Assembly (NCBI RefSeq): GCF_964204645.1 | Contig: NC_134036.1 | Span: 8,222,812-8,286,811 of the forward strand | Direction: 5' to 3' | Source: Tubulanus polymorphus | Lineage: Eukaryota; Animalia; Nemertea | Length of the DNA: 64,000 nt | Part shown: positions 1 to 64,000 of the stretch, in pieces | How positions within the stretch are numbered: the stretch's first letter is position 1 | How the letters are laid out: each line of letters begins with the position of its first letter | Notes under the pieces: generated by a model | What the model saw: only the letters and a program-made list of their open reading frames with translations | Database searches by the model: none | What the model was told of the DNA's origin: nothing | Made by a program: the position numbers and the translations under genes

Positions 1-770
1 TCACGTCACTGCCGAGGGCGATATAAACTTTGATTGCGCATTGGTGTGCACCAAAAACCCGCTGGAAATGGTGAACAAATTCGCAGACGACGCCACAGCC
101 TGCGGTTTATATCAGGTACGCATAAAAATAGAAGAACCATTTCACACGAATAAAAACGAGCGTTTAACTAGTTATCAGTATTACGAGTTTCACAACACAC
201 TACGAAGCGAATCGGATCGGATTTTGATGGCTTCGAAACGGATCGGAAACTCGGTCGTCTGGCGCATTCCGTGCTGAAGAAAACAGTGTCCAGACTGTAC
301 TTCGACAGGGAAAAGGAAAGACCCGAACGCGACGAATCCTGACTGAGAACTGAACTTTATTATAAACTCGAAAAACACGAACACTAAATCACATGATAAA
401 ACCGGTTTAACAATATCACTCAGAATGCATTTATATCATTGGTTCAATTTCCCGTCAATAAATATCACATGATTGAACACAACTCACAGAAAACAAATTC
501 ACGTGAGAATCGTGACACTGAGACAAGCGTGTGTGCCTTGTAAACCGTCGCCCCTTAGTGACCACACTTCAACCCAACGGACATGTATCAACCACAATTA
601 ACAAAAAATAGAATAATAGAAAAAATAAATAGAAATAAATAAATAAAATATAGCTACATAGCATCGATAACGGGTTTCTGCGAATGGGAAGCGTACGAAG
701 ATTTCATCGTAATAAATCTAGCCCATGAGATATGACTATTGCCAAGAAGCGCAACCTAATGCAACATTAA

Positions 771-1020
771 GGCTGGCTTAGGTCGACAAGCAACGCGACG
801 CCTACCGACCCAACTGGGTTTATCGCCGATTAGCGGCAACTAGCGGCCTACGAGAGGTCGCCAGTTGCTGCTCTATCGCGGTTCGACATAAGCCGGCTTG
901 CGACGACAATCCGACGCCTACCGACTCGTCGCAAGCCGTATCCGGCTAGTTGCCCATGTTCTACTCCGGCCTACGGTAGGCGGACAGTTGCTTTCGATCG
1001 CAACCGACATAAGCTCATCT
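771..1020. mobile_element. Truncated MITE (PIF/Harbinger-like terminus), same family as 49433-50183
   Basis: Starts TAA|GGCTGGCTTAGGTCGACAAGCAAC, nearly identical to the start at 49433. The body is the reverse complement of ~49950-50183. Confidence 0.65.
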
Positions 1021-3136
1021 TATGATCATTGTAATGATTTGCGATTATTTGGTGTTAATGATTACGAATTTTTTGTATTAATCTAAATATTTTTTTGTCT
1101 TAACCATCGAAATTTTTTGGAGTAGATCATAACGATTTTTTGATAAAAGTGACTGATTCATTCATTTTGATAATCGAGAATTGAGTAAATGTAGGAAGAT
1201 TATCTATTATACGTTCTACATTTCAAGGTGATATAGTTCTTCGCATAATTGTAATCATAATCATAAATAATTGTTGCGGCTACTTATTACGATTTTTTGA
1301 GTTAATCATTAATATATTTGGGGTTCGTTTTTACGAGTTTGTGGGTGAAATCGATTCGCAAATTTTCTAAGAAAAAAAAATTTACTGATCTTTTACGTAT
1401 CTGAAGCCAATATTTGTTTTTTTTGTTATATCAAATCTACTCCTTTGCTACCTGGAAAACCACCCCTTAAGGCATTCACCGTTGCGGTATTGAATAATGT
1501 CTTGGAAAGTGTGCTGATAAAATGTCTAATGCCTGGTGTTTGTAATTGGTTTTCGATTAAGAATGTCTCAAGTGAAGCACTGAACACGTTTGAAGTGTGG
1601 ACGATCAATTTTTGAAAGTGTGCTGATTAAATGTCTAATGTCTGGTGTTTGTAGTTTATTTTTGATTAAAAAAATGTCTCAGCCGAGGCACTTGAACACA
1701 TCTGGAACGTGGACAATCAGTTTTTCTCCGGTAAAGTACTGAACACAAAACAATAAATAGTAGCACGATGTACTTCACGTATTATTAGAATGACCATCCA
1801 GGCGACGGATTGTGATAATAATTCATCTATATTTTAATTCAGGATAAAGAATATCATTATATATAAATATATCTTTGTGTCATTGTCATTTCTCGTGGTT
1901 TTGGTGTAACTACGTTTGATGGTTTTCATAGGTGGATTCATATTCAGGCAGTTGTATTTTCTGGTTGGGGCGAATCGACGCACCATCCTTTCCATTGCCA
2001 TATCGCTTCTGCAATTTTCTTCAAAGGGCGACCACTCTTCTCGATGCCGTCAATGGTGATGATGTCATAGGGGGAATTTACGGAGCGGCCATATTCACTA
2101 TATTTTCAATATATGTCGACACGTAATAATGAATTTGATTGCATTGAAGCGTTGACTTACAGCCGCATAAGCTATTGACCGGGTCACTGACCACGCCACA
2201 TTACACCTCTATTCGTACGTACATTATATATAGCAAGCTTACTTATGGTGAATATGCGTCTGGTATGGGTTTCCCCACTTCCAGCGGAACCTCGTTACAA
2301 ACAAACTCGAGTTCTATGACTAAACCAAAACCACGGACAGGTTGCTGACTTCAGATTTCGTTACGTTTGAAGACAGTGTATAATCATCGAGGATATCTTC
2401 GCCTTTAAATAGTGCACGGACAGTTCGAATTGTGAGAAAATCGGACACTTTAACCGCGGGAAGAGCAATTTTGCACTCCAGCACAAAGCTCCAGTTAGAC
2501 CATGCCGGGATCCGAACCCACTGCAGAAGACAGTTCTAAAATGATCCACCAGATGGCAGACACTATAGGCACCAATAAAATAGATAAAAAAATGTATCGT
2601 TCATTTTCAAAGTCCTAGTGAAAAAGGCCCTTTTTGTTAGGGCACATGGCCAATCGTAAATTTACAGTAGATGAGGCTTCATTGCTCATCTGAGCCGGTA
2701 TTAGTAGCGGTTCTGAAGACGAAATAAGCTCAAATGAAGAGTAATCCGCTAGTGAAAGTGAAAATGATGAACCAGGAAGTGTAATACATTTTTCCGCCGA
2801 TCACCGACCCCCGGATATGTACACCCCAAATACTGCCCCAAACCCATTTGGGGTGTACTCGGTCTCGAAGCCGGGGAAATCGAAGGAGAGTAAGAGGCGT
2901 ATCAATGAGCTGCAGGGGATATAGGTTCAACAGGCCTAGACGAATTCCAGTTAGAGAAAGGCAGCCCCTTCCTCGTCATATTGATGACTGTAATGCTAAT
3001 GAATTGAGACTATTCGGCCTTACCGATGAGCAGATTGCGGTAGAATGTTCGTGCAAAATTGCGAACGAACCAGAAAATTATGTTCCCTGGCTGAAGGATT
3101 ACACTGAAAATTCTGAATATTTCGGCCCAGCCCTAC

Positions 3137-3168
3137 CAGAAGAAATCAAACCTATAGACTCTTTACTA

Positions 3169-3222
<54 letters not shown>

Positions 3223-3254
3223 TAGTAAAGAGTCTGTAGGTTTGATTTCTTCTG
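3137..3254. repeat. Long palindrome centred on a (TA)n microsatellite
   Basis: CAGAAGAAATCAAACCTATAGACTCTTTACTATTATTTCTA-(TA)n-TAGAAATAATAGTAAAGAGTCTGTAGGTTTGATTTCTTCTG; one mismatch between the arms. Confidence 0.9.
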
Positions 3255-3269
3255 AATATATATATATAT

Positions 3270-3827
3270 TGTAAGACTTCTTCCACGACTTTTATATATT
3301 TTATCATACTCGACGTTTCAGGTCGCAATTTCCGTCTTGCTTTATTTCGACCTATGAGTTTTCATTGTAGTTTCAAATATGGCCGCGAGAAAAGTAAGTT
3401 AGTTTCTCGTCGGTGGTAATTATTACTTACGTTACGCAACAAATAAGGGGAAATTTCGGTATGTATAATGTTTATCATACTTCTAAGATTACCGACAAAT
3501 GTTGTTTGTATAATGTCGTATGCTCATATCTAAGTAAAATGGGTTAACAAGTTGTTATTTTCCCGGTGCATGGTGGCAGCACCATACGGTTGATTTACAC
3601 GTGTTTGTTCTAAATGCTTCCGCGGGTTGTACTCGGAAGATGTCTGATAGCCATTTGCCAGAATTTTGTTTTACCATTAGTTCAGTCACCAGAGTTGTAA
3701 TATCAGTATTGTGAAACTTTTGATGCATTTATTTGTATTTTGTAGTCAATCTTCTTTCTGGATGAATGGACGAATAAACCTAAACAATTAGATATAAGAA
3801 AATCTTGTAATCAGTTTTATGTCTACA
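3270..3827 (+). repeat. 5' LTR of BEL/Pao element
   Basis: TGTAAGACTTC...GTCTACA; direct repeat of 9919-10476, with only one mismatch noticed by eye. Confidence 0.95.
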
Positions 3828-3857
3828 TCATTGACGAAATCCGAAGTTTGAAGAACT

Positions 3858-6800
3858 ATGTCGTGTACAGATGGGCCTGGTACAAGTGGTGGCCAACCTG
3901 GTGTAAGTCGTGCTCAACGTGATGTTAGTAATGGTCAACCCGGTCCCAGTAATGGTCAACGTGGTCTCAGTAGTGGTCAACGTCCTGGTCTAAGCGGTGA
4001 TCGAGCTGGTGTAACTAGTGGTCAAAGTGATGTTGGTAACCGCAATGGCGATAGTGAAACCGATGAAGAGATACAATTTCCACATCTACCTTCAAGGGCC
4101 TTACCCCCGAGAATATCAGACGACGAGGCAAGACTTGCCTACATGGGTCTCTGCCTATCCCAGCACAAAAGAAAACACGAAATCGAAGCTCTTCGCTTAG
4201 AACTCAAGCTAGAAGAGGAACGAATGGAGATAGAGTCACAAATTGCTGAACTCAAGCTGAAATTAGGGGTAAAGCCTAGCTACAATTCGATGAATCCAAA
4301 TGTTGAACCCTTCGTGCCAGGGGCTGCTTCCACCCCAGAGGCGGTCGTTAATGCCGGTGGTCATGATACTGTTGGTGGCAACCAGAGTGCGGGTGATAAT
4401 GTCAATCACGGTCAGTCCGTATCAAATCAAAATGACGTAACATCAATAGTAAATGAGCTAAGAAAGCCAAAAATCGAACTGAAAACTTTCGGTGGTGATC
4501 CATTATCGTATCCAAAATTTAAACGGCAATTTGAGACATGCATCTTACAGTTTTCTGAGTCATTTGAAGAAAGACTTTCCTACTTGGAACAGTACACAAC
4601 TGGTGCCGCAAATAAGATAGTTAGTGGATTCAGTCATTTGCCAGCTGAAGTCGGCTACCGGGCAGCTATGAACGAGCTAAATGATAGATATGGGGACCAA
4701 GAAACTGTTGCAAACGCTTACGTGAAACGAGCATTAGAATGGCCTAGTATTAAGGCGGACAATCCTGCCGGCTTGGATGAGTACGCCATATTTCTCACTG
4801 AGGTGCTGCATGCCGTTAGTAGCATCGATGGACTGAAAATCTTAGAGTTTTCTGATAATGTAAAACGGCTCGTTCAAAAACTCCCGTACCATATGCATGA
4901 CCGGTGGCGAAATATCGTAGCTAGTAAACGCGATCTTGGCATTAGTGTACAGTTTAAAGATTTAGTAATGTTCGTATCTCGTGAAGCAAAGAAGGTGAAC
5001 GATCCTGTCTATGGGCGCACAGCATTAACCAGCACCTCAAGTACCGAAAATCGGGAGACTCGTGACAAGAAAATGAATAATGGCCCGAAGCCAAAACGTC
5101 AAAGCCATTCATTCGCAGCAGTTAGCCAGCAAGTAGACGGTTTTAGTAAGCCATGTGCCCACTGTAACCGTAATGGCCATGACCTGGTTAACTGCAAGGA
5201 ATTCCTTGATTTGGCAGACGACGCTAAATCTAAACGTCTTCGTAGTCTCAATCTGTGTTATGGGTGTCTCAAGCCGGGGCACCCTAAACGCTTCTGTAGA
5301 AATGTGTTGAAATGTGATATTTGCGCCAAATCGCATCCAACAGTATTACATTTTAAGAAAGCCGTGAATACGGAAAAGTTAACTTCTACAAGTCCGGTAG
5401 TAAATGTGACTCAGATGAACAACGCAAGAGATACACAATGCACCTTAGCAATTCTGCCAGTTAGACTTGGTACTGTAAATGGATCAGGATATGTGGATAC
5501 GTACGCCTTTTTTGATCCGGGCAGCACCGTATCGTTTGTGACCAGCGACTTATGTGAACTGCTCAGTGCAAAGGGTCGTAAGTCGACCATGCGTATCCAG
5601 ACAATTGGATCAGAATATCAACTCGAAACTTTCGCAATAAAAGACCTCACCGTTAGTAACTATCAGACGGGTGAAACGGTAAAGCTACCGAGTGTTTACT
5701 CAAAGGACGAAATATCTATACCGGAGCGGTGTTTCCCATCTACGGAGGACATTGATAAATGGCCTCACCTAAGAGGTATAGATGTTGCCCAACTCTACAC
5801 GAAGAAGGTTGGAATTTTGATCGGTAACAATGTCCCCGAAGCCTATTCACCATCTGAAGTCCGTACTGCCGAGACAGCAAATAGTCCTCACGCATGTCGA
5901 ACGAAGCTCGGTCGGTTGATCTGGAATTTGTATCGTAGTGACGTTATGCCTGTTGAAACCTGCAACACGATTATCGGGGAGAACGAAAGTTTACATCGCT
6001 TGTTAGAGAACTCTATCAAACTCGACTTCCCTGAAAATGTAGCACGGGAATGCAGGGAGTATTCTCAGGAGGATCAACGTTTTATGAAGATAGTTACTGA
6101 GTCAACTAGTGTGCAGGACTCTCACTATTCGGTCGCGCTTCCGTTTGTTGAAGATGATTTCGACCTACCGGATAATCGCAGCTCAGCGGAGCGCAGGCTT
6201 GAGCATCTAAAAAGAAAGTTTGAAAATGATGAGTCTCGTGTACAGTACATACAAAGGTGTTATTGCTAGAATCGGGTCATGCAGAGGAGGTTCCATTGTA
6301 CACGACCAGAGAACGACCTGTTTGGTACCTACCGCATCATGCAGTTAGGCATCCGGCCAAACCAGATAAACCGAGGGTTGTGTTTGATTGCTCTGCAAAG
6401 TATCTTGGTGTATCATTAAATGACAAACTTTTGCAAGGACCAGACTTCACAAACTCCTTGTTAGGTGTACTGTTACGTTTCAGAGAATATCCTATTGCCA
6501 TTAAATCGGACATTCAGAAAATGTTTTACCAGGTTAAGGTTCCGGCTGCGGACCGGGATGTCCTACGATTTCTCTGGTGGAAAGACGGTGACATGGGTAA
6601 AATTCCAACCGAATACCGTATGACTGTGCATCCATTCGGCGCAGTATCATCGCCCAGCTGTGCTAATTACGCGTTACGTCGTTTGGTCGTCGATTACCCT
6701 AACTTCCCGTTAGAAGTCAAGGACTGTATCGTTAGAAACTTCTATGTTGATGACTTCCTCAAATCGGTCGAAACGATTCCTGAAGCTCTGAAGCTAGTAA

Positions 6801-9403
6801 GTAGTATCAGTGATTTATGCGCTCTCGGCGGTTTTAATCTAACTGGATGGTTGAGCAACAATCGCAAAGTTCTCGAAAGCGTCGAAAGGTCGAAGTTAGC
6901 TAAAGGTATGATAGATGATGTTCTACCAACTGAGGGCGCTCTTGGTATTAAATGGTGCGCGGAAACTGATGCGTTCGAATTTATTATGCCTGACAAAGAG
7001 GTTAAACCAACACGGCGTGGTGTTTTATCGTTCATATGTTCAATCTATGATCCTATCGGCTTTCTTAGCCCATACATATTACCTGGCAAGGTATTGTTAC
7101 AAAACTTGACACTGCGAAAAGCTGAATGGGATGAAACTATCAAATCAGAAGAGTCCAAATTATTTGAATCATGGTGCGAAGATATGTCTAGAATGTCGTC
7201 GTTTAAAATCCCAAGATGCTGCGTGCCTGAAGGTTTCTCAGATATAGTCGACAATCAGTTACACATATTTGCCGACGCTAGCATCCACGGCTACGGAATG
7301 TGTGCGTACATACGCTTTGTGGACTCTAGTGGTAAAATTGGTTGCTCACTCGTACTTGGTAAAGCTCGAGTAGCTCCGCTGAAATCTGTTTCGATCCCGC
7401 GTTTAGAGCTGACTGCCGCAGCCACAGCAGTGAAACTCAGTAATGTGCTTCAGAATGAGCTAAGCAGAAAAATCGATAGCGTACATTACTGGTCGGACAG
7501 TAAGGTAGTTCTTTGTTATATTCGAAACACCACATCCAGATATAGCACGTTTGTAGCAAATCGTATCGCTGTCATACGCGATGGGTCTGAAGTGAAGGAT
7601 TGGCGTCATGTGCCCACCGACCAGAATCCTGCCGATTACCCATCACGTGGATTAAGTTTCGATGACGTTGAGAAAAGTCGTTTATGGTGTGAGGGTCCAG
7701 ACTTCTTGCGGAAAACCGAGGAACACTGGCCAGTTGAAAGTGTTGGAGACGATGACGTCTCAAGTGAAGATTTAGAGATTAAAGCTAGCAGTAATGTTAT
7801 TATGACCTCATCTGAAAGGGACGCTACCCTAGACCCTGTCGTAAAACACTACTCCGACTGATACCGTCTTCGAAGAGGTGTCGCATGGTTTGTCTCTGTA
7901 AAGGAATATTTACGCGCTCGTGTCCGTCTTCGTAAAGAACTCCAAGGCAAATCCGATAGAGAAGTAAATTCCGCTCTAGCTGAGATCAAATTGCGTAGAC
8001 CTGCTGTCGGCATGATAGAGCAAGCTACAAATGCTATCATTAGTTGTGAACAGCAACGGTATTATAATGAGGAATTCCGCACATTACAAAAGGGAAAAGC
8101 GATCAAGCGGCGAAGTCCCTTATATAAGTTTGATGTATTCATCGATAGTGACCACCTGCTACGGGTTGGGGGTCGTATTGGCCGTGCTAGAATCCCATTT
8201 GAAGCTAAACACCCGATAATATTGCCTAAAATGTCGCACGTGTCTAGGCTGATAATTCGTGAGACCCATTCAAATGTTGGACATCTGGGAAAGGACACTG
8301 TCCTCGCTCGTCTACGGGATCAGTTTTGGGTCCAAGGTGGTCCCGGCCTGGTGAAATCCATTGTTGGTGATTGTGGTACTTGTCGTCGATATCAGCGTGC
8401 CTTTTGTCGTCAAAAGATGGCCGACCTTCCACAAGAGAGGTTGGGTATAGGCGACCCGCCGTTCTCTAACACTGGCGTGGACTATTTTGGCCCGTTCACC
8501 ATAAAGCACCGTCGCTCCGAGGTCAAGCGTTATGGCGTGATCTTCAGCTGCATGACGTCTAGGGCCGTACATTTGGAGATAGCCCACTCTCTGGAAACTG
8601 ACTCGTGTATTAACGCGTATCGAAGGTTCGTATCTAGACGAGGGCCGGTCCGTGTGATGCGCTCTGATAACGGAACAAACCTGGTTGGGGCTCGAGCTGA
8701 GTTAGAGGCTGCATTAAAGGATCTCGATGGTGAGAAAATAGAATCCGAGTTAGCAAAGATCGGTGTTAGATGGGAGCTGAACCCGCCGACTGCCTCCCAT
8801 TTTGGCGGGATTTGGGAGCGACTGATCCGTTCTGTAAGAAAGGTTCTACACGGTCTAATAAAGGAGCATTCAGATAGGTTAGATGATGAGACGTTGTCCA
8901 CGTTAATGTGTGAAGTGGAGTGCATCCTCAACAATAGACCTTTAACCAAACCGACTGGCGATGTGAACGACCCACCACCTCTCACTCCAAATCATCTACT
9001 GTTAGGTAGAGGCATTAGTTGCGACGCTCCGGGCTTATTTGTTAAGAAAGATCTGTATGTTAAAAGGCGCTGGAGGTGCGTTCAGTACTTGGTAGACCAG
9101 TTTTGGTCTCGATGGTTGGTTGAGTATCTACCATTGTTGCAACTCCGCCAGAAATGGCAAACCGATTCTGGCGATCCAAATCTCCAGATCGGAGACGTTG
9201 TCTTGCTCACGGATGGCGGTGCCCGAAATAGTTGGGCAATGGGTAAAGTTATCGAGACCTTTCCTGATTCTCAGAGTGCGGTCAGGTCAGTGAAAGTTAA
9301 AACAGCTAATAATGCGCTTGTGAGGCCTATTCACAAGTTAGTACTATTACTAGAGGTAGATTCACCTCGTGATGAACTATTTTATATTGCTTGTTATTTT
9401 TGA
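3858..9403 (+). pseudogene. BEL/Pao gag-pol polyprotein broken by one frameshift (~6255) and one nonsense codon (7859-7861)
   Basis: Gag Zn knuckles (CAHCNRNGHDLVNC, CYGCLKPGHPKRFC, CDICAKSHPTVLH), protease FFDPGS, RT YLPHH/RVVFD/YVDD, RNase H FADAS...IPRLEL, integrase GVDYFGP/SDNGTN/GGIWERLI. YSD*YRLRRGVAW reads in frame into the integrase ORF (TGG>TGA likely). Confidence 0.92.
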
Positions 9404-9918
9404 AGTTTGTATTTTATACTTTGAGCACACTTGAATATTTAGTTCTGAGTTAGTAATAGTTCTATATTATGGTTTGATTAGTTTAGGCTTAGTAACCGTT
9501 GTCTTAGGAGCATAATTCTTGGTACTCGGTTATGCCCATTGTGTTGTTTCGATTTGCAATAGTATGTGCAATCGTTAAATCAATTTTCATATTTTATAAA
9601 TCAATATGCAGTGTTAGCTTTTAAGACTTATCTTAGTATTGGCACAGTATGTTAACTATATTCTAAAAGTTTCAACTTAATGACAATCAAGCGATCTGGT
9701 CTAAATGGCTGTAGATGGTATTACTATAACCTGGTTTAAGGTCTTGGGTGAATGTAAGGCTAAAATTATGTATGTAATAAGTGTAATAAGAGTCAAGAAG
9801 GTTTATGTATGCAATAAGAGTATTACGAGTCGAGCAGGTTAATAGGTCGTTTGGAAATTAGTTAACGCTCTTAAGTAAGAAATTGTTAATTATGTTCTTA
9901 ACAATTTGAGGGCCGGTA

Positions 9919-10476
9919 TGTAAGACTTCTTCCACGACTTTTATATATTTTATCATACTCGACGTTTCAGGTCGCAATTTCCGTCTTGCTTTATTTCGAC
10001 CTATGAGTTTTCATTGTAGTTTCAAATATGGCCGCGAGAAAAGTAAGTTAGTTTCTCGTCGGTGGTAATTATTACTTACGTTACGCAACAAATAAGGGGA
10101 AATTTCGGTATGTATAATGTTTATCATACTTCTAAGATTACCGACAAATGTTGTTTGTATAATGTCGTATGCTCATATCTAAGTAAAATGGGTTAACAAG
10201 TTGTTATTTTCCCGGTGCATGGTGGCAGCACCATACGGTTGATTTACACGTGTTTGTTCTAAATGCTTCCGCGGGTTGTACTCGGAAGATGTCTGATAGC
10301 CATTTGCCAGAATTTTGTTTTACCATTAGTTCAGTCACCAGAGTTGTAATATCAGTATTGTGAAACTTATGATGCATTTATTTGTATTTTGTAGTCAATC
10401 TTCTTTCTGGATGAATGGACGAATAAACCTAAACAATTAGATATAAGAAAATCTTGTAATCAGTTTTATGTCTACA
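9919..10476 (+). repeat. 3' LTR of BEL/Pao element
   Basis: TGTAAGACTTC...GTCTACA followed by TSD TATAT. Confidence 0.95.
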
Positions 10477-11646
10477 TATATATAGCCCAATCAGGATTCA
10501 GCACTGGAAGATAAACGAACCACAATATAGGTGGAGAATCCACACCCACAACACTGGTGAAGAAACAAAAACCACGACAGTATTAATAAAAATGGTTAAT
10601 AAATTTCGGAAAATTTTGAATTTAGATGCACTGTATGCTAGACGTTTATATTATGCATGTATATGTTAATAAACATGTACTAAAACATAAGGTGGAGCCA
10701 ATAAGAAGGTTTCGCCACTTCAGCAATGGACGTTCCAGCTGTCATTCAGATATCTTAGTTTTTTATTTTCTTTTTCTCTTTACGATAATGACCCAGCCAT
10801 GGTAATTAACATCCTGTCTGGTCCAACACTTGGCAAATGGGAATCCTCTGTCGTGAACTGTCATAGTCACCGTGTCAACTGATCAACCGAATGGCATTTT
10901 TCAGTGCTTACTCGATTTATACCTTCAATTTTTTCTATGAAACCTGGTCCTGAATTCTTTAACATCCTTGTTTGTTGTAGATCGCCGCTATACACAAATT
11001 TTCTTGACCTAGCTCTGACCTGTAAATAAAAAGCAAGTCAGTGTAGTATTGGACCGACGACAATTACATAATTAACGTGTTTGATATACATGAGCTGATA
11101 TGATAAATATCAATTTTTGCACATCTGAACCAAGGGACACGTAAAATATTATAAAGATTCTCATCGTCAGAGAATAACATCAGCTACCAACTACAGAAAT
11201 CAAGAACTCCGTTTGCGGTAGTTTGCAGTCACATCAGGTAGAATATTCGCTGGCAATACACCGGGCTGAAAAATGTGCAAAGTGACACGGGTCAAGTTTG
11301 CACGAGGTGCACGGTAGGCGAATCTTTCGTCGTAATTGCTGACAGAAAAAGAATATCATTTTTCCCTTTCATAAACAAATAAAGATAGAAATCGGAAATC
11401 CCTGGCAAATAAAGATCCTATTAGTTTACATTTCTATGAATATTAAATTAAACACATCAGTTCTTCACAAATTTACTATGAAATTATATTGAAATATCAT
11501 TATCAGCAGCTGTTTTCTCCTTTCATGATTATTTAAGAGCGATTACACTTATTTCTAAGCCACTCGATTGCTTTCGAATAACGGTCCACGATTTATTTAA
11601 ACCGCATTTTGTATCTGGATTTCATTTGTTATTTTCACAGCGAAAT

Positions 11647-13949
11647 ATGGAACTCTATTTAATTGCGGCGTTCACTTTGACAGCATTGTGCGTCTTCTCG
11701 GCAGGTATGTTGGTACGAATTTGGGCTGTTTCCTTTATTCTCTGGAAGCAGTTTAAATAATTCGTTACTTCACATTTTTGCAAATGAGGACAGCAATTCA
11801 AACTTAATCGATTTAAATTTTGTTTTGATGATACTGGTCTTTAAGTTTATGTTTCCCTTTCCTATTTTCATTTTGTTTAAAACGGGCAGATTGCGCTGAG
11901 GTCGCAAGAAGTAGATCTGATTACGAAAGTGTCGTTAACGTGGTAAGTATAAAACGACAACTGATAAATATCAGGATCTGTTTTCCTCTGAATTCCAATA
12001 CATAGTTCTTCACACATTCTTTATTTGAGGTAAAACGGGTTCCCAGATTCTGATGAACTAACACCAAATTCGTATAAGGTTGTTTGACCCCTCCCCGCGC
12101 GACATTTCGTACCTTAATTTTGTAAATAATCAGTTGATTTGAATTCATAATGCATCGGCCTTTCGAGTGCTGCCCGCACACTATAAGCAGGCATCCCCTA
12201 CTGGACTCTTATGCAAATAAATTGGTAATGACATCATAGCTGCGTTTCTGAACGTCGTCAACGTTTCCCCACAAAACGCGAAGCTGACGAATAGAGGAAG
12301 CTACTGACGAATGACGGACGATAGCTTCGCGTGGATAGAAGGTGTGTTAGACAGGATCGAAACATGAATACCAATTCTAAATCCGAGTATCAATATTACA
12401 GGAATTCACACCCCCGAATAATGTTTGGCCCGATGGAAACATACCTTACGCCCTGATAGTTCCTACGGAAAGCATAATTAGTTCTTATCATTATAGTGCC
12501 ATCTGGATTAAGATATCAAATTGTCTGATTTGTAGTACAGTTTAAATATGGTCAGACTTCCACTTCTAAGCCCTATCGCTATTGATTCATCGCATACATT
12601 AAACGGGTACTGTGCGTATGTCAAGCAATAAGTTATGCCATTTTCTATGTCTGCACTTTTCTGAAATAAATCTCCTAATCTAAGGATCCTTTGTTGCTTA
12701 GGTTATGAGCGTGTCACAGCTCAACTAAATAATCATCGTTTCCGCTTTTCGGGAACTAATCAGAATTTTTCTTTCGTAGTTTTTCGCCATTGTAATTCAT
12801 ATCGGTTTAATGTACTTTCCTTCACAGACGATCCACAAAAAGCCCATATACGAAAGGCATTGCAAAGTTTTTCTGATACCACACCACAGTTAGATCAATG
12901 CCTAGTCATTGGATTAACTAGTGACGTGATTTCTCAGTCTAGTTCGACTCGCCAGCTGGTTTTAAAGATCAGTTGATTAATCGCACTGACTTCAGATAAA
13001 TAAACGTGTCGGCGAACTAAACTAAACTGTGCTGAACAAAGGCCCAGTTTCATGAAAGCGTAACCTATTCCATTCGAAAGCTCGTTTGATAATATTCGAA
13101 TTTCAAAGCCTTAGAATCGATTTTAGATTTCCTAGAAAGTGAACTAATTTTCACTACGATTGCATACCGGTTATATTACGCGAGACCGCGTTATGGCCTT
13201 GTCAGAGCAAGAAAGGAACGAAGGAGCAAAGTTAGACGAAAAACATAAAACTGAGTATTACTTAACTTCCCCCTCCTCTAGAAAACAGATTTAGAAAAAA
13301 AAACATTTACACCGTGTTCATCTTTTTCTCTATAGAGGTTGTGTGAGTGGTATTGGTTACTGGGGTAAGAAACTGATCGGTAAAATAGGCCTAAAAAGTT
13401 TGTCGAGTTTTTTGCAGCCAAGCCCTTTACCACGAAATCTTACACACCCACGGATTCCGACACGAATGGACGAAATTCGGCTGCGAAAAATACTTGAATC
13501 TTAATAGCCCGGCAGGTAAAAATATGAATGTGTTAAGTTATAACGAGAAGCATGCATCTTGATAATATAATGAGTACATTTTCAATAACAAAAAAGTCCT
13601 AAAAGTACGGCTCTCACAGCTGTGGTACCCGCACGAAAATTCAGCTACGTTTTGACCTCGATTATATGGCTGACAAATCTTTTGAAAATCTAAATACAAT
13701 GTCATCATTTTTACAGATAATTCGAACTTGAAAAACAGTTGGGTTGGTACCCCTCTCAACGTGTACTCTGTCATGGCAACACCGGCTAAATTTAAGCTTT
13801 TACCCGATGTTAAGGCGAAGATGGAAGAGGCTTTGGTGAAACAGTATCCGAATAGTGCAGAGAAACAAACCTTAGCTCATTGGCAAAGGCATGAAAATGG
13901 GGATCAGTTTCTGGGATGCGGAGAGGATAAGAAGGGCTTATGGCTGTAG
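11647..13949 (+). CDS. Possible multi-exon gene for a small secreted protein (exon structure uncertain)
   Basis: AG-flanked exon encoding signal peptide MELYLIAAFTLTALCVFSA with donor at 11705. Further AG/GT-bounded open exons near 11890-11942, 13336-13364 and 13717-13949. No family recognised. Confidence 0.35.
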
Positions 13950-14784
13950 GCACCAAGCTTCAAAAGGTAAGAAAAAGCCTAGATGTGTCCCCTTTAAGTC
14001 ACAATACACTTCATTGCCTTGGAGGTTTTCGATGAATAAATCTGATTTAACATAAGAATGGATTTGTTTCAACCTGAATCGGGTTGTTGTATCTTCACTG
14101 GGGTAAACCTGCCAATTCTATTCTAATTGTATCGGAAATAGCACGAATTCACAGCGGTAGATTTTCTGATGGTTTCTCACGTCGAATGGATGCTGCAGCA
14201 TACAATGAGGGAAACATTCTCGACTTTTGCAAAGGAATTCCATGATTCTTAAATCACGTGCAGTAGTATTATAGTAGATGAGTAGGTTGTCCGTTGTCAA
14301 AATAAGTTTATTTTCGATGAACTTTGATTGAATTTTTAGACTCCCCAATCCATATATAATCACAATACCACCCAAACACGCAAACAGTACTTTCATTATT
14401 CTATTCCGATAATAATTGATTCGTTTAAGAGAAAAGCTCATTCAGATTGAAATGCAGAAGAAATGGGGCTTTCTACTAGCAAACCTGCTGGATCCTCCTT
14501 TGCCATGGTTGATATCCTCGATTGGAACAGTAACACTATACGGTTTCTGCATAATTCAATCCGCACAATATTTTTAATATATAATATAATGATGAAATAG
14601 AGCCATATGGGTTTCAACGTATGTTGCTCTGCAGAACAAGTGAATTATAATGGGGATGCGTCTATAATTTTGATGAAATGTTTATACGCCAAAACATGTT
14701 AATTTATTCCATATTTGGGTTTAGGCTTATCTCGTACAGTCAATTCATCACATAGTCTGTTGCTCCTCTGAACAAGCGAATAAA

Positions 14785-15263
14785 CGATATCATTTGTTAA
14801 CATTAGAAGTGCAATTACCAAACTACGTACCTCGTCCCATCGACTATGATAGAAAAAGGCAGACACCTGGGATTGAGTAGAGAAAACAGGCTTTGTGATA
14901 TATGTAACTGTGTGGAAGACGAGCAGCACTTCATCCTATCGTGTAGCAAATTCGACAGTCTCAGGACGAAATTTGATTTGGTAATTGGTGATACAAATGA
15001 TATAAATATAATTTTTAATGATATAGGTAGTCAATCGGTAAACTTGGGGAAGTATATCCAATCGGGATTTGAATATTATATTTGATTTTATGCTTGACTT
15101 ATATTGTACAGTTCGCTATGTCCTATGCACTCTTTCTTGTAAATATTTTTGTAATCCTAGTATTGTATATATGTATTATATTGTTTTCTTCTAATTCGCT
15201 TTTCATTGACGATCATGTCATTTGATTATGATGAATAAACAAACTTAAACTTAAACTTAAACT
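14785..15263 (+). mobile_element. 5'-truncated non-LTR retrotransposon (CR1/L2-group 3' end)
   Basis: Encodes AITKLRTSSHRLMIEKGRH...RLCDICNCVEDEQHFILSC, typical of the ORF2 C-terminus, then 3' UTR, AATAAA and an (AAACTT)4 tail. Confidence 0.8.
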
Positions 15264-15365
15264 TTGTGGAAGCCACGGGTAATATTCCTTGGCGAAGAAC
15301 TTAAACTGTTCGATCTATTCGCAATCGAATTTGTTCGGACAATTTGAAAAGTAAGTGGTGAATAC

Positions 15366-15970
15366 CACAGGGACTTGTCACGATTGATAATGGATGAGAC
15401 CAATGATGGGGGTACCAGTATCCCTGCAAGTGTTTAATAAAATAACAAGGGTGGCAACAAATTGTCAATCTGACAATGACTTCTCTACTTCAATCGACTG
15501 TAATTCCAAAAATTCTCAACCGATTCACATGAAATAAGGCTTCCAACGAGCCTTTTACCACAAATCTACGACAATGATCTCACAACGAAATCACCTTTTT
15601 TTGACGAGAGATAGCTCAAAATGGAGGTCTACCGATTCTATGGTGGACAGCAAAATGGCCGTATTTTCACTTCAAGCGATGATTTCTATGTGAGATCTTA
15701 GAGATAACCCAAACAAACCATACATTTTTTTAAACTACGCGGTCATACCTGTACGCTAATCTCGTTTATTTGCATTATCCACGCGATGGGTGAGCTCACA
15801 AGCTTTTGGAAAATCTTTGGAAATTTTTGGAATTACAGTCGATTGAAGTGGAGCGTCATTGTCAGATTGACAATTTGTTGCCACCCTTGTTTTTTATTAT
15901 ACAGGGATAGTGGATCTGGTCATTGATATTGCTTTTATTCATTTACTATCAATTATGACAAGTCCCTGTG
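15366..15970. mobile_element. MITE with CACAGGGACTTGTCA TIRs, long subterminal inverted repeats and 8-bp TSD (P/hAT-like)
   Basis: CACAGGGACTTGTCA...TGACAAGTCCCTGTG flanked by GTGAATAC/GTGTATAC. Inner ~75-bp inverted arms at ~15437-15514 and ~15822-15899. A related end fragment lies at ~63346-63393. Confidence 0.8.
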
Positions 15971-16881
15971 GTGTATACCCGTGGAGGCCAAACGAACTTT
16001 GAAAGCCGGTACCGGGAATTACCGGCCGGGGCGAACAAAATATGCAGCATTGCGTGACATGAACTCGTGATCACTCGGGTACGAATTCTAGGCTCTATTA
16101 ACAGGGCCACCATGACTTCATGAGTAGCGCTGTGATGTCAATTTTTTTGGATACAGTATTAGTTTACAATTCGAATTCCTGCCCATTGATTCGATTATAT
16201 GTTGTTTGCCTCAGTTTGCCCACTATAATTTTTTTCAAATCCGTTTATAAGCGTTGCACTGATCTATACAATGATTGACTTGCACTAAATTTCAAGGCCC
16301 AATTCTTCTCCACGTCGACACTATTTGCTACATAGTTTCCTATTGATATGTATATGCTCTCATAATTTGGATGACATTTTTGCCGAAACATATTAATATT
16401 TATTCCATATCTGCGGTTATAGGTTTTTAAGTTAATCTGGTACAGTCATGGTGGCCCCATTGCTCGTCTGAACTGGTGATTTAATGAACTTGTGAATTAA
16501 TGAGTAATGCTCTTAAAGTTTGGATAAATTTGATGCAGACAGAAACGTGTTGATTAATTTGATAATTGAGGTTTAGTTTTATCTCAGCCAATAACTCATC
16601 ACTCTAACAGCTTGTAAAATGAATAGATTTCCATCTGTGAGGAAATTAGTGAACTATAGCCTACCATTGGCAGTCCAGTGAGGAAGTTCATGACGATGTC
16701 TCAATGATTTTCCTCATTCAACGCGACCATGACGCCTAATTCCTAGAAAATGACCTAATTTCGTTACTGTACTATTTACTGAGACTCACAATCCAACCCA
16801 ACGCGCACAAAGACTGATAAAATTTCTCAAATTATCCCCGAAAGCAAAGCTGCCCATATACCTGCGCACCCGGTCTACTGT

Positions 16882-16975
16882 GGCAGGGGTTGGTGCAGTG
16901 GCTGGGTGCAGCGATGCCATCAGGTTCGAATCCCTGCCGTGGGAGGATGATTCAACCCTGGGTGAGCATTTTGCT
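16882..16975 (+). mobile_element. tRNA-derived SINE head
   Basis: Box A-like TGGTGCAGTGG and box B GGTTCGAATCC; the core GCGATGCCATCAGGTTCGAATCCCTGC recurs at ~29245-29322. Confidence 0.55.
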
Positions 16976-17817
16976 GAGTGTAAAATATGACTGTCTGGAA
17001 TTGGATTGAAGCTGTATTGGATTGCCATGATTAAGTTGTAAGCTGTATCTAAAACACCTGTAAGGCTCGCGTGATAAATTGACTGCGCGAGATCAACTTT
17101 AACCTAGATATCGAATAAATCATTTTCGACACATTAACATACCTATCATTCAAATAATGAGAACCATCAACAATAATTCACGATATAGCAGAGCTAAATT
17201 TTGCCATATCCAGTATCAACACCACAATCTAAAGGCAAAATATGTAATCTATTTCTTTTTTTAGAAACAGGTTTGCATAGGCCAGGCGCTTTTTCAAACC
17301 AAAAGACACGAAAAGCAAATACGTCTACGGCAGATATTACTATCTAAAAAAAGACATTTTAGGCCGTTTGTAAAAATTCAGAAATCCACATGAACCCCCC
17401 CCCCGAACAGGGCCAAGGTTTGACACGTGACACATCCTAACAGAAGTCATTAGTCTATATTTGTCTATATTATACAATATAAATAATCTATATTGTATAA
17501 TATTAATAATACATCAAAGATTTAATTCAGTCGATATTGAAAAAGCCGGTTACTGAAGCAGGATCGAAATTTAATAGATATTTATTTCTAAAAGCCGCTA
17601 ACATGTGTTTCCAAAACGACCATAGAAGGATAACGATTTTGTGTAATATCGTGTAAAAACACGACAAACGAAGGACTCTGTTCGAGTGTATCCTCACTGG
17701 TAACGAGGTAAGTGAAGCTATAGACGACAAGCTCAAATATTTCATTGCATAATTACGTGTAGATGTAACTTCGAAGAGATGCAATTCAGTCAAACTGATT
17801 GAATCATCTATTTCAGA

Positions 17818-18342
17818 ATGTTTACTAAAACTATTTTCATCGCGTTGGCCTTGTTTATGGTCATTGGAGCTGTCGCGGCAACTGAAGGTAGGCTTTAATT
17901 ACTCGATTTAATTGCTACTAAATATGCTTTTTTAATTCCACAAAAACTTAGGTTCATGCTATGAAGCCTGATTTGGCACAGGGCAATAGTTGAGATCGTA
18001 CTCATTCAGTTCACGTGTTGTTCGCAAACGATATTTCGACCGTCTTACAGCAGTCGACCGTTACTTTTTACTTCCGGATTGCCATCTTGCACTTATGTCG
18101 GACGCGATGACGCGCTGTTATGTTCACGAATGAAGTATATAAGGCCGAAACTCGCGGGATTCGAACCTGCTTGGTTTCGGGTCCGGCTGTTTCTAATAAA
18201 TCCGAGCTTATTTACAGGTGTGCGAAGGGTGAAGAGAGGAACCCCATGTTGGTGCGGTAAAACAAAGGGTGTATATTGGTGGCTCGGTAACCCTTCTCCG
18301 TCAAATTGTTGTAGGTATTGGGATGAGGCATGTTGCCATTAA
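17818..18342 (+). CDS. Secreted cysteine-rich peptide precursor (defensin / sea-anemone APETx-like), coding exons 17818-17887 and 18218-18342
   Basis: Spliced in phase 1 (GT at 17888, AG at 18216-18217): MFTKTIFIALALFMVIGAVAATEGVRRVKR|GTPCWCGKTKGVYWWLGNPSPSNCCRYWDEACCH*. Signal peptide, furin site RVKR, 6 Cys, AATAAA ~30 nt after the stop. Confidence 0.8.
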
Positions 18343-18381
18343 AATCGGAGCTGGGGAGATGTGCAGATATTGAATAAACAC

Positions 18382-18382
<1 letters not shown>

Positions 18383-18468
<86 letters not shown>
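18383..18468. repeat. (TA)n microsatellite
   Basis: Uninterrupted TA run. Confidence 0.98.
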
Positions 18469-18470
<2 letters not shown>

Positions 18471-18902
18471 TAAGGTTTACCAGTAAGGTTTCCAATCATG
18501 CAAGTTGTCCATCCACCACTGAGATCTATATCTCTGTGAAAAGTTGCTCCAACAATGTTTATAATGACCAGAAACACGCATAATGCCTTGTGACAGTACA
18601 CAATATTACAGCTTTTTTAGAGGTTTGTAAACTGCTACTGCACGATCTATCGTCATCATGACCAGAATCCAGATGGATACTTGCTTAGGACAATTAGCGT
18701 GGAAAGCTTTCACTATACACATGGATCTGCTGAACTTCACGTGAGCTACATCCATCAAATAAAGCACCTCGACACTGAATATCGCGTATAAATCCGCTAT
18801 TTCTAAAGCTAACATATAGAAATGACCAGAACTATATGACGATTTCTTATATGTCCCCAAAACGATGATTATCAAACCAATCAGACTTAATAGAGGAAAC
18901 AC
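18469..18902 (-). pseudogene. Class A (rhodopsin-like) peptide GPCR fragment, TM1-TM4
   Basis: YMLALEIADL (TM2), conserved Cys, SIWILVMMTIDRAVAVYKPLK (TM3 DRY-like). Stop plus frameshift at ~18605; truncated at the TA repeat. Confidence 0.75.
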
Positions 18903-20254
18903 GTATGCAGAAACTCAGGTTGAAAGTGAACGGCATCGTCCACCCATAAATCTTTGTCCAACACATTTCACTCTCAGAGATATAAGTATAAACCATATTT
19001 TCCTAGAATAAAAATGAAAAATATGTCTCAATTAAGTCCATATGTATTTCGCTTTCGTTTCCGCGCCGAATACCCTATTTATATGATATGATTGTGGTAT
19101 ATGTAATGTAACCTAAAAATCATAGGAAAACATGTGTGTTGCGATTGGGGAAATATAGTAAAATCACGTGTCCTAGCCGAAGATGCAAACGAAGTGTCGT
19201 ACGCATACGACTAACGTGTTTATCCGGTAAACGATAAGATTGATGTAGTTGACTTTGGTCAATTTTGCCATTTTTTGACCCCCGCCCCTTGTACGATCGT
19301 TGCTTCTTATTTTATCGACTCTCTCCCAATCAGTACGTACATTTAAAACTACCACCCCTCCCCAACTAAACCAATGAGGTGGCAATGATGTAAAATCAAG
19401 TTCAATGTTCATAATGTGTATATACATTGATTCCTAGTATGTGTTATGTGACGGGTTCTGTGTGAGTCGATGTGCACTACGTCATCAATATTGGCGTTTT
19501 AGAAAAACTATGACAATTGTAACTTTTGGCATTTATTTTGTGACTAAATATATTTCACAACAACTCTTAGTTCGTTTTTAATTGATTTTGATGATAATTA
19601 TTTTTTCTGATGATGTTTGCTACGTCACAATATATAGGGGTTAGACTTGTTGCCGGTCACTTCCATTCAATTTCGCTCAAAGGTTGGTTAGCGTTAACCA
19701 ATGAATAATTGATTAGATAATTCAATTTATTCGGGATTTTTAGACTAACATCGCAGGAAGCATATGATTATGATCAAACGAATAGCAGCTGCTGGCACCG
19801 GGCAATATCTCCGTCCATCTATTTACATGGTTTATGAATGTATGAAAAATGTCCCGTCCACTTCATGTACCTATTCATTTCTCTTCGTCCATTTATTTAC
19901 ATTATTCAAGACTTAATACCAATAATGAGCAATCCATATCGTTATGCATTGGCGTGCGTATCAGTGCGACAACCAGGTCAAAATCCAGGGAGAAACCACT
20001 AAATAACTGGAAGGTTATATATAACAAAACAGTTAGTCTAGGAGTCAGATGAGTAGTAGTGTGATCTGTGTGCACTTTTGGCCTGCACACAGATCACAAC
20101 GATCATTTGTCAGTCAATTAAAAATATTTAGTGATATTTTGCCAATGCGGCATTATTCCTGTTTACTATATTTTGCCAATGGCCCGTTCTGATAGGCGAA
20201 TTTACACCGCGCATACGTGCTGAGGAGGCGCAAGGTAAAATTGTGCAAATACGA

Positions 20255-20315
20255 TGGTATTTGAACCCGGGCCAGAAATTTACTAGCGTTGCGTCTAACC
20301 AGTAGACCACAGACA
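20255..20315 (-). mobile_element. Degenerate tRNA-derived SINE head
   Basis: Minus strand GTGGTCTACTGGTTAG (box A-like) ... GGTTCAAATACC (box B-like). Confidence 0.4.
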
Positions 20316-20535
20316 CTCATAGCAAAGAATAGCTCTTATGACAGTCATGAACTGCAGCATTCCCGATGGACGCACATCCACTGTGTTGTCATGTGCCGTG
20401 TGAGTGCTTCGTTGAATAATGCGTAGTTTGCAATAGATGTATACAGATAGCCTTAAATAACTTGCGTAGACATTAAAGTTTAATGATTTTATCGTTCTGC
20501 TTTTCGGTCAAGTAAATATTGAATTGAACCAGGAC

Positions 20536-20998
20536 AACCTACCACCCCTCATTATGCTTACTAAACCAAACGTTTGCACCGACAACAAATTAGTAAAATA
20601 GCCGTCTTAAAAATTCAGAAATGGCCAGAATTTCAACTTACGTTCTATCTCATTTTTATTTTACAATTGCGATTGGTTTAACTTTTTTTTAAACGGCCGT
20701 TAAGGCTTCATGTTTCGTCTGCAATTCACTGCAAATAGTTACGCAACTACGCACATTTTAGTGTTTTTGGCAGCTGTACACTCAATCGGCACCGTTCGTG
20801 ACTAGCTTCACTGCGGAATTATCATCGCCATATCACATCATCAACTTATATTGTGCCTTAAAACCCTAACAGCCGAAATAATTGAAATGCACACACGATT
20901 TCTATCATTGAAAATTAAGAGAGTGGCCATGTTTGTGTTCTACTGCTTCGCGTAAATCCCGCGCGGTGGCGCAACCGCGCGGAGTGGGGCCGAAACGT
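20536..20998 (+). repeat. Uninterrupted copy of the repeat that the Polinton interrupts (empty insertion site at 20949-20954)
   Basis: Aligns to 29839-30258 joined to 47447-47490, with a single CGCGTA. GC hairpin CCGCGCGGT-GGCGCA-ACCGCGCGG near the 3' end (Helitron-like). Confidence 0.9.
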
Positions 20999-21279
20999 CA
21001 AGTTAATCTTTAGTGAACTTTCATCCGGATGTTTAGCCTCCGTCATCAGAATACACCATGATTGACTACAATACTAAATTTCAAGGCCCAGTAAGTACGA
21101 AGTTTTCTATTGATATTTACCGCATATGCTCTCATAGTAGAGGTGGCCCCATTGCTTTTCTGAACTGTTGAATCAATGATTAATTTGTTTAGAGGTTTAT
21201 CTCAGCTAGTGAATGATTCATCACACTAACACTGAAAATAAATTCTCGCACGCTCGAATTTATTTTTATTTTTTACTCA

Positions 21280-21792
21280 CTCGCCCCTTCAACCTTTGTT
21301 ATGAACCCCCATATTCCCAATTACTTTAATATTCATATATATGAATAAAATATAAATGAATAACATATATAAATGAATGACTTCTAAAATCAATTTTAAT
21401 AAAAAAAATTTGATATTGAAATGGAGAGTAAACAAATATACAGTGAATTCTTAAATGGAATTAAAGATACTACAAATGTAAAATCTGTAGATTATAAATT
21501 TAAGAAGTTAACACAATTAACAATTCATAAGAAATATTTAATTACAAATATTGATATAGTTACTAACAAATACGGAGACAAATAAGTTATCCACTTAGGA
21601 TATGAGGGATTAAAAGGAAATAAATATAAATTCAGAACATATTTACCGGATAGATTTCATAGATTGTCAAGTGAAGATTTAGAAGAATTATGTTCAGGTG
21701 ATTTCTATTTAATATATAAGGGTAAAAATGAAAAAGGGCACCATGAAATAGATTTCGAATTATATGAAATCAATCTCTTTTTACTGCAGTAA
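21280..21792 (+). pseudogene. Relic of a related Polinton-like element: TIR-like 46-mer plus decayed homolog of ORF 30344-30670
   Basis: 21280-21325 matches the Polinton terminal 46 bp at 35/46 ungapped. Frame from 21421: ...NKYGDK*...FRTYLPDRFHRLSSEDLEEL...IYKGKNEKGHHEIDF vs TKYGEK...FKVFLPDKWVSLSMEELKDL...IYHGKNEDGHHDLEI. Confidence 0.8.
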
Positions 21793-23024
21793 TAAAATCT
21801 AGGTTCCTTTCGTATGTTGACTATATCGGTTGTCGTTTTCATTGTTTTATGATTTTGTTTAATCGTTTTCGTTATTTCAGCAGCGCATACCGACCTTAGT
21901 TGAGAGTGCGTGATCAGTCTTGAAATTGGTATTCATGCGCGGCAAAGTGATGCCGACAATTCAATTCATTATTTATTGACACAATTAAAATTTCACAATC
22001 AAACATTTACTTTCACGTTTTTGAAAAATTATATTAATTTTCTTTTACTTTCATTGGGTGCTTGCGTTAGTGGCTATTTGAAAAATCTCTGTATGAACAT
22101 TTATATTTTTCAGTTTTAATATCTAATAAAACTTAAAACCGCCTTTCTGTAAAATAAATTCTGAATTGAATTGAAGACTGGTTCCCTGTCTCTTCAAAGA
22201 GCCAGGGGCAGGAGTCTATGGTGACAATAAACATTATCGGGAGATCGTACTGGATTGTCATTTGAAGGAAATGCAACTTGTTTAATGTCTTTATTATTTT
22301 AAAAAGAAAAATCATGGCTCCTATCTATTTTCGTGTTCGCTTCTCTTCACCTGAAGTCTTTCAAGTTAGTCACGTTTTTTTCTTTCAGCTATAAATTTTT
22401 CTATGCAAAATCATTTCAACACAATCCCATTAGTAATCTAGGAATCAGTTATCAACATGATGATAGATTCCGTTGAGACACTACAATATTCAAATAAAAA
22501 CTACCCAAAAGAGCTACAATAAAACCATTCCGATTCCCAGTCAACATGTGTAACATTTCATGTAACGATGTAAGACAACACCGATCTCTTAGCTTTATTA
22601 ATTAATCAGTTCAAAGTTCGATTAATTCTGCTACAGAAATACAAAACCACCAAGCAAGCTTTCAGTGCAACCATGTCAGCAAGCCCATTTTTAGAATTGC
22701 TTTCTTGTTACCCATTTCTTTGTTTGTATCTGTATCCTTCAAGTTTTACCTCTAACGGCATTCTTTTCCGAACAGCAACAAATTCAAACTAATACACATT
22801 ATACCAACCACTATACAGGAAAGATGGGATGTACAATATGACTAATGTATATAATGAGGATGTTAATATTAATTAATATATTATACAGGTGTATTACCGT
22901 TCATTACAATGTTTCTGCTGTTGACAGTCGGATCATTCATTTTCAAGAACACTTTACGCAGATTTGGCACTGATTGTTCCGTCTATTATCTATCCACTAG
23001 ACTATTATCCATCATCAAACTGTT

Positions 23025-23145
23025 CCCTCAGTCATCTCCCCTACAGACTGATTGTAATGTACCCTCAGTCATCTCCCCCTAAAGACGGATTATTCTGTAC
23101 TCTCAGTCATCGCCCCTTATAGACTGATGTTCCCTTAATCATATC
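23025..23145. repeat. Short minisatellite (~38-bp unit)
   Basis: CCCTCAGTCATCTCCCCCTACAGACTGA repeated 3-4 times with divergence. Confidence 0.7.
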
Positions 23146-26100
23146 CCATTGCAGACCGACGTTTTTTATGTCGAGGCACGTTATTGGTAGTTTGTTGAAT
23201 GATGCGTTTCTTGAGGCGGTAATTTTCCATTGTAGCTGACGGAAAAGTCTCGCGCTCTCCATGCATGCACTGGTAGAACGACGGTAATGTCCAAGCTTAC
23301 CTTGCATCACTACGAAGGATTTCGACTATGTTTTAGTTACGCAGTTGTGTAATATATGGCGACTATGTTGCCTCCTCCTTGAGGTCATGCTGCGGTCGGT
23401 GTTTGTGTTGGGCGGATCTGTGTCTCTACTTGCCCATGGCAATGGTGCCTCCTTCGCGGTACAGAGAAGATTTGGTGGTTCCTATTTTGGTCCTTCCGAT
23501 CATTCTTGCCGCATCGGTGACGACGCAAACAATCTTTCCATGATTTTTTCGGAAGGAATCGACAATTGTTCGCGTCTTCCAGTCCTTTCGGGCAGCACTT
23601 CTTAATTATTTTCATTTTTTTCTGAGTTTTTGGATACGAGACACGAGGTACGATTAGTAGGGGGGGGGGGCACAAGAGGCGCGAACGAGAACGGATAATG
23701 GCATTTTCATTATAAACGGTGATTAGGTCGCCCTGTAGCTGGTGCCTGTTGCGGTTGTTGCTGTGGTGGAATCGAAGCGTCAGATAACATTGCGAAGACG
23801 ATCTTCCATGTTTGTATCCGTGGCGTACTCTAAGAAGGCGCTAAGAATAATACGATAAACCACTGCATATATGTACTATACCCAGCTTTTTAGAGAAAGA
23901 AGATTTTCGAACGAACGAACTGTAAAAATTTAGAGGTACTGTAATAAAATTTTTTAGAGGTACTGTAATGAAATTTCTATCATAATACAGGATGAATTAT
24001 TTGACTCACACCTGCTCATAGAATCCGCCGTTAAGTGATAACTTCCCTTTGCCACTTTAGCCCTGAAATTTTTACATGAATTCCTAACATTACGCCCAGT
24101 TGGGTCCGATGAAAAATCGTACAGAAAACCCTCGCTTGCTCGTCTGTTCGCGCAATCATCGGCAACATTTCAGCCCGTAGAATCACTACGAATGATTTCG
24201 AGCGACGTTGCAGTTCCACGCAGAAGTGTTAAACAAAACATCTGCGTAACGAATGGTCGCCCACGCAGCAGTGACTCGCGTCCTGTAGATCGAGGGCAAT
24301 GTTATTTTCTGCACGAACAATCGTGTATTTCCCTAATTGGAGTGCACGACAGTTAGCCCAATCCCGCTGTATGGTCATACCTTCATAAGCATTATAATCA
24401 GCATCCTTGTTTGTCCGTTATGTACCTATGCTAAGTTATAAAATGACCGGTTGTCACTATTGCCCCTGCTTATATAACCCTAGCGACTTCTTCGCACGAG
24501 AGCAATCCTGCATATTTCGCAAAAAATAGTTATGTCCCTTGTCTTGTCCTTTTTAATGTTTCTTTCGTTGGAAACGACTATTAGCCTGATAATAATTATG
24601 TTCAAACTGATACAAACTTACGATGTGCGAGAGGGTACTTGTACACTGTATCTTACTTATGTGCCTCTTGAGGTCATTTCCTCTCTTGTACCTCCTCCTG
24701 CAAACCCTTCACACGTATGCAAACTTTTGGTAGATTGGTGATTGGGCTAAGTGAACTCTACCCACACTTTCCTTCATTCCTGGGATGTCGATCGCTTCTT
24801 CCGTTGATGTATATGTTTTGCCAAGAAAGAACATTATGTAAGAAGCCATTCCGTACTGTTTTCTTTTATGAACTTAATCAAACATCTACTACTGGGCTAC
24901 TAGCGTGCGCCCCTAGCCTAGTCAGGGCAGGTGAATATCCAAACTCGTGACGAGCTTCGAGCAAATTGGGCAGCTCTGTAGTCCCGAAACCGCGTTTTTC
25001 ATCTTCGTACATTCGTTCGCATTTGCATCGTCTGGCGTATGTTTCGCGCGGAGATACCGGGCATATTATGTTTTCGCTCTGCGCAGACCAGACACAGTTT
25101 TTTTGTACGCGTCCGTTTTCGATTGCCTGATGTCGATGCGATGCAGGTAATAATTAATCCACCCGCATCACCCTTATGATACTTGTCGCCTATTTGTTAG
25201 CCAAACCGATCTTGGAAAACCAAGGCTCTTTGTATATTAATCGAATATCTCTCTCTCATATTATCAAGAACCAAAATTCTAAAGAATGGTTAGTTAGCTC
25301 ATATAAATGGCTCTTCTAGTAATCCTCTTTTAAGAACGTACAGATTATTTAAAACAAATTGTGCCATGAAAAATTATTCAATATCTGATAATATAGTTAT
25401 TTATGCAGGCGGGAATTTACTAAAAGAAGAGTCAGTTCTCACGAGCTATCTATAGACAAGGTATAAATTTTTCGCCTGAGGCCTGAGGAAGCGGTTGCAA
25501 ATACAAAATACACATTCATTTATCAGTCAAAGAATATAGTATTAGAATACACAACTTCGAGCTATACAATAAGTTCATTCCGTGAAGTTAAAAAAGAATA
25601 GTTTTCCTTCAACTCTCTACACAATTACTTAATTAATAGTTTTAGACAGAATATCTAAAATATTTAATTATTTAATGAATTCATACCAGGATGATAGATT
25701 TAATAACGTGACGTTGACGGCGTCGTCACAAACGGTACCATCACTCCCCATTACTATACTGGCTGTCACTGGTCTCTCTCTGGCAAGCAATCATTCTTTA
25801 TCGGTGCAGTGGGTAGGTATTTTCAACTGACTTTGTTCTTCTTTGACATGAACATAAATAAACCGCGGTTGAATCCACGAAGTATTGATATCCACGAACG
25901 AGACTATTACTATTATAGAATGTTTAAAAGGAACTGCTTTTAATAACAGTATGAATAAGCTTACTTCACAAACAAGGAAGTACATTTCTAACTTGTGAAC
26001 GGAAGAACCCCAGTTATTCACAGTAACCTGTGATTTGGATATTTTCGGAGCCTTCCTTCTTTATTTCATTATGAAATGACGTCACAAACTTTCAAATTCG

Positions 26101-29100
26101 CGCCAGTATGCGCGCCATGATTGATGATTGCTATTTCCACCGGTGTTATCTTTAAGTAACTTCAAGTTTAAAATAGGAAGCACAGCACACCCATAGAAAC
26201 TACGCGCAGCAAGAGACTGTTATATTATTACCAGAGTTTAACATTTCGTTTCAAAGTTTTTAGTAGTCAAATCTAAAAGAAGATGATTTTTATGTGACGA
26301 AACTCAGTGGAAAATATGTTTAAATAATAATCAGCAGGAATCCAATAGTTTTTCTGCCGAGGCAGCAGAAACCCTGATAATAATAATAATAATGATAATA
26401 ATAATGATAATCAGCAGAATTACTATAGGGTTTCTGCGAAAGCAGCAGAAACCCTGATAAGTAAATCGCACTTGGGGTTTAAGTGCAACAGAAATAATAT
26501 GTTTAAATCTGTTCAACGATGCTGCGGCACACTGTGGTACATGCCCCATAATGGCGCCTGGTGAAACTGAAAACATACCCAACTGCCGAAGATAATATTA
26601 TGCGCTCTGATTCAGGAAGCCAAAAACTAGAATCGAATAGATTTACTAAACTAGATATTTTTACACATATTCGCAACACAGTTAGGTTTGAAAGAGGAAG
26701 TTTATTCCGTTTTTGTTTGTCTGCTTTTACTATGAAAGTTACCATTTTACGATCACATTCCGACGAGAGCGCGCGTCCAGCAGTGTAAGAGAACGATGTA
26801 TTCAAATTGAATCAAATTGAACCGAACGAATTGGCATTTCTGTTTGTTTTTACCGTTTTACCTCGTATCTATTGGATTGTTTGAAAACACGAACTCGACA
26901 GGCTCTCGTGCCCGCGCGCGGGTGGCGGGAAACCCGGGGTACTTGTAAATAGACATTCCGGAACATTGCGGAACATATTTAGCAACTTACTTCTTATTCT
27001 TATTTATGCAGAAGACTTATATTACGAATTGGACAATAAACTTTCTCAGTTCATCGTTCTAAAGCCGTATAGACCGTAGGGAGACTATTGTCTACTAGTT
27101 AACTGGATACTCATTTACCGACTTAGGAAGTGAACTCGTATTCGAATCCGATGGCCACCGAAGTCTTACTAGTGCTAGTTTTGGTTTTAGTCGTATATTT
27201 TGGTTCAATCCGCGTAAAAGGTACGTTCAGTTGTAATACATAAAATGTGTGTTGTTCATTTTGTTTCTTTGATTTTTTGATGGGTTTCGTCAATAGAGGA
27301 ACCCATCAAAACTATTTTTAAGTAATTAAAGATGGTTAAAAGTGTCATCAATTGAACTCATTTTATGCCCTTACGTTAGCAATCGCCCGATTATCAGTGT
27401 TTAGTTTGCAACACTGATGATTTTGATATTGTTTATACTTAGTATTACGCTTAGGCCTGAATTGCTTTACATTAAAAGATGTATCATATCATAAAACAAT
27501 TGAAAGCCACATTCAGTTGATGAACTTGATTTCAACAGTCACCGGCCGGCCTGGTTTAATATGCACTGCCCTAAAATTAGAAAAACTTATGTATAGAAGC
27601 TTCTGATATAGTTACTGTCCCGAATCGCAGTTCATGCTGAAGTTGTATTATGTCATTGTCTCACGGGATCAAAATTGTCAAGTCCAAAATTCCCATTATT
27701 AATGTTGCGTAACTGTCTAATTTCCGCTGGTGAATATTGTTTTCCTGTTCCACTTGGTCAATCGTTAGACTAGCTATAGGCCCTCATGGTACAGCTAGCA
27801 GTTGGCCGTGAGGAGCAGTCTGTGAACAGCTTCAAAACACTGTGTGTTGAATCATGGATGTGAAGCTTGTACCCCATGTACTGCATGGCCAAATCTACTT
27901 GGCCTATGTCGTGGGTTCTTGGCGATTGTGCCGAGAGCAGACTGTGTCGAGTGGTCATGGTAAGTATAAATACTGACGTTTTACCTTGAAAGTATGGATA
28001 GAAAATGCACCGCATCAACGCAGATTCACTTTTCAAGTTCAAAGTCAATACCGAAACCCATCATGGAAAGTTTCTTTCTGGTTAAATGATTAAACCACAA
28101 AAATGAAGGATCAGGTTTTAGTTTTTTTTTAATCGCCAACGAAAGAGTCTTAAAGAACGCTATGATTTTTGATAGAAAAACAAGTGCTCCAGTGATCAGT
28201 GGAACGTTAAGTTGCGAAATTGAGGTAATTAAGATTTGAGGATTGTGTTGAAGTTATTGAGAATGGAAAGGTCTTTGTATTATTGAATAACTGATCGTAA
28301 TTATACTGAATCGTTGAAGTTATTGAGAATGAGAGGGTCGCTATTAGTAACTAGTTATCATTTTGCTAAATCGTTGAAATTATTGAGTTTAGAATGAAAA
28401 TGTCGTCATAAGTAGCTTATCGTGAGTTTTACTGAATCGCTGAATTCATCGAAAATGAAAAGGCCTCTTCATTTTGTGCAATCTTTATTTTATCGAAATA
28501 TTTGAAAGAAGTTCATACATGATACGAGGTGCGTACCGTGAATTGTATTTATCGGGTTATCCCAATTTTTTGCCATTTTCATGAATTCAACGTCGCCCAA
28601 GTGTGCTTTCGTGTGCTTTTCAGAACCGACACTTTCATTCTTAATTGCGTGCGCACGTCTTCACAAACAACATTACGAAACCGGCTTTCAAAGTGGATTT
28701 TATTAAAGTATTTTATCAATGGTGTTATTAAGTGACCAGGTCGGATAAATCATGCCGAAAATTTCCCAAGTATGAAAAATGGCTAATCCAGCCTGCCGTG
28801 GGTAAATAAAACTGGATTTGAGTTCGTATTAATCATTTATCGTGAATGAAATTCTTGTGGAAATTAAACGGAGAGACGGCAAAGAAAATTCATTTATCTA
28901 TTGGTGTATCAGTTTTCCGTGGCGCATTCCATTTTAGGAAACACTTTGGTTTACCACGCGTTCTCACGCTCAGGGCCACGGAAGGAATTCAATGTTTAGC
29001 TGTACTTTCGACTGTTGGTCGGGCCATTTTACATAGAACGCCGACGCCCACTCCAACTCAGAGACTATTCGCTTATAGTTCCATGGTATTTGGTACGGCA

Positions 29101-29219
29101 ATATGGCCATATATCACTTGAAAACATTAACCAAATTGAGGTGTGCGTTCAAAAAGATTGAGAGAAATATCTTAAAACAAACTCGACCCCAGACAAATAA
29201 AATGAATAGACTTAGATAG

Positions 29220-29325
29220 ATAGGGAGGAACGCGACAGAGTCAGGCGATGCCATCAGGTTCAAATACCTGCGAGGGAGGAACGTGGCAGAGTGTCGCGAT
29301 GCCATCAGGTTCGAATCCCTGCAAA
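29220..29325 (+). repeat. Tandem duplicate of a SINE box-B core
   Basis: GGGAGGAACG...GCGATGCCATCAGGTTC(A/G)AAT occurs twice; matches ~16911-16946. Confidence 0.5.
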
Positions 29326-29838
29326 GAAGGATCTTCACTCGAACGATATACGATATTTTCCGACAATACAAAAGAAAAAAACAGTCCAAAAGTCTTCCCA
29401 CGAGCTAATATTTGATTCAGCATTGATTTGATATATATTTATATCGTATAAATTCGATGTATTAATTCGATTCCGAACTGGGCTCAAGTCCGATATACGT
29501 CGAAATAGAGCGTTATGCTTAAAGTCAACTGAGTAAATCGGCTGTTTATCTGTAATTGTGGTCGGCAGGTAGACACTATATGCAATACGTCGTGAACTGT
29601 CGATGTGAGCATTCCTTTACTTTTGCACTGTATAGTGTATCCAGGAAGAAAGACACTAAATATTTGGATGGATATATGAAAGCTGTGGGTACTGGAGTGT
29701 GTAATGGGTAGTGTAGTGTGACCTGTGTGCATTTGTGGCCAACACCAAACATTGTTCATTGGGGTTTGGTCCAGGACTCACGAGATTTTCAACAACACGG
29801 AAGTAACGTGTAATAAATGATGACTTGAATTGCGTGAC

Positions 29839-30258
29839 TACCTACCACCCCTCACTATTGTTGGAAAACTAAATGTTCCGCACTGACTAAAAATTAGTAA
29901 TAACATTTTAGAAATGGCCAGAATTTTAACTTAGGTTCTATCTCATTTTTATTTTACAATTGCGATTGGTATAATTTTTTTTTTAAACGGCCGTTAAGGC
30001 TTCATGTTTCGTCTGCAATTCACTGCAAATAGTTACGCAACTACGCACATTTCAGTGTTTTTGGCAGCTGTACACTCAATGGACACCGTTCGTGACTAGC
30101 TTCACTGCGGAATTATCATTAATTAACATGGCCATATCACATCATCAACTTATATTGTGCATTAAAACACTAACAGCCGAAATAATTGAAATGCACACAC
30201 GATTTCTATCATTGAAAATTGAGAGAGTGACCATGTTTGTGTTCTGCTGCTTCGCGTA
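29839..30258 (+). repeat. Left part of the host repeat interrupted by the Polinton (continues at 47441-47490)
   Basis: High identity to 20536-20954. Confidence 0.88.
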
Positions 30259-30348
30259 AGTAATTAGAAAAGTGGGGTTTCATACCAGAGGGCGAGAGGG
30301 CGAGACACCACTCATCACCACAAGTAATTTTTTTTCCTAATAAATGGG
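30259..30348 (+). repeat. Left TIR (contains promoter motif and ATG of ORF 30344)
   Basis: AGTAATTAGAAAAGTGGGG...GTAATTTTTTTTCCTAATAAATGGG; reverse complement of 47351-47440. Confidence 0.95.
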
Positions 30349-30670
30349 AGATAGAAAAGCATTCTTAGCAACAATAAATAACAGAATAAAACCAGCAAAA
30401 AAACAATTTGAAATAAAAAAGTTAGTTGATGTTACAAAAGAAATTGAACATAAGATATTGAAATTAGAAAAGATAAAAACTAAATATGGAGAGAAAGTAT
30501 CAGCTAATTTAAGCTACTGTAATGTTAGTACATCACGAGAATTTAAAGTGTTTTTACCCGATAAATGGGTTTCATTGAGTATGGAGGAATTGAAAGATTT
30601 AATAGGATTTAAAATAATATATCATGGGAAAAATGAAGACGGTCATCATGATTTAGAAATTGTTGATTAA
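30344..30670 (+). CDS. Polinton hypothetical protein (108 aa; possibly OB-fold ssDNA-binding)
   Basis: ATAAATG start; a diverged homolog at 21421-21762 supports coding status. The fold is a guess from the beta-rich TKYG pattern. Confidence 0.75.
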   Translation: MGDRKAFLATINNRIKPAKKQFEIKKLVDVTKEIEHKILKLEKIKTKYGEKVSANLSYCNVSTSREFKVFLPDKWVSLSMEELKDLIGFKIIYHGKNEDGHHDLEIVD

Positions 30671-31675
30671 ATAAAAAATAAAAATAATGAATATCTAGAA
30701 TCCAAAATGACCTTAGTCGTTTTATAAACAACTACAATCATACAGTACATCTGTTACATGTTATTATAAGAGAGTGCTTCATTTGAATATTGATCAATCA
30801 AACAGGTGTTGCACAACGTTGTTGTTATATAATAAGCACGTAGTACATACAACACACACAAACCAGTTAGCTGGTATTGAATTACTGCGTTTTCATTGGT
30901 TTCTGAAAACGAGGTTTATTTAAATTAGCTCGGCCGTGACGATAGGAGGATAGTCATCATTCTCTCGTGATTAAAAGGAATATTTCAATGTTTTTACGGT
31001 AAGTTTTAGCAAAACCACCCGACTTGACTCACAGAGTTTTTAGGGGATAAGCATCCCGTTATTGAGAGGCGCCACGAGATACCTATCCCCAAGCATTTCT
31101 ACTTACACCCCTGTGACCCACACCTCACCAATTCTCCTTCAATGGTTGACAGGAAACACATTATATTAAAGGCGCCTAATGCATTTCCTATCAACCCCTT
31201 ACCCCCGAAAGGAGGATCGAAAGTCGAAACTGAAGGAGAACCACGGAGGGTGGACAAAGGTGCATTTTCGAAATGCCCCTGCAAGCCAAGCCCGGCGGCA
31301 CTCCAGTGGTTGAATGAATTGCCTTATATACTTAGCTAAAACACCTAAGTAAATGTTGTTGGTGCTAAAAAAATATGTGAAATTTGAAATTATAAATTAT
31401 TCCGAATGAAAAGAATGTAAGAATGAAAACTGAAAAATGAATTATGTATTTTCAACTTAATTATGATATAATTTTTAATCAAATTAGTAATCAATTACTA
31501 TGTTAATTGATTAACAAATTCAAATTCAAATATTCAAATAAAAACAAAATAAATTAATAAATATAATGAATATCTAGAATCCGAAATGACTTATCTGGAC
31601 AATTTAATTGCTCCGCATAGATAGACAAAAGTAGTGAGATATTCAATTATTTTTTTTTGCTTTTTTTCTAAAATA

Positions 31676-32044
31676 TTAATCCATTTTTTTTATTATCAAT
31701 TTTGGAATTTCAGAAGTATTTTCATTTTTGATAGCAGTTGTTTCAGAATTACTAATATCATGAATTTTATTTGATTTCTTATACCAATTACACCCAATCA
31801 AAATGAATACAATTACAAATCCAACTGTAAAATATAAATATTTATCAAATATTCTATTATCAGAAGGAGTAGAAATAACAATATTTTCACCATTTTTATT
31901 AACATTTCTATTACTTATTTTTTCTTTTACAGCTTTTTTATATTCTTGTGATTTAATTCCTAATTGCCGAGACCATTCAATTTGTTTCTGAGTTCTCGGT
32001 TTTTTCTTCACAGTTAATTCCTTCACTTTTTTCACTTCGCTCAT
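31676..32044 (-). CDS. Polinton hypothetical protein with basic N-terminus and one TM helix
   Basis: ATAAATG start; hydrophobic YLYFTVGFVIVFILIGC. Confidence 0.7.
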   Translation of the reverse strand: MSEVKKVKELTVKKKPRTQKQIEWSRQLGIKSQEYKKAVKEKISNRNVNKNGENIVISTPSDNRIFDKYLYFTVGFVIVFILIGCNWYKKSNKIHDISNSETTAIKNENTSEIPKLIIKKMD

Positions 32045-32582
32045 TTATTATAGAAATATTTTTACTTTCAATATTTGAAAATGTTATAACTCCAGTTGAT
32101 AATAATGTCATAAATCCACCTAATTGAAATGATAAATATCCAATCCATTTATTTAATTCAGTCATAACTAAATAATCATTTTTTAAATCGAAATATAATC
32201 TATTTTCATCTTCAATTGGTAGTATATAATTACATAATTTACTATAACCTTTTACTACATTTTCTGATATCGCGTCATTAATTCTAGCTGTTCTCGCGGC
32301 TTCATAAATCTTAAATAATCTAATAATTTCATCTGATTTCATTGTGTCTAATTCATTATAAGTTAAATTTTTACTGACAAAATTTTTACATTTTCCAGAT
32401 GCTATTAATATTTCTAATTGATGTTTACAATAAAGATAATATTCATAATTATTATTTGTTGTAACATTATTTAAAGCACCATCATCTGGAATTAATTTTG
32501 TTTCTGTTATTCCTAAATCATCTAAAGTTTTTTCAATTGGAACATCACCATTTTTAGATTTTATTTTCTTTTCACCTACCAT
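31977..32582 (-). CDS. Polinton hypothetical protein (201 aa)
   Basis: TAATTTTTTT-N6-TAAATG start motif; long ORF in AT-rich DNA. Confidence 0.75.
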   Translation of the reverse strand: MVGEKKIKSKNGDVPIEKTLDDLGITETKLIPDDGALNNVTTNNNYEYYLYCKHQLEILIASGKCKNFVSKNLTYNELDTMKSDEIIRLFKIYEAARTARINDAISENVVKGYSKLCNYILPIEDENRLYFDLKNDYLVMTELNKWIGYLSFQLGGFMTLLSTGVITFSNIESKNISIINERSEKSEGINCEEKTENSETN

Positions 32583-32615
32583 TTATATAACAAAAAAATT
32601 AATTGTGTGATGTTG

Positions 32616-32770
32616 CAACTAGAATTTAACTAGAATGTAACTAGAATTCAACTAGATTAACAAGCTAGTTGAAATATTGTTAAATCTAGTTGATTTTTGT
32701 TTCAACTACTAACAACTAGAATTCAACTAGAATGTAACTAGAATTCAATTAGATTAACAAGCTAGTTGAA
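32616..32770. repeat. Intergenic array of direct and inverted CAACTAG(AAT) units
   Basis: Repeated (C/T)AACTAGAAT ~11-mers plus inverted CTAGTTG, arranged as two blocks. Confidence 0.85.
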
Positions 32771-32771
32771 T

Positions 32772-33380
32772 TTAAATAAATTCATATTTAAATGGGTGTT
32801 GTAATCTAAATAGTAATTTTGATCTTTTAATATTTTTCAACTTATCCATATATTCATTATGTAAATCATGTGGAATAATATCATTTTCCTCAAGTGCATT
32901 TTTCATTGATTTTCTATCTGCATTGTTGAATAAAACTAGAAATCTAATGTTTTCTCTAAAGTCTTTAACAATTGAATTATATTTTTGATTTAAAACCCAA
33001 GTTGTTATCCCAAAATGTCTCCCAGAGAAAGCTAAATAACATAACTCACTTTCTCTAACTTTTGAATCATGTAAATTTGCACAATCATCTATGATAAATA
33101 ATGTATTTGATCCTTTATAAATATCAATTGCTATTTTTATACAATTATCTAAATTTTCTTTTACTGTTTTAGGATCTAATATAATAAATTTATTATTTCT
33201 AGTAATATTTCTATCATAAGTTTGATTAAATTCATATGTTGGACAAAATAATACTATATTATCAAAATAGTTTTTGTAAACAGTTTCTAATAAATTTAAT
33301 ATAAAATAAGTTTTTCCACAATTTGTTACACCAGAAATTAACATATTATGAGGCTCAAATATGAATAATTCCTTATTCAT
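32772..33380 (-). CDS. A32/FtsK-HerA-like genome packaging ATPase
   Basis: Walker A GVTNCGKT, Walker B LFIIDD, SGRH motif, LNQ. Confidence 0.9.
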   Translation of the reverse strand: MNKELFIFEPHNMLISGVTNCGKTYFILNLLETVYKNYFDNIVLFCPTYEFNQTYDRNITRNNKFIILDPKTVKENLDNCIKIAIDIYKGSNTLFIIDDCANLHDSKVRESELCYLAFSGRHFGITTWVLNQKYNSIVKDFRENIRFLVLFNNADRKSMKNALEENDIIPHDLHNEYMDKLKNIKRSKLLFRLQHPFKYEFI

Positions 33381-34508
33381 TTATATATTTTTAATTTTAC
33401 TTGATAATATCCATTCATTGAATTTATCTGGCCATCCAACCCATTTTACTAAAGAATATTTTTTTCTTTTAATAGTTTTTGTTTTTAATACTTTTTCAAT
33501 TTTATATTCTTGTTCTAGATTTTCAGTAGTTAAACTTAATTCTTCTTCATAAAAGTAACCATCAACTTCTTCACCATCTAAATCTTCTAATTAATAGACA
33601 TATGGTTTTGTTGTTATTACCTTTTTTATTTTATATATTTCTCTAGTAAAATTTCGATCGTATCCTTTGTCAAATATCTTTTTATACTTAGAAATTCTAA
33701 CATTTTGACCAACTTTAAATTTAGGTTCACCAAAATCATCTATAAGAAATGCTCCATATAAATTATTCCAAACAATTTCAGCATTTTCAGATTTTCTAGC
33801 ATCAATAGGTTTCATTCCAATAGAAGAATGATAAGAATTATTATATCCTTCTATCAATTTTGGTAAAACATCAATCCATTTAAAAGTATTATTTGCTGTA
33901 AAATATTTCCACATTCTTGTTCTTAATGTTCTATTAAATCGTTCAACAACTGCTGCTTTTTTATCTGATTTTGTTGAAAAATATTTAATATTATGATTAT
34001 CTAAGAGTTCATGAACAAGTGAATTATCAAATTCTTTTCCATCATCAAATTGTATTTTTTCTGGTTTTAGTTTATCATCCGAAAGAAATTTTCTTAAAAC
34101 ATGTGATGTTTGTGCAGCATCTTTTCTATAAAGTGGGAAGCTCCATACATAACGACTAAAAATATCAATTATATTCAATAACCACCAATAATCATCATTA
34201 TCTTTCTTAACATTTTTCATATCAATTAAATCTCCTTGCCACTGTTGATCTACATAACTTACCATAGTTTTACGAGTTTTATATTTTCTAACAATTTTTT
34301 TATGTGTTGTATATGTTGGTTGTTCTAACATAAATTCATTTATATCTTTATATTTAACTAAATTTTGTGGGATTATCTTATCTAATTTATCTTGTTTTAC
34401 TTTACGCCATATATTTTTAGTAGAAGAATAAGCAACCGAACTCTCAGGGTTGTAATATAAATTTCTTAAATATTGTTCTTTAGTATTAGGAGTTTTTTTA
34501 CCACTCAT
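33381..34508 (-). pseudogene. rve (retroviral-like) integrase with C-terminal chromodomain, interrupted by in-frame TAA at 33591-33593
   Basis: WQGDLID, IDIFSRY, QFDDGKEF, VVERFNRTLR. After the stop the frame continues LEDLDGEEVDGYFYEEEL...YKIEKVL...LVKWVGWPDKFNEWI to TAA at 33381. Confidence 0.9.
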
Positions 34509-34538
34509 TTATATATCCTTAATTTTAACTTTATATTT

Positions 34539-35786
34539 CTAATATTGAATACTATCTAATTGTGAATTTACAATATTTAATTGCGCGTCAGATATAATAT
34601 AAATGTGCATTTTAAAATTTTTGATTCCTTTTTTCTTTGTTATGAATAATTGTATTCCATCTTTTGTATTTTGTAGTTTTTTCCCAGAACCATGTAATGA
34701 ATTATCTTCAGTTGTTCTAAAATCTAACCATAATGCATATTTATTACCGGTATAATAATCAATTTGATTAATGTTACAATTTTCAAATGATTTTACTTTT
34801 TCATTCATAAAATGTTTTTTAATTTCTACCCATTGATCTATCATTCTCATTCCTTGACAAAATATTTTATTTGCTATTCCTTCGATAGTTATTTCTACTT
34901 TTGTTATTTCAGGATTATAATAATTGTCAACATTTATTGCACCATTAGTATATGTTCCAATGGTAAAAAATATTAATATACCTTTAATAGATCTTCTTGG
35001 GAAGTTAATATTCTCATTAATTATTTCATCATTTGCATTAATAGTTACAGTTTTAAATTTATCAATATAATCATATAATAATGAAAACCCTTGATTGTAT
35101 TGAGTTTGAATTATACTTGAAATATTTTCATCAGTTACTGTATCATATTCTAAACATATATTCGATAATTTATAACTCATATCTTTATTAACGCTAGATA
35201 ATACAATTTCATTTACAGGAGCAAATGTTATCTCAAATATAATATCTTCTTGAATTGCGTATTTATATAAAGGTGCATTATTATTTATCAATTCAAAGTC
35301 TAATGGAATTTTATATTTGCTTCCATATATACTTTTTATCAATCTATCTACATCATTTGTTAATATTGCGCTATTAGCTTCTGATCTTAATTTATTTTGG
35401 TTTTCTGATTGAATTCCTTGAAATATCATATTATTTCTATTTTCTTTAGTTAACCATAAATCTTTATAATGCATAAATAAATTATAATCATCTAATGAGA
35501 AAACTGTTTCTGGACCAATCTTTATTGTTAACTTTTTAATCAAATATCTCCCAACATTATCAACAACATAATTATTATTATTACCGATTACTTTTATATC
35601 AGCTGATAAATAAATACTATTTGGAACATAAAAAGTATTTTGTGTTAATCTAGGAATTCTAACGTATAAAGTTTCATCGGGATTAATATTTGAAGGGTTG
35701 TGAGTAATTATATGATGTGATCTTTCTGCTTTAATAGCATTAGATATTCTAGAAATCTTAGAAGGACTTATATAACTCCCACTCAT
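34539..35786 (-). CDS. Putative double jelly-roll major capsid protein
   Basis: 415 aa, beta-strand-rich pattern typical of Polinton/PLV MCP (YKIPLDF, LSNICLEYD, YALWLDFR); context within the element. Confidence 0.7.
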   Translation of the reverse strand: MSGSYISPSKISRISNAIKAERSHHIITHNPSNINPDETLYVRIPRLTQNTFYVPNSIYLSADIKVIGNNNNYVVDNVGRYLIKKLTIKIGPETVFSLDDYNLFMHYKDLWLTKENRNNMIFQGIQSENQNKLRSEANSAILTNDVDRLIKSIYGSKYKIPLDFELINNNAPLYKYAIQEDIIFEITFAPVNEIVLSSVNKDMSYKLSNICLEYDTVTDENISSIIQTQYNQGFSLLYDYIDKFKTVTINANDEIINENINFPRRSIKGILIFFTIGTYTNGAINVDNYYNPEITKVEITIEGIANKIFCQGMRMIDQWVEIKKHFMNEKVKSFENCNINQIDYYTGNKYALWLDFRTTEDNSLHGSGKKLQNTKDGIQLFITKKKGIKNFKMHIYIISDAQLNIVNSQLDSIQY

Positions 35787-35823
35787 TTATTTAACAAAAA
35801 AATTAATTATTTATTTTTTGATA

Positions 35824-37260
35824 TCATGGTTCACTTGATATTTTTGATATCATATTTACTAAACCAAAAATAATAGCACTTACAACTGTAATTAAAAATA
35901 AAATAATATGTTCAGCAGCAAAGTTAATAATGTTTCCTGCAGATTTCAATATAAAACCAACAATTGAAGCAATAACTCCTGGTAAAGCTGCAGCAGATTT
36001 CTTTGATAGTTCCCATAAATATTTTGCTAATTTCTTTAAACCATCCTTTACTTTATCTTGTATAGAATTATTACCTGGAGGTTTATCTGGTTTATTGGGA
36101 GTAGGAGTAGATTTTAATGAATTTGAAATAGCTAAACCAATTGTTGTAAATAACATAGTTACAGCTGTTACAATTGAAAGAATTGTTATACCTTCTAATT
36201 TAAATAATAATCTTATTCTGTCTTTTAATGATATTTCAGAATCTGGTTTTATCAACAAATCTTTAAAAATAACTTTTAATCTATTAATATTATAATCATA
36301 TGATTTTAACAATAATTTAATTTCTTCTTTCTGTACTTCTAAATTATCTTTTAAATTACTAATTTCTTTTTCTAAACGTAATTCTTTTTGCCTATATTCT
36401 ATTTCATCAATTACTTGATGATCTAAATCAGACTTTAATTGTTCTATTTCTTTATTTTTATCAGTTAATTCTTTTTCCAAATACGTAATTTTTTGATCTC
36501 TTATACTTTTATTATATGCAATTTTATCAGATGCTAGTTTTATACTAATAATTTCTCTAATTGCTTTATCAGAAAATATATCTAAATCTTCTAATTCTTG
36601 ATATGTTGCATCAAGTAATCCATTTGGTAAAAGTTTTTCAGTTTGAACTTCTCTTGAATTAGGTTTACTAGTTTTGGAATTAATAACTTCTTTAGGAATT
36701 TTTTTTTGTCTTAAATTTGCATTAATTATATCAAAAAATTTAGCATTTCTTTGTTTAAATTCTTTTAAATTATAATCTCTTTCTTCTTGTGTAACATCGG
36801 TTATAACATCATCAATGATTTTCTTAATTCTATCTGGTTTAAATAAATTAAAAGTTGATTTTGTTATTATTTTATCACCACTTTTAAGATTTAAAATCTT
36901 AAAATAATAGTCGCCTTTCAATTTCCAATAATAATCACCATTTAAATATTTTAAATCTTTTACTAAATAATTCATACCTTTATTTGTTATATTGAAACCA
37001 GATCTTTTTAATATTGGTTTAAATTCATGAATAATTTCATTATAATTGTATTCTTTTTCTGTTATTTCTGGTACTTCATTTTCAATACTTATCTTTGAAC
37101 GTGCTTTGTCAATATATTGAGGTGTAGTTAAATTAGAATTATATGCTGTTTCATTACCATCATTAAAACTTGTTTCATCAAAATCAGGTGGTTGTTCATC
37201 AGTTATACCAGGTTCATCAAAAGGATCCATTCCAATATCTTCTACACCTTCTACATCCAT
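35824..37260 (-). CDS. Coiled-coil protein with C-terminal hydrophobic/amphipathic helices (putative membrane protein)
   Basis: Acidic N-terminus, heptad region, TM-like ITILSIVTAVTMLFTTIGLAI, Pro linker, amphipathic and hydrophobic C-terminus. Confidence 0.8.
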   Translation of the reverse strand: MDVEGVEDIGMDPFDEPGITDEQPPDFDETSFNDGNETAYNSNLTTPQYIDKARSKISIENEVPEITEKEYNYNEIIHEFKPILKRSGFNITNKGMNYLVKDLKYLNGDYYWKLKGDYYFKILNLKSGDKIITKSTFNLFKPDRIKKIIDDVITDVTQEERDYNLKEFKQRNAKFFDIINANLRQKKIPKEVINSKTSKPNSREVQTEKLLPNGLLDATYQELEDLDIFSDKAIREIISIKLASDKIAYNKSIRDQKITYLEKELTDKNKEIEQLKSDLDHQVIDEIEYRQKELRLEKEISNLKDNLEVQKEEIKLLLKSYDYNINRLKVIFKDLLIKPDSEISLKDRIRLLFKLEGITILSIVTAVTMLFTTIGLAISNSLKSTPTPNKPDKPPGNNSIQDKVKDGLKKLAKYLWELSKKSAAALPGVIASIVGFILKSAGNIINFAAEHIILFLITVVSAIIFGLVNMISKISSEP

Positions 37261-37276
37261 TTATATAATAAAAAAA

Positions 37277-38665
37277 TTAAAATTTAAAATATAATATTCC
37301 TCCGATTACAATTCCTATACAAGTTATAGCTAATTTAGTATTTTCATGGGATTTATTATCATTATCAGTTTTAATTATATCATGTTGAATTTTATCAGTT
37401 CTATTATTTTCTGATGTATTGTAATCTTTTATTTTAGAATCATTATTTAATTTAATATTCTTAGTTTTAGTTTCAGTTGATTGAATGTGTTTTTTATTTT
37501 TATCACCTTCCATTAATTTTGGAGCAGTAATAATCTTTTTATTTATATCATTTAATCCAAATGAATTATTTATTGTTGCAGTTTTAATTAGATTATTATA
37601 ACCAATTATGTTTCCCATCTTTAATACTAAATCATTAGAAATAATTAATAGATTAGGGCCTATACAATAATTAAGTCTTACATGAGATTTATCTAAATAA
37701 TTTTGATATCTTATAATGTTTTCTGGAATCGATCTATTTTTATCATCATGTATGGAATCTTCAAATAATACTTTGAATTGTTTCTGTGTATCAAATGATG
37801 TATTCAAATTTCCAATTATCGGTGATCTTGTTTCAACTTGTGATCCTAGAATACATATCAAATAAATTCTAATAGATTGATTTATTCTTTCTATACCTGA
37901 TTTAGTAAAACCTTCACTATTTTCTAAAATAAAATAAACCCAACCATTATTGTTTTCTTGTTTTAAATTATCATAAAATTTTGGTAATTTATTGAAATTT
38001 AATGTTTCTAAATCCTTTGTTTCTATTTTACCATAACCTAATTTATTATTATAGATATTATAAAAACTATTAGATGGTATGGGAAGTGCACAATATTCTG
38101 CAATCTTTCTAGGGCATGGAAGTTATCTTATTGTTCCAATTTTTGTTCTAAAATCAGAATTATTTATATCTATATTAAATTCATTGCAAATTTTATAAAA
38201 CTTTGATAAATTAATATTATTATCTAATTCTTTAAAATATCTAGATCCTGGTAAAGCGCACTCTAATTCATTTAATATTATTCTGATTTGAAAGTATGTA
38301 TGAAATCTAAATAAACTTTGAATTAGTTTATATTTAGAATTATTCAAATGATCATTCCAACTAATTCCACAACCTGTTGTTGCACAATAAACAGCAAAAT
38401 TTAATTGATTCTGCCAATACTTCATATTAGATTTTAATAACCATTGTTTTTCATCTTTCAATTTTTTAAAATTAATTAAATATACATGAAATATATTTTC
38501 CATCTTTGCATTAAAATTATTAGTTTCAGTAACATAAATATATAAATTAGTTAATGAATCTAAAACTTCATTTCTATATGTAATATCTTTATTAAAATCT
38601 ATTGCTGGAATATTATATTTAATTGATTTATTATATTGGAAAGCTTTTGGAAAACTATCTACCAT
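37277..38665 (-). pseudogene. Single ~462-codon Polinton gene with C-terminal TM anchor, split by in-frame TAA at 38123-38125
   Basis: The frame stays open from 38122 into ORF 37277-37861 (87 codons, LPCPRKIAEYC...GWVYFIL). Only the 38665 start has the ATAAATG motif. Confidence 0.8.
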
Positions 38666-38681
38666 TTATATAATTAAAAAA

Positions 38682-39116
38682 TTAATAATTTATTAATTCT
38701 TTTAATAATTTATCTTGTTCTTCAACTGTTATATGACCATTTAAACTTATTATATAATCTAGTGTGTTCTTTAATTTATTAATTTCTTTTATATTAGTTT
38801 TAATTTTTTCTTTATTACTTTTTATATTTAATTTTGAACTTATACCAGTTAAAACACTTGAACTTAATCCTAATACACCAATTGATATAGCTAAAGGTGT
38901 TAATGGACTGAATATTGCTAAAAATGTTATTACAGAACTAATTGTAACCGAACCACTTATAATCAAATAATATATAATTTTACTTTTTAAATATTTTTTC
39001 TTTTTTATCTTTAAGTCACTTTCAAATTCTAATATTTGTTTTTCTAAATATGTTTTTAATTTAGTTTTATTTATATCATGAGGAATAATATCAATACTAT
39101 CAACTTTATCTTCCAT
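38682..39116 (-). CDS. Two-TM hypothetical protein (144 aa)
   Basis: Start motif; two hydrophobic segments flanked by charged helices. Confidence 0.75.
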   Translation of the reverse strand: MEDKVDSIDIIPHDINKTKLKTYLEKQILEFESDLKIKKKKYLKSKIIYYLIISGSVTISSVITFLAIFSPLTPLAISIGVLGLSSSVLTGISSKLNIKSNKEKIKTNIKEINKLKNTLDYIISLNGHITVEEQDKLLKELINY

Positions 39117-39135
39117 TTATTTAGAAAAAAAATTA

Positions 39136-39558
39136 CTAATTAGTAAACTTATAAGCAACAAATATAACAATAACTGTTCCACCTAAAATCCAAATTATTT
39201 CATATTTCTGTTGTTCTTTACTTGGGGTATAATAATCTGATAATTTAGGTTTGTATAGATGTAATTTTTCTTTATTGGTTACCGCGTTATATAAACTCAT
39301 TGCATCATCAACTGATTGAAAATCTCTATGTGAAATCTTCTGATCATATAATTCTTTATTGATGTAATCCATATAGTTTTGTCTCTTTTCTCTATATTCT
39401 TCTGCAGCTTTATTGTATTTCTCTAACGCTAAGTTATGTCTTCTTTGTTCTCCTAATGAACTATTTTTATCAATATGTTTAAATAAATAACCACCACCAG
39501 TAAATGCTAAAGCGTTAACAATTGCCGATCCTATAATAGTTATAATTGCAGAAGCCAT
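39136..39558 (-). CDS. Hypothetical protein with hydrophobic N-terminus and C-terminal TM (140 aa)
   Basis: Start motif; MASAIITIIGSAIVNALAFTGGG and IIWILGGTVIVIFVAY. Confidence 0.78.
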   Translation of the reverse strand: MASAIITIIGSAIVNALAFTGGGYLFKHIDKNSSLGEQRRHNLALEKYNKAAEEYREKRQNYMDYINKELYDQKISHRDFQSVDDAMSLYNAVTNKEKLHLYKPKLSDYYTPSKEQQKYEIIWILGGTVIVIFVAYKFTN

Positions 39559-39582
39559 TTATTTAGCAAAAAAATTACGCAT

Positions 39583-39804
39583 TTATATGGGAGGAATATA
39601 TTTTTGTTTTTCCAAATAATCAATTGTTAAATTAGATAAAGTAACTGCTAACGTTAACTTTAAAATATCATTTATATCAAATCTATCAACATTAACACTT
39701 CCCATTTTGAATACTTTTTTTAATACCATTGAATAACCAACAGTTCCAACTGATAGTAATGCACCATTATATAATCCAGTTATTATCCACTTATTATCAC
39801 TCAT
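39583..39804 (-). CDS. Small hydrophobic hypothetical protein (73 aa)
   Basis: Start motif GTAATTTTTTTGATAAATAAATG; tightly packed between neighbours. Confidence 0.7.
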   Translation of the reverse strand: MSDNKWIITGLYNGALLSVGTVGYSMVLKKVFKMGSVNVDRFDINDILKLTLAVTLSNLTIDYLEKQKYIPPI

Positions 39805-40146
39805 TTATTTATCAAAAAAATTACTATCATCAAAATATTTAGTTAACTTATTTATGATTAATTCAACATTTATTTCATTACTAGTTTTATGATTATCATA
39901 TATTTTGGATAATATGTTTTTAATATCTTCAATAATTCCATCTTCATTTAATTCATAATATTCTAATGGTGATTTAATTAAATCAATTACTTTTTCTATA
40001 TTATACTTTTCTTTATCAATCATTGATGCATTGTTAAATGATTTACTTTTTATATCAGTAATGACATCATTTAGTTTAATTCTCATTTCTTTACTATGTT
40101 TAAAATCAAACCCAAAACATATACTCTGTCCAACAGTTATATTCAT
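39805..40146 (-). CDS. Hypothetical protein (113 aa)
   Basis: Start motif; its TAA abuts the next ATG. Confidence 0.7.
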   Translation of the reverse strand: MNITVGQSICFGFDFKHSKEMRIKLNDVITDIKSKSFNNASMIDKEKYNIEKVIDLIKSPLEYYELNEDGIIEDIKNILSKIYDNHKTSNEINVELIINKLTKYFDDSNFFDK

Positions 40147-40163
40147 TTATATAGTGAAAAAAA

Positions 40164-40916
40164 TTACTCTCTACATCTTATAACTAATTCATAAATTACA
40201 GGGAAATTATTTAAATCAATTAAGTATCCATTATGATTTCTAATTTCTAATCTAAAATTATTAAAACGAGAAATGCATGGTTTGAAATCACATTCTGTTA
40301 AATTATAATTTATTTGCGTTCCAAATTCTTTAACATTCTTCAATGGTAAAATGTTTAGTAAACCAGAATTACAAGTTATATCTTTAGTTGCTTCGAATGT
40401 TTTTGTAGGATCAATTAAATTGCAATAAATATAAAAATGTGTGTAAGGTATCAAGTTTGGTGTAGCATCAACATTTGAATAAAGTTTATCTGGTGTAATT
40501 CCTAACAGTTTAGCTATAGGTTTTTTAACTAAAAATTGATATTTTTCACTACGAGTTAACCTAATCCTTATTTTATCAGAACTATCACTTTTTAAAAATC
40601 TAATACTAAACCCGGAATTACTACCTAATTTGTGCCAGGCTTTTCTATTAATTTCTTGTGACAATGTATCTAAATTATATAACCCTGGTTTTAGATATAA
40701 ATGATACCTTTTATTTTTTTCCTGAACTATAAACAATTGATGATCAATAGTTTTACCCGTTATATTATAAAAAGAATTACATAAACTTATATTAACTAAT
40801 TTTAAATCTACACAATTCTTAAATTCTCTATCTAATTGTACTAGTAAATTATGAGATTTATAATTTGTAAGTCTTCTAGAATCAACAAATATTCTGTATT
40901 CTTTTAGTTCTACCAT
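40164..40916 (-). CDS. Putative minor capsid (penton, single jelly-roll) protein
   Basis: 250 aa with IFVDSR, LKPGLYN, FYIYCNLI, LLNILPL and LEIRNHNGYLIDLNN patterns typical of Polinton/virophage pentons. Confidence 0.72.
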   Translation of the reverse strand: MVELKEYRIFVDSRRLTNYKSHNLLVQLDREFKNCVDLKLVNISLCNSFYNITGKTIDHQLFIVQEKNKRYHLYLKPGLYNLDTLSQEINRKAWHKLGSNSGFSIRFLKSDSSDKIRIRLTRSEKYQFLVKKPIAKLLGITPDKLYSNVDATPNLIPYTHFYIYCNLIDPTKTFEATKDITCNSGLLNILPLKNVKEFGTQINYNLTECDFKPCISRFNNFRLEIRNHNGYLIDLNNFPVIYELVIRCRE

Positions 40917-40984
40917 TATTTATAACATAAAAAAATTACCGCTCATCACTAAAAATTAATTTTAATAAAATTTTTCCTTAATAA

Positions 40985-42286
40985 ATGGATGAGAAGATAG
41001 CATGCGAAATTTGTGGTGAACTTCTAAGAAAAAGTAATATGGCTCGACATATGAAAAAACATAATGAAAATTATAAACCCCCTAAAATAAACTGTCCAAA
41101 TTGTAATAAAACATTCTCTAGAAATTATTTCAAAAAACATTTAGAGAAGTGTAGAATTAATGGTGCAACAGCTAATGTTGATAATAATTCTGTTGAAGTT
41201 GAACCTGAAATCATTTGGAAAAGACCTTTCTTATTCTATGATAAGGATAATATAAAAGATCATTTCTGTGAGCCTTGTCGAATAAAATATAACCCTGAAA
41301 ATATAGAAGATTGGGAGAATCATCAATTTCGTAAAGCACATATAGATAAAATTTCTAATAAATTTGAAACTGAATTCAATGAAAGAAAAAATAATTTATT
41401 AGAAAAAATAAAATATGAGAAAACGTTACCAGATAATGAAGAAACAGTTGAAAAGTTAGAAAAACAATATAATGAATTAACAAGAAAAACATATTATTGT
41501 AAATATTGTAAATTGATTATTACAACAAGTAATTCAAATCTACATAATAGAACAATAAAACATAAAGAAAACGTAAGAAAATACCAAGAGCTTAATGAAG
41601 ATCTATTACCAAGAAATTATAAACAAAAATGCCCACAATGTAGTTATGCGACCTTAAGGCAAGAAGGTACTGTGTTATTTTGTGTTGATTGTGGATGGCA
41701 AAAGAATTTATGGGATGAAGAAAAAACTAGAAATTTTCTTATAGATCCAAAATTAAATTATCTTGATGAAATTTTTAAAATATTTTCTATAGAAGATCAT
41801 ACACCAGAATATATGCAATGGCTTGAAAAAATGAAAATAATAGAAAATAAAAATGGTGAAATAACTAAAAAAGATATTATAAAAACCATTATTCCACCAA
41901 CATTTAACACAAAACAAAAGAAAATGTATTTATATTTATTATTTAACGATTATTATGAAAAACCTAAATTAACAGAAGAAGATATGAAAAATATAAAAAA
42001 AATATTCAAACAAATATTAATGTATCATTTGGAAAATAGAATAACAGATTCAATAAATTATGAATTCTTTTTAAATAAGATTGTAAATTATTTAAACCTA
42101 GATATTATAATTCCATTTGATGAATTAACAAACAAAAAGAAACAAAGAGAGCGAGATGAAATGTGGAACAAGATAGAACTTTATTTAAATGAGAAAAATG
42201 GAATGGAAGAAGAACCTGAACAATTAAATGAAAATGAAGAAGCTAATAGTGATTTCGAGTATGATGATATTGATTTTATGTTTTAA
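40985..42286 (+). CDS. Multi-zinc-finger protein fused to a poxvirus A2/VLTF3-like late transcription factor domain
   Basis: N-terminal C2H2-type fingers, zinc ribbon CPQC-x13-CVDC, then KLTEEDMKNIKKIFKQ...SINYEFFLNKI...DEMWNKI resembling VLTF3 (by recall). Confidence 0.72.
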   Translation: MDEKIACEICGELLRKSNMARHMKKHNENYKPPKINCPNCNKTFSRNYFKKHLEKCRINGATANVDNNSVEVEPEIIWKRPFLFYDKDNIKDHFCEPCRIKYNPENIEDWENHQFRKAHIDKISNKFETEFNERKNNLLEKIKYEKTLPDNEETVEKLEKQYNELTRKTYYCKYCKLIITTSNSNLHNRTIKHKENVRKYQELNEDLLPRNYKQKCPQCSYATLRQEGTVLFCVDCGWQKNLWDEEKTRNFLIDPKLNYLDEIFKIFSIEDHTPEYMQWLEKMKIIENKNGEITKKDIIKTIIPPTFNTKQKKMYLYLLFNDYYEKPKLTEEDMKNIKKIFKQILMYHLENRITDSINYEFFLNKIVNYLNLDIIIPFDELTNKKKQRERDEMWNKIELYLNEKNGMEEEPEQLNENEEANSDFEYDDIDFMF

Positions 42287-45200
42287 TGGCCATAAGGTAA
42301 TGTTTTTATACCATCATCTGAAATATGCCTTTTATCATCAAATGGATTTAAAGTAGTTTTTTCAACTTCATTAATGTACATCTCATGATCTTCTGATCTT
42401 AAACAATTCATCTTGTGTTTCATTACAATTGAGTTATATAAACACTTTATATAATCTTGAAATTCTATATGTTTATCAACCACATGTTTTGTTATTCCTT
42501 TTAACTTTTTAGCTTCATGATCTTTTGTTCTGTAACTATACATTTTACTTCTTATCCCAACAAATTCAATCATTTCATCACCTCCTAATTCATCTTTAAA
42601 TTTACCAGGAATCTTTTTATTATCATTACTAAACAATTCATGATCTTTGGGGTAATTGCTAAAGTCGAAATAATGTTTCAATGTTTTTAAGTCTTTTGTT
42701 ATATCATTTGTCTTGATTTTTAGTATGTAACTGTCAGTATTTTTTTGGATTAATGGGAACCCAGAATTGAATGTTCCATCATCTGTTGATAAATCATAAA
42801 CATAGTCAGTTGGGTTATATATTTCAAATAAATCTTTAACTTCTTCTGTTAATTCTTTTTCTACATGCCTTAAATTAAAACAATTTGGTTTAGATTTAAT
42901 TAATTCTATATTCATATTAAATCCTAATGAACAGAATAATATATTTAATCCTGATATAGCCACTTTTCCTTTCTGTGCAAAGGTTATCTTTTTATCCTTT
43001 GTAAATTTTTTAGTACCATCGGCTGCGTAGAACCCAATGAAGAACCATTTTCTTAAATTATTTTTTGCATTTAATACATAATCTGGAACTATCTTTTCTT
43101 TTGTTGAAGTATTACTTTTCACTATTGCATGAATATAGAATTCATCATTATATTCTATAGCAAAATCTTTAGGATTATTTACAAGTATTCTATAAACTGC
43201 TGATGATTTCATAACATCCATGATTCTAAATGTTTTATGTGAATAAACTTCTTCACAGAATTTCTTAATTCTTTCTAATAATTTTAAGTCTTGATTGCAT
43301 AAATACCAACAATATTTATTACCCCAAACATATTTATACACACCTGCTGAACCATCACCCATGAAAAATCCTTTGATAAAATATTCTTTTTCTTCTAATG
43401 TTTCAGGTTCTATATTATAAATATTACCAATTATTTCATCAAATGACATATGATTCATTCTTGGGAAAAATCTTTTATGTAATAATTCATCTCCAATTTT
43501 TATATCAGTTGGTTTTATTTCATCACCATTTCGTTTAATTAAACTGTGGTCTTCAGTAACATCTACAAACCCTAATTTAGTTCTAACTCTATAGATTTTC
43601 TTATTTGTTTTATGTCTAATAATATTCTTTAATTTTTTCCATCCATTTCTTGTCCAAACATCCATTAAACCATTTATTTGTATTAGTTCTTTTTCACCAT
43701 ATGAAATATAAGATTTATTTTGATTAGGAATAATTTCTGAAATTCTTCTAATTAATATTTGGTTATTGTATTTTAATAATATTGGGGTGTCAGCTGTTAC
43801 AGAATCGAAGTATAGAATTTCTATATGTTTTTCCCCAAACAATGGTTGTAATACATTGTAATAAAAATCATACATTAATAATTTTGATATTTCTAAAACT
43901 GTTGAACCAATGAAAATGGGTTTATTAAATTTCATTGACGTTCTTTTTAATTTTACTGCTGTTAAATAATCTTCAAATCTTTTATTTCCTAAATGTCTAG
44001 GACTTGATTGTAAATGTCTTAATCTTTCAGAATTATTTACTAATTCAATATCATTTCTATTTCTAATATTTTCACAAGTTTTTCCATAAAAACTATTGTT
44101 CATCAATTTAAAAAAATCTTTTTCGAAATCAGTTTTTGATATGGTTCTCTGTTGAGTATTGAAATCTATATATTTTTCTAACCACTTCGATTGATTAAAT
44201 TCAATATATCTATGTACTTTCTTTAATTTCATTCCTTGTTTTAGATAAAATTTTAACATTCTATAATGAACAATATAATTATATTTATTATTTTGAGTAA
44301 GTATTAATTTTTCTGTAAAAACATGATCTTTTGGTTTTATTTTCTTCTGGTATTCACTTAAATAACTATCATCTACAGTTAAATGTTCTGGGCAATAAGG
44401 TAAGTTTCTTGTTTTAAACTTTATATTTTCAGGATATTCTAAATCAACTACAAAGAAATAACCAATTGGTGCTTCATCTTTTAAACTCGCAATTGCGCTT
44501 TCCCAATCAGTTTTATCATCACTTTCAACTTCTGTTAATATAAAATTTTTATATGGTTGAGGTTGCATCATTGCCCAACCATATAAATTATTGGCGTCAA
44601 TATATAATAATTTATATTCATCATTTGCTTTAAAATACCTATCTCCCATAACACCACTAATTCCACCTCTAATTGATTTTTCAAATAATAAAACCATATC
44701 TGGTTCTTTTAATAAATCTAATTCTACATTTGTATATTTTAAACCACATTGCCAGGTTAAACCAGGACTTGAATAACAATAACAAGGGTCAACATTAAAA
44801 TGGTTTAGATTAACTTCTCTAAACTTTTCAAATATATCTGCCAATATCATAACATCTGATTTTAAATATAAATCAACTAATTCGCCATGATTTTTCATCT
44901 TAAAATGGTTCCAAATATTTAATGTTCTATCAAAAACTTCGTCTTTCACATACTCCTCTTTTAATTTATCATAAAATTGATCTTTTAATAATTCTGTTAC
45001 ATTAAAATCATTGTGTGTTTTATAAAATGAATAAGGAATTGCACCTTTATATCTCAATAATTTAAAATCTTGGTCATTTGGATAATAATATCGAGTTATA
45101 ACAAAATCATTATCAACTAAACTTTTTGATAAATTATCTAATGAACTTGCTAGAAATCTATAAGAATCTAAAAATCTAATGCAACCAAATTGAAATGAAA

Positions 45201-47355
45201 TATAATTTTCAGATGTTTTAGCTAATAGTTTAAAATCATATTTTCTTACATTTACACCATTCATAGCATTATATTCTTCTATTTCTTGATTAATTGCGCC
45301 CAATTTTCCTGATAATTGTTTTATAAATAGATGGGTATCATATCCTGATAAATTATGAAATAATATTGGTACGAAATTTACTTTTTTAGCTTGTAAATTG
45401 CAATCTTCATGAGCAGCTCCACGATATTTTGAATTTAAATGATTATGATCTCTAACTTTTTTATCAAATGAATAAAAACGTTTTTCACAGTAACAACAAT
45501 GAGTTGCATAATTAAAATCAATTTCATCTTCTTTTGTTATAACTATTCTTTTATTTTTGTTTAATAATTTTGCAAAATCACTTTCTAATTCAATCATTTT
45601 ATCACAAAAATCATTAACTACATTTTCACCTCTAAAAGAAATATATTGACTTTCATATAATTCGGGATAATTTGATTTTATATAAATTCCATAAGCAGCA
45701 GCTCTTTGATGAACTTTTTTAATTGTATTTATAATTGGTGGGTCTTGTATTGTGTCTTCATTTAATTCATTTCCTTTATCCATTGATTTTAATAATTGCT
45801 TTTTGTTATATATTTCTTTTCTATCTTGATCAGTTAATTCTTTATTCAACGATTCAAAATCCCCATAAATTACAAATGGAACAATATTCTTAAATTTATG
45901 ATTAGTAAATTTCAATTTATAATCTTTTTCTGTTGGCATTATTAATTTACAAAAATCTTTATTATCACATAATTCTTTATGTTTTAATAATGTATTCTCA
46001 GTCATAAATTTAGATAAACATTTTCTACATAGATAAATTTTACGATGATGATCACTTTCTGTTGTTCTAAAGAATAAATCAATTTGTTTTAACCACATAT
46101 AATGTTCATTTTCATCTTTTTTGTAATATAACAAATCTATAGCATTTTCATCATCATAATATTCTGTTAAATATAAAGCTTCCAATGTATAATCTTTAAT
46201 ATTTTCACCTTTTGTCTTTGGTAATTGCATTAATTCAAATACATTTATTTTTAAATTATTAATTTTTTCTATTTTAGGAATCATTTTTATAGTTACTGGA
46301 TATTGATCAATTTTATATAATGTTTCATATTTCCGGTAATTTGTTATTCTAAAACTATGCGTCATATCTTCTGTTTGGTGTAAACAACTAATAATTGACC
46401 ATAGAAAACATTTATTATCTTCATTTTGAACATTTATTACTGCTTTTGTTGTAAATGGTAATTTAATATAAGATGATGCTTTAATATCCTTTTCTGTTGT
46501 AAAGTTTGAATCATTTTTAAACATTTTATTACTTTTTGATGTTTTATTCCTTTTTGTATTATAAACATTTAAATCTAAATATATAATTTCATTCAATGTT
46601 AAGCCAGAACCCTCAAAATATCTTTCTTCAATATGACGTTTAAATTCATTTAATATTTTTTCTAACTTCTCTTTTATTTGTGTTTTTGAAATTATTTCTT
46701 CAGAGTGTGTTTGAATATTATAATTCATTTTTTCTTCTGACTTTATAAAACTTACTTTCCCAGAGATACTAATTTTTGGATATTCAACATCTGTTATCAA
46801 ATCTAGTAATTTTTCTATTATTTCATTAAATGTACTATAATCTTCTATTGTTGTACCTTTAAAAAATCTAAATATAATAGCTGCAGGACCAATTTTACTA
46901 TGTAATGTTTCTAAGATTTCAATTGTATCTTTTATTTCTAGTGAATCAATATAATTTCTAACATTTTCCATGTAAGGTTTATTTGAAATGGATTTAGTTT
47001 TTGAAGTTGATTCTTTTACTTGTTGAGGTTTATTATCAAAATATTCTAATCCTAAAACATTTTTATTTAAATTTTTATAATGTTTTTGTGATTCGAGATG
47101 TCTATTATAATTCCTTTTTACTATAAATTCATTACAAACTTCACATTTTATTTCATCCACATTCATATTTTCTAATCGTTCTTTTCTTTCATTAGAATTT
47201 TCTGGAGTTTCAAAATCTATTACATTTTTTATATGATTTACAGTTTTTTCATGTCGTGTTTTATGAGATGTATCGATGTATTTTTTACAATATTGACAAT
47301 AATATTGATTTTTATTGACATTATTGTTTTCTAGTTGGTGTTCATTCTCCCCCAT
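42283..47355 (-). CDS. Protein-primed family B DNA polymerase (pPolB) with N-terminal Zn fingers, OTU-like and HNH/EndoVII-like domains and an intein
   Basis: Exo motifs YGDFES, FHNLSGYD, YLKSDV; polymerase motifs YIDANNLYG, KLMNNSFYGK, YFD/TDS. NEDNKCFLWS (OTU-like Cys); CCYC...VRDHNH...GAAHEDCN (EndoVII-like). Confidence 0.95.
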   Translation of the reverse strand: MGENEHQLENNNVNKNQYYCQYCKKYIDTSHKTRHEKTVNHIKNVIDFETPENSNERKERLENMNVDEIKCEVCNEFIVKRNYNRHLESQKHYKNLNKNVLGLEYFDNKPQQVKESTSKTKSISNKPYMENVRNYIDSLEIKDTIEILETLHSKIGPAAIIFRFFKGTTIEDYSTFNEIIEKLLDLITDVEYPKISISGKVSFIKSEEKMNYNIQTHSEEIISKTQIKEKLEKILNEFKRHIEERYFEGSGLTLNEIIYLDLNVYNTKRNKTSKSNKMFKNDSNFTTEKDIKASSYIKLPFTTKAVINVQNEDNKCFLWSIISCLHQTEDMTHSFRITNYRKYETLYKIDQYPVTIKMIPKIEKINNLKINVFELMQLPKTKGENIKDYTLEALYLTEYYDDENAIDLLYYKKDENEHYMWLKQIDLFFRTTESDHHRKIYLCRKCLSKFMTENTLLKHKELCDNKDFCKLIMPTEKDYKLKFTNHKFKNIVPFVIYGDFESLNKELTDQDRKEIYNKKQLLKSMDKGNELNEDTIQDPPIINTIKKVHQRAAAYGIYIKSNYPELYESQYISFRGENVVNDFCDKMIELESDFAKLLNKNKRIVITKEDEIDFNYATHCCYCEKRFYSFDKKVRDHNHLNSKYRGAAHEDCNLQAKKVNFVPILFHNLSGYDTHLFIKQLSGKLGAINQEIEEYNAMNGVNVRKYDFKLLAKTSENYISFQFGCIRFLDSYRFLASSLDNLSKSLVDNDFVITRYYYPNDQDFKLLRYKGAIPYSFYKTHNDFNVTELLKDQFYDKLKEEYVKDEVFDRTLNIWNHFKMKNHGELVDLYLKSDVMILADIFEKFREVNLNHFNVDPCYCYSSPGLTWQCGLKYTNVELDLLKEPDMVLLFEKSIRGGISGVMGDRYFKANDEYKLLYIDANNLYGWAMMQPQPYKNFILTEVESDDKTDWESAIASLKDEAPIGYFFVVDLEYPENIKFKTRNLPYCPEHLTVDDSYLSEYQKKIKPKDHVFTEKLILTQNNKYNYIVHYRMLKFYLKQGMKLKKVHRYIEFNQSKWLEKYIDFNTQQRTISKTDFEKDFFKLMNNSFYGKTCENIRNRNDIELVNNSERLRHLQSSPRHLGNKRFEDYLTAVKLKRTSMKFNKPIFIGSTVLEISKLLMYDFYYNVLQPLFGEKHIEILYFDSVTADTPILLKYNNQILIRRISEIIPNQNKSYISYGEKELIQINGLMDVWTRNGWKKLKNIIRHKTNKKIYRVRTKLGFVDVTEDHSLIKRNGDEIKPTDIKIGDELLHKRFFPRMNHMSFDEIIGNIYNIEPETLEEKEYFIKGFFMGDGSAGVYKYVWGNKYCWYLCNQDLKLLERIKKFCEEVYSHKTFRIMDVMKSSAVYRILVNNPKDFAIEYNDEFYIHAIVKSNTSTKEKIVPDYVLNAKNNLRKWFFIGFYAADGTKKFTKDKKITFAQKGKVAISGLNILFCSLGFNMNIELIKSKPNCFNLRHVEKELTEEVKDLFEIYNPTDYVYDLSTDDGTFNSGFPLIQKNTDSYILKIKTNDITKDLKTLKHYFDFSNYPKDHELFSNDNKKIPGKFKDELGGDEMIEFVGIRSKMYSYRTKDHEAKKLKGITKHVVDKHIEFQDYIKCLYNSIVMKHKMNCLRSEDHEMYINEVEKTTLNPFDDKRHISDDGIKTLPYGH
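42739..43803 (-). other. Intein (355 aa) with LAGLIDADG homing endonuclease in pPolB motif C
   Basis: YFD|SVTADTP...VTEDHSL (block B)...IKGFFMGDG...FIGFYAADG...YVYDLST...LIQKN|TDS; excision restores YFDTDS. Confidence 0.93.
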
Positions 47356-47440
47356 TTATTAGGAAAAAAAATTACTTGTGGTGATGAGTGGTGTCTCGCC
47401 CTCTCGCCCTCTGGTATGAAACCCCACTTTTCTAATTACT
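47351..47440 (-). repeat. Right TIR (contains promoter motif and ATG of pPolB)
   Basis: Perfect inverted copy of 30259-30348. Confidence 0.95.
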
Positions 47441-48559
47441 CGCGTAAATCCCGCGCGGTGGTGCAACCGCGTGGAGTGGGGCCGATACGTATAGGTCTAT
47501 GAAACTGTCGAACAATCGACAGGTACAAAATGTTTTCAAAATCATATTACAATAAAATTATGTTGTTGTAATTCTTGGTATCGTTTCAAATTATTTTTAT
47601 TCATGTCTTTTGCTTGCGCCTGCCACCGATTTTCAGAGGTTTTTAGAAAACAAATCTCAAAGGCCAATATTGTTTGCCGACTTGTAATCGATTTTGAGGA
47701 CTACAACCACATGACGATCTCAAACACAAACAAATTGGTCTCAAAGGAAATTTGAAGAAAATCTTTATTATTAACAAATAAAAACGTCTACCCGGTACGT
47801 CAGGTTTCACTTAATCATTATATCAATAATCGCGTGTGTCTTCAAAGATCATTCGCGGTATGAACTAATTCAGAATATAGTTTCCGGACGTAACCTAGCA
47901 CTGGTTCTGATGATGATACAGAACTGGCCTGAACAGAACTATGTATTCATCCTGCCGTTATTGTAATAGATATATGTTGTGCGCCAACATTCATTTATCG
48001 GGTTTTAATCGGCTCGTTTTACTCTGTTGCCGTCCTTGGGAATTATGTAGGCATGTATATCTCACTTCATTTTTTGTTCATCGCAATATAGGGGCCGGTT
48101 GCACAGTCACGGCTTACACTTAAGATCAGTCTTAGACCATCTTAGTTCACTAGCCAATCAAACAACTCGACACAAGTCTTACGAATCAAGACCACTTTTG
48201 GTGTCAAACCACCACTGTGCAACTGGCCCCGGGCAAATCTATTTTATTAATCCTTGGACGTCGTCATCCCAAAATCTGAGCTAAGGGCGCTTTTTAAGAA
48301 TGTCTAAAAGAATGTCTGGGGCCAAACTGCCCCCTCCAAGCCAGGAAACCTGTACCGGTACACGATCTGTTGATACAAATACGCTTTTCCTTGTTTATGT
48401 AATGCGCTGCCCTTGGACATGATAGCAGTTGATGATATCGTTCACGCATTAAAAAACTTAGTTAACGTGGTTATGATATATATTATATATGAGGCCATGG
48501 AAAGATCGCGCAGTACAAGAGAGTTATTGGTATATCGCTTATTACCCATCCGTTACCGA

Positions 48560-48945
48560 ATGTCTATCTGCCCACTCGCAGAGACCTAATGTGTGACCGT
48601 CTCGTGTCCACTGGAGACCGGACTGTCTCCTGTCCACCTGTCTACCTGGTGAACTGACTGTGTTTCTGTCTTCTGTTGACCTGACTAACCGGAGACCCGA
48701 CTGTCTCTGTCTCCTGCCCATCTGTCTACCCGGAGACTTGACTGTCTTTTTGTCTTCTGTTGACCTGTCTAATCGGAGACCCGACTGTCTCCTGTCCACC
48801 TGTCTACCTGGAGACCTGACTGTGTCTCTGTCTTCTGATGATTTGTCTAACCGGAGACCTGACTGTTTCTGTCTACTGTCAACCTGGAGACGTAACTGTC
48901 TCTCTGTCTTTTGTTAACCTGCCCATATGTCTATCCGGAGACTCC
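48560..48945. repeat. Degenerate minisatellite
   Basis: Recurring CCTGTCTACC(C/T)GGAGAC(C/T)(C/T)GACTGTCTC units. Confidence 0.85.
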
Positions 48946-49432
48946 CCAATCTACAACACACGCATCTGTTATTTCTTTGCGCATTAATTTCGTACTATTT
49001 TCGACGTATATCGGACTTGGGTCCCGAACTGTAGAGTCGTCCATTAGATCCAAAAGAGTAGACATAAGACGGATATCAGCGTACGCGGTAACCAACTCGG
49101 CTCTATTTTTAATGCTTTCTTACCAATACAGATGGCAGCACTTACTGGTGCTGTCAACAATTACAAATACACTACACGAACGATCTAGAGCTTACTGCTT
49201 CGAGATTGATTTTATATTGCAACTGACCCACTTCGCTTTGTTTGAGCATTGTTTAGTATCGAGTAAGTGAATTGCGTTTGAACGGGCTCTCTAATTGGGC
49301 ACGGCCAAATTTGGCTCGAGCCTGATCCGTGCCAATTTGGCCAAGGGCAAATCGTCTCCGTCTGATCGCGGCTTAGTTTACAGCGGTCACTATCTAGCCA
49401 CAGGCACCCCTGCTGCATACTTTTACCATTAA

Positions 49433-50183
49433 GGCTGGCTTATGTCGACAAGCAACCCGACGCCTACCGATTCCTACCGACGCAACTGACAGCAACCGCG
49501 ATCGAAGCTCAGCTTATGTCGACTGCGCTCCGATTCGCAGCAAATGAGGCCGACTAGCGGGATATGAGATCCTCCCAGTTGCTTCCATGCTTATGTCGGC
49601 TCAAATGGTCACGTGATAAGCATTTTGAGAATAAATTTGAACTATTAGGAAATATATTTCTATTGGAAAAGCTATTTCTTTAAGACTTTGATCTTTCTGA
49701 TTCTGTTTTGAATACAACGTGCTAGCGACATCTATAAAGATGGCCGCTCAGACCATAATTCTACCAATTTCGTTTCTAGATCTACGGTCCAGTCCTCTGC
49801 AGTGCTGAAGGTTTGGTTTACGTTTTGAACTACTTGGATTTGAAAGTTTATGATTAATTACGAATGACGCTAACTAGCGGTGATAATTTGTACTATGTAT
49901 ATGCGGTTTCTCATCAGCTGGAACCCCTGCGCTCAGTTCCGTCGCGTCGCAGATGAGCTTATATCGGCTGCGATCGAAAGCAACTGCCCGCCTACCGTAG
50001 GCCGGAGTAGAACATGGGCAACTAGCCGGATACGGCTTGCGACGAGTCGGTAGGCGTCGGTAGGCGTCGCGTTGCCGTCGCAAGCCGGCTGATGTCGAAC
50101 CGATTGAGGAGCAACTGGCCGCTAGTTGCCGCTAATCGGCGATAAACCCAGTTGCGTCGGTAGGCGTCGCGTTGCTTGTCGAC
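49433..50183. mobile_element. PIF/Harbinger-like MITE, right TIR tip missing
   Basis: TAA|GGCTGGCTTATGTCGACAAGCAACCCGACGCCTACCGA ... TCGGTAGGCGTCGCGTTGCTTGTCGAC; second partial copy at 771-1020. Confidence 0.7.
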
Positions 50184-50624
50184 TTTATGACAGTGGATTT
50201 GAACCTTGTTAATTATACGATTCTGTCTAAGACGAAATCCGTAATTTGAGATGATGACCAGCATATCATCCAGCGAACAGATTCATAAGATCATAATACG
50301 AAGCTCGTTTGTCAATTTCACTTTAACCTGCAAGATTTCTATCAACAAGGTTCCATTGTAGAGAGTGTGGTGATCATGTTCATGTATGGTGCTTGTATTT
50401 CACTTTTCAATTCGAATTATCTCTTGTGAAGTTCTGAACACATGTGTAATGTGGACGATCAGTTTTTTTAAGGGCGTTGATAAGATATTTAACGTCTGGT
50501 GTTTGCAATACATTTATGAGTTCACTAAAACCCCGAACTATCGAAAAGTTTTTCATAGTTTGTTGGTAAATGTATTCTGATACGGTTTGTTTATCCGATA
50601 ATTTTTAATCTATTTTTTTTTTAG

Positions 50625-53600
50625 CCACAACTTGTTACGGAAGTAGTTGTAACAACATCAAGTGGGCGAAACACTGTAATCCCGGTCAGGCACCAGTAAC
50701 GCAGACTCCTGGGGTTGAACTAACATGTCCGGACAACGCTGAGTGTGATGCCGGATGGAACGGACCCGGATGTCAAATCGGTAAGTTAAGATAGAAACGA
50801 TATAAATTACGTTTGCTGCCGGTTGCGAGTCCGAAGCCTCGAACCATCCCGATTCGGACATCAACACTCACACACCTGACGCGGTTCTCTCTAGCGGGAG
50901 TTCGAAACGCCGAGTCATTTTAATTCGTCGATTAAATGAATTCTTAGTTTTAAAAAACATTTTCAAATTGCGGGGATTTATCATCATCATATCGCCTATA
51001 GTCTCCATGTTTGAATGTACTGTCGATAAAATCCCTGGTTTGGTTCTGGTTCCGGGAGAGAGTCCGAAATGTTTCATTCGACGTTTTGACTATATCCCAA
51101 TTAGTCATTCTACGTGAGAAGATTGCGGGATTTCCGCGTAAGGTTAATACGCAAGATATCGTCGAATAATTTCAGCAAAAGGTAAAGAATGCAACGCAAA
51201 CGTCTTTGGTCTCTACTATAGCCGCGATCTCGCGGAGATGATATGGCCTGGACCAAATTGGCACGGACCAGGCTCGAGCCAAATTTGGCCGGTGCCAAAA
51301 ACGCTCGTGTGATCGCAGCTATATGCAAAAAAGTATGAATGGAAAATTTTCGGTTGCGACATCCCTTTTAACTGACAAAAACTGATCAATGTTATGTAAT
51401 ACTCTAACCTGGTAACATATGAAAGGTATAATGTGCACACTTTCATTATACTGCTAAGCTATATAGGACTGATAGTTTTTTAACTGTGTTGTCGAAAATA
51501 ATTGAATTTGGGTAGTCACAGTGTAAAATAAACATGAAGGATAATGCCATCGAAAGGTGTTCACAAATCAGTTAATGCTGCACGCTGCAGTACAGCCCAT
51601 TCGATGTGTTGTTATTCCAGGGAGATTAATGTTAAATTTTTTCTACTATGAATTATGATTTGTTTAAAAGACCAGTGCCAATATGAAAGGTCAACATGTG
51701 CTGAAGAGAACTGTGAAATAAAATTTCGGATTGGCCCACTACTTTTCCCGTAATTTGCTAATTACTTTACCTATAAATCCGAATAGAATCGACTAAATCC
51801 ACGCCCACCACTAAAAACTTACATACATGAATATTAACATGGCTTACTATAGGTTAGTATCTAACTGAAAAGTATATGGTTATAGCTTGGGTCTGTCTAT
51901 TTGGTCTGCTAGGTCAACTTTTACGATTTTTGGGTACCAAAAACCGACTGACCTATATCATGTATACACATTTTTGTAAAATGGAGTAACTACTTGAAGA
52001 TGACCATATACTCTGCTATTAGGTTGATATGTTAGCCATCGTTTTCCGTTATATGTTTATTCATATCATTAATGGTGGGCGTAGATTTTAGGTTTCAGTA
52101 AAAGATTTGTGACGTATGCTAAAAATAGTACAGCAGTGTAACACTGCTAGGAAGGATGACGTCAATCACTATACACATAGAGCTTGCTGTACACATGTGA
52201 TGCGTATAGTTCAGACAGAATAAAAGTTCACAAGACAATTATATTTGTTGTATTACCTACAACTTTAAATTTGATACAACTACTACGCATTAAAGGAATT
52301 ATTTACAGTATCTTGCATAAGTAAATTAATAATATATGAGATTTCTTAGAAATTATAATCGCTATGATTGAACGGCAATGAGATACAGGAATGGATTTTG
52401 TTTACGAATTAGCCATTTTTATCCTTCTACAGACCTTTAGAATATTTTCACTTAATTATATTGATGTAACTATTTGTATTTGTCCAAAATATTTGTTATA
52501 TCCTGTAAACAAAACTCCATTCAAAATATAAAACTCCGAAATTAAAAACCAGGGAAAATTGAAACTGTTGCGAGTTGGTCGGCAACAGCTTTTTGGCGGG
52601 AAATACAACTAACATAAACCACAAACAAATGTGTTTTTAGATTTAATGTTCTCTGACTTAGGCTTTGCGTTAAAAACATGGTACATGCTCGATCATGGAT
52701 TACTGTAATTTTGTCAAAGTTTTAGCAGCTAGAGTGACAAAAGACAAACATTTTCTCCATTCACGTGAGTCAAAACCTCGTCATAACTCGCATTTGACAG
52801 CCGGTGAAAGATACAATCTATATAACAATATCACGAAAGATTTACGAAATTTGAAATTCAAGGATTCTAATACTTTTGCGAGAGAAATAAAACGGATCGA
52901 ACTTGTGTTCAAGGACAGACAGTACTGGCTTCATAAAAATCAAAACGGTGAAAAAGAAGAATTTTTACAGTATTTCTCTCATGAATGCTGGGTCAAGCTT
53001 CTGCAAAATATAAAGGAATCCCATACTCTTAAGGGATGTATTACTTGCAAGTCTCGTGACGGTCATATTAGTTGTCTCCATGTCAGCAAAAAAGACAAAG
53101 GACTATCATCTGCTTCCACTGTGTGTAGAGAGGTTCTCAAAGAAATTACCAATGCGAAACCGCCCCGTAACAAACAGAAAACGGCCGCAAGAAAGGCTGC
53201 AAAAAGAATCATCGAATCAGTAAAGCCCATTTTTGAGAAATCGTATGAAGAGCCAATTGAAGATGCTATCAAGGTAATTTCATTTCTTCAATATTTCAAT
53301 ATTTAATTGTTTATATCCATTTTACAGAGTTATATATACCGTAAACAAAACCATCTAACAAATTGTTGTCTATTGCATTGCATCCTGATAGGTCTATATG
53401 CCTGGGCTGGTGCAACGCCTATTTCGTTAGTAAAAAAATACGCACCCGAATTTCAGAATTGCTGCAATAATGTTTATTATACAGCACGTTAATCCTATTA
53501 TCAACCGCAGTCGCTTTAGTTCAAGTAGACTCCCGAGTGCTAATAGTTTTCACTTAAAAGCTACATCTTTCTTTTTAACTTATTTCCGGCGGGAAAGTCC

Positions 53601-56600
53601 ATTTTGTTCACTATGGGCTGATAAAATGAAATTTATACACTCTACAGCGCTCACTTCTAAATAATCGGGCAATGCATTGCAAAGTTTGGAGTTCTGCATA
53701 CATGTATAATCTTAATTGCAACACTTCTCGATATCACAGAAGAGTTAATGTATTGAAACTGTTCGGTTCTATTACAGCTTATCACGATGAGACGATATGA
53801 ATTGAAAGATATGTATCGGATTTATAATCTTCAATTTCAAACTGTATGTTAATCAATATTCGAATTCCATTTATTTACAGGCGGTTTATCAGAAATCAAA
53901 CTCCACTAATGAAACAATGAAAAACGCTAGAAGGAGAATACGTGACCAGTTAATTAAAGATGACGACAATCGATTATTAGCAATCGGAGATTCTTTCGCT
54001 CACCATGACCGTCGTGTTAAGGCAACATATTTTGAGAAAATGTCCATTGCAGCAAATCGTGTTGCTCAAAGTATAATCTCCGAGGAAAGCGGTACTCAAG
54101 CAAAAAAGAATCCGGTTGGTTGTCTCGACGCCTACAATTTTGAAAGAACAGATTTTCTGTCTGAAATACGTACATTGGAGGAAAATACACATATAAACTG
54201 GTCGGAGATGGCAAGAAAATATAATGTTACTGGAAACGATGGTAAAATAAGTAAAAAGGGGGGTCAGATCTTAAAGGAATATGCGAAATTGCAAGGAATA
54301 AATGTCGACAGATTCAATACTAATGTCGTGATATCAGGAAGAGATATAGAAGCGTGTGAGACGCTGCAAAAAGCGTCTTTATGGTCACATCACCTTACCA
54401 TGTGAGCGCAGCGCAAAGGAACTATCAAACGAAATAAAAGGAAAAATTGAAAGTGGGGAAATCAATCTGGGTGAACTTGTAGCACCGAAGGAATTCGAAA
54501 AAGAAATAATAAATTCGAATGGAGAACTCGAAGTACAGAAAGTAATTGTGTATGGTCGAAAAAGGGCGCTAGAAAATATTCGACAGGATGCACTAGACCG
54601 TCACGAGAAATTAGGAATTCTGCGGGACTTTGACGAAAATATGTCTAACCAAGAATTGAAATCATATCTAAGTACAATCGGTGAATCTCGAAGCGCAAAT
54701 TGCTGTGTCGATTCTCTTCGTCACTGTGTTCGCGATTTCCATCGGACCCGACACATGAAACTTTGGCATGACCACAGTAGTATTGCTGGACATTCACATT
54801 TCATGGTTATGATTCAGTTTATATATGATCGCGCTGTTTATTTGACGGATGAAGAATATCGTATTAAATATCCAAAAAGAAGATCTATCAATATCCAAAA
54901 AGTCGTCGAAATACCCGAGATATATATAATCGGCCGATCTGGAGCTAGCGAGGCAGACCAATTGATATATATGGATACAAGATTAGAAGACTTGAAATCT
55001 CTGGGGTTACCTGTTATATCGAGTCAAGGTACACCGTATTATGACGTGATGCGATATTTTAGTGGTGATGGACCGGCACGCGCATTCGAAGCTGGAAATA
55101 ATTCCGGCGGTCACTATCAGTGCCACTGTGGCGCGAATGCCAATTTACAAGAAAATCTCGCGCACTGTTTCAGTAAATGTCATCGATCAATTGTGGAAAA
55201 ACAAAACATTGTTACAAAAGGAATTATGTGGAAGAAATATGCTAACAAAATAGAACCCTTTAGCAACTTAAAGGTCGATGACATCAGAGGAGAACTTTTA
55301 GCCCGTAAAATTGATATTTCGGAGCTTAAATTGAAAGCCGACTTACAGCAAGCACTATCCGAAGAACTTTCCGGCGTAAAGCGAGTCCCAAGTGTCCTGT
55401 TCAATTCACCAACTGCTTCCCTGGATGATTTGAATTCCAATAATTACGAAATCGTCGAAATCGAAACTCTACATGATATCGCAAATATGTCCAAGTTAAT
55501 CATGGAAGAACTACCGGAACATATAGAAAATCAGGAAATCAAACGAAAAATGAAATGTCTCCACGACCAGTTATTAGCAGGAAAGACACAGATTAAAGGG
55601 AGTGATGCCCGATTACAACTTGTACGATTGTGCAATCACTGTGAAAGATGGGAAAAAGAAGGGTTGATATCAACAGATATTTTAAGAGTTGTATCTTCAC
55701 TTGCAGAAATCAGTGATATAGCCTACAGCCCGGAAAGTGAACGTTCGCAAAAGCTCATCCTTCGATTATATAATCTGACATTCGAGTTCGGATTTCTTTG
55801 TGAAAAAGTAATCGGTATCCCGTCAACAAAAAAGGACAAATGAAGAAAGGACATTTGGAGACTGCAAGCGTATTTCTGCTACAACGGGCCTAAAAAGACC
55901 CGGTTACGTTATCGGTAATATTTTTCTTCGCCATCAAGCTGAGCGACAGAATTGCTATAAACGAGATACGCTAGCTATTCAGGTGTCACGAATCAGCAAG
56001 GAGACCAAAGTTCTCTCTTCATTCGGAAAAAATACAATTATTACGTGGGACATGCTGTGTAAGAGACGATCTCTAGTTCAAGCACATTTTCGACGGATTT
56101 CTGATTATTTGGTACTCGGTGAAAACACATGGTGGAAAGTATGCGACAAAGGAATAGAGTGGATGGATGGAAACGATGAAAACAACCAGCGAATCTCTCC
56201 AAGGCTATTTCATTTTCGGTCATCCTCAAGAAAGGAGTGTGAGTTACATGTCAGAAAATGCTGGGATGATTGTCTGGACTTGTTGTGTAAACAGAAAATA
56301 CGTCTCCCAATGATCAAAGTTAAGATGTCTGATGACGAAATCGTAGAAACTGACTTGATTAACGATATGCCTTGCTGTGAGTATTGCCGTTTCCCCATAA
56401 TTTTATATTTCAATGTATCCAATATCAATACGCTTATTTACTTTTCAGCACAAAATCCGAATGAAGACGTAGAATTTAACTGCATTACGGAGGTATCTGA
56501 CATCTCGTCACCTGATATCTCGTTTCTACGTCACCAAGAATCCGAAACAGTTGAGAGAAATGAAGAAATATGTGTACAAATTAAGGCAATAACCGGTGAG

Positions 56601-59600
56601 CTTATTAGTGAAAATGAAAAAGTCCTATTCAATATATTTATATTCGATTGGATTGCTAATTGCTGTGTTGCTATTTTAGGAGAAGAAACCTTACTGATGG
56701 AGCCGAGAGAAATTAGTTTGATGACATCGCCACCAAATATAGTTAATTCTGACCTAGGTAGATTGCTTAATTGATATGATATTTCAAATTCAAAGATATA
56801 TTTTTACATTTTCTTTTAACTTGACTGTTCTCAAAAAATATTTCTTCAGATATGTCCAGTATAGACAAAGTCGATGAATCGTCCGTATTTCCCGCAGATG
56901 AAACAACAATACAGATTATACAAAGTAAGTTACCAAATGTTATTACGCTATTATAATTGAATAGCCTAGACCATACATTGAAATTGATTATGAAAGTTTT
57001 GAGCGTGAATTCAATTAAAACGTGGATTTACAGGTGGAAGTAAACTTGAATTATCCCTCGAAAAACACTCATTAGAGAAGCAAAACCTTACAGGTGTGTA
57101 TATCGTATGATTTAGATTACGGTCAGCTGCTTTTTTAGTCTAAAGATGACCATGTATGATATACATAATTTTATTCACAGATTCTTCGGAGAACGATCTC
57201 AGTACAAATAGGAAAATATCTTCAATCACATGTAGCACACCGAAAAGTAAGCTTTTTAATCTTTTCAGAATTCATTTCAATGTGTCTAATTTCGATTTTT
57301 AAGTGATAAATAATCTAATTATTTTTTTCAGTCAATGCGGAGAAGAAAAAGGACACTGGCGATCTCGTGAGAGAGTTATTGGGTGAAACTCCCCTCGTCA
57401 ATGAATTTCTACGGCTAAGAAGGCAACGACATAAACGGAAAGAATTTCTTAATACTTTGGCGGTTGTTCAAACGAGGATTCTTGCGAAACGCAGAGATTT
57501 CAAAAACAAACTCTCAGAATGGGAAAAACAGTTTATCATAGAAAACGGCGGATCATTCCCATCAGTGCAAGAATATAAGAAATGTCAACTATATAAACAT
57601 AAAACATATTGTGAAATATTACTAAAACACTGGAGTTGCTATTACTAAATTTGAATGCACATTTATAATCCGAAAATATTTATATTGATGTCTCATTTAT
57701 AATGATGTATTGTTGAAAATTTATTCATACGATGTTCATCGAATGATTCGTGAAATATATAGTATTCTAAATCTGTTTTTGAAACTCGCGGTTACTCCAA
57801 GTGTAGTTTTGTATATGCGCATATATACTTCTGAGTTTTATGACTCGTTGGAATTTCTTATCAGTTCTGTAAACAGGTCACACGTGTACGTCTAGATTTT
57901 TACAATTCACAATTCACCGTAGCATCCTGGAAATGACCGACATTTTCCAAGCGCAGGGTTTTGTATCCACGAAATTGTGTGACTCATGCTCGGTTTCACT
58001 GAAAATTTTTCATGTAGCATTAACTGATTTGTGTTCGTCGAAACGGAGAATTCGCTATATGTATGTATTCTAATGCCATGTACGACACACGTATGTGAAA
58101 TGTTGTTCTGTTGTTGTCTTCTAGGTAATGTAGCTCGCGACAAACAGGCAACGTCGTCTTCTGTTTTCACTCATACTCTTTATGGAGCTGACAAATGCGT
58201 CGATGGGTTGATTAGCAGCGGGGGAGAAGAGGGACTTTGCCACACTAAGAATGAAACGGACGCCTGGTTTCAAGTTGATCTTGACGGGCAACACGTCGTG
58301 CTGGGCGTCGACCTGTATGATCGATCAGACGCTACTGACTGTGATAACAATCCAGTTAATTCGTGGAGTAAGCTTTTTTTCTTATATCGTATTCGTGTTA
58401 CGTTTTTGCGAAAGAGAACATTCGACGTGATCTGGATATTCCATTTTTTAGTTGAAATTTGAGTCGAAAGCTAATCTTACCTTTAACCTAACAACCCAGA
58501 TCTATGGGTAGGGATCCTGTGACAGCGTTGGAGATAGAATTGAATAATTCCTTCTATCATTAAATGAAAGTACTGAAAATATATGTTTTTTTCTCGGCAT
58601 CGATGTGGGCCAATTTGTGGCCATTTCGATGGCTTCATCAAAACGTAACTTTACAGTCTGAAATCGCTTAAGGCAATTTGCGACCTTAAATTGTATATAT
58701 TTGCACTCCATTGATCAATTGGTGTATGGTTTATACCTACTTCGAAGAATTGGTGATTTTTATACCTATGAGGGAATTATACCCGGGGGGTTTTTACCTA
58801 CATTCGTTTACATTAATATGATATTTCAGAACGAAGATCTCGTAATCTTGAAGTACGTGTAGGTAACAATACTGCTAGTACGGACGCAGGTGTTCCCGGA
58901 TCTAACGTGAAGTGTGGATATCACGGTCCTGCTCTGTGCGGGGGACATGTTTTTATACGTTGTAGTACACCTCTAATCGGTAGATATGTTACAGTTCAAC
59001 ATCACGGAATTGGAAAACGGGAATTTTTCGGTTTAGCCGAAGTTGAAGTGCGCGGATACGTATATACAGGTAGGCCTTAATTAAATCTTTGAATAGGGCG
59101 CCCCGAATGTTAAGATACCTTCAATCCTAGAATCAAGAGAATGGCCCTTATCTATAGATATCGGAGGCCAGTTGCTCAAAATTGGTTGTTAAACGTAAAC
59201 TGGATACATCGGAACTAAAAGAAAATTTGCTCAAACAAATTTTTTTAAGTATTAAAATTATTAAATTGATAAATTTAAAATTATCTTTAAATCAAGTTGT
59301 TTATTCCATTTATTTAAAACAATCAGTTTTCTTCTCTCAAAAACTGAAATAGAATAACCTTAAAATAGAATTCACTACTTTAACATTGACATTTTTTAAA
59401 CTAGATGTACGCTGGTAGATATTTGGATGTTTTTTTTTCAAAAAAATCATCTTTGGTTTCTGTGATGACGAAGTTTAGTGAAAAGCCTCGAAATTATCAG
59501 AAACTGAATGGTTGAATCGTCAACTGCATTTGCAAATAAAAGGCTATGGGTTATAGTCTAAACTGAATGCGCGCAGTCACTTACCAGAAAATCAGTGAAA

Positions 59601-61951
59601 AGTTGGGGATTAGACAGGGAATTTCGTTTTCGTAAAAATCGGGAAAACTCGGGTAAATTTGTCGAGATTGCTAGATCGCGCTTGGAATCAAACAGTTTCT
59701 GTCTATGTTATACGGATCAAATCAGGGAAAACAACGTGTGCGTGTCTGGGAATAGTCAGGGGAAAAAGCGAGTCAAATAAAAGTGGCCGGCCTGTGAATA
59801 TGTACCAAAACCAAAAATAATATAGCTAGCTAGGCTACTTAATGACAATTTCTCAATTTTTGAAAAATATTCCTACGCTCATTCTCTGAGGATGGACTAG
59901 GAGCAATTCCGCAAAGACTCCTCGCCGAAATTTGACGATGATGTTGATAGCCGTTCAGATAAATGCTGCTACAGTACCGATGCGCCACTATACGCTCTAT
60001 GACCGCCCTCTATTGTCAATGTAATCTTCCAAGACAACGACCAGAATTGTCGTAATTGCTCCACCTTGTAAACTATTCAGTTTAACTCGTTAAAACTCTC
60101 CGTAAATTAACGAAGGATTATGCCTTCAATTCTCATTTCTTTCACTTATTATTCTTTCTTTTTCCTTTCGCATTTTTACCGCGGTGCTCGCGACGGCGGC
60201 CAAGCTACTTTGATGCGCTTATTGCAAAAAATTGTAAATTTATCATTCGTTTGTTTTCTAAACATCTCTGAACGTATCCCTAGACATGCCCTCCGTGAAA
60301 TACATTTGAACTTGGAACTTGAATTGTCACTGTGAAGTATGAATAACGTTTTTTAGCAACTGACGTCTCGTCCTATTTTGTAGCCAAATCGGATTGCAGC
60401 AAACCGGCATCGTTTGGTTGTATGGGTGAATGTCGCTGCGATGGTAATGCACCCTGCGACTATCTGAGCGGTACGTGCTCAACCGGTTGTTCGCCGAACT
60501 ACATCGGGCACAGCTGCGAACAAGGTTAGTTTTATTACTCACTCCTATCATGTAGGCCTAGTTGAAAACGAAATTCTATTATCAGAGTGTCAGGTTTTCC
60601 ATTTTTTATTCGTTCACAGGCTCCCTACAATTGTTTTTGCTTTTAAAGATGCTCGAAGCTCCTTTCACTTGCGCAAAATGCGCGAAACTCTTATTAAACT
60701 CTTTCAATTTAGGAGAATTAGGACATTTACATTAATAGTAAATTAAAAATGTTTGTCTATTTTGTAATTGTCGAGTAGACGACTATCGATACAACAGTTG
60801 GGGCTGGGATTTTTTTAACCAAATTAGGCGGTTAACGAAAAACCGAGTTTAGTGTCACGGATACTTAGAAGGAGTCTACTGTATTTGGGATGTGAAAGTG
60901 ACGCTTCCTCGAAATGTGAAATCTTCTCCTATATAAAAAACTCCCTGAAAACTCCTTAAATCCAGGAATGACCGAACTGTAGGGACCGTGCATCAAATTG
61001 TCTAACTTCATTCGAAGAAGGAATGCTTACTGTAATAGTCATTGCGTGTCGGTATTTAGTTCAAGATTACTGCGTCATAGTGATAGCGATAGCTAGATAT
61101 TTCTCTCGCACCCTTTTAACTGTGATACAATTTTCAACAGCGCTTTCCATTAAATCGGTATTATTACCCCCAGCCTAAAATTCTAACTTTATCAGTCATC
61201 TCTCCATGTGCCGGAGAAGTAACATAACAGCTGCTAAGCGCTCAGGAGTCATCTCTAAGGCACCCATTTACTCCTGGGTGGAAAGAAGCAATAAGGATGT
61301 CGCCAGCTCGTTTGTAGTATGACTTAAGCACGAGAATAGTTTCGTCTGCGAAAATAATGGCAGAAGTTGTCAGAAATTTCATCCGAGTGGTTTTTAATGT
61401 ATCGCTGGTTTTTGTGCGTAATTGCTATTCTCCGAAACCTTCGACCAGAGACGGAAACACTGTTCCTGATTTTCCTAATTCACTTTTTGAAAGGTTGGAA
61501 GCCCTGTGCTATACCCGCTATGTCAGTGTAGCAGAATTCCCTTGTCAAAAGAGTTATTTCAACTACGCATCATAGTAACGTGCGTGTTCCGATTTGCTTC
61601 GTATTCCAGAATTCAAATGGACCTCGCCGTCGACTCCGACGACTATCAGCACCGAGAACGGTATCACTATCAACTGGCCGGCTTATTCCGGTTCCGTCGT
61701 CGATTCCGGACGCGGTAAAATCACGGTGTACTACGATGTCTGGTACATTGTAGGATTGAAGAAAGTTGATGGCAGTTTACCCTGGGTTCACGTTCGCATC
61801 ACTAGTCAACCTCAAATACAGATCACAGGGTTGACGCAGAATACCAACTACACCGTGGCCGTGTACCTCCACAAATATCAGGGTGATTCCATGGTGTCAA
61901 AATCGGGTCTACTAGTGAAATTGGTATCGAATGCAAAAACCACGTGTGGAG
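50625..61951 (+). CDS. Host extracellular/receptor gene (partial): EGF-like, F-type lectin, EGF-like and FN3 exons at 50625-50780, 58125-58367, 58830-59069, 60384-60524, 61610-61951
   Basis: All five exons are AG/GT bounded and join in phase 1: ...CDAGWNGPGCQI|GNVARDK...HX26RSD...GRYVTVQ...LAEVEV|...CRC...CSPNYIGHSCEQ|...ITINW...ITGLTQNTNYTVAV. Confidence 0.85.
52695..57648 (+). pseudogene. Intron-rich RAG1/Transib-like DDE transposase with SAP-like insert, disrupted
   Basis: LWHDHS, FSGDGPARAFEAGNNSGGHYQCHC and ETLHDI motifs. Exon 1 52695-53272 splices in phase to 53881; frameshift ~54350; break at 55843; several small downstream exons. Confidence 0.6.
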
Positions 61952-62170
61952 GTAAGTTCCGGGATAACGGTAGGGAAATACGGAAACTTAAGCAATCGCT
62001 GATTCTACTTATGGCAGGCGAGGATCCGCCTGGTTCGCTGCTAGAGTAGTTTACTCGGTCTTGCGCGTTCGATTTCTTCTACATTTCTATCAAATAAAAC
62101 CGAATTGACTTTTCTCTCGATTAAATCAATCATTGATCAAAACTTTACCGATCACTGAGTAGAAAAATCA

Positions 62171-63340
62171 TTGTATATTCGGTAGGGCCTGTGACGATAT
62201 ACGGATTTGGGAGCCTAGAAATGCAGTTTAAAGTCAATTGAAAATGAACTGATTTTGACAACACAAGGATTAGGATTTTATTAGGATTTTATTTACACTC
62301 CAACCATTTCTATGGTACGTGGAGGGAGGCTTATACAAAGTATACAATATTTACAATTAACATTAAATAAAAACTTGTCATAATAAAATATCACAAAGTT
62401 ATTAACAACATACACTATTTACAATCTAATTATTGGAGAGACTGAGTGCTCGTCACACCATCTGGTGGTATAGCCGGTGCTGCAGCTCCTTAATTACAAC
62501 CGCCGAGTAGAAAAGACGAATCCTTCATACGAGACTCGCGTTCATTTGAAATTTGAAATTAACCCAGAATACCGTGGAACCGGGTTCAGAGACAAATTAA
62601 ACCCACAATTCTTTGAAACTGGATCCAGAGTCAAATTAAACACACACAACTGTGGAACTGGATCCAGTGGCAATAAAACCCACAAAACTGAAACTGGCTC
62701 CAAAATCAAATTAAACCTATGGAACTGGGTTTTAAGTCAGGTTAAGCCGTCTCAACTGTAAATCAGGGTCCATAATCGAATCAAACCCATGAAACTGGGT
62801 CAAGAGTCAAAGTTAACTCACCCAAAGTGTGGAACTGGGTCCGAAGATAGATTAAACCCACACAACTGTGGAACTGGATCTAGAGTCAAATTAAATCTAC
62901 ACAACTGTGAAACTGGATCCAGAGATGAATTAAACCCATACTTCGAATGAGGATCACTTAGAAATCAGATTAGAACATTTTTTGTATATTCGGTGGGGCC
63001 TTTGACGATATACGGATTCGGGAGCCTAGAAATGCAGTTTAAAGTCAATTGAAAATGAACTAATTTTTGACAACGCAAGGATTAGGATTTTATTTCCCTC
63101 CAACCATTTCTATGGTACAATGAGGGAGACTTATACAAAGTATACAATATATCTACAATTTACATTAAATATAAACCTGTCTTAATAAAATACCACAAAG
63201 TTATTAACAACATACACTATTTCCAATCTAATTATTGGAGAGAGTGAGTGCTCGTCACACCATCTGGCGGGACAGCCGGTGGTGCAGCTTCCCGTTACAA
63301 CCGCCGAGTAGAAAAGACGAATCCTTCATACGAGACTCGC
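62171..63340. repeat. ~365-bp direct repeats (62171-62539, 62982-63340) flanking a ~40-bp-unit tandem array
   Basis: TGTATATTCGGT...CGAGACTCGC occurs twice; AAATTAAACCCAC...GGAACTGGATCCAGAGTC units lie between. Confidence 0.85.
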
Positions 63341-64000
63341 TTTCGCGGGGACTTGTCACACATTGATAGTGAATGGATAACCCCAGTATCCCTGCTTATA
63401 TATCATACTGCGCTCGCGTTATGATATTTTGATTCGCCGTGAGCCTCTGCAAATCCAGCGATCAAAATTAAATCGAAGGTGAATAAGAAATGATGAACCA
63501 ATTTTCGACTTAACGTTAACCGTCTGTTCGTCAGGCCATCCTGGAGTTGGTGGCGGCGGTGTATGGCCATTATCCTGATTAAAAAACTATCCGAAATTCG
63601 AAGGGACCTTAAATGTTATTGGCAGTTGTTGCACATTTCTACGGAGATGCTGCGGCTATATTATTGTCAATGATTTATTATCAATTCTTTTGATCGAAAT
63701 AGAGCCTACGAAAGGACCGACCGGTTAGAAGTTAGAATCCACTCTTCAGGATGATAGACCTTTGTCGCAGTACACCAAGGCCAAGGCTGAAGTATCGTGG
63801 CATGTAAGTATCGATTTAGGGGCGGATCCAAGTGCGGACTTGGACAGGAGCGCAAAAAAATGAAAAGGGCATTATAATGAAAATGGGCAAGTTAAGTTTC
63901 CACGCAGCCAAAACTAGGGTCTGGAAAAATTTGAAATTCCAATGCATTTTCAGGGGGCGTTGGAAGTGCAAATTTAGTGAATGACGTTTTTTATGATACC

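Follow-up and report, generated by a model that had tools for sequence, protein, structure and literature searches.

A Maverick/Polinton element with poxvirus-type late promoters at nearly all of its genes suggests transcription borrowed from a poxvirus-type helper

The interval 30259-47440 of the window (the whole 64,000-nt stretch of DNA analysed) is a complete, slightly decayed Maverick/Polinton of 17,182 nt (~17.2 kb). Its terminal inverted repeats (TIRs), 30259-30351 (+) and 47348-47440 (-), show one mismatch over 93 nt; the left TIR contains a T-run/ATAAATG promoter and the start of a 108-aa gene, and the right TIR contains the promoter of the protein-primed polymerase gene (pPolB). The element is flanked by the 6-bp target-site duplication CGCGTA (30253-30258 and 47441-47446), and the empty site was found in two forms: (i) a paralogous repeat in the same window carries a single CGCGTA copy (20949-20954), and (ii) in run X7, 1051 reads connect 30251 directly with 47440, a junction that skips 17,188 nt, i.e. 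the element plus the 6-nt duplication. No pile-up of molecule ends was seen at the element termini in the reads of this run. GC content per kb is 20-33% in the element and ~40% in the flanks; the element as a whole is 76% AT. CpG is low in the element (0.50 vs 1.1 in the flanks), with similar values in relatives that lack TAAATG (0.47 and 0.53). Each of the 15 genes is a single uninterrupted frame, except for two premature stops in the present copy, at 33591-33593 in the integrase gene and at 38123-38125 in the gene 38665-37277. The earlier note had described a complete endogenous Polinton-like virus with TIRs, a target-site duplication and intronless AT-rich genes; all of these features are borne out, and only the label needs correction, as 30259-47440 is better named a Maverick/Polinton.

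The leftmost gene (30344-30670, +) starts with ATAAATG and has no Pfam family and a 75% relative in the related locus L003; its 108-aa product may resemble a small ssDNA-binding protein. It is followed by a ~1 kb non-coding stretch (30671-31675) with a 35-44-nt direct repeat close to both ends; Rfam gave no match in 29000-33000. Next come a 122-aa gene (31676-32044, -) with a hydrophobic segment and a promoter with the A-type upstream variant, a 201-aa gene (31977-32582, -) with a T-run promoter and family-wide conservation, and tandem 11-nt repeats (32616-32770) that are duplicated with a spacing of 97 nt. The A32-type packaging ATPase (32772-33380, -; PF04665, E 6e-14) adjoins the RVE integrase (33381-34508, -; PF00665, E 1.1e-10), and the TAA of the ATPase gene doubles as the stop of the integrase frame. 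The chromodomain of the integrase (PF00385) lies beyond its premature stop. The putative major capsid protein (34539-35786, -; 415 aa) has 926 relatives; its Capsid_N match is weak (E 0.01), this family is reached at E<=0.01 in 18 of 56 aligned relatives, and a PDB sequence search with the protein gave no match.

Upstream of the capsid gene lie a conserved 478-aa gene (35824-37260, -) with a coiled coil, a hydrophobic tail and a T-run promoter, and a conserved gene (37277-38665, -; 442 aa in L003) whose premature stop is absent from most family reads. Four small genes follow: a 144-aa gene (38682-39116, -) with a weak SLATT-like two-TM match (E 0.004), a conserved 140-aa gene (39136-39558, -) with a hydrophobic N-terminus, a 73-aa gene (39583-39804, -) whose promoter is overprinted on the final codons of the gene preceding it, and a 113-aa gene (39805-40146, -) with no usable Atlas family. 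The conserved 250-aa gene at 40164-40916 (-), the only one that starts without ATAAATG (TAAATAATG), probably encodes a minor capsid protein, judging from its size and conservation (23 ORFs in the cluster). The right part of the element encodes a 433-aa protein that combines zinc fingers with an A2L/VLTF3 module at its C-terminus (40985-42286, +; PF04947, E 2.8e-6) and the 1690-aa pPolB (42283-47355, -; PF03175, E 2.9e-19).

Inserted in motif C of pPolB is a 355-aa intein (42739-43803, -) with two LAGLIDADG motifs of an endonuclease, a Ser start, an Asn end and Thr at +1. It scores above the cut-off of TIGR01445 and slightly below that of Pfam Intein_splicing, and it is predicted to splice. The intein reported in the earlier note is thus present; its closest relatives, however, are the inteins of giant-virus PolBs rather than of poxvirus polymerases, and the loci of these relatives have no fixed TAAATG; as a signal it is weaker than the promoters. 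No ORF of the element matched an RNA polymerase, the sole such match falling on the intein, in agreement with the absence claimed before. A capsid protease, expected as the adenovirus-type cysteine enzyme of Maverick/Polinton group 1, was not found either, as none of the 17 ORFs scanned matched a protease family. Gene content in group 2 is variable.

ATAAATG is present at 14 of the 15 gene starts and, elsewhere in the element, at 13 of 657 ATGs (p 8e-21). When the upstream 40 nt of each of the 15 genes were shuffled, ATAAATG appeared at 1.1 starts on average and at no more than 5. The upstream positions were compared with 41 internal TAAATGs, and four of them are enriched at fixed spacing: T at -10 (13/14 genes vs 12/41), T at -11 (14/14 vs 16/41), A at -15 (14/14 vs 21/41) and T at -16 (12/14 vs 8/41). 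Both the near-universal start and the fixed-spacing motifs noted earlier are thereby confirmed, the former against AT-rich shuffled controls. The full T-run form occurs in ten of the 14 promoters and TAAAAT in the remaining four; a division into late and intermediate classes was considered and set aside, because three of the four TAAAAT forms retain T at -10. The motif also stands before genes that are not preceded by another gene on their strand (both TIR genes, 32582 and 40985), it is overprinted on coding sequence at 39805-39825, and only two of the 14 TAAs double as the stop codon of the upstream gene. These promoters fit the vaccinia late consensus, in which, according to the available text of two papers, TAAAT is followed by a G overlapping the start codon, with a conserved T 10 nt upstream (PMC11980589) and a T core 5-7 bp upstream (PMC5294985). 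Shared with vaccinia are TAAATG over the start codon, T at -10 and the T-rich core 5-7 nt upstream; the consensus of the element is tighter, with an extra TAA at -16..-14 and A at -1. TTTTTNT is rarer than expected in coding strands (observed/expected 0.54 in the element and 0.33 in the clade described below). AATAAA avoidance adds no support, because it does not set the clade (0.98-1.13) apart from distant relatives that are AT-rich (0.92). Splice-donor avoidance had no discriminating power either.

Comparison with related loci revealed that the promoter signal is a trait of one capsid clade, independent of GC content and not a product of AT-richness. TAAATG occurs at 57 of 66 starts in this clade (GC 20-44%) but at 0/31 in the sister group; among distant loci, the AT-rich ones have it at 0/43 starts and the GC-rich ones at 2/147. 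The base at -3 is T in 57/66 clade starts vs A in 36/43 AT-rich distant starts; thus, the clade promoters violate the -3 purine rule that the relatives obey. The promoter argument is therefore stronger than the earlier note could show. The clade is supported in the MCP tree (100/99) and in the ATPase tree (100/96). In a monophyly test run without L065, whose TAAATG is at an internal Met, a single origin shared with L054 was neither established nor rejected (p-AU 0.13 and 0.19). The motif was kept in every clade locus analysed, over ~50% capsid identity, and also fronts lineage-specific cargo genes (HNH-like nucleases, a deoxynucleoside kinase).

The VLTF3-like gene was upheld by profile and structure. 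PF04947 matches residues 205-407 of the 433-aa protein at 27.6 bits (cut-off 25), the module has four invariant Cys, and its Atlas score for VLTF3 is 0.96. Neither Pfam run on the full-length 433-aa protein nor a word-index search picked up VLTF3, and folding from the single sequence gave too low a confidence to be of use (pLDDT 46). The fold model shows a Zn ribbon and a cyclin/TFIIB-like fold, and poxvirus A2 proteins take ranks 1, 3 and 4 in Foldseek (E 1.6e-6), matches that may be favoured because the alignment behind the model contained two poxvirus-type A2 rows. Among 1.84 billion representatives the VLTF3 domain had four matches, one of which (P0154; PF04947 + PF08792, 226 aa) has the canonical poxvirus A2 architecture; the top match beyond Polinton-type relatives is a poxvirus-type A2. 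A 232-kb viral contig (L084) with an A2 of the P0154 type has TAAATG at 5 of its 10 fully printed starts. In the phylogeny that had been proposed as a check, built from rows other than chordopox, asfar and irido, VLTF3 may group with poxvirus A2 (support 66/60), and a grouping with the VLTF3 of sister Polintons is not rejected (p-AU 0.25). Compared with vaccinia A2L, the element shares the A2-type Zn ribbon and helical module but carries it behind C2H2/U1-type zinc fingers.

The earlier note had also held that VLTF3 acts with a viral polymerase and that three independent signals converge. The first does not hold generally, as mriyaviruses, thought to be nuclear, retain VLTF2/3 without an RNA polymerase (available text of PMC11253617). 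The second fails because VLTF3-like genes occur both in such polymerase-less viruses and in sister Polintons without TAAATG, and the intein is of giant-virus type. The promoters remain: poxvirus-style starts at 14 of the 15 genes, common to one branch of the family, suggest that the element relies on a poxvirus-type helper for its transcription, and we lean towards regarding it as a parasite that, much like a virophage, exploits transcription of the poxvirus type. The poxvirus-type RNA polymerase of a co-infecting helper would transcribe the element, as with a virophage. Initiation within TAAAT followed by slippage would add a 5' poly(A) leader and so keep the T at -3 out of the mRNA. The promoters at the two ends (pPolB and the 108-aa gene) and those of the capsid block would become active only once late transcription of the helper is under way, and the A2-like factor of the element would boost or redirect helper transcription onto its promoters. 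pPolB would then copy the linear genome, packaging would follow, and the integrase would insert copies into the germline, to remain mostly silent there. The scheme does not account for the first encounter between an integrated copy in the nucleus and a polymerase in the cytoplasm. Harm to the helper, or a benefit to the host, would be a further step. A precedent is offered by endogenous virophages, which react to no giant virus other than the one whose late promoter they bear, according to the available text of PMC10945749.

The strongest alternative, though an unlikely one, is an autonomous nuclear element that captured promoter and factor from poxviruses and is transcribed by its own TFIIB-like A2/VLTF3 with host TBP and RNA polymerase II. 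In the PDB the VLTF3 model comes closest to a TFIIB chain, a weak match (Z 6.6) that other cyclin folds equal, the mriyaviruses offer a precedent, and a reference title in PMC7163114 states that host TBP targets vaccinia intermediate and late promoters. Scans of viral contigs with the capsid protein, with the alignment of VLTF3 and with VLTF3 from the sister group gave no match, and no helper was seen. VLTF3 could not start the cascade, however, because its own gene lies behind an ATAAATG promoter; relatives avoid T at -3; and among clade loci VLTF3 was seen only as a truncated N-terminus in L003 (the contigs are mostly short), whereas TAAATG is in all clade loci analysed.

Less probable still is a helper other than a true poxvirus, such as a pGKL2-like cytoplasmic element, an egovirus-type poxvirus relative or a TAAAT-using giant virus. 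Of the yeast linear elements, pGKL1 depends on the polymerase of pGKL2. Their TAAAN initiator is poxvirus-like and gives slippage poly(A) leaders, according to the available text of PMC6211774. They differ from the present element in having neither capsid nor integrase, in encoding an RNA polymerase of their own and in an upstream element of the early type where a late promoter has its T-run. The intein shows earlier contact with non-pox giant viruses, and in viral contigs the extended promoter pattern turned up as isolated single matches among the 80 loci listed out of 120; 28 of the 120 begin a long frame, in varied genes, and no helper was identified. Such helpers are disfavoured by the A2-type factor and by the T-run lying 5-7 nt upstream, both of which fit poxvirus late transcription specifically. 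In the sampled giant-virus loci, TAAATG stands at only 14/265 and 18/87 starts, with no fixed spacing.

It is improbable that the promoters are leftovers of an ancestor that parasitised a poxvirus, the present copies being chromosomal transposons. The two premature stops and the lack of a pile-up of molecule ends at the termini agree with such a relic, but retention of the motif across divergence and on cargo genes implies continued selection. Finally, a non-promoter reading (AT-rich chance, translation-start context or TAA-ATG stop-start coupling in polycistronic RNA) has very little left in its favour beyond base composition, the two shared stops and T-runs that often follow a stop codon and could be terminators, and is largely refuted by the shuffles, the AT-rich relatives, the genes with no same-strand neighbour upstream and the overprinted promoter.

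The element was compared with known systems. With Mavericks/Polintons (Polintoviricetes, adintoviruses; PMC8502044, bioRxiv 10.64898/2026.06.19.733378) the element shares a size of 15-20 kb, TIRs, the 6-bp duplication, a likely animal germline and the genes for pPolB, RVE integrase with chromodomain, A32 ATPase and a putative capsid protein; it differs in that no cysteine protease was found and in having poxvirus-type promoters, an A2-type VLTF3 and the pPolB intein. Mavirus and the endogenous mavirus-like elements of Cafeteria (EMALEs) are likewise integrating pPolB/RVE elements without RNA polymerase. Their genes carry the late promoter motif of a large virus (available text of PMC10945749), and the motif here is of poxvirus type; for mavirus the protist host and the CroV helper were experimentally shown, whereas here the host is likely an animal and the helper is inferred. 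Since no protease was found and the capsid relatives sit in Polinton-type loci, it is virophage-like in its workings at most, not a member of the virophage class (Maveriviricetes/Virophaviricetes). The Polinton-like viruses of entomopoxviruses (Barth et al. 2024, PMC11296320) are also small Polinton-type viruses linked to poxviruses; by their description they are ~12 kb, encode a protease, have no reported RVE integrase and come from occlusion bodies, and the paper contains no promoter analysis. The coral polintoviruses (Stephens et al. 2024, PMC11131425) are animal endogenous Polintons with a VLTF3 homolog; thus, VLTF3 in animal Polintons is already known. The available text of that paper views the gene as an exchange with giant viruses, reports expression in whole-colony RNA, and contains no promoter analysis or statement of promoter type.

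To date, virions of animal Mavericks/Polintons have not been observed, and their trigger is an open question, to which a poxvirus-type promoter at nearly all genes offers a direct and cheap handle on helper dependence. The intein separately records gene exchange between the lineage of the element and giant viruses. A bolder and tentative possibility is that a clade of animal germline Polintons consists of heritable poxvirus virophages, with poxvirus late promoters and a captured A2 factor, which would be woken only by poxvirus infection and curb it, and whose promoters would betray undiscovered invertebrate poxviruses; if so, sister clades with other start motifs may be tuned to other helpers. 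The promoter also offers a way to predict, from sequence, poxvirus-type viruses in hosts with none known, and helper dependence, if true, would carry the virophage strategy from protists into animal germlines.

The element (30259-47440) is a Maverick/Polinton; the earlier note was right about a Polinton-type element, for which this name fits better than Polinton-like virus. Its 15 genes include those for a protein-primed DNA polymerase (pPolB, identified by PF03175), an RVE integrase with a chromodomain, an A32 ATPase, a 415-aa capsid protein with 926 relatives and a weak Capsid_N match, a probable minor capsid protein, a 433-aa zinc-finger protein, and several conserved small proteins. Among the 17 ORFs scanned, no protease and, as had been claimed, no RNA polymerase was found. 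Capsid relatives of 54% identity (P0045 and its cluster) come from contigs of 0.5-1.6 kb that are catalogued in Bartonella assemblies and are probably carried-over host DNA. A non-coding stretch of about 1 kb (30671-31675) has a 35-44-nt direct repeat at its bounds; it matched no Rfam family, and 102 nt of it match the sampled locus L003 at 82%.

ATAAATG is found at 14 of the 15 gene starts versus 13 of the 657 other ATGs in the element (p 8e-21). The fixed-spacing upstream motif described in the earlier note was confirmed by positional bases that set the starts apart from 41 internal TAAATGs: T at -10 (13/14 starts vs 12/41), T at -11 (14/14 vs 16/41), A at -15 (14/14 vs 21/41), and T at -16 (12/14 vs 8/41). 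The upstream sequence has two forms, a full T-run at 10 starts and an A-richer one at 4. In print, vaccinia late promoters have TAAAT followed by a G shared with the start codon, and a neighborhood of Ts in which the one ten bases upstream is conserved (PMC11980589); the T core is placed 5-7 bp from TAAAT (PMC5294985). Stop-start coupling was rejected as an insufficient cause of the motif, since the stop of an upstream frame supplies the TAA at only 2 of the 14 starts, and the motif also fronts genes without a same-strand upstream gene, lies inside both terminal inverted repeats, and is overprinted on coding sequence at 39805-39825. Coding strands are poor in TTTTTNT (o/e 0.54 in the element, 0.33 in other loci of its clade, 0.78 in AT-rich distant loci, and 0.54 in the viral contig L084); at most, this lends mild support to a poxvirus-type reading. 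Avoidance of AATAAA was not seen in the element (o/e 1.13) and hardly in AT-rich distant loci (0.92).

Starts were counted in all 83 sampled loci encoding capsid relatives (80 metagenome loci, the best of 242, plus 3 from genomes). The following counts cover conserved genes in 56 of these loci and the element, with L014, near-duplicates, and loci that were short or frameshifted omitted, and with groups set after the start counts and the capsid tree had been seen. The decayed locus L014 (53% capsid identity) has TAAATG at 0/2 starts. In the 58-row capsid tree, TAAATG is limited to a 14-row clade including the element (SH-aLRT 99) and to one long branch, L054; in smaller trees, clade support was 100/99 for the capsid and 100/96 for the ATPase. 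TAAATG occupies 57 of the 66 clade starts, 12/14 in the element itself, with 0/31 in the sister group (L049, L051, L052, L045, and L015), 0/43 in AT-rich distant loci, and 2/147 in GC-rich distant loci. The TAAATG start is a trait of this clade, across which GC content ranges from 20 to 44%.

The L054 group has TAAATG at 9/12 starts, a count that includes L065, not properly a member; this second, distant group (L054, L055, L056, and L062) has 34-36% capsid identity and head-to-head gene pairs, and the trees are compatible with one or two origins of the motif. In the Polinton loci L009-L011, as in the poxvirus-like contig (L084:5916-5948), some genes form divergent pairs separated by about 30 nt, and TAAATG is present on each strand. 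Lineage-specific cargo (HNH-like nucleases, deoxynucleoside kinase) is also located behind TAAATG promoters (L001:5568-6080, L007:1717-2445, L008:3289-4020, L035:2278-2895, and L003:10343-10981). In the sister group, TATA or TATAG often lies 5-20 nt before the ATG, and this group may be tuned to another helper; the title of a reference cited in PMC7163114 mentions a late promoter of the TATA-at-start kind for ASFV.

On balance, we favor a virophage-like life on a poxvirus-type polymerase supplied in trans. The promoters of the element would be read by this polymerase, the A2-like factor of the element would boost or redirect it, replication would be protein-primed and followed by packaging, and copies would be integrated into the germline. 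Mavirus and its endogenous kin, among which infection with CroV activates only the type that carries the late promoter of this virus (PMC10945749), provide a precedent for use of a helper late promoter. No helper of the element was found. Transcription by host Pol II together with the element's own factor is an unlikely alternative. The -3 base is T at 57/66 clade starts versus A at 36/43 AT-rich outgroup starts, and the usual eukaryotic start context has a purine at this position. The fixed T would make sense if transcription began in the AAA behind it, slipping to add a poly(A) leader; by analogy with vaccinia, where transcript slippage gives such a leader (PMC6211774), we infer such a start at the clade promoters.

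The whole 433-aa protein had only zinc-finger matches in Pfam. The VLTF3-like domain (poxvirus late transcription factor family) proposed earlier was borne out by residues 205-407, which scored 27.6 bits on PF04947 (cut-off 25), and by Atlas, which ranked VLTF3 clusters first (0.96). Among 1.84 billion representatives, the domain had four matches. Two are similar zinc-finger fusions and one is an unplaced protein; the fourth, P0154 (226 aa), combines PF04947 with an A2L zinc ribbon. A gene with 63% identity to P0154 lies in L084, a viral contig of 232 kb and very high AT content that we read as an insect poxvirus. Of the 10 starts given in full for this contig, 5 are TAAATG, among them the start of the A2 gene. 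A structure model (pLDDT 83) was built from a 9-row alignment with two poxvirus-type rows; in BFVD, cowpox and two entomopoxvirus A2 proteins took ranks 1, 3, and 4 (rank 2 is unnamed), and giant-virus VLTF3s ranked below them. The model suggests a TFIIB/cyclin-like fold (Z 6.6, weak). In a 16-row tree, whose rows exclude chordopox, asfar, and irido sequences, the element's group joined the poxvirus-type rows with support 66/60, and joining the sister-Polinton VLTF3s was not rejected (p-AU 0.25). A short VLTF3-like gene without the zinc ribbon is present in L049, L051, and L052 (Pfam E 3.6e-5 and 6.4e-4), loci without TAAATG. VLTF3 in coral polintoviruses is already in print (PMC11131425), and mriyaviruses are described as retaining VLTF3 without RNA polymerase (PMC11253617). 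Given the poxvirus rows in the alignment, the weak tree, and these other occurrences, VLTF3 indicates a leaning and is not independent proof.

The intein reported in pPolB was verified: it comprises 355 aa with two LAGLIDADG motifs and lies in polymerase motif C (42739-43803), which is uninterrupted at that site in four distant Polinton polymerases. Among viral contigs, the closest matches to the intein (37 loci, at most 42% over full length) occupy the same site of giant-virus PolBs, and three giant-virus PolB inteins end in a peptide near-identical to that of the element. The loci of these relatives have TAAATG at 18/87 starts, with spacing not fixed. By sequence comparison, the intein shows nucleocytovirus contact and not contact with poxviruses in particular. 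Among the open-licence papers listed, no intein in a Polinton pPolB was seen, one occurrence of the term in PMC11161782 being left aside. X7, a read run filed under the same species label, has a depth of 138-200 over 42634-43941 versus 260-267 on either side; some family copies may lack the intein or be more divergent there. The interpretation in the earlier note keeps its promoter argument and loses both the intein as a poxvirus signal and VLTF3 as an independent one, the latter occurring without TAAATG in L049 and L051 and without RNA polymerase in mriyaviruses. A non-pox helper, for instance a relative of poxviruses or an element of the pGKL2 type, is distinctly improbable.

Inverted repeats of 93 nt with one mismatch bound the element, and CGCGTA adjoins both ends. 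Two observations confirm this boundary, in line with the claim of a complete element with a target-site duplication: the window also contains a paralogous repeat whose empty site has a single CGCGTA (20949-20954), and 1051 X7 reads link 30251 to 47440, skipping 17,188 bases, the element plus one duplication. The insertion target is a high-copy host repeat (29282-30258 and 47441-47490; X7 depth about 3,100 vs 53 in the next flank bin), with its empty paralog at 20519-20998. GC content is about 24% in the element versus about 40% in the flanks. X7 covers the whole element; bins that fall entirely within it have summed depths of about 100-820 versus 53 in the last flank bin, and most reads over the element are 90-99% alike; thus, the element belongs to a multi-copy family. 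These reads showed no pile-up of molecule ends at the termini. Premature stops disrupt two genes (33591-33593 and 38123-38125), and this copy is probably non-autonomous; the stop at 38123-38125 is absent from most X7 reads. We regard a relic as very unlikely. Chance is hardly credible: with the upstream 40 nt of each gene shuffled, ATAAATG appeared at no more than 5 of the 15 starts, and the claim that almost all genes start in this motif holds above these controls.

The flanks also contain the gag-pol of a BEL/Pao LTR retrotransposon, split into three (3852-9403), and an fn3 fragment, which, together with a capsid relative from a named bivalve, point to an animal host. A minisatellite of 35-43 nt lies at 48613-48923, and four long frames without a Pfam family (52674-56774) are probably another decayed mobile element.

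Polinton-like viruses have been described in entomopoxvirus occlusion bodies, without promoter analysis in the text available (Barth et al., PMC11296320). No account of endogenous Polintons with poxvirus-type promoters was found among the open-licence papers listed, including the parts compared of PMC8502044, PMC12220804, PMC11161782, PMC7163114, and bioRxiv 2024.03.23.586382, 2025.10.09.676808, 2026.10.13.758929, and 2026.06.19.733378; at the title level, no related open-licence paper combined TAAATG with polinton. Supplements and non-open papers may bear on the novelty of such promoters in Polintons. Judged from its start signals, the group described here is a clade of Polintons with promoters of the poxvirus late type and a putative helper.

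Follow-up and report, generated by a model that had tools for sequence, protein, structure and literature searches.

Start motifs resembling poxvirus late promoters in one clade of animal Polintons, seen in an element of the nemertean Tubulanus polymorphus

The mode of transcription of animal Polintons, and a possible dependence of some of them on a helper virus, are questions raised by a 64,000-nucleotide stretch of the Tubulanus polymorphus genome (NC_134036.1, 8,222,812 to 8,286,811; hereafter the window), where almost all genes of a Polinton/Maverick element start with the same short signal. According to a recent study, virions of animal Polintons have not been seen so far (10.64898/2026.06.19.733378), and in our literature searches no comparable promoter analysis of them turned up. 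A sequence-only reading had proposed that a T-rich run, a spacer of about 6 bp and TAAATG precede the structural genes, as in poxvirus late promoters.

The element occupies positions 30259..47440 (17,182 bp, 24% GC) and its target is a host interspersed repeat. It lies between 6-bp target-site duplications (30253..30258 and 47441..47446, both +), the hexamer being single-copy in an empty copy of the repeat at 20920-20998, and is bounded by 93-nt TIRs (30259..30351, +; 47348..47440, −). Empty-site joints of the target repeat were found in more than 1000 reads of run X7; according to these reads the element exists in multiple copies, and many of the target-repeat copies lack this insertion. A flanking BEL retrotransposon matches a Tubulanus protein at 77%. 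Besides TIRs and duplications, a protein-primed DNA polymerase (pPolB), an rve integrase, a DJR major capsid protein, a penton and an A32 ATPase are present, all shared with animal Maverick-Polintons (Polintoviricetes, adintoviruses). No Pfam match to a maturation protease of the Ulp1/adenain type was obtained among the 16 ORFs; this protease is typical of most group 1 Polintons, and gene content is described as more variable in group 2 (10.64898/2026.06.19.733378).

The 11 motif contexts quoted in the sequence-only reading are present letter for letter, its coordinates being the A of each ATG; nine copies, from 32582 to 40950, are all on the minus strand, and the TIR copies lie at 30325-30346 (+) and 47353-47374 (−). 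In the left TIR the motif opens orf108 (30344-30670, +), and in the right one pPolB (42283..47355, −; 1690 aa, 58% identity over 1110 aa to P0150, a protein that matches DNA_pol_B_2). Between them, on the minus strand, this class I motif precedes orf201 (motif 32580..32601, gene 31977-32582), the major capsid gene (35784..35805, 34539..35786; pLDDT 85, Foldseek matches to iridovirus and PBCV-1 capsids, E 5e-17), orf478 (37258..37279, 35824-37260), orf180 (38663..38684, 38123-38665), orf144 (39114..39135, 38682-39116; weak SLATT-like Pfam match), orf140 (39556..39577, 39136-39558), orf73 (39802..39823, 39583-39804), whose TAA doubles as the orf113b stop, and orf113b (40144..40166, 39805-40146), with a spacer one base longer. 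Ten copies are exact; at the minor capsid (penton) gene (40914..40938, 40164..40916; pLDDT 81, mavirus penton E 1.5e-10) the copy with its ATG at 40916 reads TAAATAATG, not TAAATG. As pPolB and genes without assigned function also carry the motif, "before structural genes" was too narrow a description.

A class II start, with an A-run at −15..−12 and TAAATG, is found at orf122 (32042..32063, gene 31676-32044, −), the A32-like packaging ATPase (33378..33399, 32772..33380, −; Pfam Pox_A32 E 6e-14), the integrase (34506..34527, 33591..34508, −) and a zinc-finger gene (40966..40987, 40985-42286, +). The integrase ORF ends at an in-frame stop (33591-33593) with a chromodomain-like tail beyond it; its homologue in L123 has both rve and Chromo. 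Likewise, orf180 and a tail containing orf113a make up a split gene (37277..38665, −) with an in-frame stop at 38123-38125, the L123 homologue being a single 442-aa ORF. Because orf113a lies in the tail of this interrupted gene, it has no motif.

The class I pattern that was searched, TAATTTTTT-N5-12-TAAATG, has 10 exact matches in the window, 9 of them on the minus strand, against 0.04 expected (at most 1 in 100 shuffles). All are in the element, where shuffling the AT-rich element alone gives 0.09; the host flanks have none. The comparison with internal ATGs suggested by the sequence-only reading came out in its favour: the full motif stands at 10/16 element ORF starts, at 0/656 other element ATGs and at 0/1654 host ATGs. 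TAAATG is the start of 14 of the 16 ORFs, and a TAA adjoins the ATG at only 41 of the 656 other ATGs. In all 10 exact copies T occupies positions −13..−8. The run is 6-8 long and the spacer length changes with it.

We then compared these starts with those of other Polintons. TAAATG is found at 63/75 starts in the close clade and at 2/282 in Polintons outside it that share these genes; it is in the majority at 14/15 close-clade loci and at 0/51 others. Outside the clade, homologues start with it in 0/49 cases for the ATPase, 0/33 for orf201, 0/26 for orf478, 0/25 for orf180, 0/24 for orf140, 0/15 for orf73 and 1/14 for the integrase. The labelled close loci form one branch in a quick tree (SH-aLRT 98). 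We conclude that the TAAATG motif is confined to one capsid clade of Polintons. GC content does not explain the difference: AT-rich outsiders have TAAATG in 1/28 cases, GC-richer clade members in 7/9. Unlike the element, the sampled sister Polintons have Kozak-type starts, with a purine at −3 in 210/282 cases, compared to 11/75 in the clade. In the relatives' TAAATG starts (n=50) T reaches frequencies of 0.88 (−9) and 0.76 (−10), and the hexamer ending at the A of the ATG is, over the 63 clade starts, TATAAA in 27, AATAAA in 26 and another in 10. Divergent-gene spacing fails to separate the groups (14-72 nt in the clade, 3-247 nt in the others).

Could the motif be the 3′-end signal of the upstream gene, either the terminator TTTTTNT, as the sequence-only reading had offered for an alternative, or a U-rich element plus AATAAA, overlapping the next start by chance? 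In 3 cases the upstream gene ends at the leading TAA, AATAAA overlaps 26 of the 63 clade starts, and coding sequence read in the sense direction is mildly poor in TTTTTNT (10 vs 17.6 ± 2.9). However, the T-run begins 13 nt 5′ of TAAAT in 10/11 copies, whereas upstream stops are 0-189 nt away; its position is fixed to TAAAT wherever the upstream stop lies, and therefore the T-run is not a terminator. Moreover, there is no upstream gene at either TIR copy, as had been noted before, nor at the divergent penton start, and a T6 run is absent after 7/7 gene ends without a downstream class I start. We reject this explanation as highly improbable.

A signal acting in translation (stop-start coupling on a polycistronic RNA) or in RNA processing (a trans-splice acceptor made up of a branch point and a pyrimidine tract) would agree with the in-frame TAA next to the ATG, with the true stop-start overlap at two junctions, and with the TAAT followed by a T-run, which looks like a branch point and tract. 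Yet no AG lies between T-run and ATG in any of the 11 window copies, and one is found within 15 nt in just 7/63 clade starts; first and divergent genes, which have nothing to couple, carry the motif as well. Such a signal is very unlikely.

Transcription by host Pol II from a nuclear promoter, perhaps through an activator encoded by the element such as the zinc-finger protein, would make the likeness to poxviruses a convergence. TAAAT is short and AT-rich, the element is multi-copy in the germline, and the zinc-finger gene has no homologue in the non-clade loci, which are partial contigs. The established distance from TATA box to start is about 25-30 nt, and for this reason a TATA-like hexamer adjoining the ATG cannot be the TATA box of that gene; at about 25-30 nt such a hexamer is present in just 2/15 starts. 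An mRNA begun upstream would also have at −3 the U that sister Polintons avoid. Genes of coral polintoviruses, not necessarily of this clade, are reported as expressed in existing expression data (PMC11131425), which favours Pol II and counts against a pox-type helper. On balance, we hold a host promoter to be improbable.

The vaccinia late consensus has TAAAT overlapping the ATG and, some 10 nt further upstream, a conserved T with other Ts around it, as reported (PMC11980589, PMC5294985). With T about 10 nt 5′ of TAAAT, a T-rich core and a spacer of 5-7 nt, the element's motif fits this layout, compared with the published wording rather than with a scored matrix. To this extent the match claimed at first holds. 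Poxvirus-late-like starts at almost all genes therefore suggest use of the transcription machinery of a pox-like helper, not that of the host. The clade contrast in TAAATG is strong further evidence of a helper-type promoter. A virophage-type trait is present, judging from the sequence: the predicted promoters copy a large-DNA-virus motif, and profile searches of the 16 ORFs gave no match to an RNA polymerase or a capping enzyme. We consider it reasonably likely that the motif is a post-replicative promoter used by a co-infecting large DNA virus of pox type, and the lineage a helper-dependent animal virophage.

Under this pox-type reading, the co-infecting virus would supply the RNA polymerase and the late factors that read the predicted promoters, with the T-run at −13..−8 as putative late core. 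Transcription would begin within the AAA of TAAAT, and polymerase slippage would put on a 5′ poly(A) leader; because this leader would replace the T at −3 and the in-frame TAA, the poor Kozak context would cost nothing. Class II starts may be an intermediate-like or weaker promoter class. Without infection of the cell by the helper, integrated copies would remain silent, like mavirus, whose promoters resemble the late motif of CroV and are reported silent without it (10.1101/068312). This makes a sharp RNA prediction, 5′ poly(A) leaders inside TAAAT and silence without helper. In run X9, guessed to be RNA, one contig had two short matches to the element, none on 39060-40200, a result that weighs neither for nor against this prediction.

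Known systems resemble the element in different ways. In vaccinia the concatemer resolution site also acts as a late promoter, which it strongly resembles (PMC8956199), and TAAAT is reported as retained even in salmon gill poxvirus (PMC4542343). Unlike in vaccinia, the motif here belongs to a 17-kb integrating element, varies less (leading TAA, G or A after the ATG) and covers replication genes too; no poxvirus early motif was found in 15 element starts. The mavirus provirophage of Cafeteria is, like the element, integrated, with TIRs, TSD, pPolB and rve integrase, and its promoters copy the late motif of its helper (10.1101/068312), as the putative ones of the element resemble that of poxviruses. 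It differs in that its host is a protist and its helper, of mimivirus type, has a TCTA motif (PMC5294985), while the capsid of the element groups with animal Polinton relatives; helper dependence is proven for mavirus and only inferred for the Tubulanus element. Small Polinton-type viruses (PLVs) found in entomopoxvirus occlusion bodies were likewise proposed to be poxvirus parasites (Barth et al. 2024, PMC11296320), but they have insect hosts, divergent capsids and a cysteine protease, and the PolB-bearing ones no rve integrase; the main text of that article does not contain the words promoter, motif or TAAAT.

The helper may also be no poxvirus but another large DNA virus, for instance an asfuvirus-like or egovirus-like one, or else a cytoplasmic linear element that has a polymerase of its own; any of these would likewise initiate at TAAAT. 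The aquatic hosts for which large DNA viruses are known are mostly not hosts of poxviruses, which favours this alternative. Asfarvirus late promoters are likewise bipartite (PMC5294985), and their TATATA motif occurs within 60 nt in 6/15 upstream regions; the invariant part, however, is TAAATG, not TATATA. Within the same distance, the mimivirus early motif AAAATTGA is found in 0/15, CroV TCTA in 3/15 and baculovirus DTAAG in 4/15. The yeast elements pGKL1/2 are linear DNA of pPolB type like the element, and their TAAAN initiator yields 5′ poly(A) leaders (PMC6211774); unlike it, they encode both an RNA polymerase and a capping enzyme, and the upstream conserved sequence that they use is related to early promoters of poxviruses. 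A non-poxvirus helper seems unlikely, if plausible.

IMG/VR gave no relatives of the capsid, of P0150 or of the ATPase. A helper was also searched for directly. A motif scan of 6 of the 64 IMG/VR parts gave at least 120 loci; 12 of the 120 matches listed open a frame of at least 70 codons, none of these recognisable by eye as poxvirus or Polinton. The L123 nucleoside kinase led to one contig, L203 (49% GC), with TAAATG at none of its listed starts. No co-occurring helper virus that shares the motif was thus found among the listed loci of the scan or the L203 starts, and none of the 20 titles listed in a literature search was on poxviruses of marine invertebrates.

That the searches turned up no helper, transcript or start site counts against the pox-helper reading, as do the multi-copy state of the element and the absence of the insertion from many target-repeat copies, which need repeated access to the germline. 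That the whole clade had every promoter rewired to poxvirus late signals and lives in the germline as provirophages of a group of marine-invertebrate poxviruses yet to be discovered is a tentative extension which we find possible but rather doubtful. If true, the TAAATG signature would map where such viruses exist, and it may be the mark of a heritable defence of animals against poxviruses. More generally, the start-codon signature splits Polintons into Kozak-type and pox-type lineages, which allows a direct screen of animal genomes, and it would point to pox-like viruses in hosts where none are described.

Finally, pPolB carries a 355-aa intein with a LAGLIDADG domain (42739..43803, −), which sits in polymerase motif C. 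It was considered as a trace of the helper and discarded, as it groups with other pPolB inteins and gives no poxvirus link. For three sampled intein carriers outside this group the best-scoring structures are RB69/T4-like (P0160) or Pol delta (P0153, P0163). The five nearest matches of the intein are in other Polinton-type polymerases, and homing-endonuclease or intein insertions in animal Polinton pPolB have been reported before (PMC11161782).

The motif TAATTTTTT-N5-12-TAAATG has 10 copies in the window, where 0.04 are expected, and 10 in the AT-rich element, where shuffles of the element alone give 0.09. An eleventh copy, at 40916, is a variant (TAAATAATG). The nine internal copies all lie on the minus strand, and every motif context quoted in the sequence-only reading is exact in the window. 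The full motif stands at 10 of the 16 ORF starts of the element, at none of its 656 other ATGs and at none of 1654 host ATGs, meaning that it is not equally frequent at internal ATGs. A TAA adjoins the ATG at 14/16 starts versus 41/656 other element ATGs; the two exceptions are the 40916 variant and orf113a, the latter without the motif because it is the tail piece of a gene that an in-frame stop has split. The motif is real.

The element itself (30259-47440) is a Polinton, with 93-nt TIRs at both ends and a 6-bp target-site duplication, which is single in the empty host-repeat copy at 20920-20998. It carries an A32 ATPase and an rve integrase (by Pfam), a major capsid of double jelly-roll fold, a penton protein and an intein-bearing pPolB. 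Pfam searches of the 16 ORFs and PHROGs searches of 11 of them revealed no protease, RNA polymerase or capping enzyme. The insertion target is a high-copy host repeat (29630-30258 and 47441-47538, with another copy at 20519-20998). DNA run X7, with mates summed, covered the element at a depth of ~100-960 and the last flank bin at ~20; more than 1000 of its reads joined flank to flank without the element. The element therefore belongs to a multi-copy family and sits in a host repeat.

Counting the first T of TAAAT as position 0, all 10 class I copies have T at -13 to -8, with A at -15 and -1. The T-run begins at -13 in 10 of 11 copies and at -14 in one, a copy in which 201 of 580 reads carry a one-base shorter spacer. 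Among the 40 of 117 variable sites listed (39060-40200), one falls in a T-run, another affects a spacer, and the four TAAATG cores have none. Could the T-run be a TTTTTNT terminator of the upstream gene, as the same reading had offered as an alternative? Upstream stops lie anywhere from 0 to 189 nt from class I starts, three copies have no upstream gene, and a T6 run is found at 0/7 gene ends that no class I start follows; this very improbable explanation is thus rejected. Between two motif copies, one X1 contig skips 452 nt (39102-39555), a gap that either a deletion between the motifs or faulty mapping may explain.

Aligning 43 capsid proteins led to 80 loci in metagenomes and, in prokaryote bins, to 2 contigs; those with 50% identity or more were classed as close. 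Before pruning, TAAATG stood at 55/65 ORF starts in 16 close loci and at 11/363 in 66 distant ones. Near-copies judged by eye were removed (2 close, 11 distant), and four distant loci (L171, L173, L174 and L180), a group defined after the motif was seen, were set apart. TAAATG was then present at 63/75 starts in the clade, window included, versus 2/282 in outsiders, with an ORF calling bias to TAA before the first ATG that is equal in both sets; it was in the majority in 14/15 clade loci versus 0/51 outsiders. Composition does not explain this split: AT-rich outsiders (GC 26-36%) gave 1/28 and GC-richer clade loci (36-44%) 7/9. Outside the clade, TAAATG is almost always absent from homologues of the same genes. 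The strict T-run peaks near the window's element, with at least 5 T at -13 to -8 in 23/55 TAAATG starts of close loci. A purine at -3 was found at 11/75 clade starts versus 210/282 outsider starts. A signal for translation or splicing is quite improbable.

A quick tree had 59 rows, with loci containing stops (9), near-copies and partial matches left out; in it the 13 labelled close rows form one branch (SH-aLRT 98), and L171 sits away from them on a long branch. The four loci set apart have TAAATG at 7/7 starts, possibly a second origin; their capsids are at 34-36%, and divergent starts are down to 14 nt apart (L171). Inside the clade branch falls P0045, a capsid filed under Bartonella assemblies (short contigs), which is probably host DNA within them.

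The claim that class I has poxvirus late promoter architecture agrees with the published vaccinia description. According to the available text of PMC11980589, the TAAAT of late promoters usually runs into the G of the start codon, and 10 nt upstream of it stands a conserved T amid weaker Ts; intermediate promoters lack the conserved T, and their AT-rich part is at 15-19 nt. PMC5294985, in the part available, gives the late layout as core, 5-7-bp spacer and TAAAT(G/A), and the asfarvirus TATTT plus TATATA as a related layout. The starts of the integrase, ATPase, zinc finger and orf122 form class II, where AAAA at -15 to -12 replaces the T-run; this class loosely fits the intermediate description.

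Baculovirus promoters have the motif DTAAG. In raw counts without a shuffled baseline, DTAAG lay within 60 nt of 4 of 15 starts, TATATA of 6, TCTA of 3, and AAAATTGA and a pox-early-like pattern of none. A promoter of another, non-pox helper is rather unlikely. TATA-like sequence at Pol II distance precedes 2 of the 15 starts (raw count); reading by host Pol II is unlikely. Several points count against a pox-type helper: neither a transcript nor a helper virus was found, the initiator also occurs in yeast elements (PMC6211774, in part) and coral polintoviruses are described as expressed (PMC11131425, in part).

The motif, its geometry, the clade restriction and the Kozak purine loss are demonstrated. 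We lean, with modest confidence, towards class I being a promoter served by a pox-type helper. The polymerase of such a helper would start inside the AAA of TAAAT, which in poxviruses is the template for a 5′ poly(A) leader and is retained in salmon gill poxvirus (PMC4542343, in part), and the leader would provide A at -3. By analogy with mavirus (10.1101/068312, in part), the element would be silent without its helper and spread through virions carrying the integrase. Helper-promoter mimicry and poxvirus-associated PLVs are already known. In open main texts we found no animal Polinton clade that has an rve integrase and pox-type promoters throughout; the word 'promoter' is absent from the main text of PMC11296320 and from the accessible portions of 10.64898/2026.10.13.758929, PMC11161782, PMC11131425 and 10.1101/2024.03.23.586382. 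The literature on Maverick/Polinton promoter motifs, as far as accessible, includes protist-virophage work, and TAAAT combined with polinton leads to yeast.

Two leads towards a helper, the intein and a kinase, were followed and no poxvirus link was found. The intein (42739-43803, minus strand, 355 aa, LAGLIDADG, polymerase motif C) groups with five other Polinton-type polymerase inteins, is allelic with inteins of RNA-primed PolBs, and has a read depth similar to that of the remaining pPolB gene. The kinase lead came from the close relative L123, in which a deoxynucleoside kinase gene (10340-10981, minus strand) is preceded by a class I motif; the orientation of the L123 gene block relative to orf108 is the opposite of that in the window.

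Elsewhere in the window, a BEL/Pao retrotransposon with three ORFs lies at 3858-9403 (plus strand), its best named match being a Tubulanus (nemertean) protein at 77% and the remaining matches at 48-54%. This match suggests that the host is a marine invertebrate. ORFs of 203, 162, 400 and 240 aa occupy 52695-56774 (plus strand); the three scanned had no Pfam match. Inside the left end of the element, a GC-richer stretch of ~0.9 kb without long ORF (30677-31590), flanked by a 35-nt direct repeat (30677-30711, 31556-31590), is possibly an insertion. Two 58-nt copies made of 11-nt units lie between the ATPase and orf201 (32616-32770). Finally, orf144 (38682-39116, minus strand) matches SLATT_fungal weakly (E 0.004; L123 homologue, 0.001), and SLATT proteins are reported from related viruses in the available text of 10.64898/2026.10.13.758929.

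Follow-up and report, generated by a model that had tools for sequence, protein, structure and literature searches.

What a poxvirus-type late transcription factor is doing inside a mobile element of a nemertean genome is the question that this locus raises. The window, a 64,000-nucleotide stretch of Tubulanus polymorphus DNA, holds an uninterrupted open reading frame of 433 amino acids (40985..42286, + strand) in which zinc fingers precede a domain resembling the VLTF3/A2 proteins. The motifs quoted in the preliminary description (CPQC...CVDC, PKLNYLDEIF and SINYEFFLNKI...W) are all present in the translation, and the Pfam and AlphaFold/Foldseek comparisons that it had named in advance as its refuting test returned profile and structural matches to VLTF3.

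All three C-terminal fragments of the protein matched Pox_VLTF3 (PF04947) at 27.5, 27.7 and 31.6 bits (E 2.9e-6 to 1.6e-7; the curated Pfam cut-off is 25 bits). The full-length protein returned zinc-finger families only, including zf-U1 (28.9 bits, residues 169-200), and missed PF04947, and A2L_zn_ribbon (PF08792) was not matched by Pfam in the fragments. Clusters of PF04947 made up 27 of the 30 ESM Atlas matches (top score 0.94), one of them consisting mostly of Preplasmiviricota. Profile-profile alignment between the element rows and A2 of chordopoxviruses covered 191 columns at 97.5% and E 4.9e-12. Alignment of VLTF3 rows places a C4 zinc ribbon at residues 216-236 (41630..41692, +); its four cysteines are invariant across 39 rows, and the element protein keeps the core residues of the nine invariant columns. 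A helical VLTF3 domain with a predicted cyclin/TFIIB-like fold follows (about residues 237-405; 41693..42200, +).

VLTF3/A2 proteins held the top BFVD ranks for two AlphaFold models, one covering the full length (pLDDT 65.7; built from five rows, none of them chordopox) and one covering residues 206-410 (pLDDT 87.5; 39-row alignment with pox and Megaviricetes rows included). The solved structures that best matched the VLTF3 domain model were TFIIB, Brf and cyclins, with Z up to 7.0 (yeast TFIIB: Z 7.0, rmsd 3.3, 93 residues aligned), a middling score within the range of common arrangements. The whole-protein model had no significant Foldseek match in the PDB, its weak rows being Rap94 and TFIIB, and a sequence search found no A2-like sequence among solved structures. 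A word-index protein search with residues 200-410 recovered nothing among 1366 candidates, an alignment query recovered only the relative P0002 (see below), and scans of viral contigs with the C-terminal part, two family alignments and the capsid as queries found no relative. The profile, ESM Atlas and hhalign results, along with the modelled likeness to cowpox A2 given next, confirm the identity first proposed: the protein is a real member of the VLTF3/A2 family, with a predicted role in late transcription.

Within that family, the window domain scored 66.8 bits against a profile of all poxviruses, 40.6 against chordopox, 32.0 against entomopox-like and 15.0 against Megaviricetes rows. These profiles held 9 chordopox rows (of 37), 6 entomopox-like rows and 22 Megaviricetes rows, the last taken from 118 motif-bearing loci after length filtering and de-duplication. 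Because both comparison sets had been collected with a motif, the columns of that motif were removed in a rescoring, which gave 39.1 bits for pox versus 8.1 for Megaviricetes (shuffled maxima 6.5 and 10.0). The best TM-score was to cowpox A2 (0.67, from the model whose alignment included pox rows), compared with 0.49-0.50 for iridoviruses, 0.44 for marseillevirus and 0.41 for ASFV, and cowpox A2 was again highest (0.32) for the whole-protein model built without chordopox rows. Separation of the groups by hhalign was modest (chordopox 97.5%, entomopox 96.7%, Megaviricetes 96.2%), and by Foldseek E-value a Megaviridae VLTF3 ranked first or third in the two models. The best tree, with 40 rows, united those of the element (93/90) and placed them outside chordopox plus entomopox sequences (97/89), on long branches; since that tree comprises three groups and no root (asfarvirus and egovirus sequences absent, fragment P0012 dropped), it allows the label "sister to poxviruses" and does not demonstrate it. 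An AU test on 19 rows, with the divergent homologue P0003 dropped, did not reject a grouping of element and entomopox rows (p-AU 0.224). Entomopox matches from one homologue search were discounted as evidence of affinity, since the query had contained an entomopox-like row. On these sequence and model comparisons "poxvirus-like" is a fair description of the domain; the suggested poxvirus affinity holds for profile scores and TM-scores, whereas the best tree does not nest the protein among the sampled chordo- and entomopoxviruses, and origin of the gene by capture from a poxvirus is not established.

The N-terminal part of the protein carries four fingers, as the preliminary description had indicated, and they are conserved in the lineage; its term "C2H2-like" applies strictly to finger 1 only. 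Motif positions place fingers 1 (C2H2, residues 7-26) and 2 (C2HC, residues 37-56) at 41003..41152 (+) and finger 3 (residues 95-119) at 41267..41341 (+), and Pfam and motif place the U1-type finger 4 (residues 172-193) at 41498..41563 (+). The remark that similar fingers begin the protein-primed DNA polymerase (pPolB) was borne out: fingers 3 and 4 share the H-x5-H spacing of the U1/JAZ/met type with both pPolB-initial fingers, and the first pPolB finger of a related locus, L001, matches finger 4 at 41% identity across 39 residues. Fingers of this type are annotated as RNA-binding, with ESM Atlas scores below 0.9 that serve as leads only.

A search of 1.84 billion representatives with the fusion protein yielded four matches. 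P0001 (48%) and P0002 (39%) retain all four fingers, the ribbon and the VLTF3 domain, the shorter P0003 has diverged in form, and P0004 is an entomopox-like VLTF3. Fingers precede the ribbon in 3/3 full-length proteins of the element lineage versus 0/37 chordopox and 0/67 Megaviricetes VLTF3 proteins, so that, as far as the sequences sampled go, the fusion is conserved and specific to this lineage. In L001 the VLTF3 gene is convergent with a pPolB gene 70% identical to that of the window, the same arrangement as in the window. The record of L003, a Polinton-like locus, yielded no PF04947 match. At the end of L001 stands a terminal repeat similar to that of the element, with a RhoGAP-like exon beyond it (6310-6508), so this relative is probably integrated in a host intron.

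The gene belongs to a Polinton/Maverick element of 17,182 bp (30259..47440), delimited by its terminal inverted repeats (TIRs), its GC content and empty-site read joints. The TIRs are 93 nt long (30259..30351, +; 47348..47440, -), a 6-bp target-site duplication, CGCGTA, flanks them on the left (30253..30258, +) and right (47441..47446, +), and GC is about 23% (77% AT) compared with about 38% in the flanks. More than 1000 reads carrying the same species label run directly from one flank into the other, skipping 17,188 bases. Read depth was about 235-267 over the VLTF3 gene (at 85% likeness) versus 9-14 in the three host bins of least depth (at 90%); with thresholds that differ and reads from another individual, this makes the element multicopy at roughly 20 copies or more. 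Depth on the capsid side (34312-36303, 38296-40287) is two to four times that on the VLTF3/pPolB side (40952-44271), a difference due either to exchange of modules within the family or to more rapid divergence. A scan with the TIR motif returned five loci, none of which encodes an element protein.

Besides these ends and the duplication, the element has the pPolB and rve integrase of a Polinton/Maverick. The pPolB gene (42283..47355, -) is convergent with the VLTF3 gene and encodes 1690 residues with two N-terminal fingers; Pfam found no DNA_pol_B_2 match in it, so its name rests on motifs and context. The protein is also related to IMG/VR loci and contains a LAGLIDADG-domain intein of 355 residues (42739..43803, -) at the YFD/TDS motif, which is missing from the L001 pPolB. 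Inteins are unusual in animal-integrated Polintons; in giant-virus PolB this insertion site is likewise used. The putative major capsid protein (415 residues; 34539..35786, -) has a weak Capsid_N match (E 0.01), and the 250-residue frame divergent from the VLTF3 gene (40164..40916, -), which lacks a family match, is a possible minor capsid protein. An A32-like packaging ATPase (32772..33380, -; Pox_A32 52.5 bits) and the integrase (33591..34508, -; rve 42.2 bits) are also encoded. In-frame stops split the integrase from its chromodomain part (33384-33590) and interrupt once a 462-codon gene (37277..38665, -), and judging from these stops this copy is probably not self-mobile. No element frame matched an RNA polymerase, A1 or G8 family in Pfam. 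Among minor features are a 144-residue frame with two transmembrane segments (38682-39116, -; weak SLATT_fungal match, E 0.004), a gene-poor and GC-richer stretch of 1 kb at the left end (30670-31676), and short tandem repeats of AACTAGAAT units between a 201-residue frame and the ATPase (32616-32770). Rfam returned no matches within 29000-48500.

The way in which the element's genes begin is poxvirus-like as well. TAAATG is found at 14/16 ORF starts of the element versus 41/656 other ATGs (Fisher p 1e-14). One of the two starts that lack it is an internal ATG of the broken 462-codon gene and the other is TAAATAATG, the start of the 250-residue frame; with the broken gene merged the count is 14/15, the shuffle maximum being 8 in 100,000. 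Only one of the TAA triplets in these signals doubles as an upstream stop codon. Ten T6-tracts stand shortly before TAAATG in the element, all of them at ORF starts, and none do so in 46,818 flanking bases. Eleven genes form this T-tract, late-like class, among them those for the capsid, the product of the 462-codon gene, pPolB (signal in the right TIR), a 108-residue frame (identical signal in the left TIR) and, as the eleventh, the TAAATAATG gene. The remaining four genes, for the VLTF3 factor, the ATPase, the integrase and a 122-residue frame, form an intermediate-like class with TAAAA-N11-TAAATG; the signal of the VLTF3 gene itself reads AATAAAA-N11-TAAATG (40964..40987, +), and its spacing is kept before the VLTF3 orthologues in L001 and L002. 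As the T-tract also precedes pPolB in L001, both classes occur there, with the A-rich class in L002. A T at -10, a late marker, is present in three of the four intermediate-like starts too, so the two-class split is our own reading.

In vaccinia, late promoters have TAAAT(G) with T upstream and intermediate promoters TAAA with A-rich sequence upstream (PMC11980589; the post-replicative consensus is also given in PMC5294985), and A2L and A32L are intermediate genes (PMC11980589). The A-rich class of the element likewise includes its homologues of A2 and A32. TAAATG was counted at 25/92 starts in chordopox loci and 21/216 in Megaviricetes loci, and seven of the eight chordopox A1L loci inspected have an A-run 11-13 bases ahead of TAAATG. 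Three further loci had it at 0/11 (L003), 0/1 (L005) and 6/8 (L004) ORF starts. L004 is a Polinton fragment (1-9034, 38% GC) with A32, rve-chromo and a pPolB with two fingers; VLTF3 was not detected in the 9 kb covered, so the signal may extend beyond the VLTF3 lineage. As a sequence match only, the gene starts of the element correspond to poxvirus post-replicative promoters with a TAAATG initiator.

We hypothesize that the element parasitizes a poxvirus-like helper virus, with its own VLTF3 serving as a late-gene switch on the helper RNA polymerase, a reading to which we give a probability of about 0.5. The near-universal poxvirus-style gene starts make it likely that the element borrows the RNA polymerase of this putative helper, and they lend real support to the earlier suggestion of a helper polymerase. 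During infection by a poxvirus-like virus, the helper polymerase would read free element DNA in the cytoplasm, and the four TAAAA-N11-TAAATG genes would fire first, as intermediate genes. The ribbon and cyclin-like domain might then take the place of A2 in a late complex with helper A1 and G8 and switch on the T-tract class of eleven genes, those for the capsid and pPolB among them. In what is the weakest step of this scheme, the fingers could bias the factor towards element templates or sites of element replication. The identity of the VLTF3 domain, its lean towards poxviruses, the TAAATG starts and the matching promoter class of A2 and A32 all count in its favour, and Mavirus/EMALEs (helper-matched promoters) and PLVs associated with poxviruses offer precedents. 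Counting against it are the position of the lineage outside chordopox plus entomopox in the tree, the modest hhalign separation, the high Foldseek rank of a Megaviridae VLTF3, the T at -10 in both classes and the L004 signal in the covered 9 kb with no VLTF3 detected. Moreover, the element copy is nuclear and integrated, whereas the proposed machine is cytoplasmic.

A first alternative is a helper-independent account, in which VLTF3 acts as a TFIIB-like factor that brings host RNA polymerase II to the element's T-tract/TAAAT promoters within the nucleus, while the fingers would supply sequence or chromatin targeting. Ariadnaviruses without an RNA polymerase are reported to retain VLTF2, VLTF3 and TFIIB (10.64898/2026.08.29.747986), and VLTF3, being kept by nucleus-dependent viruses of this kind, need not imply a viral polymerase. 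The multicopy family with its clean target-site duplication would suit such an account, as would the TFIIB, Brf and cyclin structures that best match the domain, although a Z of 7 is in the range of common arrangements. Against it, the scores of the protein are pox-like, and the cytoplasm is where poxviruses live. Furthermore, TAAAT adjoins the ATG, which leaves almost no 5' UTR, and the gaps between co-oriented element genes are mostly 16-37 nt. A T at -3 is a poor context for host translation. Poxviruses evade the poor -3 context through poly(A) leaders made by slippage (PMC6211774). We consider recruitment of host polymerase II less probable than the helper reading, though the most serious of the alternatives.

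A second alternative keeps the helper and reverses the role of the protein: the fusion would occupy or sequester the helper late complex and cut helper yield, as the helper's own A2 drives the element genes. A helper would already supply A2, so that a second copy needs a reason, and the element protein, with its large added N-terminus, is only about 18-22% identical to any sampled poxvirus A2; interference of the virophage type is documented (10.1101/2025.10.09.676808). We nevertheless judge a competitor unlikely, since the ribbon cysteines and invariant core are kept and no lost half is apparent, and the intermediate-like start suits an activator equally well. Improbable altogether is that the gene is conserved, non-transcriptional cargo (for example in RNA binding or replication) and TAAATG a matter of AT-rich packing or translation context: fingers 3-4 do resemble U1/JAZ/met and pPolB fingers, the element is 77% AT and L004 has the starts with no VLTF3 detected, but TAAATG lies well above composition controls at fixed spacing and is conserved in L001 and L002 while absent from L003 (0/11).

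Returning to the parasite of a poxvirus-like helper, we tentatively entertain a more specific form of it, in which this animal Polinton lineage would consist of provirophages whose helper is a deep-branching relative of poxviruses still to be discovered, with a miniature intermediate-to-late cascade and a finger-retargeted A2. An intermediate-class promoter would yield the element A2, whose four fingers would re-aim the helper late machinery at the T-tract promoters. If so, the element would be the first satellite to encode a re-targeted version of a subunit from its helper's transcription complex, and the element VLTF3 would mark the helper lineage like a fossil. More generally, the promoter set and matching factor name a testable trigger of particle production by animal Polintons, a poxvirus-type polymerase; they may indicate that invertebrates harbour poxvirus relatives so far unseen, and the element protein could serve as a naturally occurring variant of A2 with which to study the late initiation complex of poxviruses.

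With poxvirus A2/VLTF-3 (PF04947, PF08792) the element protein shares a C4 ribbon followed by a helical domain, collinear over about 190 residues, as well as the best TM-score and an intermediate-type start, the class of vaccinia A2L. It differs in its identity of about 20%, its branching outside the sampled chordo- and entomopoxviruses in the best tree, a four-finger N-terminus of 200 residues and an acidic tail, a C-terminal helix motif nearer that of Megaviricetes VLTF3, and its residence in a 17-kb element without a polymerase, A1 or G8. The claim that VLTF3 is not a canonical Polinton gene overstated the novelty, since VLTF3 in Polintons is already published and its presence alone is not new: a homologue is carried by stony coral polintoviruses (PMC11131425, there citing Krupovic and Koonin 2016), VLTF3 is listed in figure keys for MELD viruses (PMC8502044) and Tetraselmis PLVs (10.1101/2025.10.09.676808), and it occurs in about 30% of two Zephyr PLV clusters (10.64898/2026.06.19.733378). 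There, as here, a VLTF3 homologue is an accessory gene of a Polinton-type element; the portions consulted of these reports describe neither a poxvirus affinity nor a fusion to fingers, and they do not analyse promoters. The window element is set apart from these groups by their descriptions only and may belong to one already listed. PMC11253617 states that VLTF3 is a marker found exclusively in giant viruses, a use against which the element cautions.

Mavirus and EMALE provirophages likewise combine an integrase and pPolB with genes under helper-type late promoters (10.1101/2025.10.09.676808), but their helper is CroV and their host a protist, whereas the window element is in an animal, has poxvirus-type signals and its own late factor, and has a helper that is only putative. 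The entomopoxvirus-associated PLVs, also Polinton-like elements linked to poxviruses, measure about 12 kb and come from occlusion bodies (PMC11296320); an expectation that VLTF3 is among their genes found no support in that paper, where the text and supplement consulted make no mention of VLTF or promoters. Ariadnaviruses and mriyaviruses resemble the element in keeping VLTF3 despite depleted transcription genes (PMC11253617, 10.64898/2026.08.29.747986), but they are Nucleocytoviricota and also keep VLTF2, whereas the element has VLTF3 alone. Literature searches, with 10.64898/2026.10.13.758929 and 10.1101/2024.03.23.586382 among the works compared, did not find in print the four-finger fusion, the poxvirus lean or the matching two-class promoter set, and the titles and abstract openings covered (subscription papers and bioRxiv supplements being outside reach) describe no poxvirus-type promoters in Polintons.

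The surrounding host sequence is itself rich in repeats. The element is inserted in a very high-copy host repeat (29222-30258, 47441-47490; depth about 3500), an uninterrupted copy of which lies at 20533-20998. Four host-side frames of 203, 162, 400 and 240 residues (52695-56774, +), with no clear Pfam family and a depth a few times the lowest host depth, are probably a degraded transposon, and an F5/8-type frame in host sequence has a Pfam match below the cut-off. An LTR retrotransposon occupies 3270-10218; its 300-nt LTRs are identical, its frames are gag/pol-like, and by its motifs we take it to be of the BEL/Pao type.

Follow-up and report, generated by a model that had tools for sequence, protein, structure and literature searches.

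The window analyzed here, 64,000 nucleotides of the nemertean Tubulanus polymorphus (contig NC_134036.1, positions 8,222,812 to 8,286,811 of the forward strand), contains an integrated Polinton whose DNA polymerase gene is divided by an intein (Table 1; in the motifs below a slash marks the insertion point). Ends of the form AG...CT with a 6-bp target duplication are the rule in the Polinton/Maverick family, and the element resembles its members in these ends, in its protein-primed family-B polymerase (pPolB), rve integrase and A32 ATPase, and in its capsid candidate, while differing from them in the intein of its polymerase, in having no protease recognized by Pfam and in the TAAATG that starts nearly all of its genes. 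GC content is 24% inside the Polinton and 39% in the flanks. The capsid candidate has a Capsid_N match at E 0.01 and Atlas look-alikes at 0.97-0.98, some with PF21738 or PF16903 on 10-24% of their members, the recognition value of which is low; no ORF could be assigned to a minor capsid protein. No Pfam match to a cysteine maturation protease was obtained in the 15 element ORFs (of 16) that were scanned, the capsid genes of a related element having likewise escaped Pfam, and an Rfam scan of the element returned nothing credible. Positions 30952-31370 are GC-richer, contain no long ORF, have no Rfam match and are flanked by near-identical 35-nt repeats (at 30677 and 31556), and positions 32572-32770, in the gap that separates the ATPase gene from the following ORF, hold 11-nt tandem repeats in two near-identical blocks.

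Table 1. Features of the integrated element, its polymerase and the intein, with positions in the window.
Feature	Position	Strand	Basis or remark
Whole Polinton, 17,182 bp	30259..47440	.	inverted ends, target duplication, genes
Left terminal inverted repeat, 93 nt	30259..30351	+	starts AG
Right terminal inverted repeat	47348..47440	-	99% complementary; contains polymerase ORF start
Target-site duplication CGCGTA (6 bp), left copy	30253..30258	+	
Target-site duplication CGCGTA (6 bp), right copy	47441..47446	+	
A32-type packaging ATPase	32772..33380	-	PF04665, 52.5 bits, over cut-off
Retroviral-type integrase (rve)	33591..34508	-	PF00665, 42.2 bits, over cut-off
Candidate double-jelly-roll major capsid protein, 415 aa	34539..35786	-	weak matches
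Protein-primed family-B polymerase ORF, 1690 aa, uninterrupted	42283..47355	-	motifs, relatives
Intein, 355 aa, HINT split around two-motif LAGLIDADG endonuclease	42739..43803	-	translation, profile matches, fold
Ser1, N-terminal nucleophile	43801..43803	-	
Block B TEDH (T83, H86)	43546..43557	-	D85 and H86 columns conserved, 39-row alignment
D150, acidic residue of LAGLIDADG motif 1 (GFFMGDG)	43354..43356	-	
D262, acidic residue of LAGLIDADG motif 2 (GFYAADG)	43018..43020	-	
D337, block F Asp (VYD)	42793..42795	-	without subsequent block-F His
K354-N355/Thr+1, C-terminal splice junction	42736..42744	-	

TAAATG stands at the start of 14 of the 16 element ORFs, and the motif lies within both inverted ends and ahead of the polymerase. 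An upstream [AT]AATTTTTT run accompanies it at 10 sites, and the flanking 47 kb contains no TAAATG site preceded by a T run. Late promoters of poxviruses have TAAATG as their motif. The shared starts suggest a common promoter, possibly driven by a helper virus, and we offer dependence of the Polinton on such a virus as a hypothesis only. Passages of a published account describe Polinton-like viruses found together with entomopoxviruses (PMC11296320).

The flanks hold a rhodopsin-family GPCR exon over the Pfam cut-off, weaker fn3 and F5/8C matches and, at 3858-9403, a Pao/BEL retrotransposon gag-pol spread over three ORFs, and because of these features we regard the host as an animal. An earlier note on this DNA had placed a protein-primed polymerase in an animal chromosome, and the integrated Polinton with its animal-type flanks bears this out; the same note remarked that inteins are essentially unknown in animal nuclear genes, and the gene that carries this one belongs to a mobile, virus-like element and is not a host gene. 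The insertion site of the Polinton is itself a very high-copy host repeat (29640-30258 and 47441-47490), with read depth in the thousands, and farther along, at 52674-57648, four or five long plus-strand frames, partly overlapping and with no Pfam match over cut-off, may be the remains of a mobile element. Runs from two studies that carry the same species label cover the Polinton and its intein throughout; in the raw reads of the second study, depth ranges from 128 to 925 over the Polinton (bins wholly inside it) and from 157 to 230 over the intein. The lower intein value, 157, is about half that of the adjacent polymerase bins (281-334), in an element whose depth varies for other reasons. More than 1000 reads from uninterrupted copies of the host repeat connect both flanks, skipping 17,188 nt, and among the read joints listed (15 of 324) none lies at an intein border.

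The polymerase ORF retains motifs Exo I-III, Pol A, Pol B, a split motif C and KxY, together with an HNH/EndoVII-like insert near aa 636-652, and Endonuclease_7 was found in 19 of 23 relatives. The Pfam scan gave no direct match of the window polymerase to PF03175, and searching the PDB by sequence with the extein profile matched no polymerase. One relative, P0154, is 41% identical to the window polymerase over 904 columns and matches PF03175 at E 9.5e-15. The closest exteins, P0143-P0145 (72% identical), carry no insert and read YFD/TDS. Across related Polinton polymerases, motif C shows unusual variability (YMD/CDS in 30, YMD/TDS in 19, YID/TDA in 5, and others; n=68, P0143-P0260), which could reflect escape from the endonuclease.

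The intein corresponds to residues 1185-1539 of the polymerase ORF and contains no stop within its 355 aa. Its junctions, read from the ORF as ...LYFD/SVTADT... on the N side and ...LIQKN/TDSY on the C side, agree exactly with the insert splitting YFD/TDS that had been proposed for these coordinates, and the claimed Ser1, TEDH, GFFMGDG, GFYAADG, Lys-Asn end and Thr+1 are all present. The 1690 codons are unbroken, as had also been stated, and polymerase activity would presumably need splicing. The residue set of a class-1 intein is complete (S1, T83/H86, D337, N355 and T+1), and the endonuclease part carries the block-D lysine K237 beside D150 and D262. The penultimate and block-F histidines normally aid Asn cyclization, a feature that is usual, not universal; residue inspection found both missing from the window intein, which has K354 at the penultimate position. 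Of 217 pol-c relatives that could be parsed (another 7 could not), 67 show this His-less pattern, mostly in viral PolB genes presumed essential, and a KN end is found in 86 of 268 extracted inteins. The penultimate Lys singled out in the earlier note is thus present but common in the intein family, and we treat the window intein, from its residues, as a putative His-less subtype that is not excluded from class-1 inteins.

Profile and fold comparisons recover the HINT domain that had been anticipated. TIGR01445, for the intein N-terminus, is matched at 32.7 bits (cut-off 24.5) and Pfam LAGLIDADG_3 (PF14528) at 27.1 bits (cut-off 22.5); Intein_splicing (PF14890) reaches 29.6 bits, E 7e-7, under its 35.8 cut-off. 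An AlphaFold model built on a 39-row alignment has a mean pLDDT of 85.6 and was used in place of a single-sequence model of only 35.7. Its best matches among solved structures are the full-length intein-endonucleases TliVMA (E 2e-17) and PI-PkoII (E 2e-16), followed by I-DmoI and mini-inteins, and the window intein is accordingly modeled with the fold of archaeal endonuclease-bearing inteins. The intein separates the D of motif C from the T, which places it at the pol-c site, as the earlier note had proposed; YGD/TDS is the insertion site in 221 of 268 extracted homologous inteins. GC content is 25% in the intein and 23% and 26% in the exteins, so there is no compositional offset. Judged from sequence, 42739-43803 is a real pol-c intein, probably active, for which both the class of host gene and the host setting are new.

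Searching 3979 candidates with the intein yielded 272 homologues at E<=0.001, and the top full-length matches reside in Polinton-type polymerases (P0002, 63%; P0003, 49%; P0004, 46%; P0010 and P0011, 42%). By BLAST, inteins of other Polinton polymerases are the closest (46-75%), those of giant viruses and phages reaching up to 42%. Classification of the exteins of 262 proteins (120 from the first search, 140 new from the second and 2 from a further one) gave 232 delta/large-virus-like, 7 phage-type PolB-like, 7 topoisomerase-like, 8 pPolB-like and 8 unassigned. A search of shorter proteins added 38 matches, and 20 of the 21 examined were most like Polinton-type inteins; contigs of 22-328 kb carry 15 of them. 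Fragments are common among the intein-bearing relatives on long contigs. Four of the best 120 extein matches show an intein start at the site. Outside Polintons, IMG/VR contigs labeled as giant-virus genomes carry inteins 42% identical at the same site, the best named fold-search matches are PolB entries of a phycodnavirus (31%), Pandoravirus, Marseillevirus and Megavirus (27%), and the Chloropicon Pol delta intein (P0097) is a homologue at 32-36% identity. Phage records gave 2 weak intein matches and prokaryote genomes 11, all archaeal and mostly partial. The intein is absent from all 26 IMG/VR contigs with a related polymerase, Polinton genes occurred in 0 of the 117 loci fetched with the intein query, and scans with P0453 and with the capsid candidate produced no viral loci.

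The likeness to the Mimivirus PolB intein drawn in the earlier note survives in part. The intein is a same-site allele of those in archaeal and Nucleocytoviricota PolBs, in which the pol-c site was defined, with YGD/TDS there and YFD/TDS here, and in the portions of that report at hand the Mimivirus R322 intein likewise has Ser1, Asn and Thr+1, a two-motif LAGLIDADG endonuclease and a similar length, 351 aa against 355 aa (Ogata 2005, PMC549080). However, the window intein starts with SVTADTP, not SVTGDTP. A placement closest to Mimivirus was rejected, the Polinton inteins being nearer and the named comparison being the Megavirus entry from the fold search. Moreover, unlike these viral and archaeal PolBs, the window extein is protein-primed and without BLAST-detectable likeness to them, belongs to a 17-kb integrating element, and carries an intein of a clade of its own.

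That clade unites 9 of 9 Polinton-type inteins at 100/100 in a careful 51-row tree and is also found in a quick 96-row tree; one of the nine rows, P0310, has no extein and was placed by likeness, and the 62-aa P0198 was omitted. With the root on four motif-B-site inteins, that is, on another insertion site, and with RNA-primed rows that are a subset of 147 chosen toward those nearest the Polinton inteins, the Polinton clade lies several supported nodes deep within RNA-primed PolB pol-c inteins, many of them from giant-virus contigs. Keeping all 38 RNA-primed rows together was rejected (p-AU 0.008, for a hypothesis named after the tree was seen). The sister-group nodes are weak (85/57 and 82/62), and a GFPLI/GTPLI-type C-terminus common to Polinton inteins and a subgroup of giant-virus and phage inteins matches the second of them. 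Since the inteins nearest to the window's are those of other Polintons, the jump from an RNA-primed PolB would have happened once, long ago, with later spread from Polinton to Polinton, and the tree points to such a single old entry and not to a fresh Mimivirus jump. Derivation of this Polinton-wide intein lineage from large DNA viruses is likely on this phylogeny. The transfer between RNA-primed and protein-primed polymerases that had been proposed is thus broadly upheld, as an old event and not necessarily one in this animal. Target DNA of giant viruses and Polintons is identical at 9-12 of 18 core bases (12 loci), so that a direct one-step jump is not obvious, a difficulty of target mismatch that Ogata et al. 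also noted, in the part of the text at hand, for Mimivirus and archaea (PMC549080).

Comparison of the intein tree with the extein tree, which had been suggested as a check, shows rough agreement with one discordant member. In the HNH-type clade, the identities of the inteins run parallel to those of their exteins (64/61, 52/50, 45/48 and 77/80), from which residence there appears old; such tracking fits vertical descent with losses as well as it fits homing. The P0004 intein, in contrast, is about 46-48% identical to that of the window and groups within the Polinton clade at 97/89 (51-row tree), whereas its extein has no BLAST match to the window extein, which points to a lateral jump between distant Polinton polymerase families and hence to homing. 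After the extein tree had been thinned to 33 of its 124 rows, the 7 intein-bearing rows need 6 changes, which is not below the number expected by chance, 163 of 500 shuffles being as low.

Intein-less copies, whose survey had likewise been proposed, occur both in P0143-P0145 and within a single family of another genome. The P0003 cluster has 136 members; among the 15 listed, on contigs of 57-1018 kb, 7 carry the intein, 6 are empty and 2 are fragments. Between bearing and empty copies the difference is 0.30 in a 30-residue window at the site, 0.16 in the following 30 residues and at most 0.047 in the remaining 38 of 40 windows, the two groups being about 98% alike off the site. The intein-bearing copies are near-identical around the site, and the empty ones present three motif-C versions. 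At the level of protein sequence, this divergence limited to the site is what either homing with co-conversion or escape from the endonuclease would be expected to leave behind. Immediately downstream of the site, variability between Polinton polymerase families is also higher, and endonuclease-independent recombination may for that reason explain the divergence instead. With a hand-picked sister set, the intein seemed to have arrived together with downstream sequence of a sister family (86% against 55-58%); when relatives at 65-90% identity were taken without bias (68 of 74), the contrast shrank to 66% against 55-60% downstream, the upstream values being 59% against 58-81%.

We consider it quite probable that the insert is a LAGLIDADG intein in the polymerase motif C of an integrated animal Polinton, one that likely splices itself out and likely spreads by cutting empty copies. 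This reading accounts for the anatomy and site of the intein, the integration of its host element, the single nested clade and the patchy presence of the intein across Polinton polymerases. Class-1 inteins act through an acyl shift, transfer to the +1 residue, Asn cyclization and ligation. By this chemistry, Ser1 would undergo the acyl shift aided by T83/H86, transfer to Thr+1 aided by D337 would follow, and Asn355 would then cyclize. In the unspliced precursor the catalytic aspartates would be 355 residues apart; rejoining YFD/TDS would bring them together again and restore motif C. The freed endonuclease would cut the empty motif-C site of sister copies, and repair of the break would copy the intein in. 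Historically, an intein of the PolB of a large DNA virus may have passed to a Polinton polymerase once and long ago, after which it would have resided there for long, with gains and losses, and have jumped at least once from one Polinton polymerase family to a distant one; contact with a helper virus, suggested by the TAAATG starts, is a possible route for the crossing from RNA-primed to protein-primed polymerases.

Much of the same evidence could arise had the intein entered once and then been inherited vertically, with patchiness reflecting repeated precise loss or recombination and an endonuclease that no longer drives spread. The tracking of intein by extein identity in the HNH-type clade, the rough parallel between the intein and extein trees (P0004 excepted) and the matching GC of intein and exteins all fit this account. 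It nevertheless seems unlikely to us, as P0004 requires a lateral jump, both endonuclease aspartates are retained in the six full-length Polinton inteins and in P0453, and the copies of a 98%-identical family, among which three different empty alleles occur, diverge most at the insertion site. An intein that is a relic, splicing poorly or not at all in a copy that relies on intein-free sisters for polymerase, would explain the loss of both C-terminal helper histidines, the halved read depth, which fits some empty copies, and the fragmentary state of many intein-bearing relatives on long contigs. Yet the histidines are dispensed with in the viral PolB genes counted above, the polymerase ORF is intact and the depth of the element ranges widely for other reasons, and we judge a relic improbable.

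A recent and separate pick-up from a Mimivirus-like giant virus in the cells of this animal has in its favor the giant-virus contigs with 42%-identical inteins at the same site and the TAAATG starts, which suggest helper-virus dependence, and is made very improbable by the nearer inteins (63-75%) of other Polintons in the same clade, the absence of a compositional offset and the distance of the Megavirus entry. An assembly chimera, or a contaminant from outside the animal genome, is finally a scarcely credible source of the element or of its intein: the GC content is low relative to the flanks and no read among those listed spans this host-element junction, but the inverted ends match, the target is duplicated, uninterrupted copies of the host repeat link the flanks, and both element and intein are covered in the runs of two studies. 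Self-splicing and homing in an integrated Polinton thus remain our preferred reading.

Reviews state that metazoan genomes have no inteins, as expressed in the relevant passage of PMC5784728, and in the literature surveyed we found no HINT intein reported in a Polinton or in animal nuclear DNA, though supplements or Repbase entries could hold one. The nearest precedents are viral-like DNA polymerase inteins on nuclear scaffolds of Klebsormidium, Tetrabaena and a labyrinthulid, together with the Chloropicon Pol delta intein (Gallot-Lavallee 2023, PMC10710043). In the sections of that report available, these resemble the present case in placing a virus-borne polymerase intein in a eukaryotic nucleus and differ from it in that the hosts are algae and protists and the polymerases RNA-primed; polinton, maverick, animal and metazo are never mentioned in those sections. 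Polinton polymerases have also been described with selfish-type nucleases, namely HNH and VSR inserts in pPolB2 (Jeong 2023, bioRxiv 10.1101/2023.08.22.554363), and nuclease inserts in Polinton pPolBs were suggested to derive from intein invasions (Krupovic 2024, PMC11071308). The window polymerase has an HNH-like insert as well, but the pPolB2 inserts are, in the available parts of both texts, fused domains with no splicing domain described, whereas the catalytic motif of the present polymerase is interrupted by an entire HINT intein; the words 'intein' and 'LAGLIDADG' are both absent from the available text of Jeong 2023. DNA-virus inteins expressed in animal cells are represented by those of Chilo iridescent virus (cited in the accessible text of PMC549080; Iridoviridae counts in that of PMC5784728), iridoviruses being free large viruses and the window intein being chromosomally integrated, in many copies.

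The window thus offers an intact intein in animal chromosomal DNA with a whole clade behind it. The shared intein records, at the molecular level, that Polintons and large DNA viruses have been in contact, and bears on whether animal Polintons are virophage-like. Families that include bearing as well as empty copies allow the homing of inteins, and escape from it, to be tested in a eukaryotic system with many copies; the intein and its endonuclease are also candidates for use in animal cells. More tentatively, and with less than even confidence, we propose that an active Polinton-specific intein lineage may persist in animal genomes, homing between copies and families, that it may have been captured from a large DNA virus hosting Polinton replication in its factories, and that it may drive motif-C escape variation and have given rise to free-standing genes of the P0453 type. 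P0453 (as also P0456 and P0466), from a 55-member cluster and on a 116-kb contig, consists of a whole intein with only 11 residues before it and 4 after, and is possibly, from this layout, a free-standing intein-endonuclease gene.

The wider intein family shows two further patterns. P0012, P0013, P0016 and P0303 are phage-type PolBs with pol-c inteins that group among giant-virus ones (100/97, 51-row tree), and exchange of inteins between phages and giant viruses is possible on this grouping. P0006, P0083, P0102, P0114, P0117, P0120 and P0356 are type II topoisomerase-like proteins that carry the same intein family at D(Q/A)D/TDG and form one clade in the 96-row tree, which by sequence comparison represents a putative non-allelic jump to a look-alike motif.
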